Both the position numbers and the translations under genes were made by a program. The notes beneath the pieces are model-generated. The model had not been told where the DNA came from, did not search any database, and worked only from the letters and a program-made list of their open reading frames with translations. DNA of 64,000 nucleotides from Aplysia californica (taxonomy: Eukaryota). Shown here one piece after another: positions 1-64,000 of the stretch; positions within the stretch are counted from its first letter, which is position 1, and each line of letters starts with the position of its first letter. The stretch spans positions 684,438 through 748,437 of the forward strand of contig NW_004797465.1 in assembly GCF_000002075.1 (NCBI RefSeq). The letters are read 5' to 3'.

Positions 1-321
1 TGTGTGTGTGTGTCTATGTATTATTTCTTTCAATAGTATTGTTCTCAATGTATGTATTTCTCTAATGTATTGTACCAATCTATGCATTTGGCGAGCCATA
101 TGTTATAATTTGCGAATGTATGGACAAACAGCCTTTAAAATCAATAAAATCAACTAATCTTTATTTTTAAAAAATTCTACATAAGAGGATAAGAGGATGG
201 CCGGCGTGTGCTAACAGATTGCTGGTGTTTGGTGAATATGTCTTGTCATCATTGTGGAAATACAGTGGGAGGAACGTTTTCAAACTCTGCGGCTCTTCGA
301 TGAGCAAATCGCAGTACTCAC

Positions 322-431
322 CCTTGAAGATCCTTTTGTTCTTGTATTTTTTGGACAGTTTGAATGGTTTATTCAATGTCAGAAGTTTTCCTCCAATCTT
401 TGCACATTTCTTTGAAGCACCAATAAAGTTC
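322..431 (-). CDS. C-type lectin domain exon 2: (E)NFIGASKKCAKIGGKLLTLNKPFKLSKKYKNKRIFK
   Basis: Acceptor TTTTTCTTTTTGTTCCACAG|G, donor AAGG|GTGAGT; 110 bp, phase 2-1; F..A...C...GG.L motif of CTLD helix 1. Confidence 0.8.
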
Positions 432-1400
432 CTGTGGAACAAAAAGAAAATTAGTAAGATGGTCAACAGCTGGCACAATCAATGTCTCTCAGCTTTCGTC
501 TTGGTGTCATGTTGATGCGATGCTGAATTTTGCGCAAACGACGGCTTATATTGCCACCAAAGTGAGAACAGTTCGAGGCCATACGTCCGTTTATCACGTG
601 CACCAGAAATTTAACTGAGGAATTTATATGGTGTCGCACACAGGTCGAAAAAAACCCAGGAAATCTTGCTAAAATTCCCCGAGGATTTCCGTGCTGCACG
701 TGGCGGTTTTGCCACTTTAGGAAGCTTTTCTGTGCGCACTGGTTACCCATTAACACTTTCAGAGCATAACATTTTGAAACATTCCTTGTGGTCTTTTTTC
801 GGATATTTTTAAAGATAGGGCTGTCCTTCAAGGTGGTCCTTAACTTATGATGAAGTCTATAGTTAAGTGTGTAAAGCGAATAGAGCTTTCTGTAGAGTGG
901 GTATATGCGCTTTACAAATNNNNNNNNNNNNNNNNNNNNNNNNNNNNNNNNNNNNNNNNNNNNNNNNNNNNNNNNNNNNNNNNNNNNNNNNNNNNNNNNN
1001 NNNNNNNNNNNNNNNNNNNNNNNNNNNNNNNNNNNNNNNNNNNNNNNNNNNNNNNNNNNNNNNNNNNNNNNNNNNNNNNGCCTCTTCTTCTTCTTATTTT
1101 TCTTCTTCTTCTTCTTCCTCTTCTTCTTCTTCTTCTTCCTTTGCCCTAATGAATTACACATGTGCTATTCTTACTCTTTTCCTCCTCTCTCGATGAAGAG
1201 ACAGCGACCACCGTGGGCTTTGAAGGGTTTGCTGCACTTGGCAGAGTCATCTGTCGAGAGCAATGGACGTAGGGTTGATGTAAAAATAAGACACGGTAAC
1301 AATAATCTACCACACTGGTAGCATGGGAAGTGATGGACATTGCACACATATGATAAACAATCATACTATCAATTAGTCTGTCTGCCTTATCCCCTCACCC

Positions 1401-1457
<57 letters not shown>

Positions 1458-4400
1458 CTTGCTCACAAACACGAAAGCACACAGACCTGTATACTCAATC
1501 AAAATCGTAAGATCATTATGAGTAATTATCAAGATATTCAAAGAATTGCATATTAAGTAAAAGCTTGAAATATTGTAAAACTCAAAATCTTCTGCGTCAA
1601 ACGTCTCAAAACTACGTACTCTGAGCAGATCAAACGTTGTAATTCTGAGGTAGCGTTCTTGGATTGGTTGGAAAAAGGTTGTGTTTTGAATAATAAACTG
1701 GATCTCTCCTAGTTTGAATAATTGAAAGATGCAAATTTTGGGAAGTGGGGCAAAAGTCAGGATTCCTTTGTGGCTTGTCTTACCTGGCTCATTGGGAGAA
1801 GAACCGGGTTTTCCTGAAGAAAAAAAGAAACACACGTGGATTGCTTTCGAAAAAGTACAGATGTAAAAGTCCACTTCAAAATGCTGTCATGATCATCATT
1901 ATCATCATCATTGTCAACATCATTATCGTTATAATCTTCAACAACATCACAGTCATTATCATCGCAGTTGTCATATTCGTTGTCACCATCATCATCAGAA
2001 TAAAGATAGACTCGGGTTCATCAAAAGATAAAAGGGNNNNNNNNNNNNNNNNNNNNNNNNNNNNNNNNNNNNNNNNNNNNNNNNNNNNNNNNNNNNNNNN
2101 NNNNNNNNNNNNNNNNNNNNNNNNNNNNNNNNNNNNNNNNNNNNNNNNNNNNNNNNNNNNNNNNNNNNNNNNNNNNNNNNNTCCATTTACAGATCTGTTA
2201 ATTTATCTCTCGGTCTCTCCATATTTCCACCTATTCATATATTAACCAGTTTCTCTCTTTAAATTTTAATGCGTTGTTAGCTTTCTAATTATCTGCCCTT
2301 CTACACTGACAACAGACAGACAGGCAAGANNNNNNNNNNNNNNNNNNNNNNNNNNNNNNNNNNNNNNNNNNNNNNNNNNNNNNNNNNNNNNNNNNNNNNN
2401 NNNNNNNNNNNNNNNNNNNNNNNNNNNNNNNNNNNNNNNNNNNNNNNNNNNNNNNNNNNNNNNNNATCTGGCCATAAAAATTTGTTATACATATACATTA
2501 TACAAACTATTATGTTTCACATAGACACGTGCCCATTAATTTTTAAATTGTGATATCTTTAGGAACGAAATGCGCATTGAGCATTTTTTAAAATAGAAAA
2601 TAGAANNNNNNNNNNNNNNNNNNNNNNNNNNNNNNNNNNNNNNNNNNNNNNNNNNNNNNNNNNNNNNNNNNNNNNNNNNNNNNNNNNNNNNNNNNNNNNN
2701 NNNNNNNNNNNNNNNNNNNNNNNNNNNNNNNNNNNNNNNNNNNNNNNNNNNNNNNNAAAACTCAGAGACAGATGCAACAAAATGTGACCCATACACAGGG
2801 TAGAGCTTTACCTTTGTCATAGCAGACTTCGAATTCTCCTTTGCAACCACCAGATACCCAGACCATCGGCCCATCAAAACCGTACGTGGCATCAAACTGG
2901 CAGCGACGTCTTGCAGCACGGTCCTTGGGTTTCTTACTCTCCACGAGTTCCATCTTGGTGACACGGATAGCTCTATCGATGATTCTTGAGTTGAACTTGG
3001 AACCTTTGCTTTTCAGTTTCTTTTTCTTACACACATTATCAGTCTCTGAAGAAATAAAAATGAGAAAAATGGAGACGTAACATGTGAAACAATAAACCAT
3101 GTCAAACAGCTCTCCTCGCGATAAAATCGCTCACTTGTTCAATGTCAGTGAAGGAACAGTGTCGGGAAGATACTGTCAGCAGATGGTGACCCGCACGCAC
3201 GGAAGTAACGGGCTGGAAACGCGTGCGAGCAACAGCAACAGATGCGCTCAAGAAAAGACACTTGTTCAAAACTGACACAGGTGGTGAGAGAGCCGAGATG
3301 CTCACTCATAGTATGACAAATATACCGGGCTGATTTGTACACGGTGGACAATTTCAGCTGTATTGCAGTAGATCAATTGGTTTGCTTAACAATTAGTCGT
3401 GAGGGGGTGGGGCATGGGCGTGGGGATGGCGTTTTTAAAACAGAACATGAGTACCAAATTATTGTGGAAATGGGTAGCGAGAGAGATATTGGTGGGCACG
3501 CCATGTATTGCCATTGTTTTGCATTCAGACTATAAAGGAAACGTAACCAACCTTGGGCGATTTTTGTCAGGGTTGCATTTTGCAGCCACCAATTCTTTGG
3601 CCAGGCATTTGCTTTATTTTTGCATTTTGATGTAGTTTACATTATAATAATATTTAGGTTTGGAGGTTAAGATTTATAACTTTACCACCAAAATGCATAT
3701 TGATCTTCACGGCCAAAAATTATTGGTAGCATGGAGTCGTTTGAAACCAAATGCATTGCAGGATGTTGGTTTATTTCTAATTTCTAACGGTTTTTTTTCT
3801 TTTTTGGTTAGTTTCATCCTGCAGAGAAGCACAACTATTCTGGAGACATAAGAGCACCCATACCTATAAAAACCAGACCATTAGTTTTAATACGTGTTAC
3901 AAACGCTTCAACACATACCAAAGCGGTTTTTCAGTAAACTGCATTAATTTCCAGCGCTTAACAGAAACTGAAGAAAAGAAAGCAGTTATCATCATTCGTA
4001 TTTTACTCAACCTAATACAGTAAAAGAGTTGGCACAGAAAATTTTTTTTAGATCGGAAGGAAGAGTTACCATTGAAAGAATTAAAAGAAAAAAAAATTAG
4101 TCCAATTGTTTTTTCGTCTCGGTGTTTTTAGATTTACCCCTTTATTGGCAGATCCAACGGAATGACATTTCAAACGAACAGATAAAGGGTGTCCTTAACA
4201 GATAACAGGTTTTGGGATTTAGAGGGTTATTTTAAACTTTGGATATAAGCTCAAATGGTTTAGATCTGGATTGCATTCACCATAATGCGGAATAAACAGC
4301 CACTGAATATTTGGCGTAAAATTCTCGACAGGGTAGGGATCATAATCAATCTATAAAAACTGTCTCTGACATTTTTGTTTTTAAAAAGAAATTTAGTGAA

Positions 4401-7400
4401 AACAAACCTTTTTCTTTTGGCTTGTAGCAAACTTTGAATACTGCAAAGCAGTTGTTCTTCACCCAGGCCTTCTTTCCTTTAAAGCCAAAGGATTTATTCT
4501 TCTTGCACTTGCCCTTAGACTTTTCCTTCACCACCTTCATAGACTGGATTTTCTTGGCCTTTGAAAGTGTTTTCTGGTCTTTCTTTTTGTTTTTGCTTCG
4601 AAGTTGTAAATTTTGGCACTTATCTTCATCCTCATCTGAGAAAAAAGCGTATGTAAAAATGAATAGTGCTGGATACATCAACACATAACGTATATTCCTT
4701 TTAAAAGACTGGCCAACAGCTTTGATACTTATTACGACATTAAAATGTTAAACAAAACTTGCTCTTTTATGGTCAGGATTTAAACCACGTTTCTTGCCCT
4801 CAGCAGACCTAAAGACAAGAAAAGATTATCATCACACGTCATTTACACCCCCTTAGTGTTGTTCGAAACAACATTCATTGAACGATGTTGGTTTATTCAT
4901 TTTTTTCCTTCAATTTTTGGGTGGTTTTTATTCTGCAAAGAACTGCAAATTATGTTCTGAAGAGCGCATTTTGAAAAATACCTGAGAAGTGTTGGCATCG
5001 ACGAAAAAAAATGCTCCAAAAAATCATAACGCAATGTCAGGAATTACAAACGACAAAAATCATAGCCATTTTAACCAATAACTAAGGAGGCAAAAATTAA
5101 ACCTTTATCGCCAACAGTAACGTGAAAGAAAATTATAGGTAGAGAAAATGAGTCTAGACTTATTCGAAGAACAGAAGGAGGTAGTACTTAAGAACGACGA
5201 TATGTGTTACGACACAGTGGAATGAGGAACTCATCACATTTTGGATAAATGGTAAAATTAAGTACAATAAAGCTGATATTACAATATTATTGTTCTCAGG
5301 TTGGTATTTGAAATCCAGGGAGCAAAAGGGAAATAAATCAGGAATTTGTCTTTTTTATTTGAAACTTTGGATATGCATTCATATGGTTTAGTTATGGATT
5401 GATTCCAACACGATGCGGGGAAGAAAGCAAGTCACTGAATAACTCACAACATTCAATTAAACTAAAATAGTTAGAAGGATCGTTACAAGGGCTACATTTC
5501 TTTCTACACAGACTTAAGTTAAAACAAACCTTCATTGGGTTTTGGCTTGTAGCAAACTTTGAATACTGCACGGCAGTTGTTCTTCACCCAGACCTTCCTT
5601 CCTTTATAGCCAAAGGATTTATTCTTCTTGCATTTGCCCTTTGACAGTTCTTTCTTCATCTTCATTGACATGATTTTCTTGGCCTTTGAAAGAGTTTTCT
5701 GGTTTTTCTTTTTGTTTTTGCTTTCAAGTTGCAACGTTTTGCAATTATCTTCATTATCTTCTGAGAAAAAAAAAGTATAACAAATTATTAGTCCTCGATA
5801 CATCAGTACATAACGTACACATCCATTAAAAATCTGGCCAATAGATTTTCTATGTGCAACGACAGTTTGAAGTAAAACAAAGTGTTTCTTTTTCGGTCAA
5901 AGTGTAAATCACATTTCTAGCCCTTTAAAATACTAAAGATAAGATAGGAGTTATCATATATTATTCAACCTTATACTTGAGAAGAGTTGACATTGAAAAC
6001 AAAAATGTTTCTAAAAGATAGAAATAAACATCACCAATTATATGAGACAAAAATAATTTTTTAACCTTTTTTAAAACGGAGGTATTTATACGCCGCCATC
6101 AAAACAGTTTAGAAAGCTGGCTTTTAACCTAGCTGAGGGGTATACAATATCCCAGGAGTACGACCTGACTAAGAATTTTCTTCCCCTTTTAGTAATCAAA
6201 CTCAGGTCGCCAGCGTACAGCGGCAAAGCGCCTAAATGACATTCCACAGACACGGGTCAAAAATCATTGCCACAGTAATTACTAACTCGACAAAACCCGA
6301 ACCTTTCATGGCAACATTTTATACTTTTAAATGTTGGTGATCGACACGATATTTTGTTTAGATTATTTGGGAGGCGGGCTTCAATCCTGCCTACCAAGGC
6401 CAACTGGGATGGAGAGGGATACAACAGAAAGCAGAAAGACCGAATATACTCGATAAAAAATTCGCCCCAGTCGGGAATCAAAGTCATGACTCCTGCGTGC
6501 GACAGCGGTACGCCTTATCGCTACATCACGGCCCGGACACCAATATGATATAAGGCATTAACCATAGAGAGGCCTAGAAAGAAAGCAATTGTAAGGTGTG
6601 TTTAAATAACGGTTGGGGCGGGGTGAGTGCCCTTTAGAATTACACAGAATATCATTATATTATATTTTTGTACATTTTTTTTCTAAACAGAAAATAATAG
6701 GAGTATTAAATGCAGGAAGCAAAAGAAAACAGGTTTAGGGATTAGAATACGCACTAAAAATGTTTAGATTTGGGTTACAGCCGTCACAACACGGAGACAT
6801 AGGCAAATCATTGAATAACTGGGACACAATGTTATGACCGTGCAAACGAGATGAACAAACTGTAAGGATTGTCTCTGATAGGTGAGCCTTATTTTGTTTT
6901 TTGCTAAGACTCAAGTAAAAACAAACCTTTATCGCCTTTTGGCTTGTAGCAAACTTTGAATACTGCTCTGCAGTTGTTCTTCACCCAGGCCTTCCTTCCT
7001 TTATAGCCAAAGGATTTATTCTTCTTGCACTTGCCCTTTGACAATTCTTTCTTCATCTTCATAGACTTAATTTTCTTGGCCTCTGAAAGAGTTTTCTGGT
7101 CTTTCTTTTTGTTTTTGCTTTGGAGTTGTAAAGTTTTGCATTTTCCTTTACTCTCATCTGAGAAAGAAAACAGACAAAATAAATGTACCGGAGACATAAG
7201 CACATTACGCACACACCTAAGTAAAGGCTGGCCAATACTTTTGATCCGTTCTACAAGAGTTAAGATGAAACAAAGTATGTTTTTTTACTGTCAAACGCAA
7301 ACCACATTTTCGGCCCTCTAAAGACAGGAAGACAAAAATGGATTTGCCACCATGCATATTTTACTTAATCAAGTACTTGAGAAGAGTTGGCATCGTTGTA

Positions 7401-10400
7401 TTTGCACGAGTTTTACGCCGCTCGCAACTGCATAATGGCATTATATGAGCGCGCGAAACACAAGTTGGTTGCATTGACAACAGTTCACTGCAGGGCTGGG
7501 CTCGGGTCAATAATCAAATTTTAAAATGTTAGAATATAAAAATTTGGTGTAAATATATTTCAAACTTTAAACAACTTTTTAAAATAACATAAACATTTTA
7601 AACAATTTTATTTCATTTTACAATTTCCCATAACGGCCTTAATAAAATCCAGAACTCTGCTGGGATCAACGACGGAAAACAGACTTTCCAATTTTTTGCA
7701 TTTAAAATATTTCCTTCGGGTCTCTCCGAAGTCTAGACATTCGGTTAAAATGTGTCTAATGGTAAACTCTGTGCATCCGACACATAACGGCTTCTCATCT
7801 CTCTGAGGGAGGTATTTATGAGTTAGGGCCGTGTGTCCGATGCGTAATCGAGTAAAAATGACTTCGTCTCTTCTGGAGAGGCCCGAAGGATCTTGCGGTC
7901 CCAGCTTGGGCTTCATGTTGTAAAGTTTATTGTTTGTTCGTTTTTTCCAATGGGAATTGGCATCGAGGAAAACATGTTTCCAAAATGGGAAAGCAATGTC
8001 ATTGTTGCAAACAGTAGCAATTATGGCCTTTGTAACAAATCAGTAACTCGGCAAAGAGGAAACCCTTAATGTCAACTACTGGACAACTATCAAAGAGAGG
8101 CACATAAAGAAAACTATTATATAACGTATAAAAAGACCAGATGGAATCTGTCCGTAAAGAAGACAATATAATTTAAATTTTCTCTATTTTTCGAATCCAA
8201 AAAATAAGTATGTGAAAAGCAGAGAGTAAAAGGGAACAGGTTCAGGGACTTTTATTTTACTATAAACTTCGGCTTTGTACTCAAATGGTTTAGATCTGGA
8301 TTGCAACCCCCACAATTCATAGAAGAAAGTAAGTCAAATGAAAAGTGGCGCAAAATTTATGACAGTGCAGACGAGATGAACAAGCTATAATTAATATTGT
8401 CTAGGGTAGGTGAGCTGCATGTCTATTCACAAAGAATCATGTGAGAACAAACCTTCATCGGCGTTTGGCCCGAAACAAACTTTGAATACTGCATGACAGT
8501 TGTTCTTCACCCAGGCCTTCCTTCCTTTATAGCCAAAGGATTCACCTTTCTTGCATTTGCCTTTAGACAATTTTTCGATCATCTTCATAGACTTGATTTT
8601 CTTGGTCTTTGAAAGAGTTTTCTTGTCTTTCTTTTTGTTTTTGCTTTTGAGTGTTACAGTTTTGCAATTATCTTCATCCTCACCTGAGAAAACAACACAG
8701 GTAAATGTACTGAAGACATCAGCCCATAACATTGATAACCTGCCCAATACTTTTGATATAGACACGTGTTACAAGAGTTAGAGTAAAGCTTTTTTGTTGC
8801 CGCAAAGGTTTAAACCACATTTCAAGCGGTCTAAAAAAAGAAAAGTTTCGATATAAAAAAGCTATCATGTTGCGTATTTTACTCAATTTTTTACTTTAAA
8901 AGGCGCTGGAAGGATTGACTCGGATGTGTCTATTAAAAACGCAAGAGTATGTTTTTTTTTTCATGATCAAGACAAAATCATTGAATCTAAATATATTATT
9001 TTGCACTGTAGACGCAAGTGGTTTTAACTTCATTTAAATATTTTAAATTGAATTCTTATGAAGATTTACAGTCGAAAAAAAAATATTTTGAAAAACAAAA
9101 TCTGAAGGCAGTGGCACCAACCACCGAAATGTACCACTACTATTTCCAAAGGAGACAATGCCTCAATAGTCAAACGTTAAAACAATAGTAATTTAAGGAG
9201 AGGCGATAGTAAAGAGAGTTTAAGATTGATAAAGAGTGTACAAAGAGAGTATTGAAAGAAAAGCTGAAAGTTGCCCTTATTGAAGAAAGATTATTTATTT
9301 AAGGATTTATTTCCGACCTAAAAATCTACGTAAAATACGGTGAGCCATAAAAAAAACAAGGAAGAAAGTAATTTAATAAAATAAAATAGTTCTGGTGCAA
9401 AATTCAGGAGATAGCACAAAAGACTTAGATGCTGGAAGGAATGATTCTGATAGATTATTTTGCATAATAGATCTAGAAAAAGGTGGTTTTAACATCATTT
9501 GCATTTTGTAAACCGAATCCTTTTGAAGATTTACAATCGAAAAAAAAATATTTCTGAAACAAAATCTGAAGGCAGTAGCACCAATTACCGAAAGTACCCC
9601 TACTATTTCCAAAGAAGACAAAGGCTCAATGGTCAAACGCAAAAACAACCGTGTTTTAAGGAGAGGCGATAGTAAATAGAGTTTCCGAATCCATAGGAAG
9701 ATTTACATTCGAAAAATATATATTTCCAAAACAAAATCTGAAGGCAGTGGCACCTACCACTGAGAAGTACCGCTACTATTTCCAAAACAGACAATGCCTC
9801 ACTGGTCAAACGTAAAGACAATCGTGGTTTTAGGAGAGATGATAGTAAAGAGAGTTTAAGATTGATAAAGAGTGTACAATGTATTGAAAGAAAAGCTGGA
9901 AGTTGGCCTTACTAAAGACAGATTATTTATTTAAGGATTTTTTTTCCGACCTAAAAATCTACGTAAAATGCGGTGAGGCGTGAAAAAATAAGGAAGAAAG
10001 TACTTCATAAAAATAGAGTTCTTCTGGTGCAAAATTCACGAGATAGCATAAAAGATTTAGAAGTTGGAAGAAATGATTCTAATAGATTAGTAGCTGCATC
10101 GTTTTCCAAGAATTTAAAAACAACAACACCCCAACAAACCTTTATCGCCTTTTGGCTTGTAGCAAACTTTGAATACTGCACGGCAGTTATTCTTCACCCA
10201 GGCCTTCTTTCCTTTAAAGCCAAAGGATTTGTTCTTCTTGCACTTGCCCTTTGACTTTTCTTCTTTCATCTTCATAGACTTGATTTTCTTGGCCTTTGAA
10301 AGAGTCTTCTGATCTTTCTTTTTGTTTTTGCTTTCAAGTGTTATAGATTTGCATTTCTCTTTACCGCCCTCGTTGTCATCGTCGTCGTCTGAAGAAATAT

Positions 10401-13400
10401 CGAGAAAAAATATACTGGAGACATCGGCACCTAACAAAAATACCCTTTTAAAAGTTGACCAACTATTTTGGCTTTTGTATGAAGTACGCAAGAGTATGGT
10501 TTTTTTACGATCAAGACAAAATCGATATTTCATAGAATCTAAATAGATTATTGTGCACTATACATCTAGACAAAAGTGGTTTTAACATCATTTGCATGTT
10601 GTAAACCGAATCCTTTTGAAGATTTACAATCGAAAAAAATATATTTCTGAAACAAAATCTGAAGACAGTGGCACCAATTACCGAAAGTACCCCTACTATT
10701 TCCAAAGAAGACAAAGGCTCAATGGTCAAACGAAAAAACAACCGTGCTTTAAGGAGATGCGATAGTAAATAGAGTTTCCGAATCCTTAGGAAGATTTACA
10801 ATCGAAAAATATATATTTCCAAAACAAAATCTGAAGGCAGTGGCACCTACCACTGAGAAGTACCGCTACTATTTCCAAAATAGACAATGCCTCACTGGTC
10901 AAACGTAAAGACAATCGTGGTTTTAGGAGAGACGATAGTAAAGAGAGTTTAAGATTGATAAAGAGTGTACAATGTATTGAAAGAAAAGCTGGAAGTTGGC
11001 CTTACTGAAGACAGATTATTGATTTAAGAATTTATTTTCCGAGCTAAAAATCTACGCAAAATGCGGTGAGGCCTGAGAAAACAAGGAAAAAAGTACTTCA
11101 TAAAAATAGAGTTCTTCTGGAGCAAAATTCACGAGATAGCATAAAAGATGTAGAAGTTGGAAGAAATGATTCTGATAGATTAGTAGCTGCATCGTTTTCC
11201 AAGAATTTAAAAACAACAACACCCCAACAAACCTTTATCGCCTTTTGGCTTGTAGCAAACTTTGAATACTGCACGGCAGTTATTCTTCACCCAGGCCTTC
11301 TTTCCTTTAAAGCCAAAGGATTTGTTCTTCTTGCACTTGCCCTTTGACTTTTCTTCTTTCATCTTCATAGACTTGATTTTCTTGGCCTTTGAAAGAGTCT
11401 TCTGATCTTTCTTTTTGTTTTTGCTTTCAAGTGTTATAGATTTGCATTTCTCTTTACCGCCCTCGTCGTCGTCGTCGTCGTCGTCTGAAGAAATATCGAG
11501 AAAAATTATACTGGAGACATCGGCACCTAACAGAAAAACCCTATTAAAAGTTGACCAACTATTTTGGCTTTTGTATGAAGTACGCAAAAGTATGTTTTTT
11601 TTACGATCAAGACAAAATCGATATTTCATAGAATCTAAATAGATTATTGTGCACTATAGATCTAGACAAAAGTGGTTTTAACATAATTTGCATGTTGTAA
11701 ACCGAATCCTTTTGAAGATTTACAATCGAAAAAAAATAATTTCCAAAACAAAATCTGAAGGCAGTGGCACCTACCACTGAGAAGTACCGCTACTATTTCC
11801 AAAATAGACAATGCCTCACTGGTCAAACGTAAAGACAATCGTGGTTTTAGGAGAGACGATAGTAAAGAGAGTTTAAGATTGATAAAGAGTGTACAATGTA
11901 TTGAAAGAAAAGCTGGAAGTTGGCCTTACTGAAGACAGATTATTGATTTAAGAATTTATTTTCCGAGCTAAAAATCTACGCAAAATGCGGTGAGGCCTGA
12001 GAAAACAAGGAAAAAAGTACTTCATAAAAATAGAGTTCTTCTGGAGCAAAATTCACGAGATAGCATAAAAGATGTAGAAGTTGGAAGAAATGATTCTGAT
12101 AGATTAGTAGCTGCATCGTTTTCCAAGAATTTAAAAACAACAACACCCCAACAAACCTTTATCGCCTTTTGGCTTGTAGCAAACTTTGAATACTGCACGG
12201 CAGTTATTCTTCACCCAGGCCTTCTTTCCTTTAAAGCCAAAGGATTTGTTCTTCTTGCACTTGCCCTTTGACTTTTCTTCTTTCATCTTCATAGACTTGA
12301 TTTTCTTGGCCTTTGAAAGAGTCTTCTGATCTTTCTTTTTGTTTTTGCTTTCAAGTGTTATAGATTTGCATTTCTCTTTACCGCCCTCGTCGTCGTCGTC
12401 GTCGTCGTCGTCTGAAGAAATATCGAGAAAAATTATACTGGAGACATCGGCACCTAACAGAAAAACCCTTTTAAAAGTTGACCAACTATTTTGGCTTTTG
12501 TATGAAGTACGCAAAAGTATGGTTTTTTTACGATCAAGACAAAATCGATATTTCATAGAATCTAAATAGATTATTGTGCACTATAGATCTAGACAAAAGT
12601 GGTTTTAACATCATTTGCATGTTGTAAACCGAATCCTTTTGAAGATTTACAATCGAAAAAAAAATATTTCTGAAACAAAATCTGAAGGCAGTGGCACCAA
12701 TTACCGAAAGTACCCCTACTATTTCCAGAGAAGACAAAGGCTCAATGGTCAAACGAAAAAACAACCGTAATTTAAGGAGATGCGATAGTAAATAGAGTTT
12801 CCGAATCCTTAGGAAGATTTACAATCGAAAAATATATATTTCCAAAACAAAATCTGAAGGCAGTGGCACCTACCACTGAGAAGTACCGCTACTATTTCCA
12901 AAATAGACAATGCCTCACTGGTCAAACGTAAAGACAATCGTGGTTTTAGGAGAGACGATAGTAAAGAGAGTTTAAGATTGATAAAGAGTGTACAATGTAT
13001 TGAAAGAAAAGCTGGAAGTTGGCCTTACTGAAGACAGATTATTGATTTAAGAATTTATTTTCCGAGCTAAAAATCTACGCAAAATGCGGTGAGGCCTGAG
13101 AAAACAAGGAAAAAAGTACTTCATAAAAATAGAGTTCTTCTGGAGCAAAATTCACGAGATAGCATAAAAGATGTAGAAGTTGGAAGAAATGATTCTGATA
13201 GATTAGTAGCTGCATCGTTTTCCAAGAATTTAAAAACAACAACACCCCAACAAACCTTTATCGCCTTTTGGCTTGTAGCAAACTTTGAATACTGCACGGC
13301 AGTTATTCTTCACCCAGGCCTTCTTTCCTTTAAAGCCAAAGGATTTGTTCTTCTTGCACTTGCCCTTTGACTTTTCTTCTTTCATCTTCATAGACTTGAT

Positions 13401-16400
13401 TTTCTTGGCCTTTGAAAGAGTCTTCTGATCTTTCTTTTTGTTTTTGCTTTCAAGTGTTATAGATTTGCATTTCTCTTTACCGCCCTCGTCGTCGTCGTCG
13501 TCGTCGTCGTCTGAAGAAATATCGAGAAAAATTATACTGGAGACATCGGCACCTAACAGAAAAACCCTTTTAAAAGTTGACCAACTATTTTGGCTTTTGT
13601 ATGAAGTACGCAAAAGTATGGTTTTTTTACGATCAAGACAAAATCGATATTTCATAGAATCTAAATAGATTATTGTGCACTATAGATCTAGACAAAAGTG
13701 GTTTTAACATCATTTGCATGTTGTAAACCGAATCCTTTTGAAGATTTACAATCGAAAAAAAAATATTTCTGAAACAAAATCTGAAGGCAGTGGCACCAAT
13801 TACCGAAAGTACCCCTACTATTTCCAGAGAAGACAAAGGCTCAATGGTCAAACGAAAAAACAACCGTAATTTAAGGAGATGCGATAGTAAATAGAGTTTC
13901 CGAATCCTTAGGAAGATTTACAATCGAAAAATATATATTTCCAAAACAAAATCTGAAGGCAGTGGCACCTACCACTGAGAAGTACCGCTACTATTTCCAA
14001 AATAGACAATGCCTCACTGGTCAAACGTAAAGACAATCGTGGTTTTAGGAGAGACGATAGTAAAGAGAGTTTAAGATTGATAAAGAGTGTACAATGTATT
14101 GAAAGAAAAGCTGGAAGTTGGCCTTACTGAAGACAGATTATTGATTTAAGAATTTATTTTCCGAGCTAAAAATCTACGCAAAATGCGGTGAGGCCTGAGA
14201 AAACAAGGAAAAAAGTACTTCATAAAAATAGAGTTCTTCTGGAGCAAAATTCACGAGAGAGCATAAAAGATGTAGAAGTTGGAAGAAATGATTCTGATAG
14301 ATTAGTAACTGCATCGTTTTCCAAGAATTTAAAAACAACAACACCCCAACAAACCTTTATCGCCTTTTGGCTTGTAGCAAACTTTGAATACTGCACGGCA
14401 GTTATTCTTCACCCAGGCCTTCTTTCCTTTAAAGCCAAAGGATTTGTTCTTCTTGCACTTGCCCTTTGACTTTTCTTCTTTCATCTTCATAGACTTGATT
14501 TTCTTGGCCTTTGAAAGAGTCTTCTGATCTTTCTTTTTGTTTTTGCTTTCAAGTGTTATAGATTTGCATTTCTCTTTACCGCCCTCGTCGTCGTCGTCGT
14601 CGTCGTCTGAAGAAATATCGAGAAAAATTATACTGGAGACATCGGCACCTAACAGAAAAACCCTTTTAAAAGTTGACCAACTATTTTGGCTTTTGTATGA
14701 AGTACGCAAAAGTATGGTTTTTTTACGATCAAGACAAAATCGATATTTCATAGAATCTAAATAGATTATTGTGCACTATAGATCTAGACAAAAGTGGTTT
14801 TAACATCATTTGCATGTTGTAAACCGAATCCTTTTGAAGATTTACAATCGAAAAAAAAATATTTCTGAAACAAAATCTGAAGGCAGTGGCACCAATTACC
14901 GAAAGTACCCCTACTATTTCCAGAGAAGACAAAGGCTCAATGGTCAAACGAAAAAACAACCGTAATTTAAGGAGATGCGATAGTAAATAGAGTTTCCGAA
15001 TCCTTAGGAAGATTTACAATCGAAAAATATATATTTCCAAAACAAAATCTGAAGGCAGTGGCACCTACCACTGAGAAGTACCGCTACTATTTCCAAAATA
15101 GACAATGCCTCACTGGTCAAACGTAAAGACAATCGTGGTTTTAGGAGAGACGATAGTAAAGAGAGTTTAAGATTGATAAAGAGTGTACAATGTATTGAAA
15201 GAAAAGCTGGAAGTTGGCCTTACTGAAGACAGATTATTGATTTAAGAATTTATTTTCCGAGCTAAAAATCTACGCAAAATGCGGTGAGGCCTGAGAAAAC
15301 AAGGAAAAAAGTACTTCATAAAAATAGAGTTCTTCTGGAGCAAAATTCACGAGAGAGCATAAAAGATGTAGAAGTTGGAAGAAATGATTCTGATAGATTA
15401 GTAACTGCATCGTTTTCCAAGAATTTAAAAACAACAACACCCCAACAAACCTTTATCGCCTTTTGGCTTGTAGCAAACTTTGAATACTGCACGGCAGTTA
15501 TTCTTCACCCAGGCCTTCTTTCCTTTAAAGCCAAAGGATTTGTTCTTCTTGCACTTGCCCTTTGACTTTTCTTCTTTCATCTTCATAGACTTGATTTTCT
15601 TGGCCTTTGAAAGAGTCTTCTGATCTTTCTTTTTGTTTTTGCTTTCAAGTGTTATAGATTTGCATTTCTCTTTACCGCCCTCGTCGTCGTCGTCGTCGTC
15701 GTCTGAAGAAATATCGAGAAAAATTATACTGGAGACATCGGCACCTAACAGAAAAACCCTTTTAAAAGTTGACCAACTATTTTGGCTTTTGTATGAAGTA
15801 CGCAAAAGTATGGTTTTTTTACGATCAAGACAAAATCGATATTTCATAGAATCTAAATAGATTATTGTGCACTATAGATCTAGACAAAAGTGGTTTTAAC
15901 ATCATTTGCATGTTGTAAACCGAATCCTTTTGAAGATTTACAATCGAAAAAAAAATATTTCTGAAACAAAATCTGAAGGCAGTGGCACCAATTACCGAAA
16001 GTACCCCTACTATTTCCAGAGAAGACAAAGGCTCAATGGTCAAACGAAAAAACAACCGTCATTTAAGGAGATGCGATAGTAAATAGAGTTTCCGAATCCT
16101 TAGGAAGATTTACAATCGAAAAATATATATTTCCAAAACAAAATCTGAAGGCAGTGGCACCTACCACTGAGAAGTACCGCTACTATTTCCAAAATAGACA
16201 ATGCCTCACTGGTCAAACGTAAAGACAATCGTGGTTTTAGGAGAGACGATAGTAAAGAGAGTTTAAGATTGATAAAGAGTGTACAATGTATTGAAAGAAA
16301 AGCTGGAAGTTGGCCTTACTGAAGACAGATTAATGATTTAAGAATTTATTTTCCGAGCTAAAAATCTACGCAAAATGCGGTGAGGCCTGAGAAAACAAGG

Positions 16401-19400
16401 AAAAAAGTACTTCATAAAAATAGAGTTCTTCTGGAGCAAAATTCACGAGATAGCATAAAAGATGTAGAAGTTGGAAGAAATGATTCTGATAGATTAGTAG
16501 CTGCATCGTTTTCCAAGAATTTAAAAACAACAACACCCCAACAAACCTTTATCGCCTTTTGGCTTGTAGCAAACTTTGAATACTGCACGGCAGTTATTCT
16601 TCACCCAGGCCTTCTTTCCTTTAAAGCCAAAGGATTTGTTCTTCTTGCACTTGCCCTTTGACTTTTCTTCTTTCATCTTCATAGACTTGATTTTCTTGGC
16701 CTTTGAAAGAGTCTTCTGATCTTTCTTTTTGTTTTTGCTTTCAAGTGTTATAGATTTGCATTTCTCTTTACCGCCCTCGTCGTCGTCGTCGTCGTCGTCT
16801 GAAGAAATATCGAGAAAAATTATACTGGAGACATCGGCACCTAACAGAAAAACCCTTTTAAAAGTTGACCAACTATTTTGGCTTTTGTATGAAGTACGCA
16901 AAAGTATGGTTTTTTTACGATCAAGACAAAATCGATATTTCATAGAATCTAAATAGATTATTGTGCACTATAGATCTAGACAAAAGTGGTTTTAACATCA
17001 TTTGCATGTTGTAAACCGAATCCTTTTGAAGATTTACAATCGAAAAAAAAATATTTCTGAAACAAAATCTGAAGGCAGTGGCACCAATTACCGAAAGTAC
17101 CCCTACTATTTCCAGAGAAGACAAAGGCTCAATGGTCAAACGAAAAAACAACCGTCATTTAAGGAGATGCGATAGTAAATAGAGTTTCCGAATCCTTAGG
17201 AAGATTTACAATCGAAAAATATATATTTCCAAAACAAAATCTGAAGGCAGTGGCACCTACCACTGAGAAGTACCGCTACTATTTCCAAAATAGACAATGC
17301 CTCACTGGTCAAACGTAAAGACAATCGTGGTTTTAGGAGAGACGATAGTAAAGAGAGTTTAAGATTGATAAAGAGTGTACAATGTATTGAAAGAAAAGCT
17401 GGAAGTTGGCCTTACTGAAGACAGATTAATGATTTAAGAATTTATTTTCCGAGCTAAAAATCTACGCAAAATGCGGTGAGGCCTGAGAAAACAAGGAAAA
17501 AAGTACTTCATAAAAATAGAGTTCTTCTGGAGCAAAATTCACGAGATAGCATAAAAGATGTAGAAGTTGGAAGAAATGATTCTGATAGATTAGTAGCTGC
17601 ATCGTTTTCCAAGAATTTAAAAACAACAACACCCCAACAAACCTTTATCGCCTTTTGGCTTGTAGCAAACTTTGAATACTGCACGGCAGTTATTCTTCAC
17701 CCAGGCCTTCTTTCCTTTAAAGCCAAAGGATTTGTTCTTCTTGCACTTGCCCTTTGACTTTTCTTCTTTCATCTTCATAGACTTGATTTTCTTGGCCTTT
17801 GAAAGAGTCTTCTGATCTTTCTTTTTGTTTTTGCTTTCAAGTGTTATAGATTTGCATTTCTCTTTACCGCCCTCGTCGTCGTCGTCGTCGTCGTCTGAAG
17901 AAATATCGAGAAAAATTATACTGGAGACATCGGCACCTAACAGAAAAACCCTTTTAAAAGTTGACCAACTATTTTGGCTTTTGTATGAAGTACGCAAAAG
18001 TATGGTTTTTTTACGATCAAGACAAAATCGATATTTCATAGAATCTAAATAGATTATTGTGCACTATAGATCTAGACAAAAGTGGTTTTAACATCATTTG
18101 CATGTTGTAAACCGAATCCTTTTGAAGATTTACAATCGAAAAAAAATAATTTCCAAAACAAAATCTGAAGGCAGTGGCACCTACCACTGAGAAGTACCGC
18201 TACTATTTCCAAAATAGACAATGCCTCACTGGTCAAACGTAAAGACAATCGTGGTTTTAGGAGAGACGATAGTAAAGAGAGTTTAAGATTGATAAAGAGT
18301 GTACAATGTATTGAAAGAAAAGCTGGAAGTTGGCCTTACTGAAGACAGATTAATGATTTAAGAATTTATTTTCCGAGCTAAAAATCTACGCAAAATGCGG
18401 TGAGGCCTGAGAAAACAAGGAAAAAAGTACTTCATAAAAATAGAGTTCTTCTGGAGCAAAATTCACGAGATAGCATAAAAGATGTAGAAGTTGGAAGAAA
18501 TGATTCTGATAGATTAGTAGCTGCATCGTTTTCCAAGAATTTAAAAACAACAACACCCCAACAAACCTTTATCGCCTTTTGGCTTGTAGCAAACTTTGAA
18601 TACTGCACGGCAGTTATTCTTCACCCAGGCCTTCTTTCCTTTAAAGCCAAAGGATTTGTTCTTCTTGCACTTGCCCTTTGACTTTTCTTCTTTCATCTTC
18701 ATAGACTTGATTTTCTTGGCCTTTGAAAGAGTCTTCTGATCTTTCTTTTTGTTTTTGCTTTCAAGTGTTATAGATTTGCATTTCTCTTTACCGCCCTCGT
18801 CGTCGTCGTCGTCGTCGTCTGAAGAAATATCGAGAAAAATTATACTGGAGACATCGGCACCTAACAGAAAAACCCTATTAAAAGTTGACCAACTATTTTG
18901 GCTTTTGTATGAAGTACGCAAAAGTATGTTTTTTTTACGATCAAGACAAAATCGATATTTCATAGAATCTAAATAGATTATTGTGCACTATAGATCTAGA
19001 CAAAAGTGGTTTTAACATCATTTGCATGTTGTAAACCGAATCCTTTTGAAGATTTACAATCGAAAAAAAAATATTTCTGAAACAAAATCTGAAGGCAGTG
19101 GCACCAATTACCGAAAGTACCCCTACTATTTCCAGAGAAGACAAAGGCTCAATGGTCAAACGAAAAAACAACCGTCATTTAAGGAGATGCGATAGTAAAT
19201 AGAGTTTCCGAATCCTTAGGAAGATTTACAATCGAAAAATATATATTTCCAAAACAAAATCTGAAGGCAGTGGCACCTACCACTGAGAAGTACCGCTACT
19301 ATTTCCAAAATAGACAATGCCTCACTGGTCAAACGTAAAGACAATCGTGGTTTTAGGAGAGACGATAGTAAAGAGAGTTTAAGATTGATAAAGAGTGTAC

Positions 19401-22400
19401 AATGTATTGAAAGAAAAGCTGGAAGTTGGCCTTACTGAAGACAGATTAATGATTTAAGAATTTATTTTCCGAGCTAAAAATCTACGCAAAATGCGGTGAG
19501 GCCTGAGAAAACAAGGAAAAAAGTACTTCATAAAAATAGAGTTCTTCTGGAGCAAAATTCACGAGATAGCATAAAAGATGTAGAAGTTGGAAGAAATGAT
19601 TCTGATAGATTAGTAGCTGCATCGTTTTCCAAGAATTTAAAAACAACAACACCCCAACAAACCTTTATCGCCTTTTGGCTTGTAGCAAACTTTGAATACT
19701 GCACGGCAGTTATTCTTCACCCAGGCCTTCTTTCCTTTAAAGCCAAAGGATTTGTTCTTCTTGCACTTGCCCTTTGACTTTTCTTCTTTCATCTTCATAG
19801 ACTTGATTTTCTTGGCCTTTGAAAGAGTCTTCTGATCTTTCTTTTTGTTTTTGCTTTCAAGTGTTATAGATTTGCATTTCTCTTTACCGCCCTCGTCGTC
19901 GTCGTCGTCGTCGTCTGAAGAAATATCGAGAAAAATTATACTGGAGACATCGGCACCTAACAGAAAAACCCTTTTAAAAGTTGACCAACTATTTTGGCTT
20001 TTGTATGAAGTACGCAAAAGTATGGTTTTTTTACGATCAAGACAAAATCGATATTTCATAGAATCTAAATAGATTATTGTGCACTATAGATCTAGACAAA
20101 AGTGGTTTTAACATCATTTGCATGTTGTAAACCGAATCCTTTTGAAGATTTACAATCGAAAAAAAAATATTTCTGAAACAAAATCTGAAGGCAGTGGCAC
20201 CAATTACCGAAAGTACCCCTACTATTTCCAGAGAAGACAAAGGCTCAATGGTCAAACGAAAAAACAACCGTCATTTAAGGAGATGCGATAGTAAATAGAG
20301 TTTCCGAATCCTTAGGAAGATTTACAATCGAAAAATATATATTTCCAAAACAAAATCTGAAGGCAGTGGCACCTACCACTGAGAAGTACCGCTACTATTT
20401 CCAAAATAGACAATGCCTCACTGGTCAAACGTAAAGACAATCGTGGTTTTAGGAGAGACGATAGTAAAGAGAGTTTAAGATTGATAAAGAGTGTACAATG
20501 TATTGAAAGAAAAGCTGGAAGTTGGCCTTACTGAAGACAGATTAATGATTTAAGAATTTATTTTCCGAGCTAAAAATCTACGCAAAATGCGGTGAGGCCT
20601 GAGAAAACAAGGAAAAAAGTACTTCATAAAAATAGAGTTCTTCTGGAGCAAAATTCACGAGATAGCATAAAAGATGTAGAAGTTGGAAGAAATGATTCTG
20701 ATAGATTAGTAGCTGCATCGTTTTCCAAGAATTTAAAAACAACAACACCCCAACAAACCTTTATCGCCTTTTGGCTTGTAGCAAACTTTGAATACTGCAC
20801 GGCAGTTATTCTTCACCCAGGCCTTCTTTCCTTTAAAGCCAAAGGATTTGTTCTTCTTGCACTTGCCCTTTGACTTTTCTTCTTTCATCTTCATAGACTT
20901 GATTTTCTTGGCCTTTGAAAGAGTCTTCTGATCTTTCTTTTTGTTTTTGCTTTCAAGTGTTATAGATTTGCATTTCTCTTTACCGCCCTCGTCGTCGTCG
21001 TCGTCGTCGTCTGAAGAAATATCGAGAAAAATTATACTGGAGACATCGGCACCTAACAGAAAAACCCTATTAAAAGTTGACCAACTATTTTGGCTTTTGT
21101 ATGAAGTACGCAAAAGTATGTTTTTTTTACGATCAAGACAAAATCGATATTTCATAGAATCTAAATAGATTATTGTGCACTATAGATCTAGACAAAAGTG
21201 GTTTTAACATCATTTGCATGTTGTAAACCGAATCCTTTTGAAGATTTACAATCGAAAAAAAATAATTTCCAAAACAAAATCTGAAGGCAGTGGCACCTAC
21301 CACTGAGAAGTACCGCTACTATTTCCAAAATAGACAATGCCTCACTGGTCAAACGTAAAGACAATCGTGGTTTTAGGAGAGACGATAGTAAAGAGAGTTT
21401 AAGATTGATAAAGAGTGTACAATGTATTGAAAGAAAAGCTGGAAGTTGGCCTTACTGAAGACAGATTAATGATTTAAGAATTTATTTTCCGAGCTAAAAA
21501 TCTACGCAAAATGCGGTGAGGCCTGAGAAAACAAGGAAAAAAGTACTTCATAAAAATAGAGTTCTTCTGGAGCAAAATTCACGAGATAGCATAAAAGATG
21601 TAGAAGTTGGAAGAAATGATTCTGATAGATTAGTAGCTGCATCGTTTTCCAAGAATTTAAAAACAACAACACCCCAACAAACCTTTATCGCCTTTTGGCT
21701 TGTAGCAAACTTTGAATACTGCACGGCAGTTATTCTTCACCCAGGCCTTCTTTCCTTTAAAGCCAAAGGATTTGTTCTTCTTGCACTTGCCCTTTGACTT
21801 TTCTTCTTTCATCTTCATAGACTTGATTTTCTTGGCCTTTGAAAGAGTCTTCTGATCTTTCTTTTTGTTTTTGCTTTCAAGTGTTATAGATTTGCATTTC
21901 TCTTTACCGCCCTCGTCGTCGTCGTCGTCGTCGTCTGAAGAAATATCGAGAAAAATTATACTGGAGACATCGGCACCTAACAGAAAAACCCTATTAAAAG
22001 TTGACCAACTATTTTGGCTTTTGTATGAAGTACGCAAAAGTATGTTTTTTTTACGATCAAGACAAAATCGATATTTCATAGAATCTAAATAGATTATTGT
22101 GCACTATAGATCTAGACAAAAGTGGTTTTAACATCATTTGCATGTTGTAAACCGAATCCTTTTGAAGATTTACAATCGAAAAAAAAATATTTCTGAAACA
22201 AAATCTGAAGGCAGTGGCACCAATTACCGAAAGTACCCCTACTATTTCCAGAGAAGACAAAGGCTCAATGGTCAAACGAAAAAACAACCGTCATTTAAGG
22301 AGATGCGATAGTAAATAGAGTTTCCGAATCCTTAGGAAGATTTACAATCGAAAAATATATATTTCCAAAACAAAATCTGAAGGCAGTGGCACCTACCACT

Positions 22401-25400
22401 GAGAAGTACCGCTACTATTTCCAAAATAGACAATGCCTCACTGGTCAAACGTAAAGACAATCGTGGTTTTAGGAGAGACGATAGTAAAGAGAGTTTAAGA
22501 TTGATAAAGAGTGTACAATGTATTGAAAGAAAAGCTGGAAGTTGGCCTTACTGAAGACAGATTAATGATTTAAGAATTTATTTTCCGAGCTAAAAATCTA
22601 CGCAAAATGCGGTGAGGCCTGAGAAAACAAGGAAAAAAGTACTTCATAAAAATAGAGTTCTTCTGGAGCAAAATTCACGAGATAGCATAAAAGATGTAGA
22701 AGTTGGAAGAAATGATTCTGATAGATTAGTAGCTGCATCGTTTTCCAAGAATTTAAAAACAACAACACCCCAACAAACCTTTATCGCCTTTTGGCTTGTA
22801 GCAAACTTTGAATACTGCACGGCAGTTATTCTTCACCCAGGCCTTCTTTCCTTTAAAGCCAAAGGATTTGTTCTTCTTGCACTTGCCCTTTGACTTTTCT
22901 TCTTTCATCTTCATAGACTTGATTTTCTTGGCCTTTGAAAGAGTCTTCTGATCTTTCTTTTTGTTTTTGCTTTCAAGTGTTATAGATTTGCATTTCTCTT
23001 TACCGCCCTCGTCGTCGTCGTCGTCGTCGTCTGAAGAAATATCGAGAAAAATTATACTGGAGACATCGGCACCTAACAGAAAAACCCTATTAAAAGTTGA
23101 CCAACTATTTTGGCTTTTGTATGAAGTACGCAAAAGTATGTTTTTTTTACGATCAAGACAAAATCGATATTTCATAGAATCTAAATAGATTATTGTGCAC
23201 TATAGATCTAGACAAAAGTGGTTTTAACATCATTTGCATGTTGTAAACCGAATCCTTTTGAAGATTTACAATCGAAAAAAAATAATTTCCAAAACAAAAT
23301 CTGAAGGCAGTGGCACCTACCACTGAGAAGTACCGCTACTATTTCCAAAATAGACAATGCCTCACTGGTCAAACGTAAAGACAATCGTGGTTTTAGGAGA
23401 GACGATAGTAAAGAGAGTTTAAGATTGATAAAGAGTGTACAATGTATTGAAAGAAAAGCTGGAAGTTGGCCTTACTGAAGACAGATTATTGATTTAAGAA
23501 TTTATTTTCCGAGCTAAAAATCTACGCAAAATGCGGTGAGGCCTGAGAAAACAAGGAAAAAAGTACCTCATAAAAATAGAGTTCTTCTGGAGCAAAATTC
23601 ACGAGATAGCATAAAAGATGTAGAAGTTGGAAGAAATGATTCTGATAGATTAGTAGCTGCATCGTTTTCCAAGAATTTAAAAACAACAACACCCCAACAA
23701 ACCTTTATCGCCTTTTGGCTTGTAGCAAACTTTGAATACTGCACGGCAGTTATTCTTCACCCAGGCCTTCTTTCCTTTAAAGCCAAAGGATTTGTTCTTC
23801 TTGCACTTGCCCTTTGACTTTTCTTCTTTCATCTTCATAGACTTGATTTTCTTGGCCTTTGAAAGAGTCTTCTGATCTTTCTTTTTGTTTTTGCTTTCAA
23901 GTGTTATAGATTTGCATTTCTCTTTACCGCCCTCGTCGTCGTCGTCGTCGTCGTCTGAAGAAATATCGAGAAAAATTATACTGGAGACATCGGCACCTAA
24001 CAGAAAAACCCTATTAAAAGTTGACCAACTATTTTGGCTTTTGTATGAAGTACGCAAAAGTATGTTTTTTTTACGATCAAGACAAAATCGATATTTCATA
24101 GAATCTAAATAGATTATTGTGCACTATAGATCTAGACAAAAGTGGTTTTAACATCATTTGCATGTTGTAAACCGAATCCTTTTGAAGATTTACAATCGAA
24201 AAAAAATAATTTCCAAAACAAAATCTGAAGGCAGTGGCACCTACCACTGAGAAGTACCGCTACTATTTCCAAAATAGACAATGCCTCACTGGTCAAACGT
24301 AAAGACAATCGTGGTTTTAGGAGAGACGATAGTAAAGAGAGTTTAAGATTGATAAAGAGTGTACAATGTATTGAAAGAAAAGCTGGAAGTTGGCCTTACT
24401 GAAGACAGATTATTGATTTAAGAATTTATTTTCCGAGCTAAAAATCTACGCAAAATGCGGTGAGGCCTGAGAAAACAAGGAAAAAAGTACCTCATAAAAA
24501 TAGAGTTCTTCTGGAGCAAAATTCACGAGATAGCATAAAAGATGTAGAAGTTGGAAGAAATGATTCTGATAGATTAGTAGCTGCATCGTTTTCCAAGAAT
24601 TTAAAAACAACAACACCCCAACAAACCTTTATCGCCTTTTGGCTTGTAGCAAACTTTGAATACTGCACGGCAGTTATTCTTCACCCAGGCCTTCTTTCCT
24701 TTAAAGCCAAAGGATTTGTTCTTCTTGCACTTGCCCTTTGACTTTTCTTCTTTCATCTTCATAGACTTGATTTTCTTGGCCTTTGAAAGAGTCTTCTGAT
24801 CTTTCTTTTTGTTTTTGCTTTCAAGTGTTATAGATTTGCATTTCTCTTTACCGCCCTCGTCGTCGTCGTCGTCGTCTGAAGAAATATCGAGAAAAATTAT
24901 ACTGGAGACATCGGCACCTAACAGAAAAACCCTTTTAAAAGTTGACCAACTATTTTGGCTTTTGTATGAAGTACGCAAAAGTATGGTTTTTTTACGATCA
25001 AGACAAAATCGATATTTCATAGAATCTAAATAGATTATTGTGCACTATAGATCTAGACAAAAGTGGTTTTAACATCATTTGCATGTTGTAAACCGAATCC
25101 TTTTGAAGATTTACAATCGAAAAAAAAATATTTCTGAAACAAAATCTGAAGGCAGTGGCACCAATTACCGAAAGTACCCCTACTATTTCCAGAGAAGACA
25201 AAGGCTCAATGGTCAAACGAAAAAACAACCGTCATTTAAGGAGATGCGATAGTAAATAGAGTTTCCGAATCCTTAGGAAGATTTACAATCGAAAAATATA
25301 TATTTCCAAAACAAAATCTGAAGGCAGTGGCACCTACCACTGAGAAGTACCGCTACTATTTCCAAAATAGACAATGCCTCACTGGTCAAACGTAAAGACA

Positions 25401-28400
25401 ATCGTGGTTTTAGGAGAGACGATAGTAAAGAGAGTTTAAGATTGATAAAGAGTGTACAATGTATTGAAAGAAAAGCTGGAAGTTGGCCTTACTGAAGACA
25501 GATTATTGATTTAAGAATTTATTTTCCGAGCTAAAAATCTACGCAAAATGCGGTGAGGCCTGAGAAAACAAGGAAAAAAGTACTTCATAAAAATAGAGTT
25601 CTTCTGGAGCAAAATTCACGAGATAGCATAAAAGATGTAGAAGTTGGAAGAAATGATTCTGATAGATTAGTAGCTGCATCGTTTTCCAAGAATTTAAAAA
25701 CAACAACACCCCAACAAACCTTTATCGCCTTTTGGCTTGTAGCAAACTTTGAATACTGCACGGCAGTTATTCTTCACCCAGGCCTTCTTTCCTTTAAAGC
25801 CAAAGGATTTGTTCTTCTTGCACTTGCCCTTTGACTTTTCTTCTTTCATCTTCATAGACTTGATTTTCTTGGCCTTTGAAAGAGTCTTCTGATCTTTCTT
25901 TTTGTTTTTGCTTTCAAGTGTTATAGATTTGCATTTCTCTTTACCGCCCTCGTCGTCGTCGTCGTCGTCGTCTGAAGAAATATCGAGAAAAATTATACTG
26001 GAGACATCGGCACCTAACAGAAAAACCCTTTTAAAAGTTGACCAACTATTTTGGCTTTTGTATGAAGTACGCAAAAGTATGGTTTTTTTACGATCAAGAC
26101 AAAATCGATATTTCATAGAATCTAAATAGATTATTGTGCACTATAGATCTAGACAAAAGTGGTTTTAACATCATTTGCATGTTGTAAACCGAATCCTTTT
26201 GAAGATTTACAATCGAAAAAAAAATATTTCTGAAACAAAATCTGAAGGCAGTGGCACCAATTACCGAAAGTACCCCTACTATTTCCAGAGAAGACAAAGG
26301 CTCAATGGTCAAACGAAAAAACAACCGTCATTTAAGGAGATGCGATAGTAAATAGAGTTTCCGAATCCTTAGGAAGATTTACAATCGAAAAATATATATT
26401 TCCAAAACAAAATCTGAAGGCAGTGGCACCTACCACTGAGAAGTACCGCTACTATTTCCAAAATAGACAATGCCTCACTGGTCAAACGTAAAGACAATCG
26501 TGGTTTTAGGAGAGACGATAGTAAAGAGAGTTTAAGATTGATAAAGAGTGTACAATGTATTGAAAGAAAAGCTGGAAGTTGGCCTTACTGAAGACAGATT
26601 ATTGATTTAAGAATTTATTTTCCGAGCTAAAAATCTACGCAAAATGCGGTGAGGCCTGAGAAAACAAGGAAAAAAGTACTTCATAAAAATAGAGTTCTTC
26701 TGGAGCAAAATTCACGAGATAGCATAAAAGATGTAGAAGTTGGAAGAAATGATTCTGATAGATTAGTAGCTGCATCGTTTTCCAAGAATTTAAAAACAAC
26801 AACACCCCAACAAACCTTTATCGCCTTTTGGCTTGTAGCAAACTTTGAATACTGCACGGCAGTTATTCTTCACCCAGGCCTTCTTTCCTTTAAAGCCAAA
26901 GGATTTGTTCTTCTTGCACTTGCCCTTTGACTTTTCTTCTTTCATCTTCATAGACTTGATTTTCTTGGCCTTTGAAAGAGTCTTCTGATCTTTCTTTTTG
27001 TTTTTGCTTTCAAGTGTTATAGATTTGCATTTCTCTTTACCGCCCTCGTCGTCGTCGTCGTCGTCTGAAGAAATATCGAGAAAAAATATACTGGAGACAT
27101 CGGCACCTAACAGAAACACCCTTTTAAAAGTTGACCAACTATTTTGGCTTTTGTATGAAGTATGCAACGCAAAAGTATGGTTTTTTTACGATCAAGACAA
27201 AATCGATATGGTTTTACGGCGCTCGCAACTGCTTAGGTCATATGAGCGCGCATGGTTTTTTTTAAAGATCAAGACATGTTGTAAACCGAATCCTTTATAA
27301 GATTTACAATCGAAAAAAAATATTTCTGAAACAAAATCTGAAGGCAGTGGCACCAATTACCGAAAGTACCCCTACTATTTCCAGAGAAGACAAAGGCTCA
27401 ATGGTCAAACGTAAAAACAACCGTGTTTTAAGGAGAGGCGATAGTAAATAGAATTTCCGAATCTTTAGGAAGGTTTACAATCGAAAAATATATATTTCCA
27501 AAACAAAATCTGAAGGCAGTGGTACCTACCACTAAGAAGTACCCCTACTATTTCCAAAATAGACAATACCTCACTGGTCAAACGTAAAGACAATCGTGGT
27601 TTAAGGAGAGACGATAGTAAAGAGAGTTTAAGATTGATAAAGAGTGTACAATGTATTGAAAGAAAAGCTGGAAGTTGGCCTTACTGAAGACAGATTATTG
27701 ATTTAAGAATTTATTTTCCGAGCTAAAAATCTACGCAAAATGCGGTGAGGCCTGAGAAAACAAGGAAAAAAGTACTTCATAAAAATAGAGTTCTTCTGGA
27801 GCAAAATTCACGAGATAGCATAAAAGATGTAGAAGTTGGAAGAAATGATTCTGATAGATTAGTAGCTGCATCGTTTTCCAAGAATTTAAAAACAACAACA
27901 CCCCAACAAACCTTTATCGCCTTTTGGCTTGTAGCAAACTTTGAATACTGCACGGCAGTTATTCTTCACCCAGGCCTTCTTTCCTTTAAAGCCAAAGGAT
28001 TTGTTCTTCTTGCACTTGCCCTTTGACTTTTCTTCTTTCATCTTCATAGACTTGATTTTCTTGGCCTTTGAAAGAGTCTTCTGATCTTTCTTTTTGTTTT
28101 TGCTTTCAAGTGTTATAGATTTGCATTTCTCTTTACCGCCCTCGTCGTCGTCGTCGTCGTCGTCTGAAGAAATATCGAGAAAAATTATACTGGAGACATC
28201 GGCACCTAACAGAAAAACCCTTTTAAAAGTTGACCAACTATTTTGGCTTTTGTATGAAGTACGCAAAAGTATGGTTTTTTTACGATCAAGACAAAATCGA
28301 TATTTCATAGAATCTAAATAGATTATTGTGCACTATAGATCTAGACAAAAGTGGTTTTAACATCATTTGCATGTTGTAAACCGAATCCTTTTGAAGATTT

Positions 28401-31400
28401 ACAATCGAAAAAAAAATATTTCTGAAACAAAATCTGAAGGCAGTGGCACCAATTACCGAAAGTACCCCTACTATTTCCAGAGAAGACAAAGGCTCAATGG
28501 TCAAACGTAAAAACAACCGTGTTTTAAGGAGAGGCGATAGTAAATAGAATTTCCGAATCTTTAGGAAGGTTTACAATCGAAAAATATATATTTCCAAAAC
28601 AAAATCTGAAGGCAGTGGTACCTACCACTAAGAAGTACCCCTACTATTTCCAAAATAGACAATACCTCACTGGTCAAACGTAAAGACAATCGTGGTTTAA
28701 GGAGAGACGATAGTAAAGAGAGTTTAAGATTGATAAAGAGTGTACAATGTATTGAAAGAAAAGCTGGAAGTTGGCCTTACTGAAGACAGATTAATGATTT
28801 AAGAATTTATTTTCCGAGCTAAAAATNNNNNNNNNNNNNNNNNNNNNNNNNNNNNNNNNNNNNNNNNNNNNNNNNNNNNNNNNNNNNNNNNNNNNNNNNN
28901 NNNNNNNNNNNNNNNNNNNNNNNNNNAAATATCGAGAAAAAATATACTGGAGACATCGGCACCTAACAGAAACACCCTTTTAAAAGTTGACCAACTATTT
29001 TGGCTTTTGTATGAAGTATGCAACGCAAGAGTATGGTTTTTTGTATGTATGTATGTAGTATAGGGTTTTACGGCGCTCGCAACTGCTTAGGTCATATGAG
29101 CGCGCATGGTTTTTTTTAAAGATCAAGACAAAATCGATATATCATAGAATCTAAACCAGTTACGACGTGCTGGAAGCAGGCGCGCATCAATGTTTGGGCC
29201 TATGGAATTGTTGGTAAAATCTTGAAGTCTCGTCTATTTTCTTGATCTAAGTGAAAAATGTACCCATCTATCTTTAATAACAGAAGTCGTGATATTTGCA
29301 ATTGAAGAAGGTGGGGGTCGCCTGGTTTCAGGATTAAATTTGGGAAAAAATGGCTGCCAAGGTTTGGTAACTACCATAGTTTGATAGCACTTGGATCTAC
29401 AATTTTATAATTTTTGTGCTTTAAATCAAAGTGTTTAAGGTGAAATTCACTCAGAAATATGTTTTTAAATTGACGTAAAAGATGTTGAGAAAAAACCCAC
29501 AAAAATTCGATAAAAATTGGTTAACCTTTTGAAAAAAATGCCGTTTTCTTCGATTTCACTATGTTGACGAGCGCCTTATTTCACCATGATGTCTCACAGA
29601 TATATTATTATGCTCTATAGACAAAAGTGGTTTTAACATCATTTGCATTTTGTAAACCGAATCCTTAGGAAGATTTACAATCGAAAAATATATATTTCCG
29701 AAACAAAATCTGAAGGCAGTTGCACTTACTACCGAAAAATACACCTACTATTTCCAAAATAGACAATGCCTCACTGGTCAAATGTAAAAACAATCGTGTT
29801 TTAAGGAGAGACTATGGTAAAGAGAGTTTCAGATTAGTAAAGAGTGTACATTGTATTGAAAGATATGGTGGACGTTGCCCTTACTGAAGACGTAAAATGC
29901 GGTGAGCCCTCAGAAAACATAGACTTTATTTTCTTGGCCGTTTCTGTGGTTTTTCTTTCTGTATTTGCTTTCAAGTGTTACAGACTTGCATTTCTCTTTA
30001 CCACTTTCTTCCTCCTCTTTAGCTGAGTAAAATACGTAAAAGAAACAATACTGGAGACATCAGCACCTAACAAAAATACCTTTAAAAAAGAACCCTCTGA
30101 CCTATAATTTTGGCCCGTGTAACAAGAACGTGAGTGTATGTTTTTTTCAAAATCAAGACGAAATCCACATTCCAAAGAAGCTAAATACATAAACTACTGG
30201 ACCAGACTGGATCTAATGTCATTTGCATTCTGTCAACCTAAAACTTGTGAATAATATTTTTTTTAAAAACTGTTTTAAAAATCAAATCAAAAGGTAGTGA
30301 CACAAACTACGGACCAAACAACACCCCNNNNNNNNNNNNNNNNNNNNNNNNNNNNNNNNNNNNNNNNNNNNNNNNNNNNNNNNNNNNNNNNNNNNNNNNN
30401 NNNNNNNNNNNNNNNNNNNNNNNNNNNNNNNNNNNNNNNNNNNNNNNNNNNNNNNNNNNNNNNNNNNNNNNNNNNNNNNNNNNNNNNNNNNNNNNNNNNN
30501 NNNNNNNNNNNNNNNNNNNNNNNNNNNNNNNNNNNNNNNNNNNNNNNGGGGAGCAGTTGTCCTGACAGAAGACAGTATTTTTTTTTCGGTAAAAAAAAAA
30601 AATGCAAAATGCAAGGAGCAATACGGAGCATACTCTGAATGTTAGATTATTTCTTGAAATTTGAATATGTACTCAGAAAACTTAGATCTGAATTGTAGCC
30701 ATCAGAAAACCAAGTAGAAATTAGCTGTACAACTACCTTAGTACTCGTGCAAAATTCACGAGTTAGCAGAATAGATAAACAAGCCAGAAGGATAGACTGC
30801 AATGGTTTAACAGCTGTATTATTTTCCTAGAACTCAACAACAACAACAACAACAACAAAAACCAAAAAACAACAAACCTTTATCGCCTTTTGGCTTGTAG
30901 CAAACTTTGAATACTGCACGGCAGTTATTCTTCACCCAGGCCTTCTTTCCTTTAAAGCCAAAGGATTTGTTCTTCTTGCACTTGCCCTTTGACTTTTCTT
31001 CTTTCATTTTCATAGACTTGATTTTCTTGGCCTTTGAAAGAGTTTTCTGGTCTTTCTTTTTGTTTTTGCTTTCAAGTGTTACAGATCTGCATTTCTCTTT
31101 ATCACCTTCTTCGTCCTCCTCATCTGAGAAAATATGCAGAAAAAAGGAGCAGTGTTAGTCGGTTGGAGAATTTTTTTAAACACTGGAAAGGCACTGAAAT
31201 GATTAAGATTTGAATTACAACCAAGTAGGGAAACATGAGAGAACTGTATGAAACCACAAAGAAACTTGCAGGCGGATACAAGAACGCTGATGTGCCAGTG
31301 AAGGATAAAGAGGGAAAGCTTCTCACAAATCCAGACGAACAGAAAGAACGCTGGTAGGAGCGTTTCAAAAAGCAAGGCAGAAAAACAGTTTGACATTCCA

Positions 31401-32976
31401 CCTGCAGAGATTGATCTGGTGGTGAGTGAAGAGAAGCCTAGTTTAGAGAAGATCAAGGAGGCGATAAGACACCAGAAAGCAGCCAGGCAAGGAGGCCGGC
31501 CCAGATGGAATTCCCCTAGAAGTTCTCAATGCGATATCGACCCTGCGGCAGGGATTCCTCAAGGAATTATTGGCAAAATATGGGACAGCAAAAAATTTCC
31601 TCAGGATTGGAGAAAGGGATTGCTCGTGAATCTATCCAAGAAAGGAGACCTGCATGAGTGTAAAAACTACAGAGGAATCCTGCTCCTGTCAATTCCAGGG
31701 AAGACTTTAAGTCGTACCATACTGGAAAGACTGAAGGAAGCCGAGGATGCAAAACTGAGAGAAAAGCAGGCAGGATTTCGTAAAAAGAGATCCTGTACAG
31801 ATCAGATTGCAACTTTGAGGATAATAGTGGAGCAGTCCACGGAGTGAAACTCTTCCCTGAACGTTAACCTTGTTGACTACGAGAAAGCTTTTGACAGCCT
31901 AGATAGAGACTCAATATAGAAGCTCAAGAGCCACTACGGAATACCTTACACGTTTGTGAGATTGATAAAGAAGATGTAGAAGGGAATGAGCTGCAGTGTC
32001 TTAGGAGGGAATGATCTGCAGTGTTTTACTTGGAGGGCAGCGGACAGACTCGTTTGAAGTGAATACAAGAATGAGACAGGGATGCCTGCTATCGTCTTTT
32101 CTCTTTTCATTAGAAGTGGATTGGATAATGAGACATACAACATCGGGAAAACCTGGTGGCATACAGTGGCCCCTTTCCAGTCAGTTGCAAGACTTGGATT
32201 GTGCCGACGAATTGGTACTTCTTTCTCAGAGTCGAGCCCAGGTGCAACAGCAAACAGATCGGCTTGGGACCTTCTCCCGTAGTGTTGGACTCCATACTCA
32301 CACGGATAAAACGAAAAATCTTCGAACGGATGCAGCCGACGTACCTATCACACTGCAAGGGGCACCATTGGAATATGTTGAATCCTTCACCTACCTGGAA
32401 AATGTCATTAACAAGGCAGGGGGAACAGACGAAGACATCAAGGTCAGAATCCAAAAGGCTAGAGCAGCATTTATCATTCTCAGGAATATATGGATGTCTG
32501 AGGAACTGGGATCAAACACCAAGCTGAGGATCTTCAAAACAAACGTGAAGACTGTTCTACTGAATGGTTCAGAGACATGGAGTCTCACAGCATCAGCAGC
32601 AAGGAAACTGCAGAGCTTCGTAAATGGATGTCTAAGAAGGATAGTGGTGATCAAGTGGTACAATCGAGTCACAAATACTCAACTGTGGGAAAGAACAAGC
32701 CAAAGGCCAGTAAAGGAAGACATTCAGGGGAAGAAATGGAAATGAACTGGACACACCCCGAGGAGAACCCTGAAAAGCATCATCAGACAGACTTTGACGT
32801 GGAACCCACAAGGAAAACGTTAAAAGGGAAGACCAAAGATGACATGGAGACAACCAGTGCAAGCAGAAATAGAAAAAGCGGGGACATCATGGAAACAGCT
32901 AGAAAAGGATGCACAGCAAAGCTTCGCTGGAGTAATGTTGTTGATGACCTGTGCTCCACTGGGAGTTAAAAAGGGC

Positions 32977-33012
<36 letters not shown>

Positions 33013-36000
33013 NNNNNNNNNNNNNNNNNNNNNNNNNNNNNNNNNNNNNNNNNNNNNNNNNNNNNNNNNNNNNNNNNNNNNNNNNNNNNNNNNNNNNNNN
33101 NNNNNNNNNNNNTATTTGTCTTTTTCTACTTCATCCCCTTCTTCCTCATCGTCGTCTGAGAGAGAAGGTGCAAATCATATACTGCAGACGTCAGCGACAT
33201 AACTTACATACCCATTCTACGACAATTTGCTAACACATGCGTAGAAACACCCGCTAATAGAACGCTTTTAAAAACCTGCTATTCCATGACACTAGTTACA
33301 GACGGGAAAAGTATTGTTGCAGCAAACAAGTATTAACTGTTATGCTAAAAATAAACACCAACCAAGCAGATAAATGGCAAAAGGAAAGAAATTCCAAAAG
33401 TTAGGCAAAGATTGCAACCGATAGTATGGCGCTAAGAAAGACAATATTGAAGGGTATCCACAAGAAAGATCTCATGTTTTTGTACTTTGTTTTTCTTCAA
33501 ATTTTCCACCTTTATCCTTAAAATAATGTGAAACGTGGTGAGCAAAACGGAACGGAATCAGCCAGTGGGAGTAATTCTTGAAACTTTGGTTTCGATTTGG
33601 ATTGCAGCCGCAACACACAAGGTAGAAAGCAACCCATTGAATGGCTGATAGAAAAGTCATGAAAAGACGCACGAAATACACAGACCGGAAGTAGTGGTTT
33701 TGATAAGTATGATCTAAAATGGTTTTCAAGAGCTCAAGGAAACACAAACCTTCGTCGCCTTTGCCGCCTTTTGGCTTGTAGCAAACTTTGAAAACTGCAC
33801 GGCAGTTGTTCTTCACCCAGGCCTTCCTTCCTTTGTAGCCAAAGGATTTATTCTTTTTGCACTTGCCGTTTGACAGCTCTTTCGTTATCTTCATTGACTT
33901 GATTTTCTTGGCCTTTGAAAGAGATTTCTCATCTTTCTTTTTCTGTTTGCTTTCTAGTTTTAACTTTCTGCAGTTGCCTTTACCGCCTTCTTCTTCTTCC
34001 TCATCATCGTCTGAAGAAAAAGATTAAAAGAATACACTGCAGACATAAGCACCTAACTTACAAACCAAATTCACGGAATTTTCGCAAACGAATACATGTG
34101 AAAATAGGAATGTGTCCAAATAATTGGAAGAGAAGGAAACCAGTTACAAAACGTAAAACTATTGTTTGAATAAACAATTTCTGACTTTCCCAGAAGAAAA
34201 ACCAAGAACAACAAAAATGACCACGAATGTAAATACGACAGAAGTTCCAAATGTTAGGCCAAGAGTGATACCGATTGAATGACGTTAGGAAAAATCAGAT
34301 AGTGGGTGCCTTCAGAAAGGCAGAATGTTTTTCGAACTTTTCCATTTTTATCCCTTAAAGTATGTGGAATGAAGGGAGGAAAAAAGTAGCAGAATCAGTC
34401 AGTGGGAGAAGTTCTTGAAACTCCGGAGTGGCACATAAATGAATCAGATTTGGAATGCAAGCGCAACAAACGAGGTAGGAGGACACCTATTGAAAACCTC
34501 ACAAAAATGTCAAGAGAAGGTAGACGACATAAACAAACCAGAAAGTAATAACTTTGATAAGTTGAAAGCAAGATTGTTTTCCAGTTCTCAAGTGAAAACA
34601 AACCTTCATCGCCTTTTGGCTTGTAGCAAACTTTGAATACTGCACGGCAGTCGTTCTTCACCCAGGCCTTCTTTCCTTTATAGCCAAAGGATTTATTCTT
34701 CTTGCACTTGCCCCCTGATAGTTCTTTCGTTATCTTCATTGACTTGATTTTCTTGGCCTTGGAAAGAGATTTCTCGTCTTTTTCTTTGTTTTTGCTTTCA
34801 AGTTTTAAAGTTCTGCAGTTGCCTTTCTCGCCATCATCGCCCTCTTCCTCATCATCGTCTGAGTGAAGAGGTAAAAATAATATACTGCAGACGTCAGCAT
34901 CTATTTTATATACCATTTTCTCCCTATTTTGATCAAGCTAATTTTCTGTAAACAATTACCTACAAGAAAAAATGTTTCCACATTATCCTACGGCAATAAC
35001 ATCAATTACTGACGGAAAAATTATTATCACTGTATTCAGTTACTGACTCAGTAAGAAATGAGAGAAATTCCAAAGGTAAGGCCAAGACTAATTCCGATTT
35101 TATGACGTTAGGAAAAAACACATGGGGTGTGTCCTTCAGAAAGACAGAATGTTTCTTCAAGGATTTGATTTGTATAGCGAAAAGCACGTGAAAGGTTGGG
35201 AGCGAAACGGAGCAGAAACAGTCGGCGGGAGTATTTATTACAAATTTAGACAGGCTCTCATATGACTAAGATTTGGATTGCAGCCGTAACATGTCGGAGA
35301 AAAGCAATGCATTTAAATACTGATGCAGAATTTACCAGAAGGCAGACCAGATACACAGACCAAAAGCAATGAATTTGATAAAGAAGCAGCCAGATTGTTT
35401 TCCAGTACTCAGGTGAAAACAAACCTTCTTCGCCTTTTGGCTTGTAGCAAACTTTGAATACTGCACGGCAGTCGTTCTTCACCCAGGCCTTCTTTCCTTT
35501 ATAGCCAAAGGATTTATTCTTCTTGCACTTGCCCTCAGACAGTTCTTTAGTTATCTTCATTGACTTGATTTTCTTGGCCTTGGAGAGAGATTTCTGGTCT
35601 TTCTCTTTGTTTTTGCTTTCAAGTTTTAAAGTTCTGCAGTTGCCTTTATCGCCTTCATCGCCTTCTTCCTCATCATCGTCTAAGAGAAAAGGTGAAAATA
35701 ATATACTGCAGACGTCAGCGCCTAACTTACATACCCATTCTACGGCAATTTGCTAATGCATGCGTAGAAGTACCCGCTAATAGAATGTTTCCAAAAACCT
35801 GAGGTTCCATGACACTAGTTACAGACAGGAAAAGTATTGCTGCATCAAGCAATTATTAACTGTTATGTTAGAAAAACACCAACCCAGCCAATAAATGGCA
35901 AAAGAAAAGAAATTCCAAAAGTTAGGCAAAGATTTGCAACGATAGTATGGTTCTAGGAAAGAACATATTGAAGGGTATCCACAAGAAAGACATCATGTTT

Positions 36001-39000
36001 TTGTATTTTGGTTTTTTTGCGTAGTTTCCAAATTTATCCTTAAAATAATGTGAAACGTGGAGAGCAAAACGGAACGGAATCAGTCAGTTGGAGTAATTCA
36101 TGAATCTCTGGTTTCGATTTGGATTGCAGCCGCAACAAACAAGGTAGAAAGCAACCCATTGAATTGCAGATAGAAATGTCACGAAAAGACGCACGAAATA
36201 CACAGACCGGAAGTAGTGGTTTTGATAAGTATGCTGTAAAATTGTTTTCAAGAGCTCAAGGAAACACAAACCTTCGTCGCCTTTGCCGCCTTTTGGCTTG
36301 TAGCAAACTTTGAAAACTGCACGGCAGTTGTTCTTCACCCAGGCCTTCCTTCCTTTATAGCCAAAGGATTTATTCTTTTTGCACTTGCGATTTGACAGCT
36401 CTTTCGTTATCTTCATTGACTTGATTTTCTTGGCCTTGGAAAGAGATTTCTCGTCTTTCTTTTTCTGTTTGCTTTCTAGTTTTAACTTTCTGCAGTTGCC
36501 TTTACCGTTTTCTTCTTCTTCCTCATCATCTTCTGAAAAAAAAACCATTAAAAGAATACACTGCAGACATCAGCACCTAACTTACAAACCCAATTCACGG
36601 ATTTTTTTTCAAACGAATACATGTAAAAATAGAAATGTTTCCAAAAAATTGGAAGGGTAGGAAACCAGTTACAGACCGTAAAACTACTGTTTGAGTAAAC
36701 AATTTCTGACTTGACCAGAAAAAACAACAACAACAAAAATGACCACGAATGTAAACAGGACAGAAGTTCCAAATGTTAGGCCAAGAGTGATACCGATTGA
36801 ATGACGTAAGGAAAAATCAGATAGTGGGTGCCTTCAGAAAGGCAGAATGTTTTTCGAACTTTTCCATTTTTATCCCTTAAAGTATGTGGAATGAAGGGAG
36901 GAAAAAAGTAACAGAATCAGTCAGTGGGAGAAGTTCTTGAAACTCCGGAGTGGCACATAAATGAATCAGATTTGGAATGCAAGCGCAACATACGAGGTAG
37001 GAGGACACCTATTGAAAACCTCACAAAAATGTCAAGAGAAGGTAGACGACATAAGCAAACCAGAAGTAATAACTTTGATAAGTTGAATGCGAGATTGTTT
37101 TCCAGTACTCAGGTGAAAACAAACCTTCATCGCCTTTTGGCTTGTAGCAAACTTTGAATACTGCACGGCAGTCGTTCTTCACCCAGGCCTTCCTTCCGTT
37201 ATAGCCAAAAGATTTATTCTTTTTGCACTTGCCCTCAGACAGTTCTTTCGTTATCTTCATTGACTTGATTTTCTTGGCCTTGGAAAGAGATTTCTGGTCT
37301 TTTTCTTTGTTTTTGCTTTCAAGTTTTAAAGTTCTGCAGTTGCCTTTATCGCCTTCATCGCCTTCTTCCTCATCATCGTCTGAGAGAAAAGGTGAAAATA
37401 ATATACTGCAGACGTCAGCGCCTAACCTACATACCCATTCTACGACAATTTGCTAATACATGCGTAGAAACACCCGCTAATAGAATGTTTTTAAAAACCT
37501 GGGATTCCATGACACTAGTTACAGACGTGAAAAGTGTTGTTGCAGCAAACAAGTATTAACTGTTATGCTAAAAATAAACACCAACCAAGCAGATAAATGG
37601 CAAAAGGAAAGAAATTCCAAAAGTTAGGCAAAGATTGGTAACGATAGTATGGCGCTAAGAAAGACAATATTGAAGGGTATCCACAAGCAAGATCTCATGT
37701 TTTTGTACTTTGTTTTTCTTCAAATTTTCCACCTTTATCCTTAAAATAATGTGAAACGTGGTGAGCAAAACGGAACGGAATCAGCCAGTGGGAGTAATTC
37801 TTGAAACTTTGGTTTCGATTTGGATTGCAGCCGCAACACACAAGGTAGAAAGCAACCCATTGAATGGCTGATAGAAAAGTCACGAAAAGACGCACGAAAT
37901 ACACAGACCGGAAGCAGTGGTTTTGATAAGTATGATCTAAAATGGTTTTCAAGAGCTCAAGGAAACACAAACCTTCGTCGCCTTTGCCGCCTTTTGGCTT
38001 GTAGCAAACTTTGAAAACTGCACGGCAGTTGTTCTTCACCCAGGCCTTCCTTCCTTTGTAGCCAAAGGATTTATCCTTTTTGCACTTGCCGTTTGACAGC
38101 TCTTTCGTTATCTTCATTGACTTGATTTTCTTGGCCTTTGAAAGAGATTTCTCGTCTTTCTTTTTCTGTTTGCTTTCTAGTTTTAACTTTCTGCAGTTGC
38201 CTTTACCGCCTTCTTCTTCTTCCTCATCATCGTCTGCAGAAAAAGATTAAAAGAATACACTGCAGACATAAGCACCTAACTTACAAACCAAATTCACGGA
38301 ATTTTCGCAAACGAATACATGTGAAAATAGGAATGTGTCCAAATAATTGGAAGAGAAGGAAACCAGTTACAAAACATAAAACTATTGTTTGAATAAACAA
38401 TTTCTGACTTTCCCAGAAGAAAAACCAAGAACAACAAAGATGACCACGAATGTAAATACGACAGAAGTTCCAAATGTTAGGCCAAGAGTGATACCGATTG
38501 AATGACGTTAGGAACAATCAGATAATGGGTGCCTTCAGAAAGGCAGAATGTTTTTCGAACTTTTCCATTTTTATCCCTTAAAGTATGTGGAATGAAGGGA
38601 GGAAAAAAGTAGCAGAATCATTCAGTGGGAGAAGTTCTTGAAACTCCGGAGTGGCACATAAATGAATCAGATTTGGAATGCAAGCGCAACAAACGAGGTA
38701 GGAGGACACCTATTGAAAACCTCACAAAAATGTCAAGAGAAGGTAGACGACATAAGCAAACCAGAAGTAATAACTTTGATAAGTTGAATGCGAGATTGTT
38801 TTCCAGTACTCAGGTGAAAACAAACCTTCATCGCCTTTTGGCTTGTAGCAAACTTTGAATACTGCACGGCAGTTGTTCTTCACCCAGGCCTTTCTTCCTT
38901 TATAGCCAAAGGATTTATTCTTCTTGCACTTGCCCTCAGACAGTTCTTTCGTTATCTTCATTGACTTGATTTTCTTGGCCTTGGAAAGAGATTTCTGGTC

Positions 39001-42000
39001 TTTTTCTTTGTTTTTGCTTTCAAGTTTTAAAGTTCTGCAGTTGCCTTTATCGCCTTCATCGTCTTCTTCCTCATCATCGTCTGAGAGAAAAGGTGAAAAT
39101 AATATACTGCAGACGTCAGCGCCTAACTTACATACCCATTCTACGACAATTTGCTAACACATGCGTAGAAACACTCGCTAATAGAATGTTTTTAAAAACC
39201 TGGGATTCCATGACACTAGTTACAGACGGGAAAAGTATTGTTGCAGCAAACAAGTATTAACTGTTATGCTAAAAATAAACACCAACCAAGCAGATAAATG
39301 GCAAAAGGAAAGAAATTCCAAAAGTTAGGCAAAGATTGGTAACGATAGTATGGCGCTAAGAAAGACAATATTGAAGGGTATCCACAAGAAAGATCTCATG
39401 TTTTTGTACTTTGTTTTTCTTCAAATTTTCCACCTTTATCCTTAAAATAATGTGAAAAGTGGTGAGCAAAACGGAACGGAATCAGTCAGTGGGAGTAATT
39501 CTTGAAACTTTGGTTTCGATTTGGATTGCAGCCGCAACACACAAGGTAGAAAGCAACCCATTGAATGGCTGATAGAAAAGTCACGAAAAGACGCACGAAA
39601 TACACAGACCGGAAGTAGTGGTTTTGATAAGTATGATCTAAAATGGTTTTCAAGAGCTCAAGGAAATACAAACCTTCGTCGCCTTTGCCGCCTTTTGGCT
39701 TGTAGCAAACTTTGAAAACTGCACGGCAGTTGTTCTTCACCCAGGCCTTCCTTCCTTTGTAGCCAAAGGATTTATTCTTTTTGCACTTGCCGTTTGACAG
39801 CTCTTTCGTTATCTTCATTGACTTGATTTTCTTGGCCTTTGAAAGAGATTTCTCGTCTTTCTTTTTCTGTTTGCTTTCTAGTTTTAACTTTCTGCAGTTG
39901 CCTTTACCGCCTTCTTCTTCTTCCTCATCATCGTCTGAAGAAAAAGATTAAAAGAATACACTGCAGACATAAGCACCTAACTTACAAACCAAATTCACGG
40001 AATTTTCGCAAACGAATACATGTGAAAATAGGAATGTGTCCAAATAATTGGAAGAGAAGGAAACCAGTTACAAAACGTAAAACTATTGTTTGAATAAACA
40101 ATTTCTGACTTTCCCAGAAGAAAAACCAAGAACAACAAAAATGACCACGAATGTAAATACGACAGAAGTTCCAAATGTTAGGCCAAGAGTGATACCGAAT
40201 GAATGACGTTAGGAAAAATCAGATAGTGGGTGTCTTCAGAAAGGCAGAATGTTTTTCGAACTTTTCCATTTTTATCCCTTAAAGTATGTGGAATGAAGGG
40301 AGGAAAAAAGTAGCAGAATCAGTCAGTGGGAGAAGTTCTTGAAACTCCGGAGTGGCACATAAATGAATCAGATTTGGAATGCAAGCGCAACAAACGAGGT
40401 AGGAGGACACCTATTGAAAACCTCACAAAAATGTCAAGAGAAGGTAGACGACATAAGCAAACCAGAAGTAATAACTTTGATAAGTTGAATGCGAGATTGT
40501 TTTCCAGTACTCAGGTGAAAACAAACCTTCATCGCCTTTTGGCTTGTAGCAAACTTTGAATACTGCACGGCAGTTGTTCTTCACCCAGGCCTTTCTTCCT
40601 TTATAGCCAAAGGATTTATTCTTCTTGCACTTGCCCTCAGACAGTTCTTTCGTTATCTTCATTGACTTGATTTTCTTGGCCTTGGAAAGAGATTTCTGGT
40701 CTTTTTCTTTGTTTTTGCTTTCAAGTTTTAAAGTTCTGCAGTTGCCTTTATCGCCTTCATCGCCTTCTTCCTCATCATCGTCTGAGAGAAAAGGTGAAAA
40801 TAATATACTGCAGACGTCAGCGCCTAACTTACATACCCATTCTACGACAATTTGCTAACACATGCGTAGAAACACCCGCTAATAGAATGTTTTTAAAAAC
40901 CTGGGATTCCATGACACTAGTTACAGACGGGAAAAGTATTGTTGCAGCAAACAAGTATTAACTGTTATGCTAAAAATAAACACCAACCAAGCAGATAAAT
41001 GGCAAAAGGAAAGAAATTCCAAAAGTTAGGCAAAGATTGGTAACGATAGTATGGCGCTAAGAAAGACAATATTGAAGGGTATCCACAAGAAAGATCTCAT
41101 GTTTTTGTACTTTGTTTTTCTTCAAATTTTCCACCTTTATCCTTAAAATAATGTGAAAAGTGGTGAGCAAAACGGAACGGAATCAGTCAGTGGGAGTAAT
41201 TCTTGAAACTTTGGTTTCGATTTGGATTGCAGCCGCAACACACAAGGTAGAAAGCAACCCATTGAATGGCTGATAGAAAAGTCACGAAAAGACGCACGAA
41301 ATACACAGACCGGAAGTAGTGGTTTTGATAAGTATGATCTAAAATGGTTTTCAAGAGCTCAAGGAAACACAAACCTTCGTCGCCTTTGCCGCCTTTTGGC
41401 TTGTAGCAAACTTTGAAAACTGCACGGCAGTTGTTCTTCACCCAGGCCTTCCTTCCTTTGTAGCCAAAGGATTTATTCTTTTTGCACTTGCCGTTTGACA
41501 GCTCTTTCGTTATCTTCATTGACTTGATTTTCTTGGCCTTTGAAAGAGATTTCTCGTCTTTCTTTTTCTGTTTGCTTTCTAGTTTTAACTTTCTGCAGTT
41601 GCCTTTACCGCCTTCTTCTTCTTCCTCATCATCGTCTGAAGAAAAAGATTAAAAGAATACACTGCAGACATAAGCACCTAACTTACAAACCAAATTCACG
41701 GAATTTTCGCAAACGAATACATGTGAAAATAGGAATGTGTCCAAATAATTGGAAGAGAAGGAAACCAGTTACAAAACGTAAAACTATTGTTTGAATAAAC
41801 AATTTCTGACTTTCCCAGAAGAAAAACCAAGAACAACAAAAATGACCACGAATGTAAATACGACAGAAGTTCCAAATGTTAGGCCAAGAGTGATACCGAA
41901 TGAATGACGTTAGGAAAAATCAGATAGTGGGTGTCTTCAGAAAGGCAGAATGTTTTTCGAACTTTTCCATTTTTATCCCTTAAAGTATGTGGAATGAAGG

Positions 42001-45000
42001 GAGGAAAAAAGTAGCAGAATCAGTCAGTGGGAGAAGTTCTTGAAACTCCGGAGTGGCACATAAATGAATCAGATTTGGAATGCAAGCGCAACAAACGAGG
42101 TAGGAGGACACCTATTGAAAACCTCACAAAAATGTCAAGAGAAGGTAGACGACATAAGCAAACCAGAAGTAATAACTTTGATAAGTTGAATGCGAGATTG
42201 TTTTCCAGTACTCAGGTGAAAACAAACCTTCATCGCCTTTTGGCTTGTAGCAAACTTTGAATACTGCACGGCAGTTGTTCTTCACCCAGGCCTTTCTTCC
42301 TTTATAGCCAAAGGATTTATTCTTCTTGCACTTGCCCTCAGACAGTTCTTTCGTTATCTTCATTGACTTGATTTTCTTGGCCTTGGAAAGAGATTTCTGG
42401 TCTTTTTCTTTGTTTTTGCTTTCAAGTTTTAAAGTTCTGCAGTTGCCTTTATCGCCTTCATCGCCTTCTTCCTCATCATCGTCTGAGAGAAAAGGTGAAA
42501 ATAATATACTGCAGACGTCAGCGCCTAACTTACATACCCATTCTACGACAATTTGCTAACACATGCGTAGAAACACCCGCTAATAGAATGTTTTTAAAAA
42601 CCTGGGATTCCATGTCACTAGTTACAGACGGGAAAAGTATTGTTGCAGCAAACAAGTATTAACTGTTATGCTAAAAATAAACACCAACCAAGCAGATAAA
42701 TGGCAAAAGGAAAGAAATTCCAAAAGTTAGGCAAAGATTGGTAACGATAGTATGGCGCTAAGAAAGACAATATTGAAGGGTATCCACAAGAAAGATCTCA
42801 TGTTTTTGTACTTTGTTTTTCTTCAAATTTTCCACCTTTATCCTTAAAATAATGTGAAAAGTGGTGAGCAAAACGGAACGGAATCAGTCAGTGGGAGTAA
42901 TTCTTGAAACTTTGGTTTCGATTTGGATTGCAGCCGCAACACACAAGGTAGAAAGCAACCCATTGAATGGCTGATAGAAAAGTCACGAAAAGACGCACGA
43001 AATACACAGACCGGAAGTAGTGGTTTTGATAAGTATGATCTAAAATGGTTTTCAAGAGCTCAAGGAAACACAAACCTTCGTCGCCTTTGCCGCCTTTTGG
43101 CTTGTAGCAAACTTTGAAAACTGCACGGCAGTTGTTCTTCACCCAGGCCTTCCTTCCTTTGTAGCCAAAGGATTTATTCTTTTTGCACTTGCCGTTTGAC
43201 AGCTCTTTCGTTATCTTCATTGACTTGATTTTCTTGGCCTTTGAAAGAGATTTCTCGTCTTTCTTTTTCTGTTTGCTTTCTAGTTTTAACTTTCTGCAGT
43301 TGCCTTTACCGCCTTCTTCTTCTTCCTCATCATCGTCTGAAGAAAAAGATTAAAAGAATACACTGCAGACATAAGCACCTAACTTACAAACCAAATTCAC
43401 GGAATTTTCGCAAACGAATACATGTGAAAATAGGAATGTGTCCAAATAATTGGAAGAGAAGGAAACCAGTTACAAAACGTAAAACTATTGTTTGAATAAA
43501 CAATTTCTGACTTTCCCAGAAGAAAAACCAAGAACAACAAAAATGACCACGAATGTAAATACGACAGAAGTTCCAAATCTTAGGCCAAGAGTGATACCGA
43601 TTGAATGACGTTAGGAAAAATCAGATAATGGGTGCCTTCAGAAAGGCAGAATGTTTTTCGAACTTTTCCATTTTTATCCCTTAAAGTATGTGGAATGAAG
43701 GGAGGAAAAAAGTAGCAGAATCAGTCAGTGGGAGAAGTTCTTGAAACTCCGGAGTGGCACATAAATGAATCAGATTTGGAATGCAAGCGCAACAAACGAG
43801 GTAGGAGGACACCTATTGAAAACCTCACAAAAATGTCAAGAGAAGGTAGACGACATAAGCAAACCAGAAGTAATAACTTTGATAAGTTGAATGCGAGATT
43901 GTTTTCCAGTACTCAGGTGAAAACAAACCTTCATCGCCTTTTGGCTTGTAGCAAACTTTGAATACTGCACGGCAGTTGTTCTTCACCCAGGCCTTTCTTC
44001 CTTTATAGCCAAAGGATTTATTCTTCTTGCACTTGCCCTCAGACAGTTCTTTCGTTATCTTCATTGACTTGATTTTCTTGGCCTTGGAAAGAGATTTCTG
44101 GTCTTTTTCTTTGTTTTTGCTTTCAAGTTTTAAAGTTCTGCAGTTGCCTTTATCGCCTTCATCGCCTTCTTCCTCATCATCGTCTGAGAGAAAAGGTGAA
44201 AATAATATACTGCAGACGTCAGCGCCTAACTTACATACCCATTCTACGACAATTTGCTAACACATGCGTAGAAACACCCGCTAATAGAATGTTTTTAAAA
44301 ACCTGGGATTCCATGTCACTAGTTACAGACGGGAAAAGTATTGTTGCAGCAAACAAGTATTAACTGTTATGCTAAAAATAAACACCAACCAAGCAGATAA
44401 ATGGCAAAAGGAAAGAAATTCCAAAAGTTAGGCAAAGATTGGTAACGATAGTATGGCGCTAAGAAAGACAATATTGAAGGGTATCCACAAGAAAGATCTC
44501 ATGTTTTTGTACTTTGTTTTTCTTCAAATTTTCCACCTTTATCCTTAAAATAATGTGAAAAGTGGTGAGCAAAACGGAACGGAATCAGTCAGTGGGAGTA
44601 ATTCTTGAAACTTTGGTTTCGATTTGGATTGCAGCCGCAACACACAAGGTAGAAAGCAACCCATTGAATGGCTGATAGAAAAGTCACGAAAAGACGCACG
44701 AAATACACAGACCGGAAGTAGTGGTTTTGATAAGTATGATCTAAAATGGTTTTCAAGAGCTCAAGGAAACACAAACCTTCGTCGCCTTTGCCGCCTTTTG
44801 GCTTGTAGCAAACTTTGAAAACTGCACGGCAGTTGTTCTTCACCCAGGCCTTCCTTCCTTTGTAGCCAAAGGATTTATCCTTTTTGCACTTGCCGTTTGA
44901 CAGCTCTTTCGTTATCTTCATTGACTTGATTTTCTTGGCCTTTGAAAGAGATTTCTCGTCTTTCTTTTTCTGTTTGCTTTCTAGTTTTAACTTTCTGCAG

Positions 45001-48000
45001 TTGCCTTTACCGCCTTCTTCTTCTTCCTCATCATCGTCTGAAGAAAAAGATTAAAAGAATACACTGCAGACATAAGCACCTAACTTACAAACCAAATTCA
45101 CGGAATTTTCGCAAACGAATACATGTGAAAATAGGAATGTGTCCAAATAATTGGAAGAGAAGGAAACCAGTTACAAAACGTAAAACTATTGTTTGAATAA
45201 ACAATTTCTGACTTTCCCAGAAGAAAAACCAAGAACAACAAAAATGACCACGAATGTAAATACGACAGAAGTTCCAAATCTTAGGCCAAGAGTGATACCG
45301 ATTGAATGACGTTAGGAAAAATCAGATAATGGGTGCCTTCAGAAAGGCAGAATGTTTTTCGAACTTTTCCATTTTTATCCCTTAAAGTATGTGGAATGAA
45401 GGGAGGAAAAAAGTAGCAGAATCAGTCAGTGGGAGAAGTTCTTGAAACTCCGGAGTGGCACATAAATGAATCAGATTTGGAATGCAAGCGCAACAAACGA
45501 GGTAGGAGGACACCTATTGAAAACCTCACAAAAATGTCAAGAGAAGGTAGACGACATAAGCAAACCAGAAGTAATAACTTTGATAAGTTGAATGCGAGAT
45601 TGTTTTCCAGTACTCAGGTGAAAACAAACCTTCATCGCCTTTTGGCTTGTAGCAAACTTTGAATACTGCACGGCAGTTGTTCTTCACCCAGGCCTTTCTT
45701 CCTTTATAGCCAAAGGATTTATTCTTCTTGCACTTGCCCTCAGACAGTTCTTTCGTTATCTTCATTGACTTGATTTTCTTGGCCTTGGAAAGAGATTTCT
45801 GGTCTTTTTCTTTGTTTTTGCTTTCAAGTTTTAAAGTTCTGCAGTTGCCTTTATCGCCTTCATCGCCTTCTTCCTCATCATCGTCTGAGAGAAAAGGTGA
45901 AAATAATATACTGCAGACGTCAGCGCCTAACTTACATACCCATTCTACGACAATTTGCTAACACATGCGTAGAAACACCCGCTAATAGAATGTTTTTAAA
46001 AACCTGGGATTCCATGTCACTAGTTACAGACGGGAAAAGTATTGTTGCAGCAAACAAGTATTAACTGTTATGCTAAAAATAAACACCAACCAAGCAGATA
46101 AATGGCAAAAGGAAAGAAATTCCAAAAGTTAGGCAAAGATTGGTAACGATAGTATGGCGCTAAGAAAGACAATATTGAAGGGTATCCACAAGAAAGATCT
46201 CATGTTTTTGTACTTTGTTTTTCTTCAAATTTTCCACCTTTATCCTTAAAATAATGTGAAAAGTGGTGAGCAAAACGGAACGGAATCAGTCAGTGGGAGT
46301 AATTCTTGAAACTTTGGTTTCGATTTGGATTGCAGCCGCAACACACAAGGTAGAAAGCAACCCATTGAATGGCTGATAGAAAAGTCACGAAAAGACGCAC
46401 GAAATACACAGACCGGAAGTAGTGGTTTTGATAAGTATGATCTAAAATGGTTTTCAAGAGCTCAAGGAAACACAAACCTTCGTCGCCTTTGCCGCCTTTT
46501 GGCTTGTAGCAAACTTTGAAAACTGCACGGCAGTTGTTCTTCACCCAGGCCTTCCTTCCTTTGTAGCCAAAGGATTTATCCTTTTTGCACTTGCCGTTTG
46601 ACAGCTCTTTCGTTATCTTCATTGACTTGATTTTCTTGGCCTTTGAAAGAGATTTCTCGTCTTTCTTTTTCTGTTTGCTTTCTAGTTTTAACTTTCTGCA
46701 GTTGCCTTTACCGCCTTCTTCTTCTTCCTCATCATCGTCTGAAGAAAAAGATTAAAAGAATACACTGCAGAGAAAAGCACCTAACTTACAAACCAAATTC
46801 ACGGAATTTTCGCAAACGAATACATGTGAAAATAGGAATGCGTCCAAATAATTGGAAGAGAAGGAAACCAGTTACAAAACATAAAACTATTGTTTGAATA
46901 AACAATTTCTGACTTTCCCAGAAGAAAAACCAAGAACAACAAAAATGACCACGAATGTAAATACGACAGAAGTTCCAAATGTTAGGCCAAGAGTGATACC
47001 GAATGAATGACGTTAGGAAAAATCAGATAGTGGGTGTCTTCAGAAAGGCAGAATGTTTTTCGAACTTTTCCATTTTTATCCCTTAAAGTATGTGGAATGA
47101 AGGGAGGAAAAAAGTAGCAGAATCAGTCAGTGGGAGAAGTTCTTGAAACTCCGGAGTGGCACATAAATGAATCAGATTTGGAATGCAAGCGCAACAAACG
47201 AGGTAGGAGGACACCTATTGAAAACCTCACAAAAATGTCAAGAGAAGGTAGACGACATAAGCAAACCAGAAGTAATAACTTTGATAAGTTGAATGCGAGA
47301 TTGTTTTCCAGTACTCAGGTGAAAACAAACCTTCATCGCCTTTTGGCTTGTAGCAAACTTTGAATACTGCACGGCAGTTGTTCTTCACCCAGGCCTTTCT
47401 TCCTTTATAGCCAAAGGATTTATTCTTCTTGCACTTGCCCTCAGACAGTTCTTTCGTTATCTTCATTGACTTGATTTTCTTGGCCTTGGAAAGAGATTTC
47501 TGGTCTTTTTCTTTGTTTTTGCTTTCAAGTTTTAAAGTTCTGCAGTTGCCTTTCTCGCCTTCATCGCCTTCTTCCTCATCATCGTCTGAGAGAAAAGGTG
47601 AAAATAATATACTGCAGACGTCAGCGCCTAACTTACATACCCATTCTACGACAATTTGCTAGTACATGCGTAGAAACACCCGCTAATAGAATGTTTTTAA
47701 AAACCTGGGATTCCATGACACTAGTTACAGACGGGAAAAGTATTGTTGCAGCAAACAAGTATTAACTGTTATGCTAAAAATAAACACCAACCAAGCAGAT
47801 AAATGGCAAAAGGAAAGAAATTCCAAAAGTTAGGCAAAGATTGGTAACGATAGTATGGCGCTAAGAAAGACAATATTGAAGGGTATCCACAAGAAAGATC
47901 TCATGTTTTTGTACTTTGTTTTTCTTCAAATTTTCCACCTTTATCCTTAAAATAATGTGAAACGTGGTGAGCAAAACGGAACGGAATCAGTCAGTGGGAG

Positions 48001-51000
48001 TAATTCTTGAAACTTTGGTTTCGATTTGGATTGCAGCCGCAACACACAAGGTAGAAAGCAACCCATTGAATGGCTGATAGAAAAGTCACGAAAAGACGCA
48101 CGAAATACACAGACCGGAAGCAGTGGTTTTGATAAGTATGATCTAAAATGGTTTTCAAGAGCTCAAGGAAACACAAACCTTCGTCGCCTTTGCCGCCTTT
48201 TGGCTTGTAGCAAACTTTGAAAACTGCACGGCAGTTGTTCTTCACCCAGGCCTTCCTTCCTTTGTAGCCAAAGGATTTATTCTTTTTGCACTTGCCGTTT
48301 GACAGCTCTTTCGTTATCTTCATTGACTTGATTTTCTTGGCCTTTGAAAGAGATTTCTCGTCTTTCTTTTTCTGTTTGCTTTCTAGTTTTAACTTTCTGC
48401 AGTTGCCTTTACCGCCTTCTTCTTCTTCCTCATCATCGTCTGAAGAAAAAGATTAAAAGAATACACTGCAGACATAAGCACCTAACTTACAAACCAAATT
48501 CACGGAATTTTCGCAAACGAATACATGTGAAAATAGGAATGTGTCCAAATAATTGGAAGAGAAGGAAACCAGTTACAAAACATAAAACTATTGTTTGAAT
48601 AAACAATTTCTGACTTTCCCAGAAGAAAAACCAAGAACAACAAAAATGACCACGAATGTAAATACGACAGAAGTTCCAAATCTTAGGCCAAGAGTGATAC
48701 CGATTGAATGACGTTAGGAAAAATCAGATAATGGGTGCCTTCAGAAAGGCAGAATGTTTTTCGAACTTTTCCATTTTTATCCCTTAAAGTATGTGGAATG
48801 AAGGGAGGAAAAAAGTAGCAGAATCAGTCAGTGGGAGAAGTTCTTGAAACTCCGGAGTGGCACATAAATGAATCAGATTTGGAATGCAAGCGCAACAAAC
48901 GAGGTAGGAGGACACCTATTGAAAACCTCACAAAAATGTCAAGAGAAGGTAGACGACATAAGCAAACCAGAAGTAATAACTTTGATAAGTTGAATGCGAG
49001 ATTGTTTTCCAGTACTCAGGTGAAAACAAACCTTCATCGCCTTTTGGCTTGTAGCAAACTTTGAATACTGCACGGCAGTTGTTCTTCACCCAGGCCTTTC
49101 TTCCTTTATAGCCAAAGGATTTATTCTTCTTGCACTTGCCCTCAGACAGTTCTTTCGTTATCTTCATTGACTTGATTTTCTTGGCCTTGGAAAGAGATTT
49201 CTGGTCTTTTTCTTTGTTTTTGCTTTCAAGTTTTAAAGTTCTGCAGTTGCCTTTATCGCCTTCATCGCCTTCTTCCTCATCATCGTCTGAGAGAAAAGGT
49301 GAAAATAATATACTGCAGACGTCAGCGCCTAACTTACATACCCATTCTACGACAATTTGCTAATACATGCGTAGAAACACCCGCTAATAGAATGTTTTTA
49401 AAAACCTGGGATTCCATGACACTAGTTACAGACGGGAAAAGTATTGTTGCAGCAAACAAGTATTAACTGTTATGCTAAAAATAAACACCAACCCAGCAGA
49501 TAAATGGCAAAAGGAAAGAAATTCCAAAAGTTAGGCAAAGATTGGTAACAATAGTATGGCGCTAAGAAAGACAATATTGAAGGGTATCCACAAGAAAGAT
49601 CTCATGTTTTTGTACTTTGTTTTTCTTCAAATTTTCCACCTTTATCCTTAAAATAATGTGAAACGTGGTGAGCAAAACGGAACGGAATCAGTCAGTGGGA
49701 GTAATTCTTGAAACTTTGGTTTCGATTTGGATTGCAGCCGCAACACACAAGGTAGAAAGCAACCCATTGAATGGCTGATAGAAAAGTCACGAAAAGACGC
49801 ACGAAATACACAGACCGGAAGTAGTGGTTTTGATAAGTATGATCTAAAATGGTTTTCAAGAGCTCAAGGAAACACAAACCTTCGTCGCCTTTGCCGCCTT
49901 TTGGCTTGTAGCAAACTTTGAAAACTGCACGGCAGTTGTTCTTCACCCAGGCCTTCCTTCCTTTGTAGCCAAAGGACTTATTCTTTTTGCACTTGCCGTT
50001 TGACAGCTCTTTCGTTATCTTCATTGACTTGATTTTCTTGGCCTTTGAAAGAGATTTCTCGTCTTTCTTTTTCTGTTTGCTTTCTAGTTTTAACTTTCTG
50101 CAGTTGCCTTTACCGCCTTCTTCTTCTTCCTCATCATCGTCTGAAGAAAAAGATTAAAAGAATACACTGCAGACATAAGCACCTAACTTACAAACCAAAT
50201 TCACGGAATTTTCGCAAACGAATACATGTGAAAATAGGAATGTGTCCAAATAATTGGAAGAGAAGGAAACCAGTTACAAAACGTAAAACTATTGTTTGAA
50301 TAAACAATTTCTGACTTTCCCAGAAGAAAAACCAAGAACAACAAAAATGACCACGAATGTAAATACGACAGAAGTTCCAAATCTTAGGCCAAGAGTGATA
50401 CCGATTGAATGACGTTAGGAAAAATCAGATAATGGGTGCCTTCAGAAAGGCAGAATGTTTTTCGAACTTTTCCATTTTTATCCCTTAAAGTATGTGGAAT
50501 GAAGGGAGGAAAAAAGTAGCAGAATCAGTCAGTGGGAGAAGTTCTTGAAACTCCGGAGTGGCACATAAATGAATCAGATTTGGAATGCAAGCGCAACAAA
50601 CGAGGTAGGAGGACACCTATTGAAAACCTCACAAAAATGTCAAGAGAAGGTAGACGACATAAGCAAACCAGAAGTAATAACTTTGATAAGTTGAATGCGA
50701 GATTGTTTTCCAGTACTCAGGTGAAAACAAACCTTCATCGCCTTTTGGCTTGTAGCAAACTTTGAATACTGCACGGCAGTTGTTCTTCACCCAGGCCTTT
50801 CTTCCTTTATAGCCAAAGGATTTATTCTTCTTGCACTTGCCCTCAGACAGTTCTTTCGTTATCTTCATTGACTTGATTTTCTTGGCCTTGGAAAGAGATT
50901 TCTGGTCTTTTTCTTTGTTTTTGCTTTCAAGTTTTAAAGTTCTGCAGTTGCCTTTATCGCCTTCATCGCCTTCTTCCTCATCATCGTCTGAGAGAAAAGG

Positions 51001-54000
51001 TGAAAATAATATACTGCAGACGTCAGCGCCTAACTTACATACCCATTCTACGACAATTTGCTAACACATGCGTAGAAACACCCGCTAATAGAATGTTTTT
51101 AAAAACCTGGGATTCCATGACACTAGTTACAGACGGGAAAAGTATTGTTGCAGCAAACAAGTATTAACTGTTATGCTAAAAATAAACACCAACCAAGCAG
51201 ATAAATGGCAAAAGGAAAGAAATTCCAAAAGTTAGGCAAAGATTGGTAACGATAGTATGGCGCTAAGAAAGACAATATTGAAGGGTATCCACAAGAAAGA
51301 TCTCATGTTTTTGTACTTTGTTTTTCTTCAAATTTTCCACCTTTATCCTTAAAATAATGTGAAAAGTGGTGAGCAAAACGGAACGGAATCAGTCAGTGGG
51401 AGTAATTCTTGAAACTTTGGTTTCGATTTGGATTGCAGCCGCAACACACAAGGTAGAAAGCAACCCATTGAATGGCTGATAGAAAAGTCACGAAAAGACG
51501 CACGAAATACACAGACCGGAAGTAGTGGTTTTGATAAGTATGATCTAAAATGGTTTTCAAGAGCTCAAGGAAACACAAACCTTCGTCGCCTTTGCCGCCT
51601 TTTGGCTTGTAGCAAACTTTGAAAACTGCACGGCAGTTGTTCTTCACCCAGGCCTTCCTTCCTTTGTAGCCAAAGGACTTATTCTTTTTGCACTTGCCGT
51701 TTGACAGCTCTTTCGTTATCTTCATTGACTTGATTTTCTTGGCCTTTGAAAGAGATTTCTCGTCTTTCTTTTTCTGTTTGCTTTCTAGTTTTAACTTTCT
51801 GCAGTTGCCTTTACCGCCTTCTTCTTCTTCCTCATCATCGTCTGAAGAAAAAGATTAAAAGAATACACTGCAGACATAAGCACCTAACTTACAAACCAAA
51901 TTCACGGAATTTTCGCAAACGAATACATGTGAAAATAGGAATGTGTCCAAATAATTGGAAGAGAAGGAAACCAGTTACAAAACGTAAAACTATTGTTTGA
52001 ATAAACAATTTCTGACTTTCCCAGAAGAAAAACCAAGAACAACAAAAATGACCACGAATGTAAATACGACAGAAGTTCCAAATCTTAGGCCAAGAGTGAT
52101 ACCGATTGAATGACGTTAGGAAAAATCAGATAATGGGTGCCTTCAGAAAGGCAGAATGTTTTTCGAACTTTTCCATTTTTATCCCTTAAAGTATGTGGAA
52201 TGAAGGGAGGAAAAAAGTAGCAGAATCAGTCAGTGGGAGAAGTTCTTGAAACTCCGGAGTGGCACATAAATGAATCAGATTTGGAATGCAAGCGCAACAA
52301 ACGAGGTAGGAGGACACCTATTGAAAACCTCACAAAAATGTCAAGAGAAGGTAGACGACATAAGCAAACCAGAAGTAATAACTTTGATAAGTTGAATGCG
52401 AGATTGTTTTCCAGTACTCAGGTGAAAACAAACCTTCATCGCCTTTTGGCTTGTAGCAAACTTTGAATACTGCACGGCAGTTGTTCTTCACCCAGGCCTT
52501 TCTTCCTTTATAGCCAAAGGATTTATTCTTCTTGCACTTGCCCTCAGACAGTTCTTTCGTTATCTTCATTGACTTGATTTTCTTGGCCTTGGAAAGAGAT
52601 TTCTGGTCTTTTTCTTTGTTTTTGCTTTCAAGTTTTAAAGTTCTGCAGTTGCCTTTATCGCCTTCATCGCCTTCTTCCTCATCATCGTCTGAGAGAAAAG
52701 GTGAAAATAATATACTGCAGACGTCAGCGCCTAACTTACATACCCATTCTACGACAATTTGCTAACACATGCGTAGAAACACCCGCTAATAGAATGTTTT
52801 TAAAAACCTGGGATTCCATGACACTAGTTACAGACGGGAAAAGTATTGTTGCAGCAAACAAGTATTAACTGTTATGCTAAAAATAAACACCAACCAAGCA
52901 GATAAATGGCAAAAGGAAAGAAATTCCAAAAGTTAGGCAAAGATTGGTAACGATAGTATGGCGCTAAGAAAGACAATATTGAAGGGTATCCACAAGAAAG
53001 ATCTCATGTTTTTGTACTTTGTTTTTCTTCAAATTTTCCACCTTTATCCTTAAAATAATGTGAAAAGTGGTGAGCAAAACGGAACGGAATCAGTCAGTGG
53101 GAGTAATTCTTGAAACTTTGGTTTCGATTTGGATTGCAGCCGCAACACACAAGGTAGAAAGCAACCCATTGAATGGCTGATAGAAAAGTCACGAAAAGAC
53201 GCACGAAATACACAGACCGGAAGTAGTGGTTTTGATAAGTATGATCTAAAATGGTTTTCAAGAGCTCAAGGAAACACAAACCTTCGTCGCCTTTGCCGCC
53301 TTTTGGCTTGTAGCAAACTTTGAAAACTGCACGGCAGTTGTTCTTCACCCAGGCCTTCCTTCCTTTGTAGCCAAAGGACTTATTCTTTTTGCACTTGCCG
53401 TTTGACAGCTCTTTCGTTATCTTCATTGACTTGATTTTCTTGGCCTTTGAAAGAGATTTCTCGTCTTTCTTTTTCTGTTTGCTTTCTAGTTTTAACTTTC
53501 TGCAGTTGCCTTTACCGCCTTCTTCTTCTTCCTCATCATCGTCTGAAGAAAAAGATTAAAAGAATACACTGCAGACATAAGCACCTAACTTACAAACCAA
53601 ATTCACGGAATTTTCGCAAACGAATACATGTGAAAATAGGAATGTGTCCAAATAATTGGAAGAGAAGGAAACCAGTTACAAAACGTAAAACTATTGTTTG
53701 AATAAACAATTTCTGACTTTCCCAGAAGAAAAACCAAGAACAACAAAAATGACCACGAATGTAAATACGACAGAAGTTCCAAATCTTAGGCCAAGAGTGA
53801 TACCGATTGAATGACGTTAGGAAAAATCAGATAATGGGTGCCTTCAGAAAGGCAGAATGTTTTTCGAACTTTTCCATTTTTATCCCTTAAAGTATGTGGA
53901 ATGAAGGGAGGAAAAAAGTAGCAGAATCAGTCAGTGGGAGAAGTTCTTGAAACTCCGGAGTGGCACATAAATGAATCAGATTTGGAATGCAAGCGCAACA

Positions 54001-57000
54001 AACGAGGTAGGAGGACACCTATTGAAAACCTCACAAAAATGTCAAGAGAAGGTAGACGACATAAGCAAACCAGAAGTAATAACTTTGATAAGTTGAATGC
54101 GAGATTGTTTTCCAGTACTCAGGTGAAAACAAACCTTCATCGCCTTTTGGCTTGTAGCAAACTTTGAATACTGCACGGCAGTTGTTCTTCACCCAGGCCT
54201 TTCTTCCTTTATAGCCAAAGGATTTATTCTTCTTGCACTTGCCCTCAGACAGTTCTTTCGTTATCTTCATTGACTTGATTTTCTTGGCCTTGGAAAGAGA
54301 TTTCTGGTCTTTTTCTTTGTTTTTGCTTTCAAGTTTTAAAGTTCTGCAGTTGCCTTTATCGCCTTCATCGCCTTCTTCCTCATCATCGTCTGAGAGAAAA
54401 GGTGAAAATAATATACTGCAGACGTCAGCGCCTAACTTACATACCCATTCTACGACAATTTGCTAACACATGCGTAGAAACACCCGCTAATAGAATGTTT
54501 TTAAAAACCTGGGATTCCATGACACTAGTTACAGACGGGAAAAGTATTGTTGCAGCAAACAAGTATTAACTGTTATGCTAAAAATAAACACCAACCAAGC
54601 AGATAAATGGCAAAAGGAAAGAAATTCCAAAAGTTAGGCAAAGATTGGTAACGATAGTATGGCGCTAAGAAAGACAATATTGAAGGGTATCCACAAGAAA
54701 GATCTCATGTTTTTGTACTTTGTTTTTCTTCAAATTTTCCACCTTTATCCTTAAAATAATGTGAAAAGTGGTGAGCAAAACGGAACGGAATCAGTCAGTG
54801 GGAGTAATTCTTGAAACTTTGGTTTCGATTTGGATTGCAGCCGCAACACACAAGGTAGAAAGCAACCCATTGAATGGCTGATAGAAAAGTCACGAAAAGA
54901 CGCACGAAATACACAGACCGGAAGTAGTGGTTTTGATAAGTATGATCTAAAATGGTTTTCAAGAGCTCAAGGAAACACAAACCTTCGTCGCCTTTGCCGC
55001 CTTTTGGCTTGTAGCAAACTTTGAAAACTGCACGGCAGTTGTTCTTCACCCAGGCCTTCCTTCCTTTGTAGCCAAAGGATTTATTCTTTTTGCACTTGCC
55101 GTTTGACAGCTCTTTCGTTATCTTCATTGACTTGATTTTCTTGGCCTTTGAAAGAGATTTCTCGTCTTTCTTTTTCTGTTTGCTTTCTAGTTTTAACTTT
55201 CTGCAGTTGCCTTTACCGCCTTCTTCTTCCTCATCATCGTCTGAAGAAAAAGATTAAAAGAATACACTGCAGACATAAGCACCTAACTTACAAACCAAAT
55301 TCACGGAATTTTCGCAAACCAATACATGTGAAATTAGGAATGTGTCCAAATAATTGGAAGAGAAGGAAACCAGTTACAAAACGTAAAACTATTGTTTGAA
55401 TAAACAATTTCTGACTTTCCCAGAAGAAAAACCAAGAACAACAAAAATGACCACGAATGTAAATACGACAGAAGTTCCAAATGTTAGGCCAAGAGTGATA
55501 CCGATTGAATGACGTTAGGAAAAATCAGATAATGGGTGCCTTCAGAAAGGCAGAATGTTTTTCGAACTTTTCCATTTTTATCCCTTAAAGTATGTGGAAT
55601 GAAGGGAGGAAAAAAGTAGCAGAATCAGTCAGTGGGAGAAGTTCTTGAAACTCCGGAGTGGCACATAAATGAATCAGATTTGGAATGCAAGCGCAACAAA
55701 CGAGGTAGGAGGACACCTTTTGAAATCCTCACAAAAATGTCAAAAGAAGGTAGACGGCATAAGCAAACCAGAAGTAATAACTTTGATAAGTTGAATGCGA
55801 GATTGTTTTCCAGTACTCAGGTGAAAACAAACCTTCATCGCCTTTTGGCTTGTAGCAAACTTTGAATACTGCACGGCAGTTGTTCTTCACCCAGGCCTTT
55901 CTTCCTTTATAGCCAAAGGATTTATTCTTCTTGCACTTGCCCTCAGACAGTTCTTTCGTTATCTTCATTGACTTGATTTTCTTGGCCTTGGAAAGAGATT
56001 TCTGGTCTTTTTCTTTGTTTTTGCTTTCAAGTTTTAAAGTTCTGCAGTTGCCTTTATCGCCTTCATCGCCTTCTTCCTCATCATCGTCTGAGAGAAAAGG
56101 TGAAAATAATATACTGCAGACGTCAGCGCCTAACTTACATACCCATTCTACGACAATTTGCTAATACATGCGTAGAAACACCCGCTAATAGAATGTTTTT
56201 AAAAACCTGGGATTCCATGACACTAGTTACAGACGGGAAAAGTATTGTTGCAACAAACAAGTATTAACTGTTATGCTAAAAATAAACACCAACCAAGCAG
56301 ATAAATGGCAAAAGGAAAGAAATTCCAAAAGTTAGGCAAAGATTGGTAACGATAGTATGGCACTATGAAAGACAATATTGAAGGGTATCCACAAGAAAGA
56401 TCTCATGTTTTTGTACTTTGTTTTTCTTCAAATTTTCCACCTTTATCCTTAAAATAATGTGAAACGTGGTGAGCAAAACGGAACGGAATCAGTCAGTGGG
56501 AGTAATTCTTGAAACTTTGGTTTCGATTTGGATTGCAGCCGCAACACACAAGGTAGAAAGCAACCCATTGAATGGCTGATAGAAAAGTCATGAAAAGACG
56601 CACGAAATACACAGACCGGAAGTAGTGGTTTTGATAAGTATGATCTAAAATGGTTTTCAAGAGCTCAAGGAAACACAAACCTTCGTCGCCTTTGCCGCCT
56701 TTTGGCTTGTAGCAAACTTTGAAAACTGCACGGCAGTTGTTCTTCACCCAGGCCTTCCTTCCTTTGTAGCCAAAGGATTTATTCTTTTTGCACTTGCCGT
56801 TTGACAGCTCTTTCGTTATCTTCATTGACTTGATTTTCTTGGCCTTTGAAAGAGATTTCTCGTCTTTCTTTTTCTGTTTGCTTTCTAGTTTTAACTTTCT
56901 GCAGTTGCCTTTACCGCCTTCTTCTTCTTCCTCATCATCGTCTGAAGAAAAAGATTAAAAGAATACACTGCAGACATAAGCACCTAACTTACAAACCAAA

Positions 57001-60000
57001 TTCACGGAATTTTCGCAAACGAATACATGTGAAAATAGGAATGTGTCCAAATAATTGGAAGAGAAGGAAACCAGTTACAAAACATAAAACTATTGTTTGA
57101 ATAAACAATTTCTGACTTTCCCAGAAGAAAAACCAAGAACAACAAAAATGACCACGAATGTAAATACGACAGAAGTTCCAAATCTTAGGCCAAGAGTGAT
57201 ACCGATTGAATGACGTTAGGAAAAATCAGATAATGGGTGCCTTCAGAAAGGCAGAATGTTTTTCGAACTTTTCCATTTTTATCCCTTAAAGTATGTGGAA
57301 TGAAGGGAGGAAAAAAGTAGCAGAATCAGTCAGTGGGAGAAGTTCTTGAAACTCCGGAGTGGCACATAAATGAATCAGATTTGGAATGCAAGCGCAACAA
57401 ACGAGGTAGGAGGACACCTATTGAAAACCTCACAAAAATGTCAAGAGAAGGTAGACGACATAAGCAAACCAGAAGTAATAACTTTGATAAGTTGAATGCG
57501 AGATTGTTTTCCAGTACTCAGGTGAAAACAAACCTTCATCGCCTTTTGGCTTGTAGCAAACTTTGAATACTGCACGGCAGTCGTTCTTCACCCAGGCCTT
57601 CCTTCCTTTATAGCCAAAAGATTTATTCTTTTTGCACTTGCCCTCTGACAGTTCTTTCGTTATCTTCATTGACTTGATTTTCTTGGCCTTTGAAAGAGAT
57701 TTCTGGTCTTTCTCTTTGTTTTTGCTTTCAAGTTTTAAAGTTCTGCAGTTGCCTTTATCGCCTTCATCGCCCTCTTCCTCATCATCGTCTGAGAGAAAAG
57801 GTGAAAATAATATACTGCAGAGGTATGCGCCTAAATTACATACCCATTCTACGGCAATTTGCTAATACATGCGTAGAAGTACCTGCTAATAGAATGTTTC
57901 CAAAATCCTGGGATTCCATGCCACAAGTTACAGACGGGAAAAGTATTGTTGCAGCACACAATTATTAACTGTTATGTTTAAAAAACACCGACCCAGCCAA
58001 TAAATGGAAAAAGGAAAGAAATTCCAAAAGGTAGACAAAGATTGGTAACAATAGTACAGCACTAGGACAGAACATATTGAAGGGTATCCACAAGAAAGAT
58101 ATCATGTTTTTGTACTTTGTTTTTCTTCAAATTTTCCACCTTTATCCTTAAAATAATGTGAAAAGTGGTGAGCAAAACGGAACGGAATCAGTCAGTGGGA
58201 GTAATTCTTGAAACTTTGGTTTCGATTTGGATTGCAGCCGCAACACACAAGGTAGAAAGCAACCCATTGAATGGCTGATAGAAAAGTCACGAAAAGACGC
58301 ACGAAATACACAGACCGGAAGTAGTGGTTTTGATAAGTATGATCTAAAATGGTTTTCAAGAGCTCAAGGAAACACAAACCTTCGTCGCCTTTGCCGCCTT
58401 TTGGCTTGTAGCAAACTTTGAAAACTGCACGGCAGTTGTTCTTCACCCAGGCCTTCCTTCCTTTGTAGCCAAAGGATTTATTCTTTTTGCACTTGCCGTT
58501 TGACAGCTCTTTCGTTATCTTCATTGACTTGATTTTCTTGGCCTTTGAAAGGGATTTCTCGTCTTTCTTTTTCTGTTTGCTTTCTAGTTTTAACTTTCTG
58601 CAGTTGCCTTTACCGCCTTCTTCTTCTTCCTCATCATCGTCTGAAGAAAAAGATTAAAAGAATACACTGCAGACATAAGCACCTAACTTACAAACCAAAT
58701 TCACGGAATTTTCGCAAACGAATACATGTGAAAATAGGAATGTGTCCAAATAATTGGAAGAGAAGGAAACCAGTTACAAAACGTAAAACTATTGTTTGAA
58801 TAAACAATTTCTGACTTTCCCAGAAGAAAAACCAAGAACAACAAAAATGACCACGAATGTAAATACGACAGAAGTTCCAAATCTTAGGCCAAGAGTGATA
58901 CCGATTGAATGACGTTAGGAAAAATCAGATAATGGGTGCCTTCAGAAAGGCAGAATGTTTTTCGAACTTTTCCATTTTTATCCCTTAAAGTATGTGGAAT
59001 GAAGGGAGGAAAAAAGTAGCAGAATCAGTCAGTGGGAGAAGTTCTTGAAACTCCGGAGTGACACATAAATGAATCAGATTTGGAATGCAAGCGCAACAAA
59101 CGAGGTAGGAGGACACCTATTGAAAACCTCACAAAAATGTCAAGAGAAGGTAGACGACATAAGCAAACCAGAAGTAATAACTTTGATAAGTTGAATGCGA
59201 GATTGTTTTCCAGTACTCAGGTGAAAACAAACCTTCATCGCCTTTTGGCTTGTAGCAAACTTTGAATACTGCACGGCAGTCGTTCTTCACCCAGGCCTTC
59301 CTTCCTTTATAGCCAAAAGATTTATTCTTTTTGCACTTGCCCTCTGACAGTTCTTTCGTTATCTTCATTGACTTGATTTTCTTGGCCTTTGAAAGAGATT
59401 TCTCGTCTTTCTTTTTCTGTTTGCTTTCTAGTTTTAACTTTCTGCAGTTGCCTTTACCGCCTTCTTCTTCTTCCTCATCATCGTCTGAAGAAAAAGATTA
59501 AAAGAATACACTGCAGACATAAGCACCTAACTTACAAACCAAATTCACGGAATTTTCGCAAACGAATACATGTGAAAATAGGAATGTGTCCAAATAATTG
59601 GAAGAGAAGGAAACCAGTTACAAAACGTAAAACTATTGTTTGAATAAACAATTTCTGACTTTCCCAGAAGAAAAACCAAGAACAACAAAAATGACCACGA
59701 ATGTAAATACGACAGAAGTTCCAAATCTTAGGCCAAGAGTGATACCGATTGAATGACGTTAGGAAAAATCAGATAATGGGTGCCTTCAGAAAGGCAGAAT
59801 GTTTTTCGAACTTTTCCATTTTTATCCCTTAAAGTATGTGGAATGAAGGGAGGAAAAAAGTAGCAGAATCAGTCAGTGGGAGAAGTTCTTGAAACTCCGG
59901 AGTGACACATAAATGAATCAGATTTGGAATGCAAGCGCAACAAACGAGGTAGGAGGACACCTATTGAAAACCTCACAAAAATGTCAAGAGAAGGTAGACG

Positions 60001-63000
60001 ACATAAGCAAACCAGAAGTAATAACTTTGATAAGTTGAATGCGAGATTGTTTTCCAGTACTCAGGTGAAAACAAACCTTCATCGCCTTTTGGCTTGTAGC
60101 AAACTTTGAATACTGCACGGCAGTCGTTCTTCACCCAGGCCTTCCTTCCTTTATAGCCAAAAGATTTATTCTTTTTGCACTTGCCCTCTGACAGTTCTTT
60201 CGTTATCTTCATTGACTTGATTTTCTTGGCCTTTGAAAGAGATTTCTGGTCTTTCTCTTTGTTTTTGCTTTCAAGTTTTAAAGTTCTGCAGTTGCCTTTA
60301 TCGCCTTCATCGCCCTCTTCCTCATCATCGTCTGAGAGAAAAGGTGAAAATAATATACTGCAGAGGTATGCGCCTAAATTACATACCCATTCTACGGCAA
60401 TTTGCTAACACATGCGTAGAAACACCCGCTAATAGAATGTTTTTAAAAACCTGGGATTCCATGACACTAGTTACAGACGGGAAAAGTATTATTGCAGCAA
60501 ACAAGTATTAACTGTTATGCTAAAAATAAACACCAACCAAGCAGATAAATGGCAAAAGGAAAGAAATTCCAAAAGTTAGGCAAAGATTGGTAACGATAGT
60601 ATGGCGCTAAGAAAGACAATATTGAAGGGTATCCACAAGAAAGATCTCATGTTTTTGTACTTTGTTTTTCTTCAAATTTTCCACCTTTATCCTTAAAATA
60701 ATGTGAAAAGTGGTGAGCAAAACGGAACGGAATCAGTCAGTGGGAGTAATTCTTGAAACTTTGGTTTCGATTTGGATTGCAGCCGCAACACACAAGGTAG
60801 AAAGCAACCCATTGAATGGCTGATAGAAAAGTCACGAAAAGACGCACGAAATACACAGACCGGAAGTAGTGGTTTTGATAAGTATGATCTAAAATGGTTT
60901 TCAAGAGCTCAAGGAAACACAAACCTTCGTCGCCTTTGCCGCCTTTTGGCTTGTAGCAAACTTTGAAAACTGCACGGCAGTTGTTCTTCACCCAGGCCTT
61001 CCTTCCTTTGTAGCCAAAGGATTTATCCTTTTTGCACTTGCCGTTTGACAGCTCTTTCGTTATCTTCATTGACTTGATTTTCTTGGCCTTTGAAAGAGAT
61101 TTCTCGTCTTTCTTTTTCTGTTTGCTTTCTAGTTTTAACTTTCTGCAGTTGCCTTTACCGCCTTCTTCTTCTTCCTCATCATCGTCTGAAGAAAAAGATT
61201 AAAAGAATACACTGCAGACATAAGCACCTAACTTACAAACCAAATTCACGGAATTTTCGCAAACGAATACATGTGAAAATAGGAATGTGTCCAAATAATT
61301 GGAAGAGAAGGAAACCAGTTACAAAACATAAAACTATTGTTTGAATAAACAATTTCTGACTTTCCCAGAAGAAAAACCAAGAACAACAAAAATGACCACG
61401 AATGTAAATACGACAGAAGTTCCAAATGTTAGGCCAAGAGTGATACCGATTGAATGACGTTAGGAACAATCAGATAATGGGTGCCTTCAGAAAGGCAGAA
61501 TGTTTTTCGAACTTTTCCATTTTTATCCCTTAAAGTATGTGGAATGAAGGGAGGAAAAAAGTAGCAGAATCAGTCTTTGGGAGAAGTTCTTGAAACTCCG
61601 GAGTGGCACATAAATGAATCAGATTTGGAATGCAAGCGCAACAAACGAGGTAGGAGGACACCTATTGAAAACCTCACAAAAATGTCAAGAGAAGGTAGAC
61701 GACATAAGCAAACCAGAAGTAATAACTTTGATAAGTTGAATGCGAGATTGTTTTCCAGTACTCAGGTGAAAACAAACCTTCATCGCCTTTTGGCTTGTAG
61801 CAAACTTTGAATACTGCACGGCAGTCGTTCTTCACCCAGGCCTTTCTTCCTTTATAGGCAAAGGATTTATTCTTCTTGCACTTGCCCTCTGACAGTTCTT
61901 TCGTTATCTTCATTGACTTGATTTTCTTGGCCTTGGAAAGAGATTTCTGGTCTTTTTCTTTGTTTTTGCTTTCAAGTTTTAAAGTTCTGCAGTTGCCTTT
62001 CTCGCCATCATCGCCTTCTTCCTCATCATCGTCTGAGTGAAAAGGTAAAAATAATATACTGCAGACGTCAGCATCTAATTTAAATACCCATTTCTCCCTA
62101 TTTTGATCAAGCTCATTTTTTGTAAAGAATTACCTACAAGAAAGAATGTTTCCAAAATATCCTTCGGCAATAACATCAATTACTGACGGAACAATTTATG
62201 TCACAGTATTCAGTTACTGACTCAGTAAGAAAAAAGAAACCCCAAAAGGCTTTTTATGCCAATAGAATAGACATTCTAAAGGAAAGGCCAAGACTGATTC
62301 CGATTGTATGACGTTAGGAAAGAACGCAAGGGGTGTGTCCTTCAGAAAGACAGAATGTTTCTCCCAGCATTTCATTTGTATAGCTAAAAGCATGTGGAAT
62401 ATAAGGAGCAAAACGGAGCAGAAACAGTCGGCGGGAGTATTTATTACAATTTTAGACAGGCTCTCATATGACTAAAATTTGGATTGCAGTCGTAACAAGT
62501 AGGAACAAAGCAACGCATTTAAATACTGATGCAGAATTTACGAGAAGGCAGATCAGATACACAGACCAAGAAAAATGAATTTGATAATGCAGCAGCCACA
62601 TTGTTTTCCAGTACTCAGGTGAAAACAAACCTTCATCGCCTTTTGGCTTGTAGCAAACTTTGAATACTGCACGGCAGTCGTTCTTCACCCAGGCCTTCCT
62701 TCCTTTATAGCCAAAAGATTTATTCTTTTTGCACTTGCCCTCTGACAGTTCTTTCGTTATCTTCATTGACTTGATTTTCTTGGCCTTTGAAAGAGATTTC
62801 TGGTCTTTCTCTTTGTTTTTGCTTTCAAGTTTTAAAGTTCTGCAGTTGCCTTTATCGCCTTCATCGCCCTCTTCCTCATCATCGTCTGAGAGAAAAGGTG
62901 AAAATAATATACTGCAGAGGTATGCGCCTAAATTACATACCCATTCTACGGCAATTTGCTAATACATGCGTAGAAGTACCTGCTAATAGAATGTTTCCAA

Positions 63001-63734
63001 AATCCTGGGATTCCATGCCACAAGTTACAGACGGGAAAAGTATTGTTGCAGCACACAATTATTAACTGTTATGTTTAAAAAACACCGACCCAGCCAATAA
63101 ATGGAAAAAGGAAAGAAATTCCAAAAGGTAGACAAAGATTGGTAACAATAGTACAGCACTAGGACAGAACATATTGAAGGGTATCCACAAGAAAGATATC
63201 ATGTTTTTGTATTTTGTATTTCTTCAAATTTTCCACATTTATCCTTAAGATCATGTGAAATGTGCTGAGCAAAACGGAACGGAATCTGGCAGTGGGAGTA
63301 ATTCTTGAAACTTTGGTTTCGAATTGGATTGCAGCAGCAACGCACAAGGTAGAAAGAAACCCATTGAATTGCTGATAGAAAAGTCACGAAAAGACGCACA
63401 AAGTACACACACCGGAGGTAGTGGTTTTGATAAGTATGCTGTTAAATGGTTTTCAAGAGCTCAAGGAAACACAAACCTTCGTCGCCTTTGCCGCCTTTTG
63501 GCTTGTAGCAAACTTTGAAAACTGCACGGCAGTTGTTCTTCACCCAGGCCTTCCTTCCTTTGTAGCCAAAGGATTTATCCTTTTTGCACTTGCCGTTTGA
63601 CAGCTCTTTCGTTATCTTCATTGACTTGATTTTCTTGGCCTTTGAAAGAGATTTCTCGTCTTTCTTTTTCTGTTTGCTTTCTAGTTTTAACTTTCTGCAG
63701 TTGCCTTTATCGCCTTCTTCTTCCTCATCATCGT
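322..63734 (-). CDS. Giant multi-exon gene (partial at both ends): >=60 tandem Lys-rich ADEL/DUF3011-like lectin-fold repeats + linker + C-type lectin domain
   Basis: 63 exons with polypyrimidine-YAG acceptors and GT donors, all phase-compatible; 60 repeat exons sum to about 5,070 codons; no start exon or stop exon in window. Confidence 0.85.
1082..1140. repeat. (CTT)n microsatellite
   Basis: Visible imperfect trinucleotide run next to a gap. Confidence 0.9.
1175..1250 (-). CDS. C-type lectin domain exon 1: DDSAKCSKPFKAHGGRCLFIERGGK(E)
   Basis: Acceptor CTCTCGACAG|AT, donor GA|GTAAGA; 76 bp, phase 1-2; matches long-form CTLD N-terminus C...W/F...GG.C(Y/L). Confidence 0.8.
1404..1454. repeat. 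(CT)n microsatellite
   Basis: Perfect dinucleotide run. Confidence 0.95.
1784..1813 (-). CDS. 30-bp linker micro-exon (G)KPGSSPNEP
   Basis: Acceptor TTTCTTTTTTTCTTCAG|GA, donor CCAG|GTAAGA; phase 1-1. Confidence 0.7.
1887..1997. repeat. Degenerate (ATC)n low-complexity repeat
   Basis: catcat/atcatc runs. Confidence 0.8.
2812..3045 (-). CDS. Last, most divergent ADEL/DUF3011-like repeat exon (ETDNVCKKKKLKS...CQFDATYGFDGPMVWVSGGCKGEFEVCYDK)
   Basis: CAG acceptor, G|GTAAAG donor, 234 bp, phase 1-1, 4 Cys. Confidence 0.88.
4408..4635 (-). CDS. Lys-rich ADEL-like repeat exon (diverged singleton)
   Basis: CAG / G|GTTTGT, 228 bp, phase 1-1. Confidence 0.88.
5530..5760 (-). CDS. Lys-rich ADEL-like repeat exon (diverged singleton)
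   Basis: CAG / G|GTTTGT, 231 bp. Confidence 0.88.
6075..6538 (-). mobile_element. Probable tRNA-derived SINE-like insertion with two tRNA-like modules
   Basis: Absent from paralogous introns; degenerate A/B boxes (GTGATGTAGCGAT...TTTGATTCCCGAC at 6455-6538; GACCTGAGTTTGATTAC at 6171-6257); ends approximate. Confidence 0.45.
6927..7157 (-). CDS. Lys-rich ADEL-like repeat exon (diverged singleton)
   Basis: CAG / G|GTTTGT, 231 bp. Confidence 0.88.
7396..7956 (-). mobile_element. 5'-truncated non-LTR retrotransposon 3' end (I/Nimb-like, C-terminal zinc knuckle)
   Basis: ORF 7608-7916 with RLRIGH...C..C....TIRHIL..C; 9-bp TSD ttggcatcg at 7387-7395 and 7957-7965. Confidence 0.85.
8453..8683 (-). 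CDS. Lys-rich ADEL-like repeat exon (diverged singleton)
   Basis: CAG / G|GTTTGT, 231 bp. Confidence 0.88.
10140..10388 (-). CDS. Array-1 repeat exon
   Basis: CAG / G|GTTTGT, 249 bp. Confidence 0.85.
11233..11484 (-). CDS. Array-1 repeat exon
   Basis: CAG / G|GTTTGT, 252 bp. Confidence 0.85.
12157..12411 (-). CDS. Array-1 repeat exon
   Basis: 255 bp, D8 linker. Confidence 0.85.
13256..13510 (-). CDS. Array-1 repeat exon
   Basis: 255 bp, D8 linker. Confidence 0.85.
14355..14606 (-). CDS. Array-1 repeat exon
   Basis: 252 bp. Confidence 0.85.
15451..15702 (-). CDS. Array-1 repeat exon
   Basis: 252 bp. Confidence 0.85.
16547..16798 (-). CDS. Array-1 repeat exon
   Basis: 252 bp. Confidence 0.85.
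17643..17894 (-). CDS. Array-1 repeat exon
   Basis: 252 bp. Confidence 0.85.
18567..18818 (-). CDS. Array-1 repeat exon
   Basis: 252 bp. Confidence 0.85.
19663..19914 (-). CDS. Array-1 repeat exon
   Basis: 252 bp. Confidence 0.85.
20759..21010 (-). CDS. Array-1 repeat exon
   Basis: 252 bp. Confidence 0.85.
21683..21934 (-). CDS. Array-1 repeat exon
   Basis: 252 bp. Confidence 0.85.
22779..23030 (-). CDS. Array-1 repeat exon
   Basis: 252 bp. Confidence 0.85.
23703..23954 (-). CDS. Array-1 repeat exon
   Basis: 252 bp. Confidence 0.85.
24627..24875 (-). CDS. Array-1 repeat exon
   Basis: 249 bp, D6 linker. Confidence 0.85.
25720..25971 (-). CDS. Array-1 repeat exon
   Basis: 252 bp. Confidence 0.85.
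26816..27064 (-). CDS. Array-1 repeat exon
   Basis: 249 bp, D6 linker. Confidence 0.8.
27912..28163 (-). CDS. Array-1 repeat exon
   Basis: 252 bp. Confidence 0.8.
29043..29105 (-). mobile_element. 63-bp retroelement 3'-tail insertion with (TACA)n tail
   Basis: TSD atggtttttt at 29033-29042 and 29106-29115; core ttttacggcgctcgcaactgc...atatgagcgcgc resembles the 3' end of the LINE at 7411-7455. Confidence 0.65.
29156..29599. mobile_element. About 445-bp intronic insertion, possible degenerate MITE
   Basis: Interrupts the gaatctaaa|tagattatt intron motif; weak inverted ends (aggcgcgcatcaa vs ttgacgagcgcct). Confidence 0.4.
29918..30022 (-). pseudogene. Truncated, frameshifted repeat pseudo-exon (AKEEEESGKEKCKSVTLESKYRKKNH...)
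   Basis: Keeps CAG acceptor and 5' half; 8-nt deletion relative to sister exons; 3' half and donor are missing. Confidence 0.75.
30835..30857. repeat. (CAA)n microsatellite next to a splice donor
   Basis: Expanded relative to array-1 units. Confidence 0.85.
30878..31123 (-). CDS. Repeat exon, array-1-like, at the junction
   Basis: CAG / G|GTTTGT, 246 bp, open. Confidence 0.8.
31150..32970 (+). mobile_element. Decayed, 5'-truncated RTE-like LINE (reverse transcriptase), antisense to host gene
   Basis: RT motifs KKGDLHECKNYRGI.LLS.PGK, QAGFRKKRSCTDQIATLRIIVEQS, RQGCLLS, LDCADELVLL, FTYL; stops and frameshifts; followed by (GA)n; 5' boundary approximate. Confidence 0.92.
32981..33012. repeat. 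(GA)n microsatellite at LINE 3' end
   Basis: Perfect run ending at a gap. Confidence 0.9.
33113..33155 (-). CDS. Partial repeat exon (DDDEEEGDEVEKDK...) running into an assembly gap
   Basis: CAG acceptor plus acidic linker codons; remainder is in Ns 33013-33112 or lost. Confidence 0.45.
33750..34010 (-). CDS. Array-2 type A repeat exon
   Basis: CAG / G|GTTTGT, 261 bp. Confidence 0.85.
34604..34858 (-). CDS. Array-2 type B repeat exon
   Basis: 255 bp. Confidence 0.85.
35425..35679 (-). CDS. Array-2 type B' repeat exon
   Basis: 255 bp, TAG acceptor. Confidence 0.83.
36272..36532 (-). CDS. Array-2 type A repeat exon
   Basis: 261 bp. Confidence 0.85.
37125..37379 (-). CDS. Array-2 type B repeat exon
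   Basis: 255 bp. Confidence 0.85.
37973..38233 (-). CDS. Array-2 type A repeat exon
   Basis: 261 bp. Confidence 0.85.
38826..39080 (-). CDS. Array-2 type B repeat exon
   Basis: 255 bp. Confidence 0.85.
39674..39934 (-). CDS. Array-2 type A repeat exon
   Basis: 261 bp. Confidence 0.85.
40527..40781 (-). CDS. Array-2 type B repeat exon
   Basis: 255 bp. Confidence 0.85.
41375..41635 (-). CDS. Array-2 type A repeat exon
   Basis: 261 bp. Confidence 0.85.
42228..42482 (-). CDS. Array-2 type B repeat exon
   Basis: 255 bp. Confidence 0.85.
43076..43336 (-). CDS. Array-2 type A repeat exon
   Basis: 261 bp. Confidence 0.85.
43929..44183 (-). CDS. Array-2 type B repeat exon
   Basis: 255 bp. Confidence 0.85.
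44777..45037 (-). CDS. Array-2 type A repeat exon
   Basis: 261 bp. Confidence 0.85.
45630..45884 (-). CDS. Array-2 type B repeat exon
   Basis: 255 bp. Confidence 0.85.
46478..46738 (-). CDS. Array-2 type A repeat exon
   Basis: 261 bp. Confidence 0.85.
47331..47585 (-). CDS. Array-2 type B repeat exon
   Basis: 255 bp. Confidence 0.85.
48179..48439 (-). CDS. Array-2 type A repeat exon
   Basis: 261 bp. Confidence 0.85.
49032..49286 (-). CDS. Array-2 type B repeat exon
   Basis: 255 bp. Confidence 0.85.
49880..50140 (-). CDS. Array-2 type A repeat exon
   Basis: 261 bp. Confidence 0.85.
50733..50987 (-). CDS. Array-2 type B repeat exon
   Basis: 255 bp. Confidence 0.85.
51581..51841 (-). CDS. 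Array-2 type A repeat exon
   Basis: 261 bp. Confidence 0.85.
52434..52688 (-). CDS. Array-2 type B repeat exon
   Basis: 255 bp. Confidence 0.85.
53282..53542 (-). CDS. Array-2 type A repeat exon
   Basis: 261 bp. Confidence 0.85.
54135..54389 (-). CDS. Array-2 type B repeat exon
   Basis: 255 bp. Confidence 0.85.
54983..55240 (-). CDS. Array-2 type A repeat exon
   Basis: 258 bp (one Glu codon fewer). Confidence 0.85.
55833..56087 (-). CDS. Array-2 type B repeat exon
   Basis: 255 bp. Confidence 0.85.
56681..56941 (-). CDS. Array-2 type A repeat exon
   Basis: 261 bp. Confidence 0.85.
57534..57788 (-). CDS. Array-2 type B repeat exon
   Basis: 255 bp. Confidence 0.85.
58380..58640 (-). CDS. 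Array-2 type A repeat exon
   Basis: 261 bp. Confidence 0.85.
59233..59484 (-). CDS. Chimeric A/B repeat exon
   Basis: 252 bp; N-terminal half type A, C-terminal half type B. Confidence 0.8.
60077..60331 (-). CDS. Array-2 type B repeat exon
   Basis: 255 bp. Confidence 0.85.
60925..61185 (-). CDS. Array-2 type A repeat exon
   Basis: 261 bp. Confidence 0.85.
61778..62032 (-). CDS. Array-2 type B repeat exon (SFAY variant)
   Basis: 255 bp. Confidence 0.85.
62631..62885 (-). CDS. Array-2 type B' repeat exon
   Basis: 255 bp. Confidence 0.85.
63477..63734 (-). CDS. Array-2 type A repeat exon
   Basis: 258 bp. Confidence 0.85.
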
Positions 63735-64000
63735 CTGAAAAGAAACATAATAGAATACACTGCAGACATAAGCACCTAACTTACAAACCAAATTCACGGA
63801 ATTTTCCCAAACGAATACATGGGAAAAAAGGAATTTGTCCTAATAATTGGAAGGGAAGGAAACCAGTTACAGACCGTAAAACTATTGTTCGAGTAAACAA
63901 TTTCTGACTTGACCAGAAAAAACCCCCCATCAACAACAAAAATGACCACGAATGTAAATAGGACAGAAGTTCCAAATGTTAGGCCAAGAGTGATACCGAT

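What the first reader, a model, noticed from the sequence alone, without database searches (positions are those of the whole stretch)
322..1250. Hidden C-type lectin domain spliced onto the end of the repeat chain
Seen: exons 1175-1250 (phase 1-2) and 322-431 (phase 2-1) have near-consensus splice sites and join to DDSAKCSKPFKAHGGRCLFIERGGKENFIGASKKCAKIGGKLLTL. This joined peptide is not visible in the ORF track. Established: it fits the long-form CTLD N-terminus (CPxGW...GGxCY...W..A...C...GGxL). Inference: two unrelated lectin folds are fused; this CTLD is also Lys-rich and may anchor or cross-link the chain. The WIG and EPN/QPD exons should lie left of the window.
Basis: partly seen in the sequence, partly recalled or inferred. 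Interest (0 to 1): 0.72.

Follow-up and report, generated by a model that had tools for sequence, protein, structure and literature searches.

The report
Giant cationic lectin-repeat mucus protein gene
The two hidden exons are real and spliced, but they start an internal, atypical C-type-lectin-like domain of a giant gastropod gene that joins about 110 lysine-rich egg-lectin-type repeats to a mucin-like core, so it likely encodes a secreted gel or glue protein rather than a sugar-binding end cap.

Summary
Observation confirmed; interpretation partly right. Exons 1175-1250 and 322-431 splice as described (junction in 4 of 4 laid runs). A 30-nt micro-exon (1784-1813), not in the finding, links them to the last DUF3011 exon. 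One contig runs from the repeat array through this domain into WxxW (CysD) and VWD exons left of the window. So the fusion is real, but the domain is not terminal: about 2,800 residues follow (three VWD units, three more C-type-lectin-like domains, EGF, a cystine-knot-like end). The expected WIG reads F-L-I-G-G. The 297 unseen nt equal paralog exons 3+4, and 0 of 9 paralogous copies have EPN/QPD or WND, so calcium-dependent sugar binding is unlikely. A paralog has the same DUF3011, micro-exon, CTLD junction. Closest known: limpet pedal-mucus protein P-vulgata_1 and flatworm adhesive Mlig-ap1. I found the DUF3011-array version in no paper or protein examined. Tissue and function are untested.

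The parts
322..431 (-). CTLD1 exon 2 (110 nt, phase 2-1): first helix Cys and GGKLL
   Evidence: sequence; spliced contigs in 4 of 4 runs; 10 paralogous exons elsewhere in the genome
1175..1250 (-). CTLD1 exon 1 (76 nt, phase 1-2): long-form N-terminal Cys pair
   Evidence: paralogs have a 67-nt phase 1-2 exon
1784..1813 (-). 30-nt phase 1-1 linker micro-exon, not in the finding
   Evidence: joints 1250/1784 (4 of 4 runs) and 1812/2811 (2 of 4); 27-nt candidate counterpart in the C80 paralog
2812..3045 (-). last, divergent DUF3011-like repeat exon
   Evidence: Pfam DUF3011 22.1 bits, E 1.6e-4, below the cut-off of 25; 72 bits on a unit HMM from database proteins; all-beta model, pLDDT 86.9; on the same contig as CTLD1
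4408..4635 (-). intact-looking repeat exon, skipped in the X4 contig
   Evidence: the loose end upstream of 3045 does not match this exon's end
5530..5760 (-). intact-looking repeat exon, skipped in the X4 contig
   Evidence: its ORF scores 35 bits on DUF3011
6927..7157 (-). nearest repeat exon whose end matches the loose end joined to exon 2812-3045 (19 others up to 31123 match equally)
4408..63734 (-). 59 intact phase 1-1 DUF3011-like exons inside the window (acidic linker plus Lys-rich 4-Cys domain); the array continues right of the window
   Evidence: 110 intact of 120 hits over the whole array

Best explanation
The two exons are spliced and begin the first of four C-type-lectin-like domains inside a very large gene that likely encodes a secreted gel- or glue-forming protein. 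Shown by spliced contigs: repeat exon, micro-exon, CTLD1, WxxW, linker, first VWD exons on one contig. Read from the genome: candidate signal peptide, about 112 intact DUF3011-like exons, then CTLD1-WxxW-VWD-C8-like-TIL-EGF-CTLD2-CTLD3-WxxW-EGF-VWD-C8-TIL-CTLD4-EGF-VWD-like-short Pro-rich stretch-TIL-EGFs-cystine-knot-like end (about 12,400 aa if every intact exon were used). Inferred mechanism: the core would polymerise like other VWD/cystine-knot proteins and self-cleave at its two GDPH motifs. The cationic DUF3011 arm (net +16 per 100 residues) would bind acidic polysaccharides or the acidic C-terminal region (-14 per 100) of other chains. CTLD1 likely serves as a calcium-independent, basic protein-interaction module between arm and core, not as a sugar-binding anchor.
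For: Spliced contigs: X4 record (1850 nt, depth 933.4) covers window 2811-3047, 1174-1250 and 321-430 and L001 7955-8073, 7194-7400, 6422-6587, 5141-5281. The X5 record (6915 nt) has exactly the same upstream length (776 = 297+110+76+30+234+29). Unseen part is 297 nt = paralog exons of 154+143 nt. Loose ends read F-L-I-G-G and Y-N-F-I-C-E-Q, matching paralog FIGG/LIGG and ICEQ. Pfam over cut-off on downstream exons: Mucin2_WxxW, VWD, TIL, C8, EGF; Lectin_C below cut-off on CTLD3 and CTLD4 exons. No EPN/QPD/WND in 9 of 9 paralogous CTLD1 copies or in own CTLD2-4. GDPH in VWD1 and VWD2 (PMC10880436 abstract). Charge gradient. Analogues: P-vulgata_1 (vWFD x2, CTL, EGF x6, cystine knot, Kazal x3; pedal-sole glands; PMC7333891 passages); Mlig-ap1 (KR-rich regions plus CTL-VWD-C8-TIL-EGF; cohesion blocked by polyanions; PMC6410801 passages); DUF3011 lectin AKL binds galacturonic acid (PMC5484111 passages).
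Against: No tissue, protein or binding data. The laid contigs are only guessed to be RNA by the tool. The gene's own CTLD1 exons 3-4 are not visible, so the missing sugar site is inferred from paralogs (about 40-50% identical in neighbouring exons). Junctions beyond the first VWD exons, the signal-peptide exon and all junctions inside the array were not tested by reads. At least two intact array exons are skipped in X4, so the protein may be much shorter. Pfam found nothing on the third VWD, Kazal-like or cystine-knot-like exons. No ortholog was retrieved from another named species.
Confidence: 0.6

Rival explanations
1. One reading: a terminal, calcium-dependent lectin domain that anchors or cross-links the repeat chain through sugar.
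For: Long-form CTLD N-terminus on the same transcript; the gene's own loop exons are unseen.
Against: The transcript continues into WxxW and VWD exons; no Trp at the WIG position; 0 of 9 paralogous copies have EPN/QPD/WND.
Confidence: 0.06
2. Same architecture, but specifically an egg-mass (capsule or cordon) scaffold from the reproductive glands rather than foot or skin mucus.
For: The only characterised DUF3011 protein is an egg lectin cloned from albumen gland (PMC5484111 passages); a multi-DUF3011 Elysia protein is named capsulin by its source; contig depth differs strongly between runs (933 and 561 versus under 9; 1 raw read in X21), although contig depth is a poor measure of expression.
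Against: The closest core architecture is a foot-gland protein (PMC7333891 passages); the tissues of the coded runs are unknown; the capsulin paper was not held.
Confidence: 0.3
3. The genomic array overstates the protein: transcripts use only a subset of the phase 1-1 exons, or the copy number is inflated in the assembly, giving a moderately long arm of variable length.
For: Exons 4408-4635 and 5530-5760 are skipped in X4; 10 of 120 copies are broken and must be skipped; many copies are identical and the array holds N stretches; the paralog shows only 7 repeats.
Against: 110 of 120 copies keep frame, cysteines and splice sites.
Confidence: 0.3
4. An innate-immune, microbe-trapping or cationic antimicrobial protein.
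For: Several lectin-like domains and a strong positive charge; lectins and mucins are mucus defence factors (PMC9334734 passages).
Against: Near-identical repeats give no recognition diversity; canonical sugar sites are absent; the VWD core points to a structural role.
Confidence: 0.1

Closest known systems
Limpet pedal-mucus protein P-vulgata_1 (PMC7333891; passages and a supplement search)
   Same: [quoted passage not shown]
   Different: Its 1854 aa lack a start codon; no DUF3011 or WxxW listed. Orthology not tested by sequence.
Flatworm adhesion protein Mlig-ap1 (PMC6410801, PMC8621496; passages)
   Same: Huge cationic repeat region joined to a CTL-VWD-C8-TIL-EGF core.
   Different: Its cationic part is low-complexity GRK/KR sequence at both ends; here it is an N-terminal array of folded, one-exon DUF3011 domains, and the core is much larger.
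DUF3011 lectins: AKL/ADEL (PMC5484111; passages) and multi-repeat sacoglossan proteins P0001, P0002
   Same: Same 4-Cys repeat of about 70 aa; secreted; tandem copies.
   Different: Repeat-only proteins: no Lectin_C or VWD in 22 of 22 scanned or in the 4 hits. They have 3 to about 26 repeats, with Thr/Pro linkers in the sacoglossan proteins, versus about 112 Lys-rich repeats with acidic linkers.
Gel-forming mucins MUC2/MUC5 and FCGBP (PMC4948705 passages; PMC10880436 abstract)
   Same: VWD-C8-TIL units, WxxW (CysD), GDPH motifs, Cys-rich C-terminus.
   Different: No three tandem N-terminal VWD units, no long PTS region; CTLDs and the DUF3011 array are extra.

Membership tests
C-type lectin-like domain (CTLD1) | Long-form N-terminal Cys pair, first-helix Cys and G-x-L | tested here: met
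   Joined peptide, 16.1 bits on a custom CTLD HMM, 0 of 1715 shuffles reach it
C-type lectin-like domain (CTLD1) | Pfam Lectin_C match | tested here: inconclusive
   No hit on single exons, own or paralog; the joined domain was not scanned against Pfam
C-type lectin-like domain (CTLD1) | WIG motif | tested here: not met
   F-L-I-G-G in the contig loose end; F-[FIL]-[FI]-G-G or Y-F-I-G-G in 9 paralogs. Core strand kept, Trp lost
C-type lectin-like domain (CTLD1) | C-terminal F-I-C closing the outer disulfide | tested here: met
   Loose end in X4 and X5 reads Y-N-F-I-C-E-Q
C-type lectin-like domain (CTLD1) | Inner Cys pair | tested here: inconclusive
   Present in 9 of 9 paralog exon 4 copies; own exon unseen
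Calcium-dependent C-type lectin | EPN or QPD plus WND (motifs recalled) | tested here: inconclusive
   Own loop exons unseen; absent in 9 of 9 paralogous copies and in own CTLD2-4
C-type lectin-like domain (CTLD1) | CTLD fold | not testable with these tools
   The domain spans four exons; no contiguous protein record was retrieved to fold
DUF3011 (PF11218) | Profile match | tested here: met
   35 bits for the 5519-5896 ORF; array exons over cut-off; exon 2812-3045 below cut-off at 22.1 bits
DUF3011 (PF11218) | Galacturonic-acid binding | not testable with these tools
   Shown only for AKL (PMC5484111 passages)
Gel-forming mucin | Three tandem N-terminal VWD-C8-TIL units | tested here: not met
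   Units are separated by CTLD, WxxW and EGF modules and follow the array
Gel-forming mucin | Long PTS domain | tested here: not met
   Only a Pro/Thr stretch of about 130 aa; array unit S+T+P 9.4%
Gel-forming mucin | WxxW (CysD) domain | tested here: met
   Mucin2_WxxW 32.5 bits
Gel-forming mucin | C-terminal cystine knot | tested here: inconclusive
   Cys pattern with CC and terminal C-x-C before the stop; no Pfam hit on the one exon scanned

The most novel reading that the evidence does not exclude
A gastropod family of giant mucin-like proteins in which an exon-amplified array of folded lectin domains takes the place of the glycosylated PTS region. This member would be a charge-polarised chain of up to about 12,000 residues (cationic lectin arm, acidic C-terminus) that gels by binding uronic or sulfated glycans and itself, with arm length tuned by skipping of phase 1-1 exons and a DUF3011 unit nested inside its second CTLD.
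Probability: 0.3. Interest if true: 0.68.

Novelty: new variant of a known kind. Interest (0 to 1): 0.43.

Why it matters
CTLD plus VWD multidomain secreted proteins are known from limpet and flatworm glues, so the fusion itself is not surprising. What appears new is the N-terminal arm of about 110 folded, lysine-rich DUF3011 domains, and that paralogs share one core while amplifying different N-terminal modules. If the function holds, it is a second, independent route to the 'polycation plus VWD core' design of flatworm glue and gives a testable role for DUF3011 beyond small egg lectins. Short-read gene models would likely miss or split such a gene.

Tried and rejected
Pfam on single CTLD1 exons and a PDB sequence search with exon 322-431: no hits. 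Atlas searches: Lectin_C clusters only at 0.83-0.86, leads only. Word-based protein searches with the last DUF3011 exon and a VWD exon found nothing; they covered only proteins up to 2000 aa, so this is weak. No RNA holder was listed on record for the stretch; raw PolyA run X21 gave 1 read on the stretch laid. Fold searches of the DUF3011 model: no Foldseek match at E up to 0.001; best VIA-align Z 5.5 (rmsd 2.7, 71 aligned, pyocin fibre) and 4.9 (rmsd 2.8, 68 aligned, H-type lectin), too weak to assign. Rejected: exon 322-431 as a terminal exon (read-through gives a stop after 50 more codons, but contigs splice at 322); separate transcripts (one contig spans both sides); an intronless genomic copy explaining the joints (only the self match is full length); the Asp-rich ORF 1757-2017 as an exon (skipped in the contigs). 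P-vulgata_1 orthology was not tested by sequence. Nine paper searches listed no paper that, in the listings or passages I saw, describes DUF3011 joined to CTLD or VWD; subscription papers, including the capsulin paper, are not held.

Full report
Observation. The window is G000:C195:684438-748437 of a 927-Mb animal genome. Named relatives of its repeat are heterobranch gastropods; earlier scan notes call the genome a sea hare (unchecked). On the minus strand, exons 1250-1175 and 431-322 have the phases and splice sites stated and give the peptide quoted. A 30-nt phase 1-1 micro-exon at 1813-1784, not in the finding, lies between them and the last repeat exon 3045-2812.

Splicing. Contigs of four runs were laid on 250-3100. 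The joint 430/1174 appears in 4 of 4, 1250/1784 in 4 of 4 and 1812/2811 in 2 of 4, all at GT..AG ends. The tool only guesses that these runs are RNA, but the genome holds no second full-length copy of the stretch searched. One X4 contig (1850 nt, depth 933.4) spans all four exons, and a contig of the same length and depth covers four exons left of the window: two WxxW exons, a Cys-rich linker and the first VWD exon. So the CTLD is on the repeat transcript and is internal.

The unseen half of the domain. The genome directly left of the window reads N. Contig positions put 297 nt between window 322 and the next visible exon. Paralogs have exons of 154 and 143 nt there. The loose ends read F-L-I-G-G at the start and Y-N-F-I-C-E-Q at the end, matching the paralogs. 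The domain is therefore complete, about 160 aa. It lacks the WIG tryptophan, and none of 9 paralogous copies (3 on C370, 6 on C80) has EPN, QPD or WND. The gene's own loop sequence was not seen, so loss of the sugar site is inferred.

Is it a CTLD? An HMM from the 30 best of 104 Lectin_C matches in this genome scores the visible 61 aa at 16.1 bits and two full paralog domains at 13.9 and 24.3; no shuffle reached these (best 7.1-7.5). The match covers the N-terminal strands and helix and the last strands; the middle region does not align. Pfam finds nothing on the single exons, and five intronic decoy pairings score as well as the true pair. It is a divergent CTLD-like domain, not a shown lectin.

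The whole gene. Upstream, 120 repeat copies were found from window 4.4 to 117.5 kb, 110 with an intact phase 1-1 exon, 59 of 59 inside the window; two divergent end exons make 112. A candidate signal-peptide exon lies at C195:819234-819180 (one of five hydrophobic candidates, untested). Downstream exons give Pfam WxxW, VWD, TIL, C8, EGF and weak Lectin_C matches (42 exons scanned, 19 with no family listed). Three more CTLDs score 17.8, 48.6 and 16.3 bits and none has EPN/QPD/WND. The gene ends in Cys-rich exons, a stop and an AATAAA about 57 kb left of the window. My exon model has a few unresolved boundaries. With all intact exons the protein would be about 12,400 aa (arithmetic from exon lengths). 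Net charge per 100 residues runs from +16 (array unit) and +25 (visible CTLD1) through 0 (VWD1) to -5, -6 and -14 near the C-terminus. VWD1 and VWD2 carry GDPH, an autocleavage motif (PMC10880436, abstract). CTLD2 contains a nested DUF3011-like unit (24.1 bits, best of 1844 scored shuffles 11.7), also present in both C80 paralogs.

Paralogs. C80 minus (139854-217734) has at least 7 non-Lys-rich DUF3011 exons, a candidate 27-nt micro-exon, CTLD1 and the same core in the same order. C80 plus and C370 instead repeat CTLD1-WxxW-linker units, some with VWD-C8-TIL; no DUF3011 exon was seen in the stretches fetched. So CTLD1 belongs to a conserved core and the N-terminal module is what gets amplified. 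The first two CTLD1 exons are basic in the paralog too (+19 per 100); the lysine bias is specific to this gene.

Array use. The loose end upstream of exon 3045 matches repeats ending in P-K-G-D-K (20 exons from 6927 to 31123), not the two adjacent exons 4408-4635 and 5530-5760. Either these are skipped or the sampled animal differs from the assembly. How many repeats a transcript carries is open.

Mechanism. Shown: splicing and linkage up to the first VWD exons. Inferred: secretion; polymerisation through VWD and cystine-knot-like domains as in mucins (PMC4948705 passages; mechanism recalled); a cationic arm of all-beta domains (model pLDDT 86.9; no clear fold match) binding acidic glycans, as the DUF3011 egg lectin AKL binds galacturonic acid (PMC5484111 passages), or the acidic tail of other chains; CTLD1 as a calcium-independent interaction module. 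Flatworm Mlig-ap1 pairs cationic repeats with a CTL-VWD-C8-TIL-EGF core and acts in cohesion (PMC6410801, PMC8621496 passages). Limpet P-vulgata_1 has a matching domain list and is made in foot-sole glands (PMC7333891 passages). Egg-mass scaffold is the main alternative.

Novelty. A phmmer search of 1.84 billion representatives gave 401 DUF3011-like proteins; I scanned 22 of the 150 listed, mainly the longest, and none had Lectin_C or VWD, nor did the 4 hits. Nine paper searches showed no such architecture; the capsulin paper was not held. Verdict: real, a new variant of VWD/CTLD mucus and adhesive proteins, not a gel-forming mucin by definition and not a shown lectin. Interest 0.43.

Noticed in passing
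window 4408-4635 and 5530-5760: Two intact repeat exons next to the end of the array are bypassed in the X4 contig; the X5 contig starts at the same offset. Exon skipping or a difference between animals.
   Followed up: partly
L002:4694-4846 and 5963-6036: A degenerate DUF3011-like unit lacking its outer Cys pair is nested inside CTLD2, also in both C80 paralogs.
   Followed up: partly
G000:C80:1-217734; C370:256000-289000; C329:500-5900: Paralogous giant genes; two on C80 face each other tail to tail, and some amplify CTLD1-WxxW-linker(-VWD-C8-TIL) units instead of DUF3011.
   Followed up: partly
window 10140-31123 and 33750-63734: The array has two homogenised zones: units of about 0.9-1.1 kb with one exon type, and 1.7-kb units with two alternating exon types; introns are near-identical too.
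   Followed up: no
C195, 93.7-117.5 kb in window coordinates (L011-L014): Ten broken repeat copies interspersed with intact ones near the 5' end of the array.
   Followed up: no
window 31302-32969 (+): Frameshifted reverse-transcriptase-like ORF fragments (LINE-like, recognised by eye) at the boundary between the two array zones.
   Followed up: no
L002:2963-2986, 4171-4200; L005:9793-9822: Further candidate micro-exons of 24-30 nt in the same gene.
   Followed up: no
G000 contigs C3, C27, C30, C32, C33, C155, C224, C244, C285, C296, C351, C417, C432, C454, C506, C656: Many other DUF3011 matches in this genome, a sizeable family.
   Followed up: no

What the first reader, a model, noticed from the sequence alone, without database searches (positions are those of the whole stretch)
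322..63734. A >5,000-aa protein built from >=60 one-exon, Lys-rich ADEL/DUF3011-like lectin domains ending in a C-type lectin domain
Seen: 60 intact phase 1-1 exons, each one 76-87 aa 4-Cys domain, joining into one uninterrupted frame of about 5,070 codons; no signal-peptide exon or stop between units, and the array runs off the right edge. Established, from recall: the motif C..L.S...S...C....SFGY.....WV..(G/N)CRA.FKVCY matches the repeat of Aplysia egg/gonad galactose-binding lectins (ADEL) and DUF3011, which normally occur in only a few copies per chain. Inference: a giant beads-on-a-string secreted matrix protein (mucus, adhesive, egg jelly or capsule). I do not know of a described protein with this architecture.
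Basis: partly seen in the sequence, partly recalled or inferred. Interest (0 to 1): 0.92.

Follow-up and report, generated by a model that had tools for sequence, protein, structure and literature searches.

The report
Giant lysine-rich sea-hare lectin-repeat protein
A sea hare (Aplysia californica) gene strings more than 100 positively charged copies of an egg-lectin domain, one per exon, in front of a mucus/adhesive-type scaffold, probably making a huge secreted gel cross-linker that current annotation splits into small fragments.

Summary
The window holds 60 intact minus-strand phase 1-1 DUF3011 exons (5,069 codons). The whole array on this Aplysia californica scaffold has 112 intact exons plus 16 broken copies, behind one signal-peptide exon 71 kb upstream. 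Spliced RNA contigs from two studies join the last repeat, a missed 30-nt micro-exon and two C-type-lectin-like exons across all four left-hand gaps. The gene most likely continues through WxxW, three VWD/TIL units, more CTLs and EGFs; a paralogue has the same order with about 6 repeats. Repeats are 29% Lys and lack the aromatic motif of the egg lectins. Best reading: a secreted polycationic cross-linker for mucus or egg matrix, working like flatworm Mlig-ap1. Unproven: how many repeats one mRNA carries. At least two exons are skipped, and repeat depth is only 2-3 times tail depth. Capsulin-like proteins already have 17-26 repeats; none found has this tail. The scan noted only the CTL splice before, on this same window.

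The parts
33750..63734 (-). A-type block: 35 intact DUF3011 exons, mostly as a 1.7-kb two-exon unit; continues upstream of the window (52 more intact exons to contig 806,874; signal-peptide exon at contig 819,234-819,180 with a TATA box)
   Evidence: junction between two A-type repeats seen in an RNA contig of X4 (table 7, read against the exon ends)
33113..33155 (-). start of a further repeat exon, cut by the gap 33013-33112
31300..32980 (+). fragmented LINE (reverse transcriptase) between the A and B blocks
   Evidence: RVT_1 E 3e-8
30878..31123 (-). intact DUF3011 exon (B-like)
29910..30040 (-). broken (frameshifted/truncated) repeat pseudo-exon; limits approximate
28927..28990 (-). acceptor region of another B-type exon, cut by the gap 28827-28926
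10140..28163 (-). B-type block: 18 intact DUF3011 exons in 0.92/1.10-kb units, about 99% identical
   Evidence: expressed: X4/X5 contigs carry exactly the B-type differences
4408..8683 (-). four diverged but intact DUF3011 exons (8453-8683, 6927-7157, 5530-5760, 4408-4635); the last two are skipped in the X5 contig
2812..3045 (-). last, divergent DUF3011 exon of the array
   Evidence: RNA contigs X4, X5
1784..1813 (-).
   Evidence: joints
1175..1250 (-). first exon of a C-type-lectin-like domain
   Evidence: spliced; CTL identity from Cys pattern only
322..431 (-). second CTL-like exon. The gene continues left of the window, past a 1,859-N gap, most likely into WxxW, VWD, TIL, EGF, CTL and DUF3011-like exons down to about contig 635,700
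   Evidence: contig runs 4,121 nt further

Best explanation
One gene of about 184 kb in Aplysia californica encodes a secreted protein: signal peptide, a tandem array of up to 112 DUF3011 (egg-lectin-type) beta domains, then a tail of CTL, WxxW, three VWD/TIL units, further CTLs, one more DUF3011-like domain and EGFs. The array grew by unequal crossing-over of symmetric phase 1-1 exon units from an ancestor with about 6 repeats. Each bead is a disulfide-bonded beta sandwich with net +16 to +22 charge, joined by short acidic linkers (-6 to -7). Likely mechanism (inferred): the VWD/TIL tail polymerises or anchors the protein, as in mucins and invertebrate glues, while the polycationic beads cross-link anionic (uronic-acid or sulfated) polysaccharides and glycoproteins, mostly electrostatically and with high avidity. 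That would set the cohesion of a secreted gel (egg string, egg jelly or pedal/adhesive mucus). Because all exons share one phase, skipping or copy-number change keeps the frame, so length is probably variable. Shown: exon structure, domain identity, splicing at the 3' end and of one repeat-repeat junction, strong run-specific expression. Inferred: the signal exon join, continuity across the 1,859-N gap, the repeat count per mRNA, the tissue and the ligand.
For: Exons and frame. One signal exon with TATA box upstream and none inside. DUF3011 by Pfam, AlphaFold pLDDT 90 all-beta, Atlas TM 0.76 to DUF3011. Tail domains by Pfam; GDPH motifs in VWD1 and VWD2 and a CGLCG motif in VWD1. Spliced RNA at word depth 1,742 (X4) and 933 (X5), almost none in X14. 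Paralogue on C80 with the same order: at least 6 DUF3011 exons, WxxW, TIL, DUF3011-like. 28.6% Lys, net about +13 per repeat. AKL binds galacturonic acid (PMC5484111). Lys/Arg-rich plus CTL-vWD-C8-TIL-EGF is the layout of the flatworm cohesive protein Mlig-ap1, which heparin blocks (PMC6410801); similar domains occur in limpet pedal-mucus proteins (PMC7333891).
Against: Repeat-to-tail contig depth is 2.6-3.1 for B (18 expected) and 1.8-2.2 for the A junction (25-37 expected), and no single exponential 3' decay fits both. Two intact exons are skipped in X5. No tissue label, no proteomics, no binding data. CTL1 and the C8 exons gave no Pfam hit exon by exon. The array is the longest gap-free stretch in a gappy scaffold (71.7 kb against a median of 3.1 kb), which is unexpected for near-identical repeats.
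Confidence: 0.58

Rival explanations
1. Same gene and role, but real mRNAs carry only about 10-30 repeats, because most exons are skipped, alleles are shorter, or the assembly over-extended the array or merged two haplotypes. This concerns size only and can coexist with the best explanation.
For: Low repeat/tail depth ratios in X4 and X5; skipped exons; 16 pseudo-exons; weak GTTTG donors on 110 of 112 exons; suspiciously long gap-free array.
Against: 54 distinct exon sequences and 53-57 distinct 100-180 bp haplotypes at matching positions imply at least about 27 genomic copies per haplotype. Private variants occur, and neighbouring units share variants in the A dimer block (p=0.007; B block p=0.12). 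In X6 repeat contigs reach depth 110 with no tail depth. The tool warns that contig depth is a poor measure.
Confidence: 0.45
2. A defensive agglutinin: a highly multivalent cationic lectin that traps or kills bacteria in mucus or egg mass, rather than a structural cross-linker.
For: ADEL from A. dactylomela was described as antibacterial/antibiofilm (title cited in PMC8878817); the tail resembles FCGBP; cationic surfaces bind bacteria (general knowledge).
Against: The aromatic SWNYKY-type motif and the conserved Gln of ADEL repeats are replaced by Lys/Glu. Near-identical repeats give avidity but no ligand diversity.
Confidence: 0.17
3. A zonadhesin-like gamete-surface or sperm-packaging protein of the reproductive tract.
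For: Repeated VWD/TIL units plus EGF resemble zonadhesin (general knowledge; PMC7333891 notes the same homologies); AKL-family lectins come from gonad and eggs (PMC5484111).
Against: No transmembrane exon was seen at the presumed end (by eye); no MAM domain among the exons scanned; tissue unknown.
Confidence: 0.1
4. A cluster of separate small ADEL-like genes, as RefSeq annotates it (XP_035825812.1, XP_035825815.1).
For: RefSeq models of 301 and 199 aa on this scaffold; true ADEL genes are three-exon units elsewhere in the genome.
Against: Those models start at an internal Met, have no signal peptide, and end in intron or out-of-frame sequence. There is only one signal exon. RNA joins repeats to each other and to the tail.
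Confidence: 0.03

Closest known systems
AKL/ADEL egg lectins of Aplysia (DUF3011, PF11218; PMC5484111; XP_005099808.1)
   Same: Same 4-Cys domain, one domain per exon, signal peptide, 33-36% identity to the repeats.
   Different: Three repeats, about 240 aa, net charge -4, aromatic SWNYKY motif. Here up to 112 repeats, 29% Lys, motif lost, large tail.
Capsulin-like multi-DUF3011 proteins (Elysia marginata GFR94244.1 'capsulin', 17 repeats; Plakobranchus GFN97594.1, 26 repeats)
   Same: Long tandem strings of the same domain. Aplysia capsulin is an albumen-gland protein for mechanical egg protection (PMC4500399).
   Different: 7-12% Lys, divergent repeats, and no similarity to the CTL/WxxW/VWD tail.
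Flatworm cohesive protein Mlig-ap1 (5,407 aa; PMC6410801) and Tmed/Mile-ap1 plus ap3 (PMC9229212)
   Same: Giant secreted protein with thousands of Lys/Arg-rich residues plus CTL, vWD, C8, TIL and EGF domains; polyanion-sensitive cohesion.
   Different: Its cationic part is low-complexity GRK sequence; here it is built from folded lectin-type domains with acidic linkers, and there are three VWD units and WxxW domains. Orthology was not tested.
Limpet pedal-mucus proteins P-vulgata_1/2/4, sea-star Sfp1, FCGBP, zonadhesin, gel-forming mucins (PMC7333891)
   Same: Multiple VWD units with CTL, EGF and TIL domains in secreted gels.
   Different: No DUF3011 array reported. Here the array takes the place of a PTS domain, and no cystine knot was seen.

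Membership tests
DUF3011 / AKL-ADEL domain family | Pfam PF11218 above curated cut-off (25 bits) | tested here: met
   34.8, 30.5 and 29.9 bits for A, B and 8683 types; 24.6 and 22.1 for two edge exons
DUF3011 / AKL-ADEL domain family | Conserved Cys and the W-V-x-x-(G)-C-x-A-x-F core; same fold | tested here: met
   4 Cys in all 110 exons scored; alignment; model matches DUF3011 cluster at TM 0.76, rmsd 1.1
AKL/ADEL lectins proper | Three-repeat chain of about 220-240 aa with SWNYKY-type motif | tested here: not met
   up to 112 repeats; motif replaced by Lys-rich sequence
AKL/ADEL lectins proper | Galacturonic acid / galactose binding | not testable with these tools
   no solved relative and no known binding site
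Capsulin | Chain made only of about 17 DUF3011 repeats | tested here: not met
   different size, composition and tail; an Elysia capsulin repeat matches C80 weakly and not this locus. The original capsulin paper was not available.
Gel-forming mucins | VWD-C8-TIL assemblies | tested here: inconclusive
   VWD (two by Pfam, third by motif only) and TIL (three) found; C8 exons are Cys-rich but gave no Pfam hit
Gel-forming mucins | Long PTS (Pro/Thr/Ser) O-glycosylated domain | tested here: not met
   array is 2.2% Thr, 7.2% Ser, 1.2% Pro; only one short Pro-rich frame in the tail; gaps could hide more
Gel-forming mucins | C-terminal cystine knot | tested here: inconclusive
   none recognised in the last exon found; the true 3' end is not proven
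Mlig-ap1-type cohesive proteins | Very large Lys/Arg-rich region plus CTL-vWD-TIL-EGF core | tested here: met
   28.6% Lys over about 9,500 aa; tail domains
Mlig-ap1-type cohesive proteins | Expression in adhesive gland cells and loss of adhesion on knockdown | not testable with these tools
   runs carry no tissue label
Mlig-ap1-type cohesive proteins | Orthology of the core | not tested
   the Mlig-ap1 sequence was not fetched

The most novel reading that the evidence does not exclude
A single mRNA of about 35 kb includes most of the 112 repeat exons and encodes a secreted protein of about 12,000 aa (over 1.3 MDa; tail length is a rough estimate). In it a lectin fold has been turned into a polycationic bead and amplified about 20-fold, with frame-neutral exon skipping tuning gel stiffness. 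That would be a folded-domain counterpart of the low-complexity cationic glues of flatworms.
Probability: 0.3. Interest if true: 0.82.

Novelty: new variant of a known kind. Interest (0 to 1): 0.64.

Why it matters
It exposes a very large, highly expressed secreted protein in a classic model animal that RefSeq breaks into 200-300 aa 'lectin ADEL-like' fragments. It links the poorly understood DUF3011 lectin domain to the VWD/CTL/EGF family of marine glues and mucus proteins, and suggests a second route to a polycationic cohesive protein. It is also a clear case of exon-array expansion with concerted evolution and decaying pseudo-exons. A single 75-residue bead is easy to express, so the charge-versus-sugar question and a first structure of this domain (no solved relative was found) are directly testable.

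Tried and rejected
First motif regex was too strict. No solved structure by sequence or clear fold match: Foldseek none at E<=0.001, VIA best Z 4.6, with weak rows for H-type lectins and phage fibres, not taken as evidence. Single-sequence AlphaFold of two repeats was poor (pLDDT 60) and was not used. Length-limited homologue searches found only this locus and one 533-bp contig, which says nothing about long relatives. None of the 150 best DUF3011 hits matches the tail beyond the internal DUF3011-like exon. The Lys-rich hit P0142 lies among bacterial-type genes and is not an orthologue. Whole Elysia capsulin gave no match in the genome at E<=1e-8. The capsulin paper and PF26705 were not available. 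A simple exponential 3'-decay model was rejected as the sole cause of the RNA depth pattern. Literature searches found no description of this gene.
Full report
Origin. The window is G000:C195:684,438-748,437 of a 927.3-Mb, 4,332-scaffold genome. Two RefSeq proteins made of these repeats are named 'lectin ADEL-like [Aplysia californica]' and lie on a contig of 1,239,006 bases, the length of C195. The animal is therefore A. californica. From memory the size matches the short-read assembly AplCal3.0; PMC9334734 confirms only that this assembly is a Broad whole-genome shotgun.

Observation. The window holds 60 intact minus-strand exons of 228-261 nt, each with AG/GT ends, phase 1-1 and four Cys, together 5,069 codons. 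They fall into an A block (33,750-63,734), one exon at 30,878, a B block of 18 units about 99% identical (10,140-28,163), four diverged exons (4,408-8,683) and a divergent last exon (2,812-3,045). The window also has a broken pseudo-exon near 29,910-30,040, two exons cut by gaps (28,927; 33,113) and a LINE fragment at 31,300-32,980. Upstream lie 52 more intact exons and 15 broken copies, up to contig 806,874: 112 intact exons, 9,567 codons. A scan for ATG plus hydrophobic stretch plus phase-1 donor gave one convincing exon, at contig 819,234-819,180, with a TATA box about 145 nt upstream. It joins in frame to the first repeat on paper; none lies inside the array.

Gaps and splicing. I laid four runs on window 1-6000. 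Contigs of X4 and X5 (two studies; labelled RNA by guess, but they skip introns with canonical ends) join 2,812-3,045 to a 30-nt micro-exon at 1,784-1,813, then 1,175-1,250, then 322-431. This crosses all four left-hand gaps, and the frame is open. The X4 contig is 4,564 nt and runs 4,121 nt beyond position 321. Other contigs carry exactly the B-type differences, and one X4 contig ends across a junction between two A-type exons (table 7, read). So repeats are expressed and spliced to each other. In X5 the last repeat is joined to an exon end shared by B-type exons and exon 6,927-7,157, so exons 4,408-4,635 and 5,530-5,760 are skipped there. The raw poly(A) run X14 has almost no reads, so expression is restricted, but tissues are not given. 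The gaps at 28,827, 30,328 and 33,013 could not be tested. I did not fill any gap or reuse read letters, and the joined model was not sent to a search tool.

The tail. A 1,859-N gap abuts the left edge of the window. Beyond it, on the same strand, come exons for WxxW, VWD (with GDPH and CGLCG motifs), TIL, EGF, CTL-like pieces, a divergent DUF3011-like exon (hhalign 94.5%), a second WxxW, EGF, a second VWD (GDPH), TIL, CTL, Ca-EGF, a third VWD recognised by motif only, TIL and EGFs, ending near contig 635,700. Continuity across that gap is inferred from the length of the X4 contig and from a paralogue on C80 with the same order on one strand: at least six DUF3011 exons (217.7-205.3 kb), WxxW (199.6), TIL (190.5), DUF3011-like (186.6). 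The first CTL is supported by its Cys pattern only. I estimate the tail at roughly 2,500 aa; this is not a finished model.

The bead. Pfam DUF3011 passes its cut-off for the main types. AlphaFold with 110 sequences gives a confident all-beta domain (pLDDT 90) that matches DUF3011 models (TM 0.76) and has no clear solved relative. Repeats are 28.6% Lys, +16 to +22 per domain, with linkers of -6 to -7, and 97 of 110 carry an N-glycosylation sequon. Against ADEL (net -4), the SWNYKY-type aromatic motif and a conserved Gln are replaced by Lys and Glu. AKL binds galacturonic acid (PMC5484111), so a shift to charge-driven polyanion binding is plausible but untested.

Is the length real? The array is the longest gap-free stretch of a gappy region (71.7 kb, median 3.1 kb), which calls for caution. 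It holds 54 distinct exon sequences and 53-57 distinct read-length haplotypes at matching positions, so at least about 27 copies per haplotype exist even if alleles were merged. Neighbouring A dimers share variants more than chance (p=0.007; B block p=0.12). RNA contig depth of repeats over tail is 2.6-3.1 for B and 1.8-2.2 for the A junction, against 18 and 25-37 if every exon were used evenly, and no single exponential decay fits both. X6 points the other way (repeat depth 110, tail none). Contig depth is a weak measure, so the repeat number per mRNA stays open.

Comparison. A profile search of 1.84 billion representatives found at most 26 and 17 repeats (Plakobranchus; Elysia 'capsulin'), with 7-12% Lys and no match to this tail. 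The closest working analogue is flatworm Mlig-ap1: 5,407 aa, over 3,600 Lys/Arg-rich residues plus CTL, vWD, C8, TIL and EGF, a cohesive protein blocked by heparin (PMC6410801). Limpet pedal mucus has similar VWD/CTL/EGF proteins (PMC7333891). This gene contains DUF3011 domains but is not an ADEL lectin, not capsulin and not a classical mucin. It probably works like a cationic cohesive gel protein; membership in the ap1 group was not tested.

Verdict. Real and expressed; the architecture was not found in the searches or papers available, and RefSeq splits it into fragments. New variant of a known kind, interest 0.64. The function is inferred by analogy and the true chain length needs long reads.

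Noticed in passing
G000:C80:164-88,406 (+) and 186,501-217,728 (-); G000:C370:275,079: Paralogous modules (WxxW, TIL, DUF3011-like) repeated several times on C80, so there is a small family of such large secreted proteins; one has at least 6 DUF3011 exons and a 696-aa open frame.
   Followed up: partly
window 31,300-33,012: LINE reverse-transcriptase fragment on the + strand with a GA-repeat tail, next to a 100-N gap (33,013-33,112) that the scan did not list; a repeat exon is cut by that gap.
   Followed up: partly
G000:C195:778,000-802,000: Upstream part of the array alternates intact exons with 15 broken or partial copies, a record of exon birth and decay.
   Followed up: partly
run X6, record 15: A repeat-to-repeat junction whose downstream exon start is unlike the exon starts I saw in the assembly; may be allelic or lie in a gap. 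Left as is.
   Followed up: no
L029:218-454: A 533-bp metagenome contig (ERZ27289751) carries a 71%-identical Lys-rich exon with the same phase-1 AG/GT ends and acidic linker, probably host DNA of a related slug.
   Followed up: partly
G000 scaffolds C224, C285, C155, C351, C656, C217, C33, C432, C454, C32, C506 and others; C3:4,040,288-4,040,947: Roughly 15-20 three-exon ADEL-type genes, plus one intron-less copy with a stop on C3 that looks like a retrocopy.
   Followed up: no
window 470-870 and 1,520-1,650: Intron stretches matched by many diverged RNA contigs and reads in all runs: common repetitive elements, not part of the gene.
   Followed up: no
G000:C195:856,489-857,274 (+): Open frame with an HGGG and GDSAGG motif, typical of an alpha/beta hydrolase, upstream of the gene.
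   Followed up: no

Follow-up and report, generated by a model that had tools for sequence, protein, structure and literature searches.

The question raised by this locus is what purpose a long array of lysine-rich DUF3011 domains, each preceded by an acidic linker, could serve. An earlier note, made from the letters alone, had proposed a lectin fold repurposed as a polycationic or polyampholyte scaffold. The window (the whole stretch of 64,000 nucleotides that was analysed; G000:C195:684,438-748,437 of the 927-Mb Aplysia californica assembly) is the middle part of one gene of ~190 kb. On its minus strand we counted 60 intact exons, all of phase 1-1 and bounded by AG and GT; 55 of them lay inside 10140..63734. 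Array 2 (33750..63734, minus strand) comprised 36 phase 1-1 exons of 252-261 nt and continued upstream of the window to G000:C195:806,874. Each of its exons encoded an acidic linker and one Lys-rich DUF3011 domain, mostly in an alternating two-exon unit of ~1.7 kb; these dimer units were 98.8-99.2% identical, as against 77% between the two monomers. Array 1 (10140..31123, minus strand) was composed of 19 exons of 246-255 nt with 33% Lys and a poly-Asp linker, namely 18 near-identical units at 10140-28163 and one at 30878-31123. Its units were ~97% identical, introns included. The introns at 10140-28163 occurred in an 844- and a 672-nt form that differed by one copy of a 173-bp internal repeat.

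Array 1 was followed on the same strand by four divergent Lys-rich DUF3011 exons with short linkers (8453-8683, 6927-7157, 5530-5760 and 4408-4635) and by the divergent last DUF3011 exon of the array (2812..3045, minus strand; 28% identical to array 1). Then came a 30-nt Gly/Pro/Ser linker exon (1784..1813, minus strand; joints 1250/1784 and 1812/2811 in runs X5 and X6) and the two first exons of a C-type-lectin-like domain, 1175..1250 and 322..431, both on the minus strand. The former is defined by its splice joints and by a counterpart in a paralog on contig C80 (a Pfam scan of this fragment gave no match); the latter contained 31% Lys. Other remnants were a truncated array-1-type pseudo-exon with an intact acceptor and an in-frame stop (29918..30019, minus strand), the beginning of another array exon running into a 100-N stretch (33116..33155, minus strand) and, between arrays 1 and 2, an intronic piece of a broken LINE-type reverse transcriptase (31229..32966, plus strand). 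A second broken LINE-type fragment lies in an intron at 7611-8039 (minus strand); both were named by eye.

The whole array up to C195:806,874 comprised 112 intact one-domain DUF3011 exons encoding 9,567 aa, stop-free and in frame, and held 18 more copies that were degenerate, truncated or gap-cut. About 15 degenerate or truncated copies were interspersed with intact ones at C195:778,169-801,986, and one of them, near 778,169-778,242, is readable in frame as a mini-exon containing one Cys. With units this alike (97-99% identity) and 100-N gaps within the array, the number of copies may be miscounted. Upstream of the array lies an exon that resembles a signal peptide and has a phase-1 donor; a TATA box stands 155 nt ahead of its ATG. 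If this exon is joined to the array, the product is predicted to be secreted. The auto-built model of the tail contained 10 phase mismatches and spurious segments and gave at least ~2,400 aa after 3 of 46 segments had been dropped as spurious. Together with the array, the whole predicted protein therefore has about 12,000 aa. Because we found the array represented in databases only by two fragments, of 301 and 199 residues, labelled 'lectin ADEL-like [Aplysia californica]', a gene of ~12,000 codons seems to be absent from the annotation of a model animal.

Below the array, the tail began with the 30-nt linker exon, the C-type-lectin-like domain, a WxxW domain, a vWD-C8-TIL unit, EGF and further lectin domains. 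It continued with one more Lys-rich DUF3011-like domain, WxxW, EGF, a second vWD-C8-TIL unit and EGF-Ca domains. Its last part consisted of a degenerate region of vWD-like and TIL type, exons that look Kazal-like by eye, and a knot-like end with 9 Cys. A stop near 627,720 and an AATAAA near C195:627,700 closed the gene. Pfam scans of 29 and 15 exon frames of the tail gave matches over the cut-off for Mucin2_WxxW (one), VWD (four exon matches, two domains), TIL (two), C8 (one), EGF (three) and EGF_CA (three). Lectin_C stayed under the cut-off (E 0.0035 and 0.011), and the first C8 and the third vWD were recognised by eye only. The last two exons contained 9 Cys, a CC-x-P and a terminal CxC; cystine knot and Kazal domains gave no Pfam or Atlas match, the knot search being made with the larger of these two exons. 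Word-index searches with the vWD tail exons matched no database protein. A PTS-rich region was not found in the array (P+T+S 10.5%) or in the modelled tail exons, which had short Pro/Thr stretches only.

Four sequencing runs were compared with the locus. In two of them, X5 and X6 (whose status as RNA is a guess), contigs with depths of 933 and 706 connected the last DUF3011 exon to the lectin exons across GT-AG introns, and most intron bins were near zero depth. The array-1 exon-to-exon joint 10388 to 10140 was present in run X8, and run X21 (raw-read polyA) had a depth of ~1 or less on array exons. Because a contig of X5 joins exon 2812-3045 to an exon end common to exon 6927 and the 19 array-1 exons, exons 4408 and 5530, at least, were skipped or absent in the X5 animal. 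A contig of X6 starts 4 letters above the 3045 junction and is compatible with two upstream partners. The depth of array-1 contigs, a poor measure, was only ~3x and ~12x that of the unique part as against 19 copies, so many transcripts may be shorter than the full gene.

The first lectin domain is incomplete in the assembly, its remainder falling in a stretch of 1,859 N below the window. The lectin exon after 322..431 is absent from the assembled sequence and is expected within this stretch; the translated loose end resembled the matching exon of the paralog. A contig of 3,708 nt extended ~3,250 nt past window position 321 and thus exceeded the N stretch. Because the N stretch interrupts the locus and no single read or contig spans the whole gene, the link between the array and the vWD exons rests on the reach of this contig and on the C80 paralog, both of which disfavour two separate genes. 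The paralog (G000:C80:140,000-223,000, minus strand; L061-L065, L069-L072) has 7 DUF3011 exons ahead of a vWD/lectin/EGF tail like that of the present gene. From these DUF3011 exons through to the final coding region the two genes agree in exon order, and the paralog is gap-free over the junction of array and tail. With the same architecture and without the cationic character, it constitutes a natural control. Its DUF3011 domains contained 8.1% K and lacked the W/Y motif. Over 939 aligned residues of the tail, Lys amounted to 11.9% in the present gene versus 5.3% in the paralog, with 83 versus 21 unshared Lys (p 7e-10). Judged from these alignments, the Lys enrichment is specific to the present paralog and reaches into the tail.

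The charge blocks themselves were much as the earlier note had described them. In the commonest array-1 unit (84 aa, 13 identical copies) we counted the same 28 K, 1 R, 9 D and 5 E, net +15, and the clustered acids of the linker were found as 7 D plus E, i.e. 8 consecutive acids at the opening of the unit. The ~33% Lys claimed for the domain held for array 1 (19 exons, 32.9-33.7%) but not for array 2 (36 exons, 24.7-29.1%), whose units had net charges of +7 to +15; the unit that had been counted is the extreme, and the mean over 10140..63734 was 29.4%. The supposed alternation of Lys was only partial (13 K-x-K versus 5 KK pairs in the array-1 unit), and in the AlphaFold model 13 of the 28 Lys fell in predicted strands and 15 in loops. 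The claimed retention of WV..CRA.F was seen for W, V, C, A and F, invariant in all 28 distinct 64-codon cores; R varies. All 112 intact units contained 4 Cys. Over these units the cores from C1 to C4 were net +11 to +21 (mean +18.1) and the Cys-to-Cys linkers -9 to +1 (mean -6.2). For the four commonest units this segregation was reached by 5, 0, 0 and 1 of 500 composition-preserving shuffles. The 112-exon array had 28.1% K, a net charge of +1,329 and a pI of 9.7, and the last 1,401 modelled residues of the tail were net -104. One N-glycosylation sequon per unit was present in 98 of the 112 units and could mask charge.

A-rich mutational drift as the source of the lysines was rejected, since AAG made up 47% of the Lys codons (AAA 1,438, AAG 1,254) and dN/dS was 0.36; in the same comparison (12 of the 112 exons, 66 non-independent pairs) exon cores were 87% identical versus 62% for flanking intron. 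Among the best 150 of 1,830 DUF3011 profile matches, domain Lys had a median of 2% and a 95th percentile of 12%, and only P0110 and P0098 exceeded 20%, besides two fragments of the present gene. Cationic DUF3011 domains are therefore rare, though not unique. P0110, a foreign database exon, combines an acidic linker and a Lys-rich domain as in the present gene (50-71% identity); an exact match to it was not found here. P0098 (163 aa, 22.7% Lys, signal-like start) and P0014 (Arg-rich, 266 aa) are independent cationic DUF3011 proteins.

The earlier note had named repeats predicted to be unfolded as an outcome that would speak against a scaffold of folded domains. AlphaFold predicted the single domain as a six-stranded all-beta structure (mean pLDDT 87; 52 rows), and in a tandem fragment (31 rows) the domains were predicted folded with pLDDT 93-98, linkers being <50 and pTM 0.35. 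The models suggest beads on a string with no predicted docking, that is, disulfide-held beta domains connected by disordered acidic linkers. To judge from strand order, the three loops with the ADEL motifs probably meet at one tip, which would now be a lysine patch. A sequence search of solved structures yielded one match (E 0.57), which was rejected, Foldseek found no solved relative at E up to 0.001, and VIA-align over 48,161 chains gave a best Z of 4.9 and none >=5, the weak rows including H-type lectins at Z 4.1. In the Atlas the repeat matched only DUF3011 clusters (0.85-0.86) and the last exon nothing.

How does the array relate to the ADEL and AKL lectins? Four of six window exons scored 29.9-35.4 bits with DUF3011 (PF11218; Pfam gathering cut-off 25 bits), and the two last 24.6 and 22.1 bits. 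The ADEL motifs which the earlier note had named proved to be real: in 27 ADEL-type domains of the same genome, which include peptides reported for AKL, we found W in 25, Y in 24, Y in 25, Q in 27, G in 27 and D in 25. Their replacement was equally clear, with K, K, K, L/K, N/D and V at these positions in 9 array rows. The array retained the frame of Cys, Ser, Met, FG, WV and CRA.F of the ADEL-type domains, and mostly also the Ser of ES, the Ser of QS and the Arg of CRA. Because this Arg is mostly kept, uronate binding may persist in the array domains. ADEL/AKL and the array belong to one domain family, have each domain on an exon of its own in this genome, and share the Cys frame, FG, WV, CRA.F and a signal peptide. 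ADEL, however, has 3 domains in 238 aa with 3.8% K and net -4, and the ADEL/AKL pattern of three domains, ~237 aa and an acidic pI is replaced here by 112 domains, pI 9.7 and a vWD tail. By the tests run, the present protein has a DUF3011 domain and is not an ADEL lectin.

In a tree of 68 columns with unsettled bootstrap, the ADEL rows formed one side of a branch (88/81) with the array outside, and the array grouped with the C80 domains at only 82/77. The idea of a repurposed lectin fold appears too direct: a non-cationic paralog, at 8% Lys, also lacks the W/Y motif, so the array is probably not a direct descendant of ADEL. Because the C80 domains already lack the motif and the weak tree puts the array outside ADEL, its loss likely preceded the gain of Lys. 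The known ligand of the family is itself an anionic sugar. Since AKL haemagglutination is reported to be blocked by galacturonic acid at 0.013 mM, while galactose fails at 100 mM (PMC5484111), a galactoside, which the earlier note had suggested, is the wrong test ligand.

A dozen or more three-exon ADEL-type loci are found genome-wide (L029-L048; C32, C506, C454, C656, C33, C432, C155, C224, C351, C285, C417, C296 and others). L040:2292-2936 (G000:C3:4,040,306-4,040,848) holds three intronless ADEL domains with one stop and is likely a retrocopy. Multi-DUF3011 genes with Thr/Pro linkers lie on C292 (L051-L056) and C146 (L059-L060), the C292 domains having Gly/Tyr-rich inserts. A term search of an Aplysia immunome paper returned no mention of ADEL or AKL (PMC9334734).

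In our view the ~12,000-residue product is likely the cationic cohesive scaffold of a secreted gel, with a probability of roughly 55%. Exons, open frame, charge blocks, the Pfam domains of the tail and splicing into the first tail exons were observed directly. The signal-peptide exon, the vWD-C8-TIL/EGF/C-type-lectin tail and the Lys enrichment relative to the paralog support the polycation or polyampholyte scaffold of the earlier note; its suggestions of a mineral and an antimicrobial role received no specific support. In such a scaffold, the tail would polymerise chains through vWD-C8-TIL and the cystine-knot-like end. Each domain (~+18) would bind sulfated or uronic polysaccharide electrostatically, gaining avidity from >100 copies. 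The chain would be neutralised in part by the acidic spacers (~-6) and by its acidic final stretch of ~1,400 residues, and this could let it pack in granules and cross-bridge on release. Sulfated mucopolysaccharide is described from membrane and mucus glands of Aplysia kurodai (PMC4786481), and gastropod pedal mucus holds it as well (PMC6262867). The idea of an opaline or lysine-store role found no support in a literature search. Among the titles and abstracts listed by searches that had most subscription journals outside their coverage, none described the present protein.

The closest known system is Mlig-ap1 of a flatworm, a proposed cohesive protein with K/R-rich regions, C-type lectin, vWD-C8-TIL and EGF domains, which is blocked by heparin, as is attachment (PMC6410801). 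As far as it is described there, it is likewise secreted and very large, has K/R-rich residues in the thousands and carries calcium-binding EGF domains. The ap1 core of C-type lectin, vWD-C8-TIL and calcium-binding EGF was found in our tail, with Lectin_C under the cut-off, and, compared by domain description, the sea-hare gene has more vWD units and WxxW domains. The low-complexity Gly/Arg/Lys flanks of ap1 were not found: the cationic regions of Mlig-ap1 are given as low-complexity (PMC9229212), with pI >14, whereas those of the present gene are 112 predicted folded domains with acidic linkers. By the tests run the present protein is not an ap1 ortholog; by analogy, it likely works like ap1. 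The limpet protein P-vulgata_1 (1,854 aa without the start), made in pedal-sole glands, is reported to contain two vWD, a C-type lectin, six EGF, three Kazal and a cystine knot domain (PMC7333891). By this domain list it resembles the last part of our tail, where Kazal and knot domains are putative; a DUF3011 array is not reported for it, and the 5' end of the limpet sequence is missing. Its sequence was not found in the one supplement of PMC7333891 that was searched. Gel-forming mucins share vWD-C8-TIL units, WxxW (CysD-type) domains, a huge repeat region and, in putative form, a cystine-knot-like end with the present protein, and VWD, C8 and TIL were all over the cut-off on tail exons. Glycosylated mucin repeats are anionic. 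Here a PTS region is absent and the repeats are N-terminal, folded and cationic, and by the tests run the protein is not a strict mucin.

Could the product instead be a giant multivalent lectin, each of its domains still having a specific site for galacturonate or a similar uronic sugar and the lysines doing no more than guiding the ligand there? The anionic ligand of AKL (PMC5484111), the four exons over the DUF3011 cut-off and the retained Ser and Arg residues would fit. We nevertheless consider this unlikely, as W, Y, Y, Q, G and D, present in 24-27 of 27 ADEL domains, are replaced, Lys was gained across the tail too and the array falls outside the ADEL group, albeit weakly supported. Equally unlikely appears a capsulin-type structural protein of capsule or cuticle, with lysines serving mainly as covalent cross-link sites and not as electrostatic binders. 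A 17-repeat DUF3011 protein of Elysia marginata is named capsulin, ADEL and AKL are egg proteins, capsulin has been ascribed a mechanical role in the egg capsule, and cross-linking through Lys has been suggested for cationic egg-case proteins of cuttlefish (PMC4500399). Two sacoglossan proteins labelled capsulin, P0004 (an automatic label) and P0003, are likewise long secreted strings, of 17-26 DUF3011 domains, and net positive. They differ, however, in 7-12% Lys, Thr/Pro linkers and no tail-fitting Pfam domain over the cut-off. The Elysia capsulin itself has 6.9% Lys, Thr/Pro linkers and no vWD tail, and its best matches lie on C292 and C146, not on the present locus (for P0004, E 6e-8 and 8e-8 as against 1e-4 or worse here). 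Cross-linking, moreover, has no need of acidic linkers.

ADEL reportedly has antibacterial potential, according to the title of the ADEL paper. Cationic disulfide-held domains, whole or cut at the linkers, might act on bacteria in mucus or egg jelly as an antimicrobial or agglutinating reservoir, and cores of +11 to +21 on 64 residues, like the bacteriostatic activity described for the cationic SepECPs (PMC4500399), agree with this. We regard it as quite improbable: a KR or RR pair is missing from 109 of the 112 units, each unit has only 1 Trp and the polymerising-type tail would be left unexplained. Least credible, to the point of being very improbable, is mineral control by Asp/Glu linkers binding calcium carbonate in a shell or statolith matrix. 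Acidic runs of 6-8 residues occur and shell matrices contain C-type lectin domains such as perlucin (PMC11940790), but these runs are short, the chain is strongly net positive and no mineralising context was found.

The cohesive scaffold would most plausibly come from foot or skin mucus, although at less than even odds, followed at no great distance by the egg string and, on a par with it, the gut or another tissue. A bolder version, which we put forward as speculative and rather doubtful, is a charge-inverted mucin: a megadalton gel-former in which >100 folded polycationic beads would replace the bottle-brush. Skipping of symmetric exons might tune its length and charge, and the acidic spacers might clamp a granule form until sulfated polysaccharide displaces them, coacervating the chains into a seawater-proof gel. 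Folded, disulfide-held polycation beads with acidic spacers would differ from the disordered K/R tracts of the known cohesive proteins of marine glues. They would give DUF3011 a non-lectin structural role and offer a molecular way into the mucus or egg jelly of sea hares.
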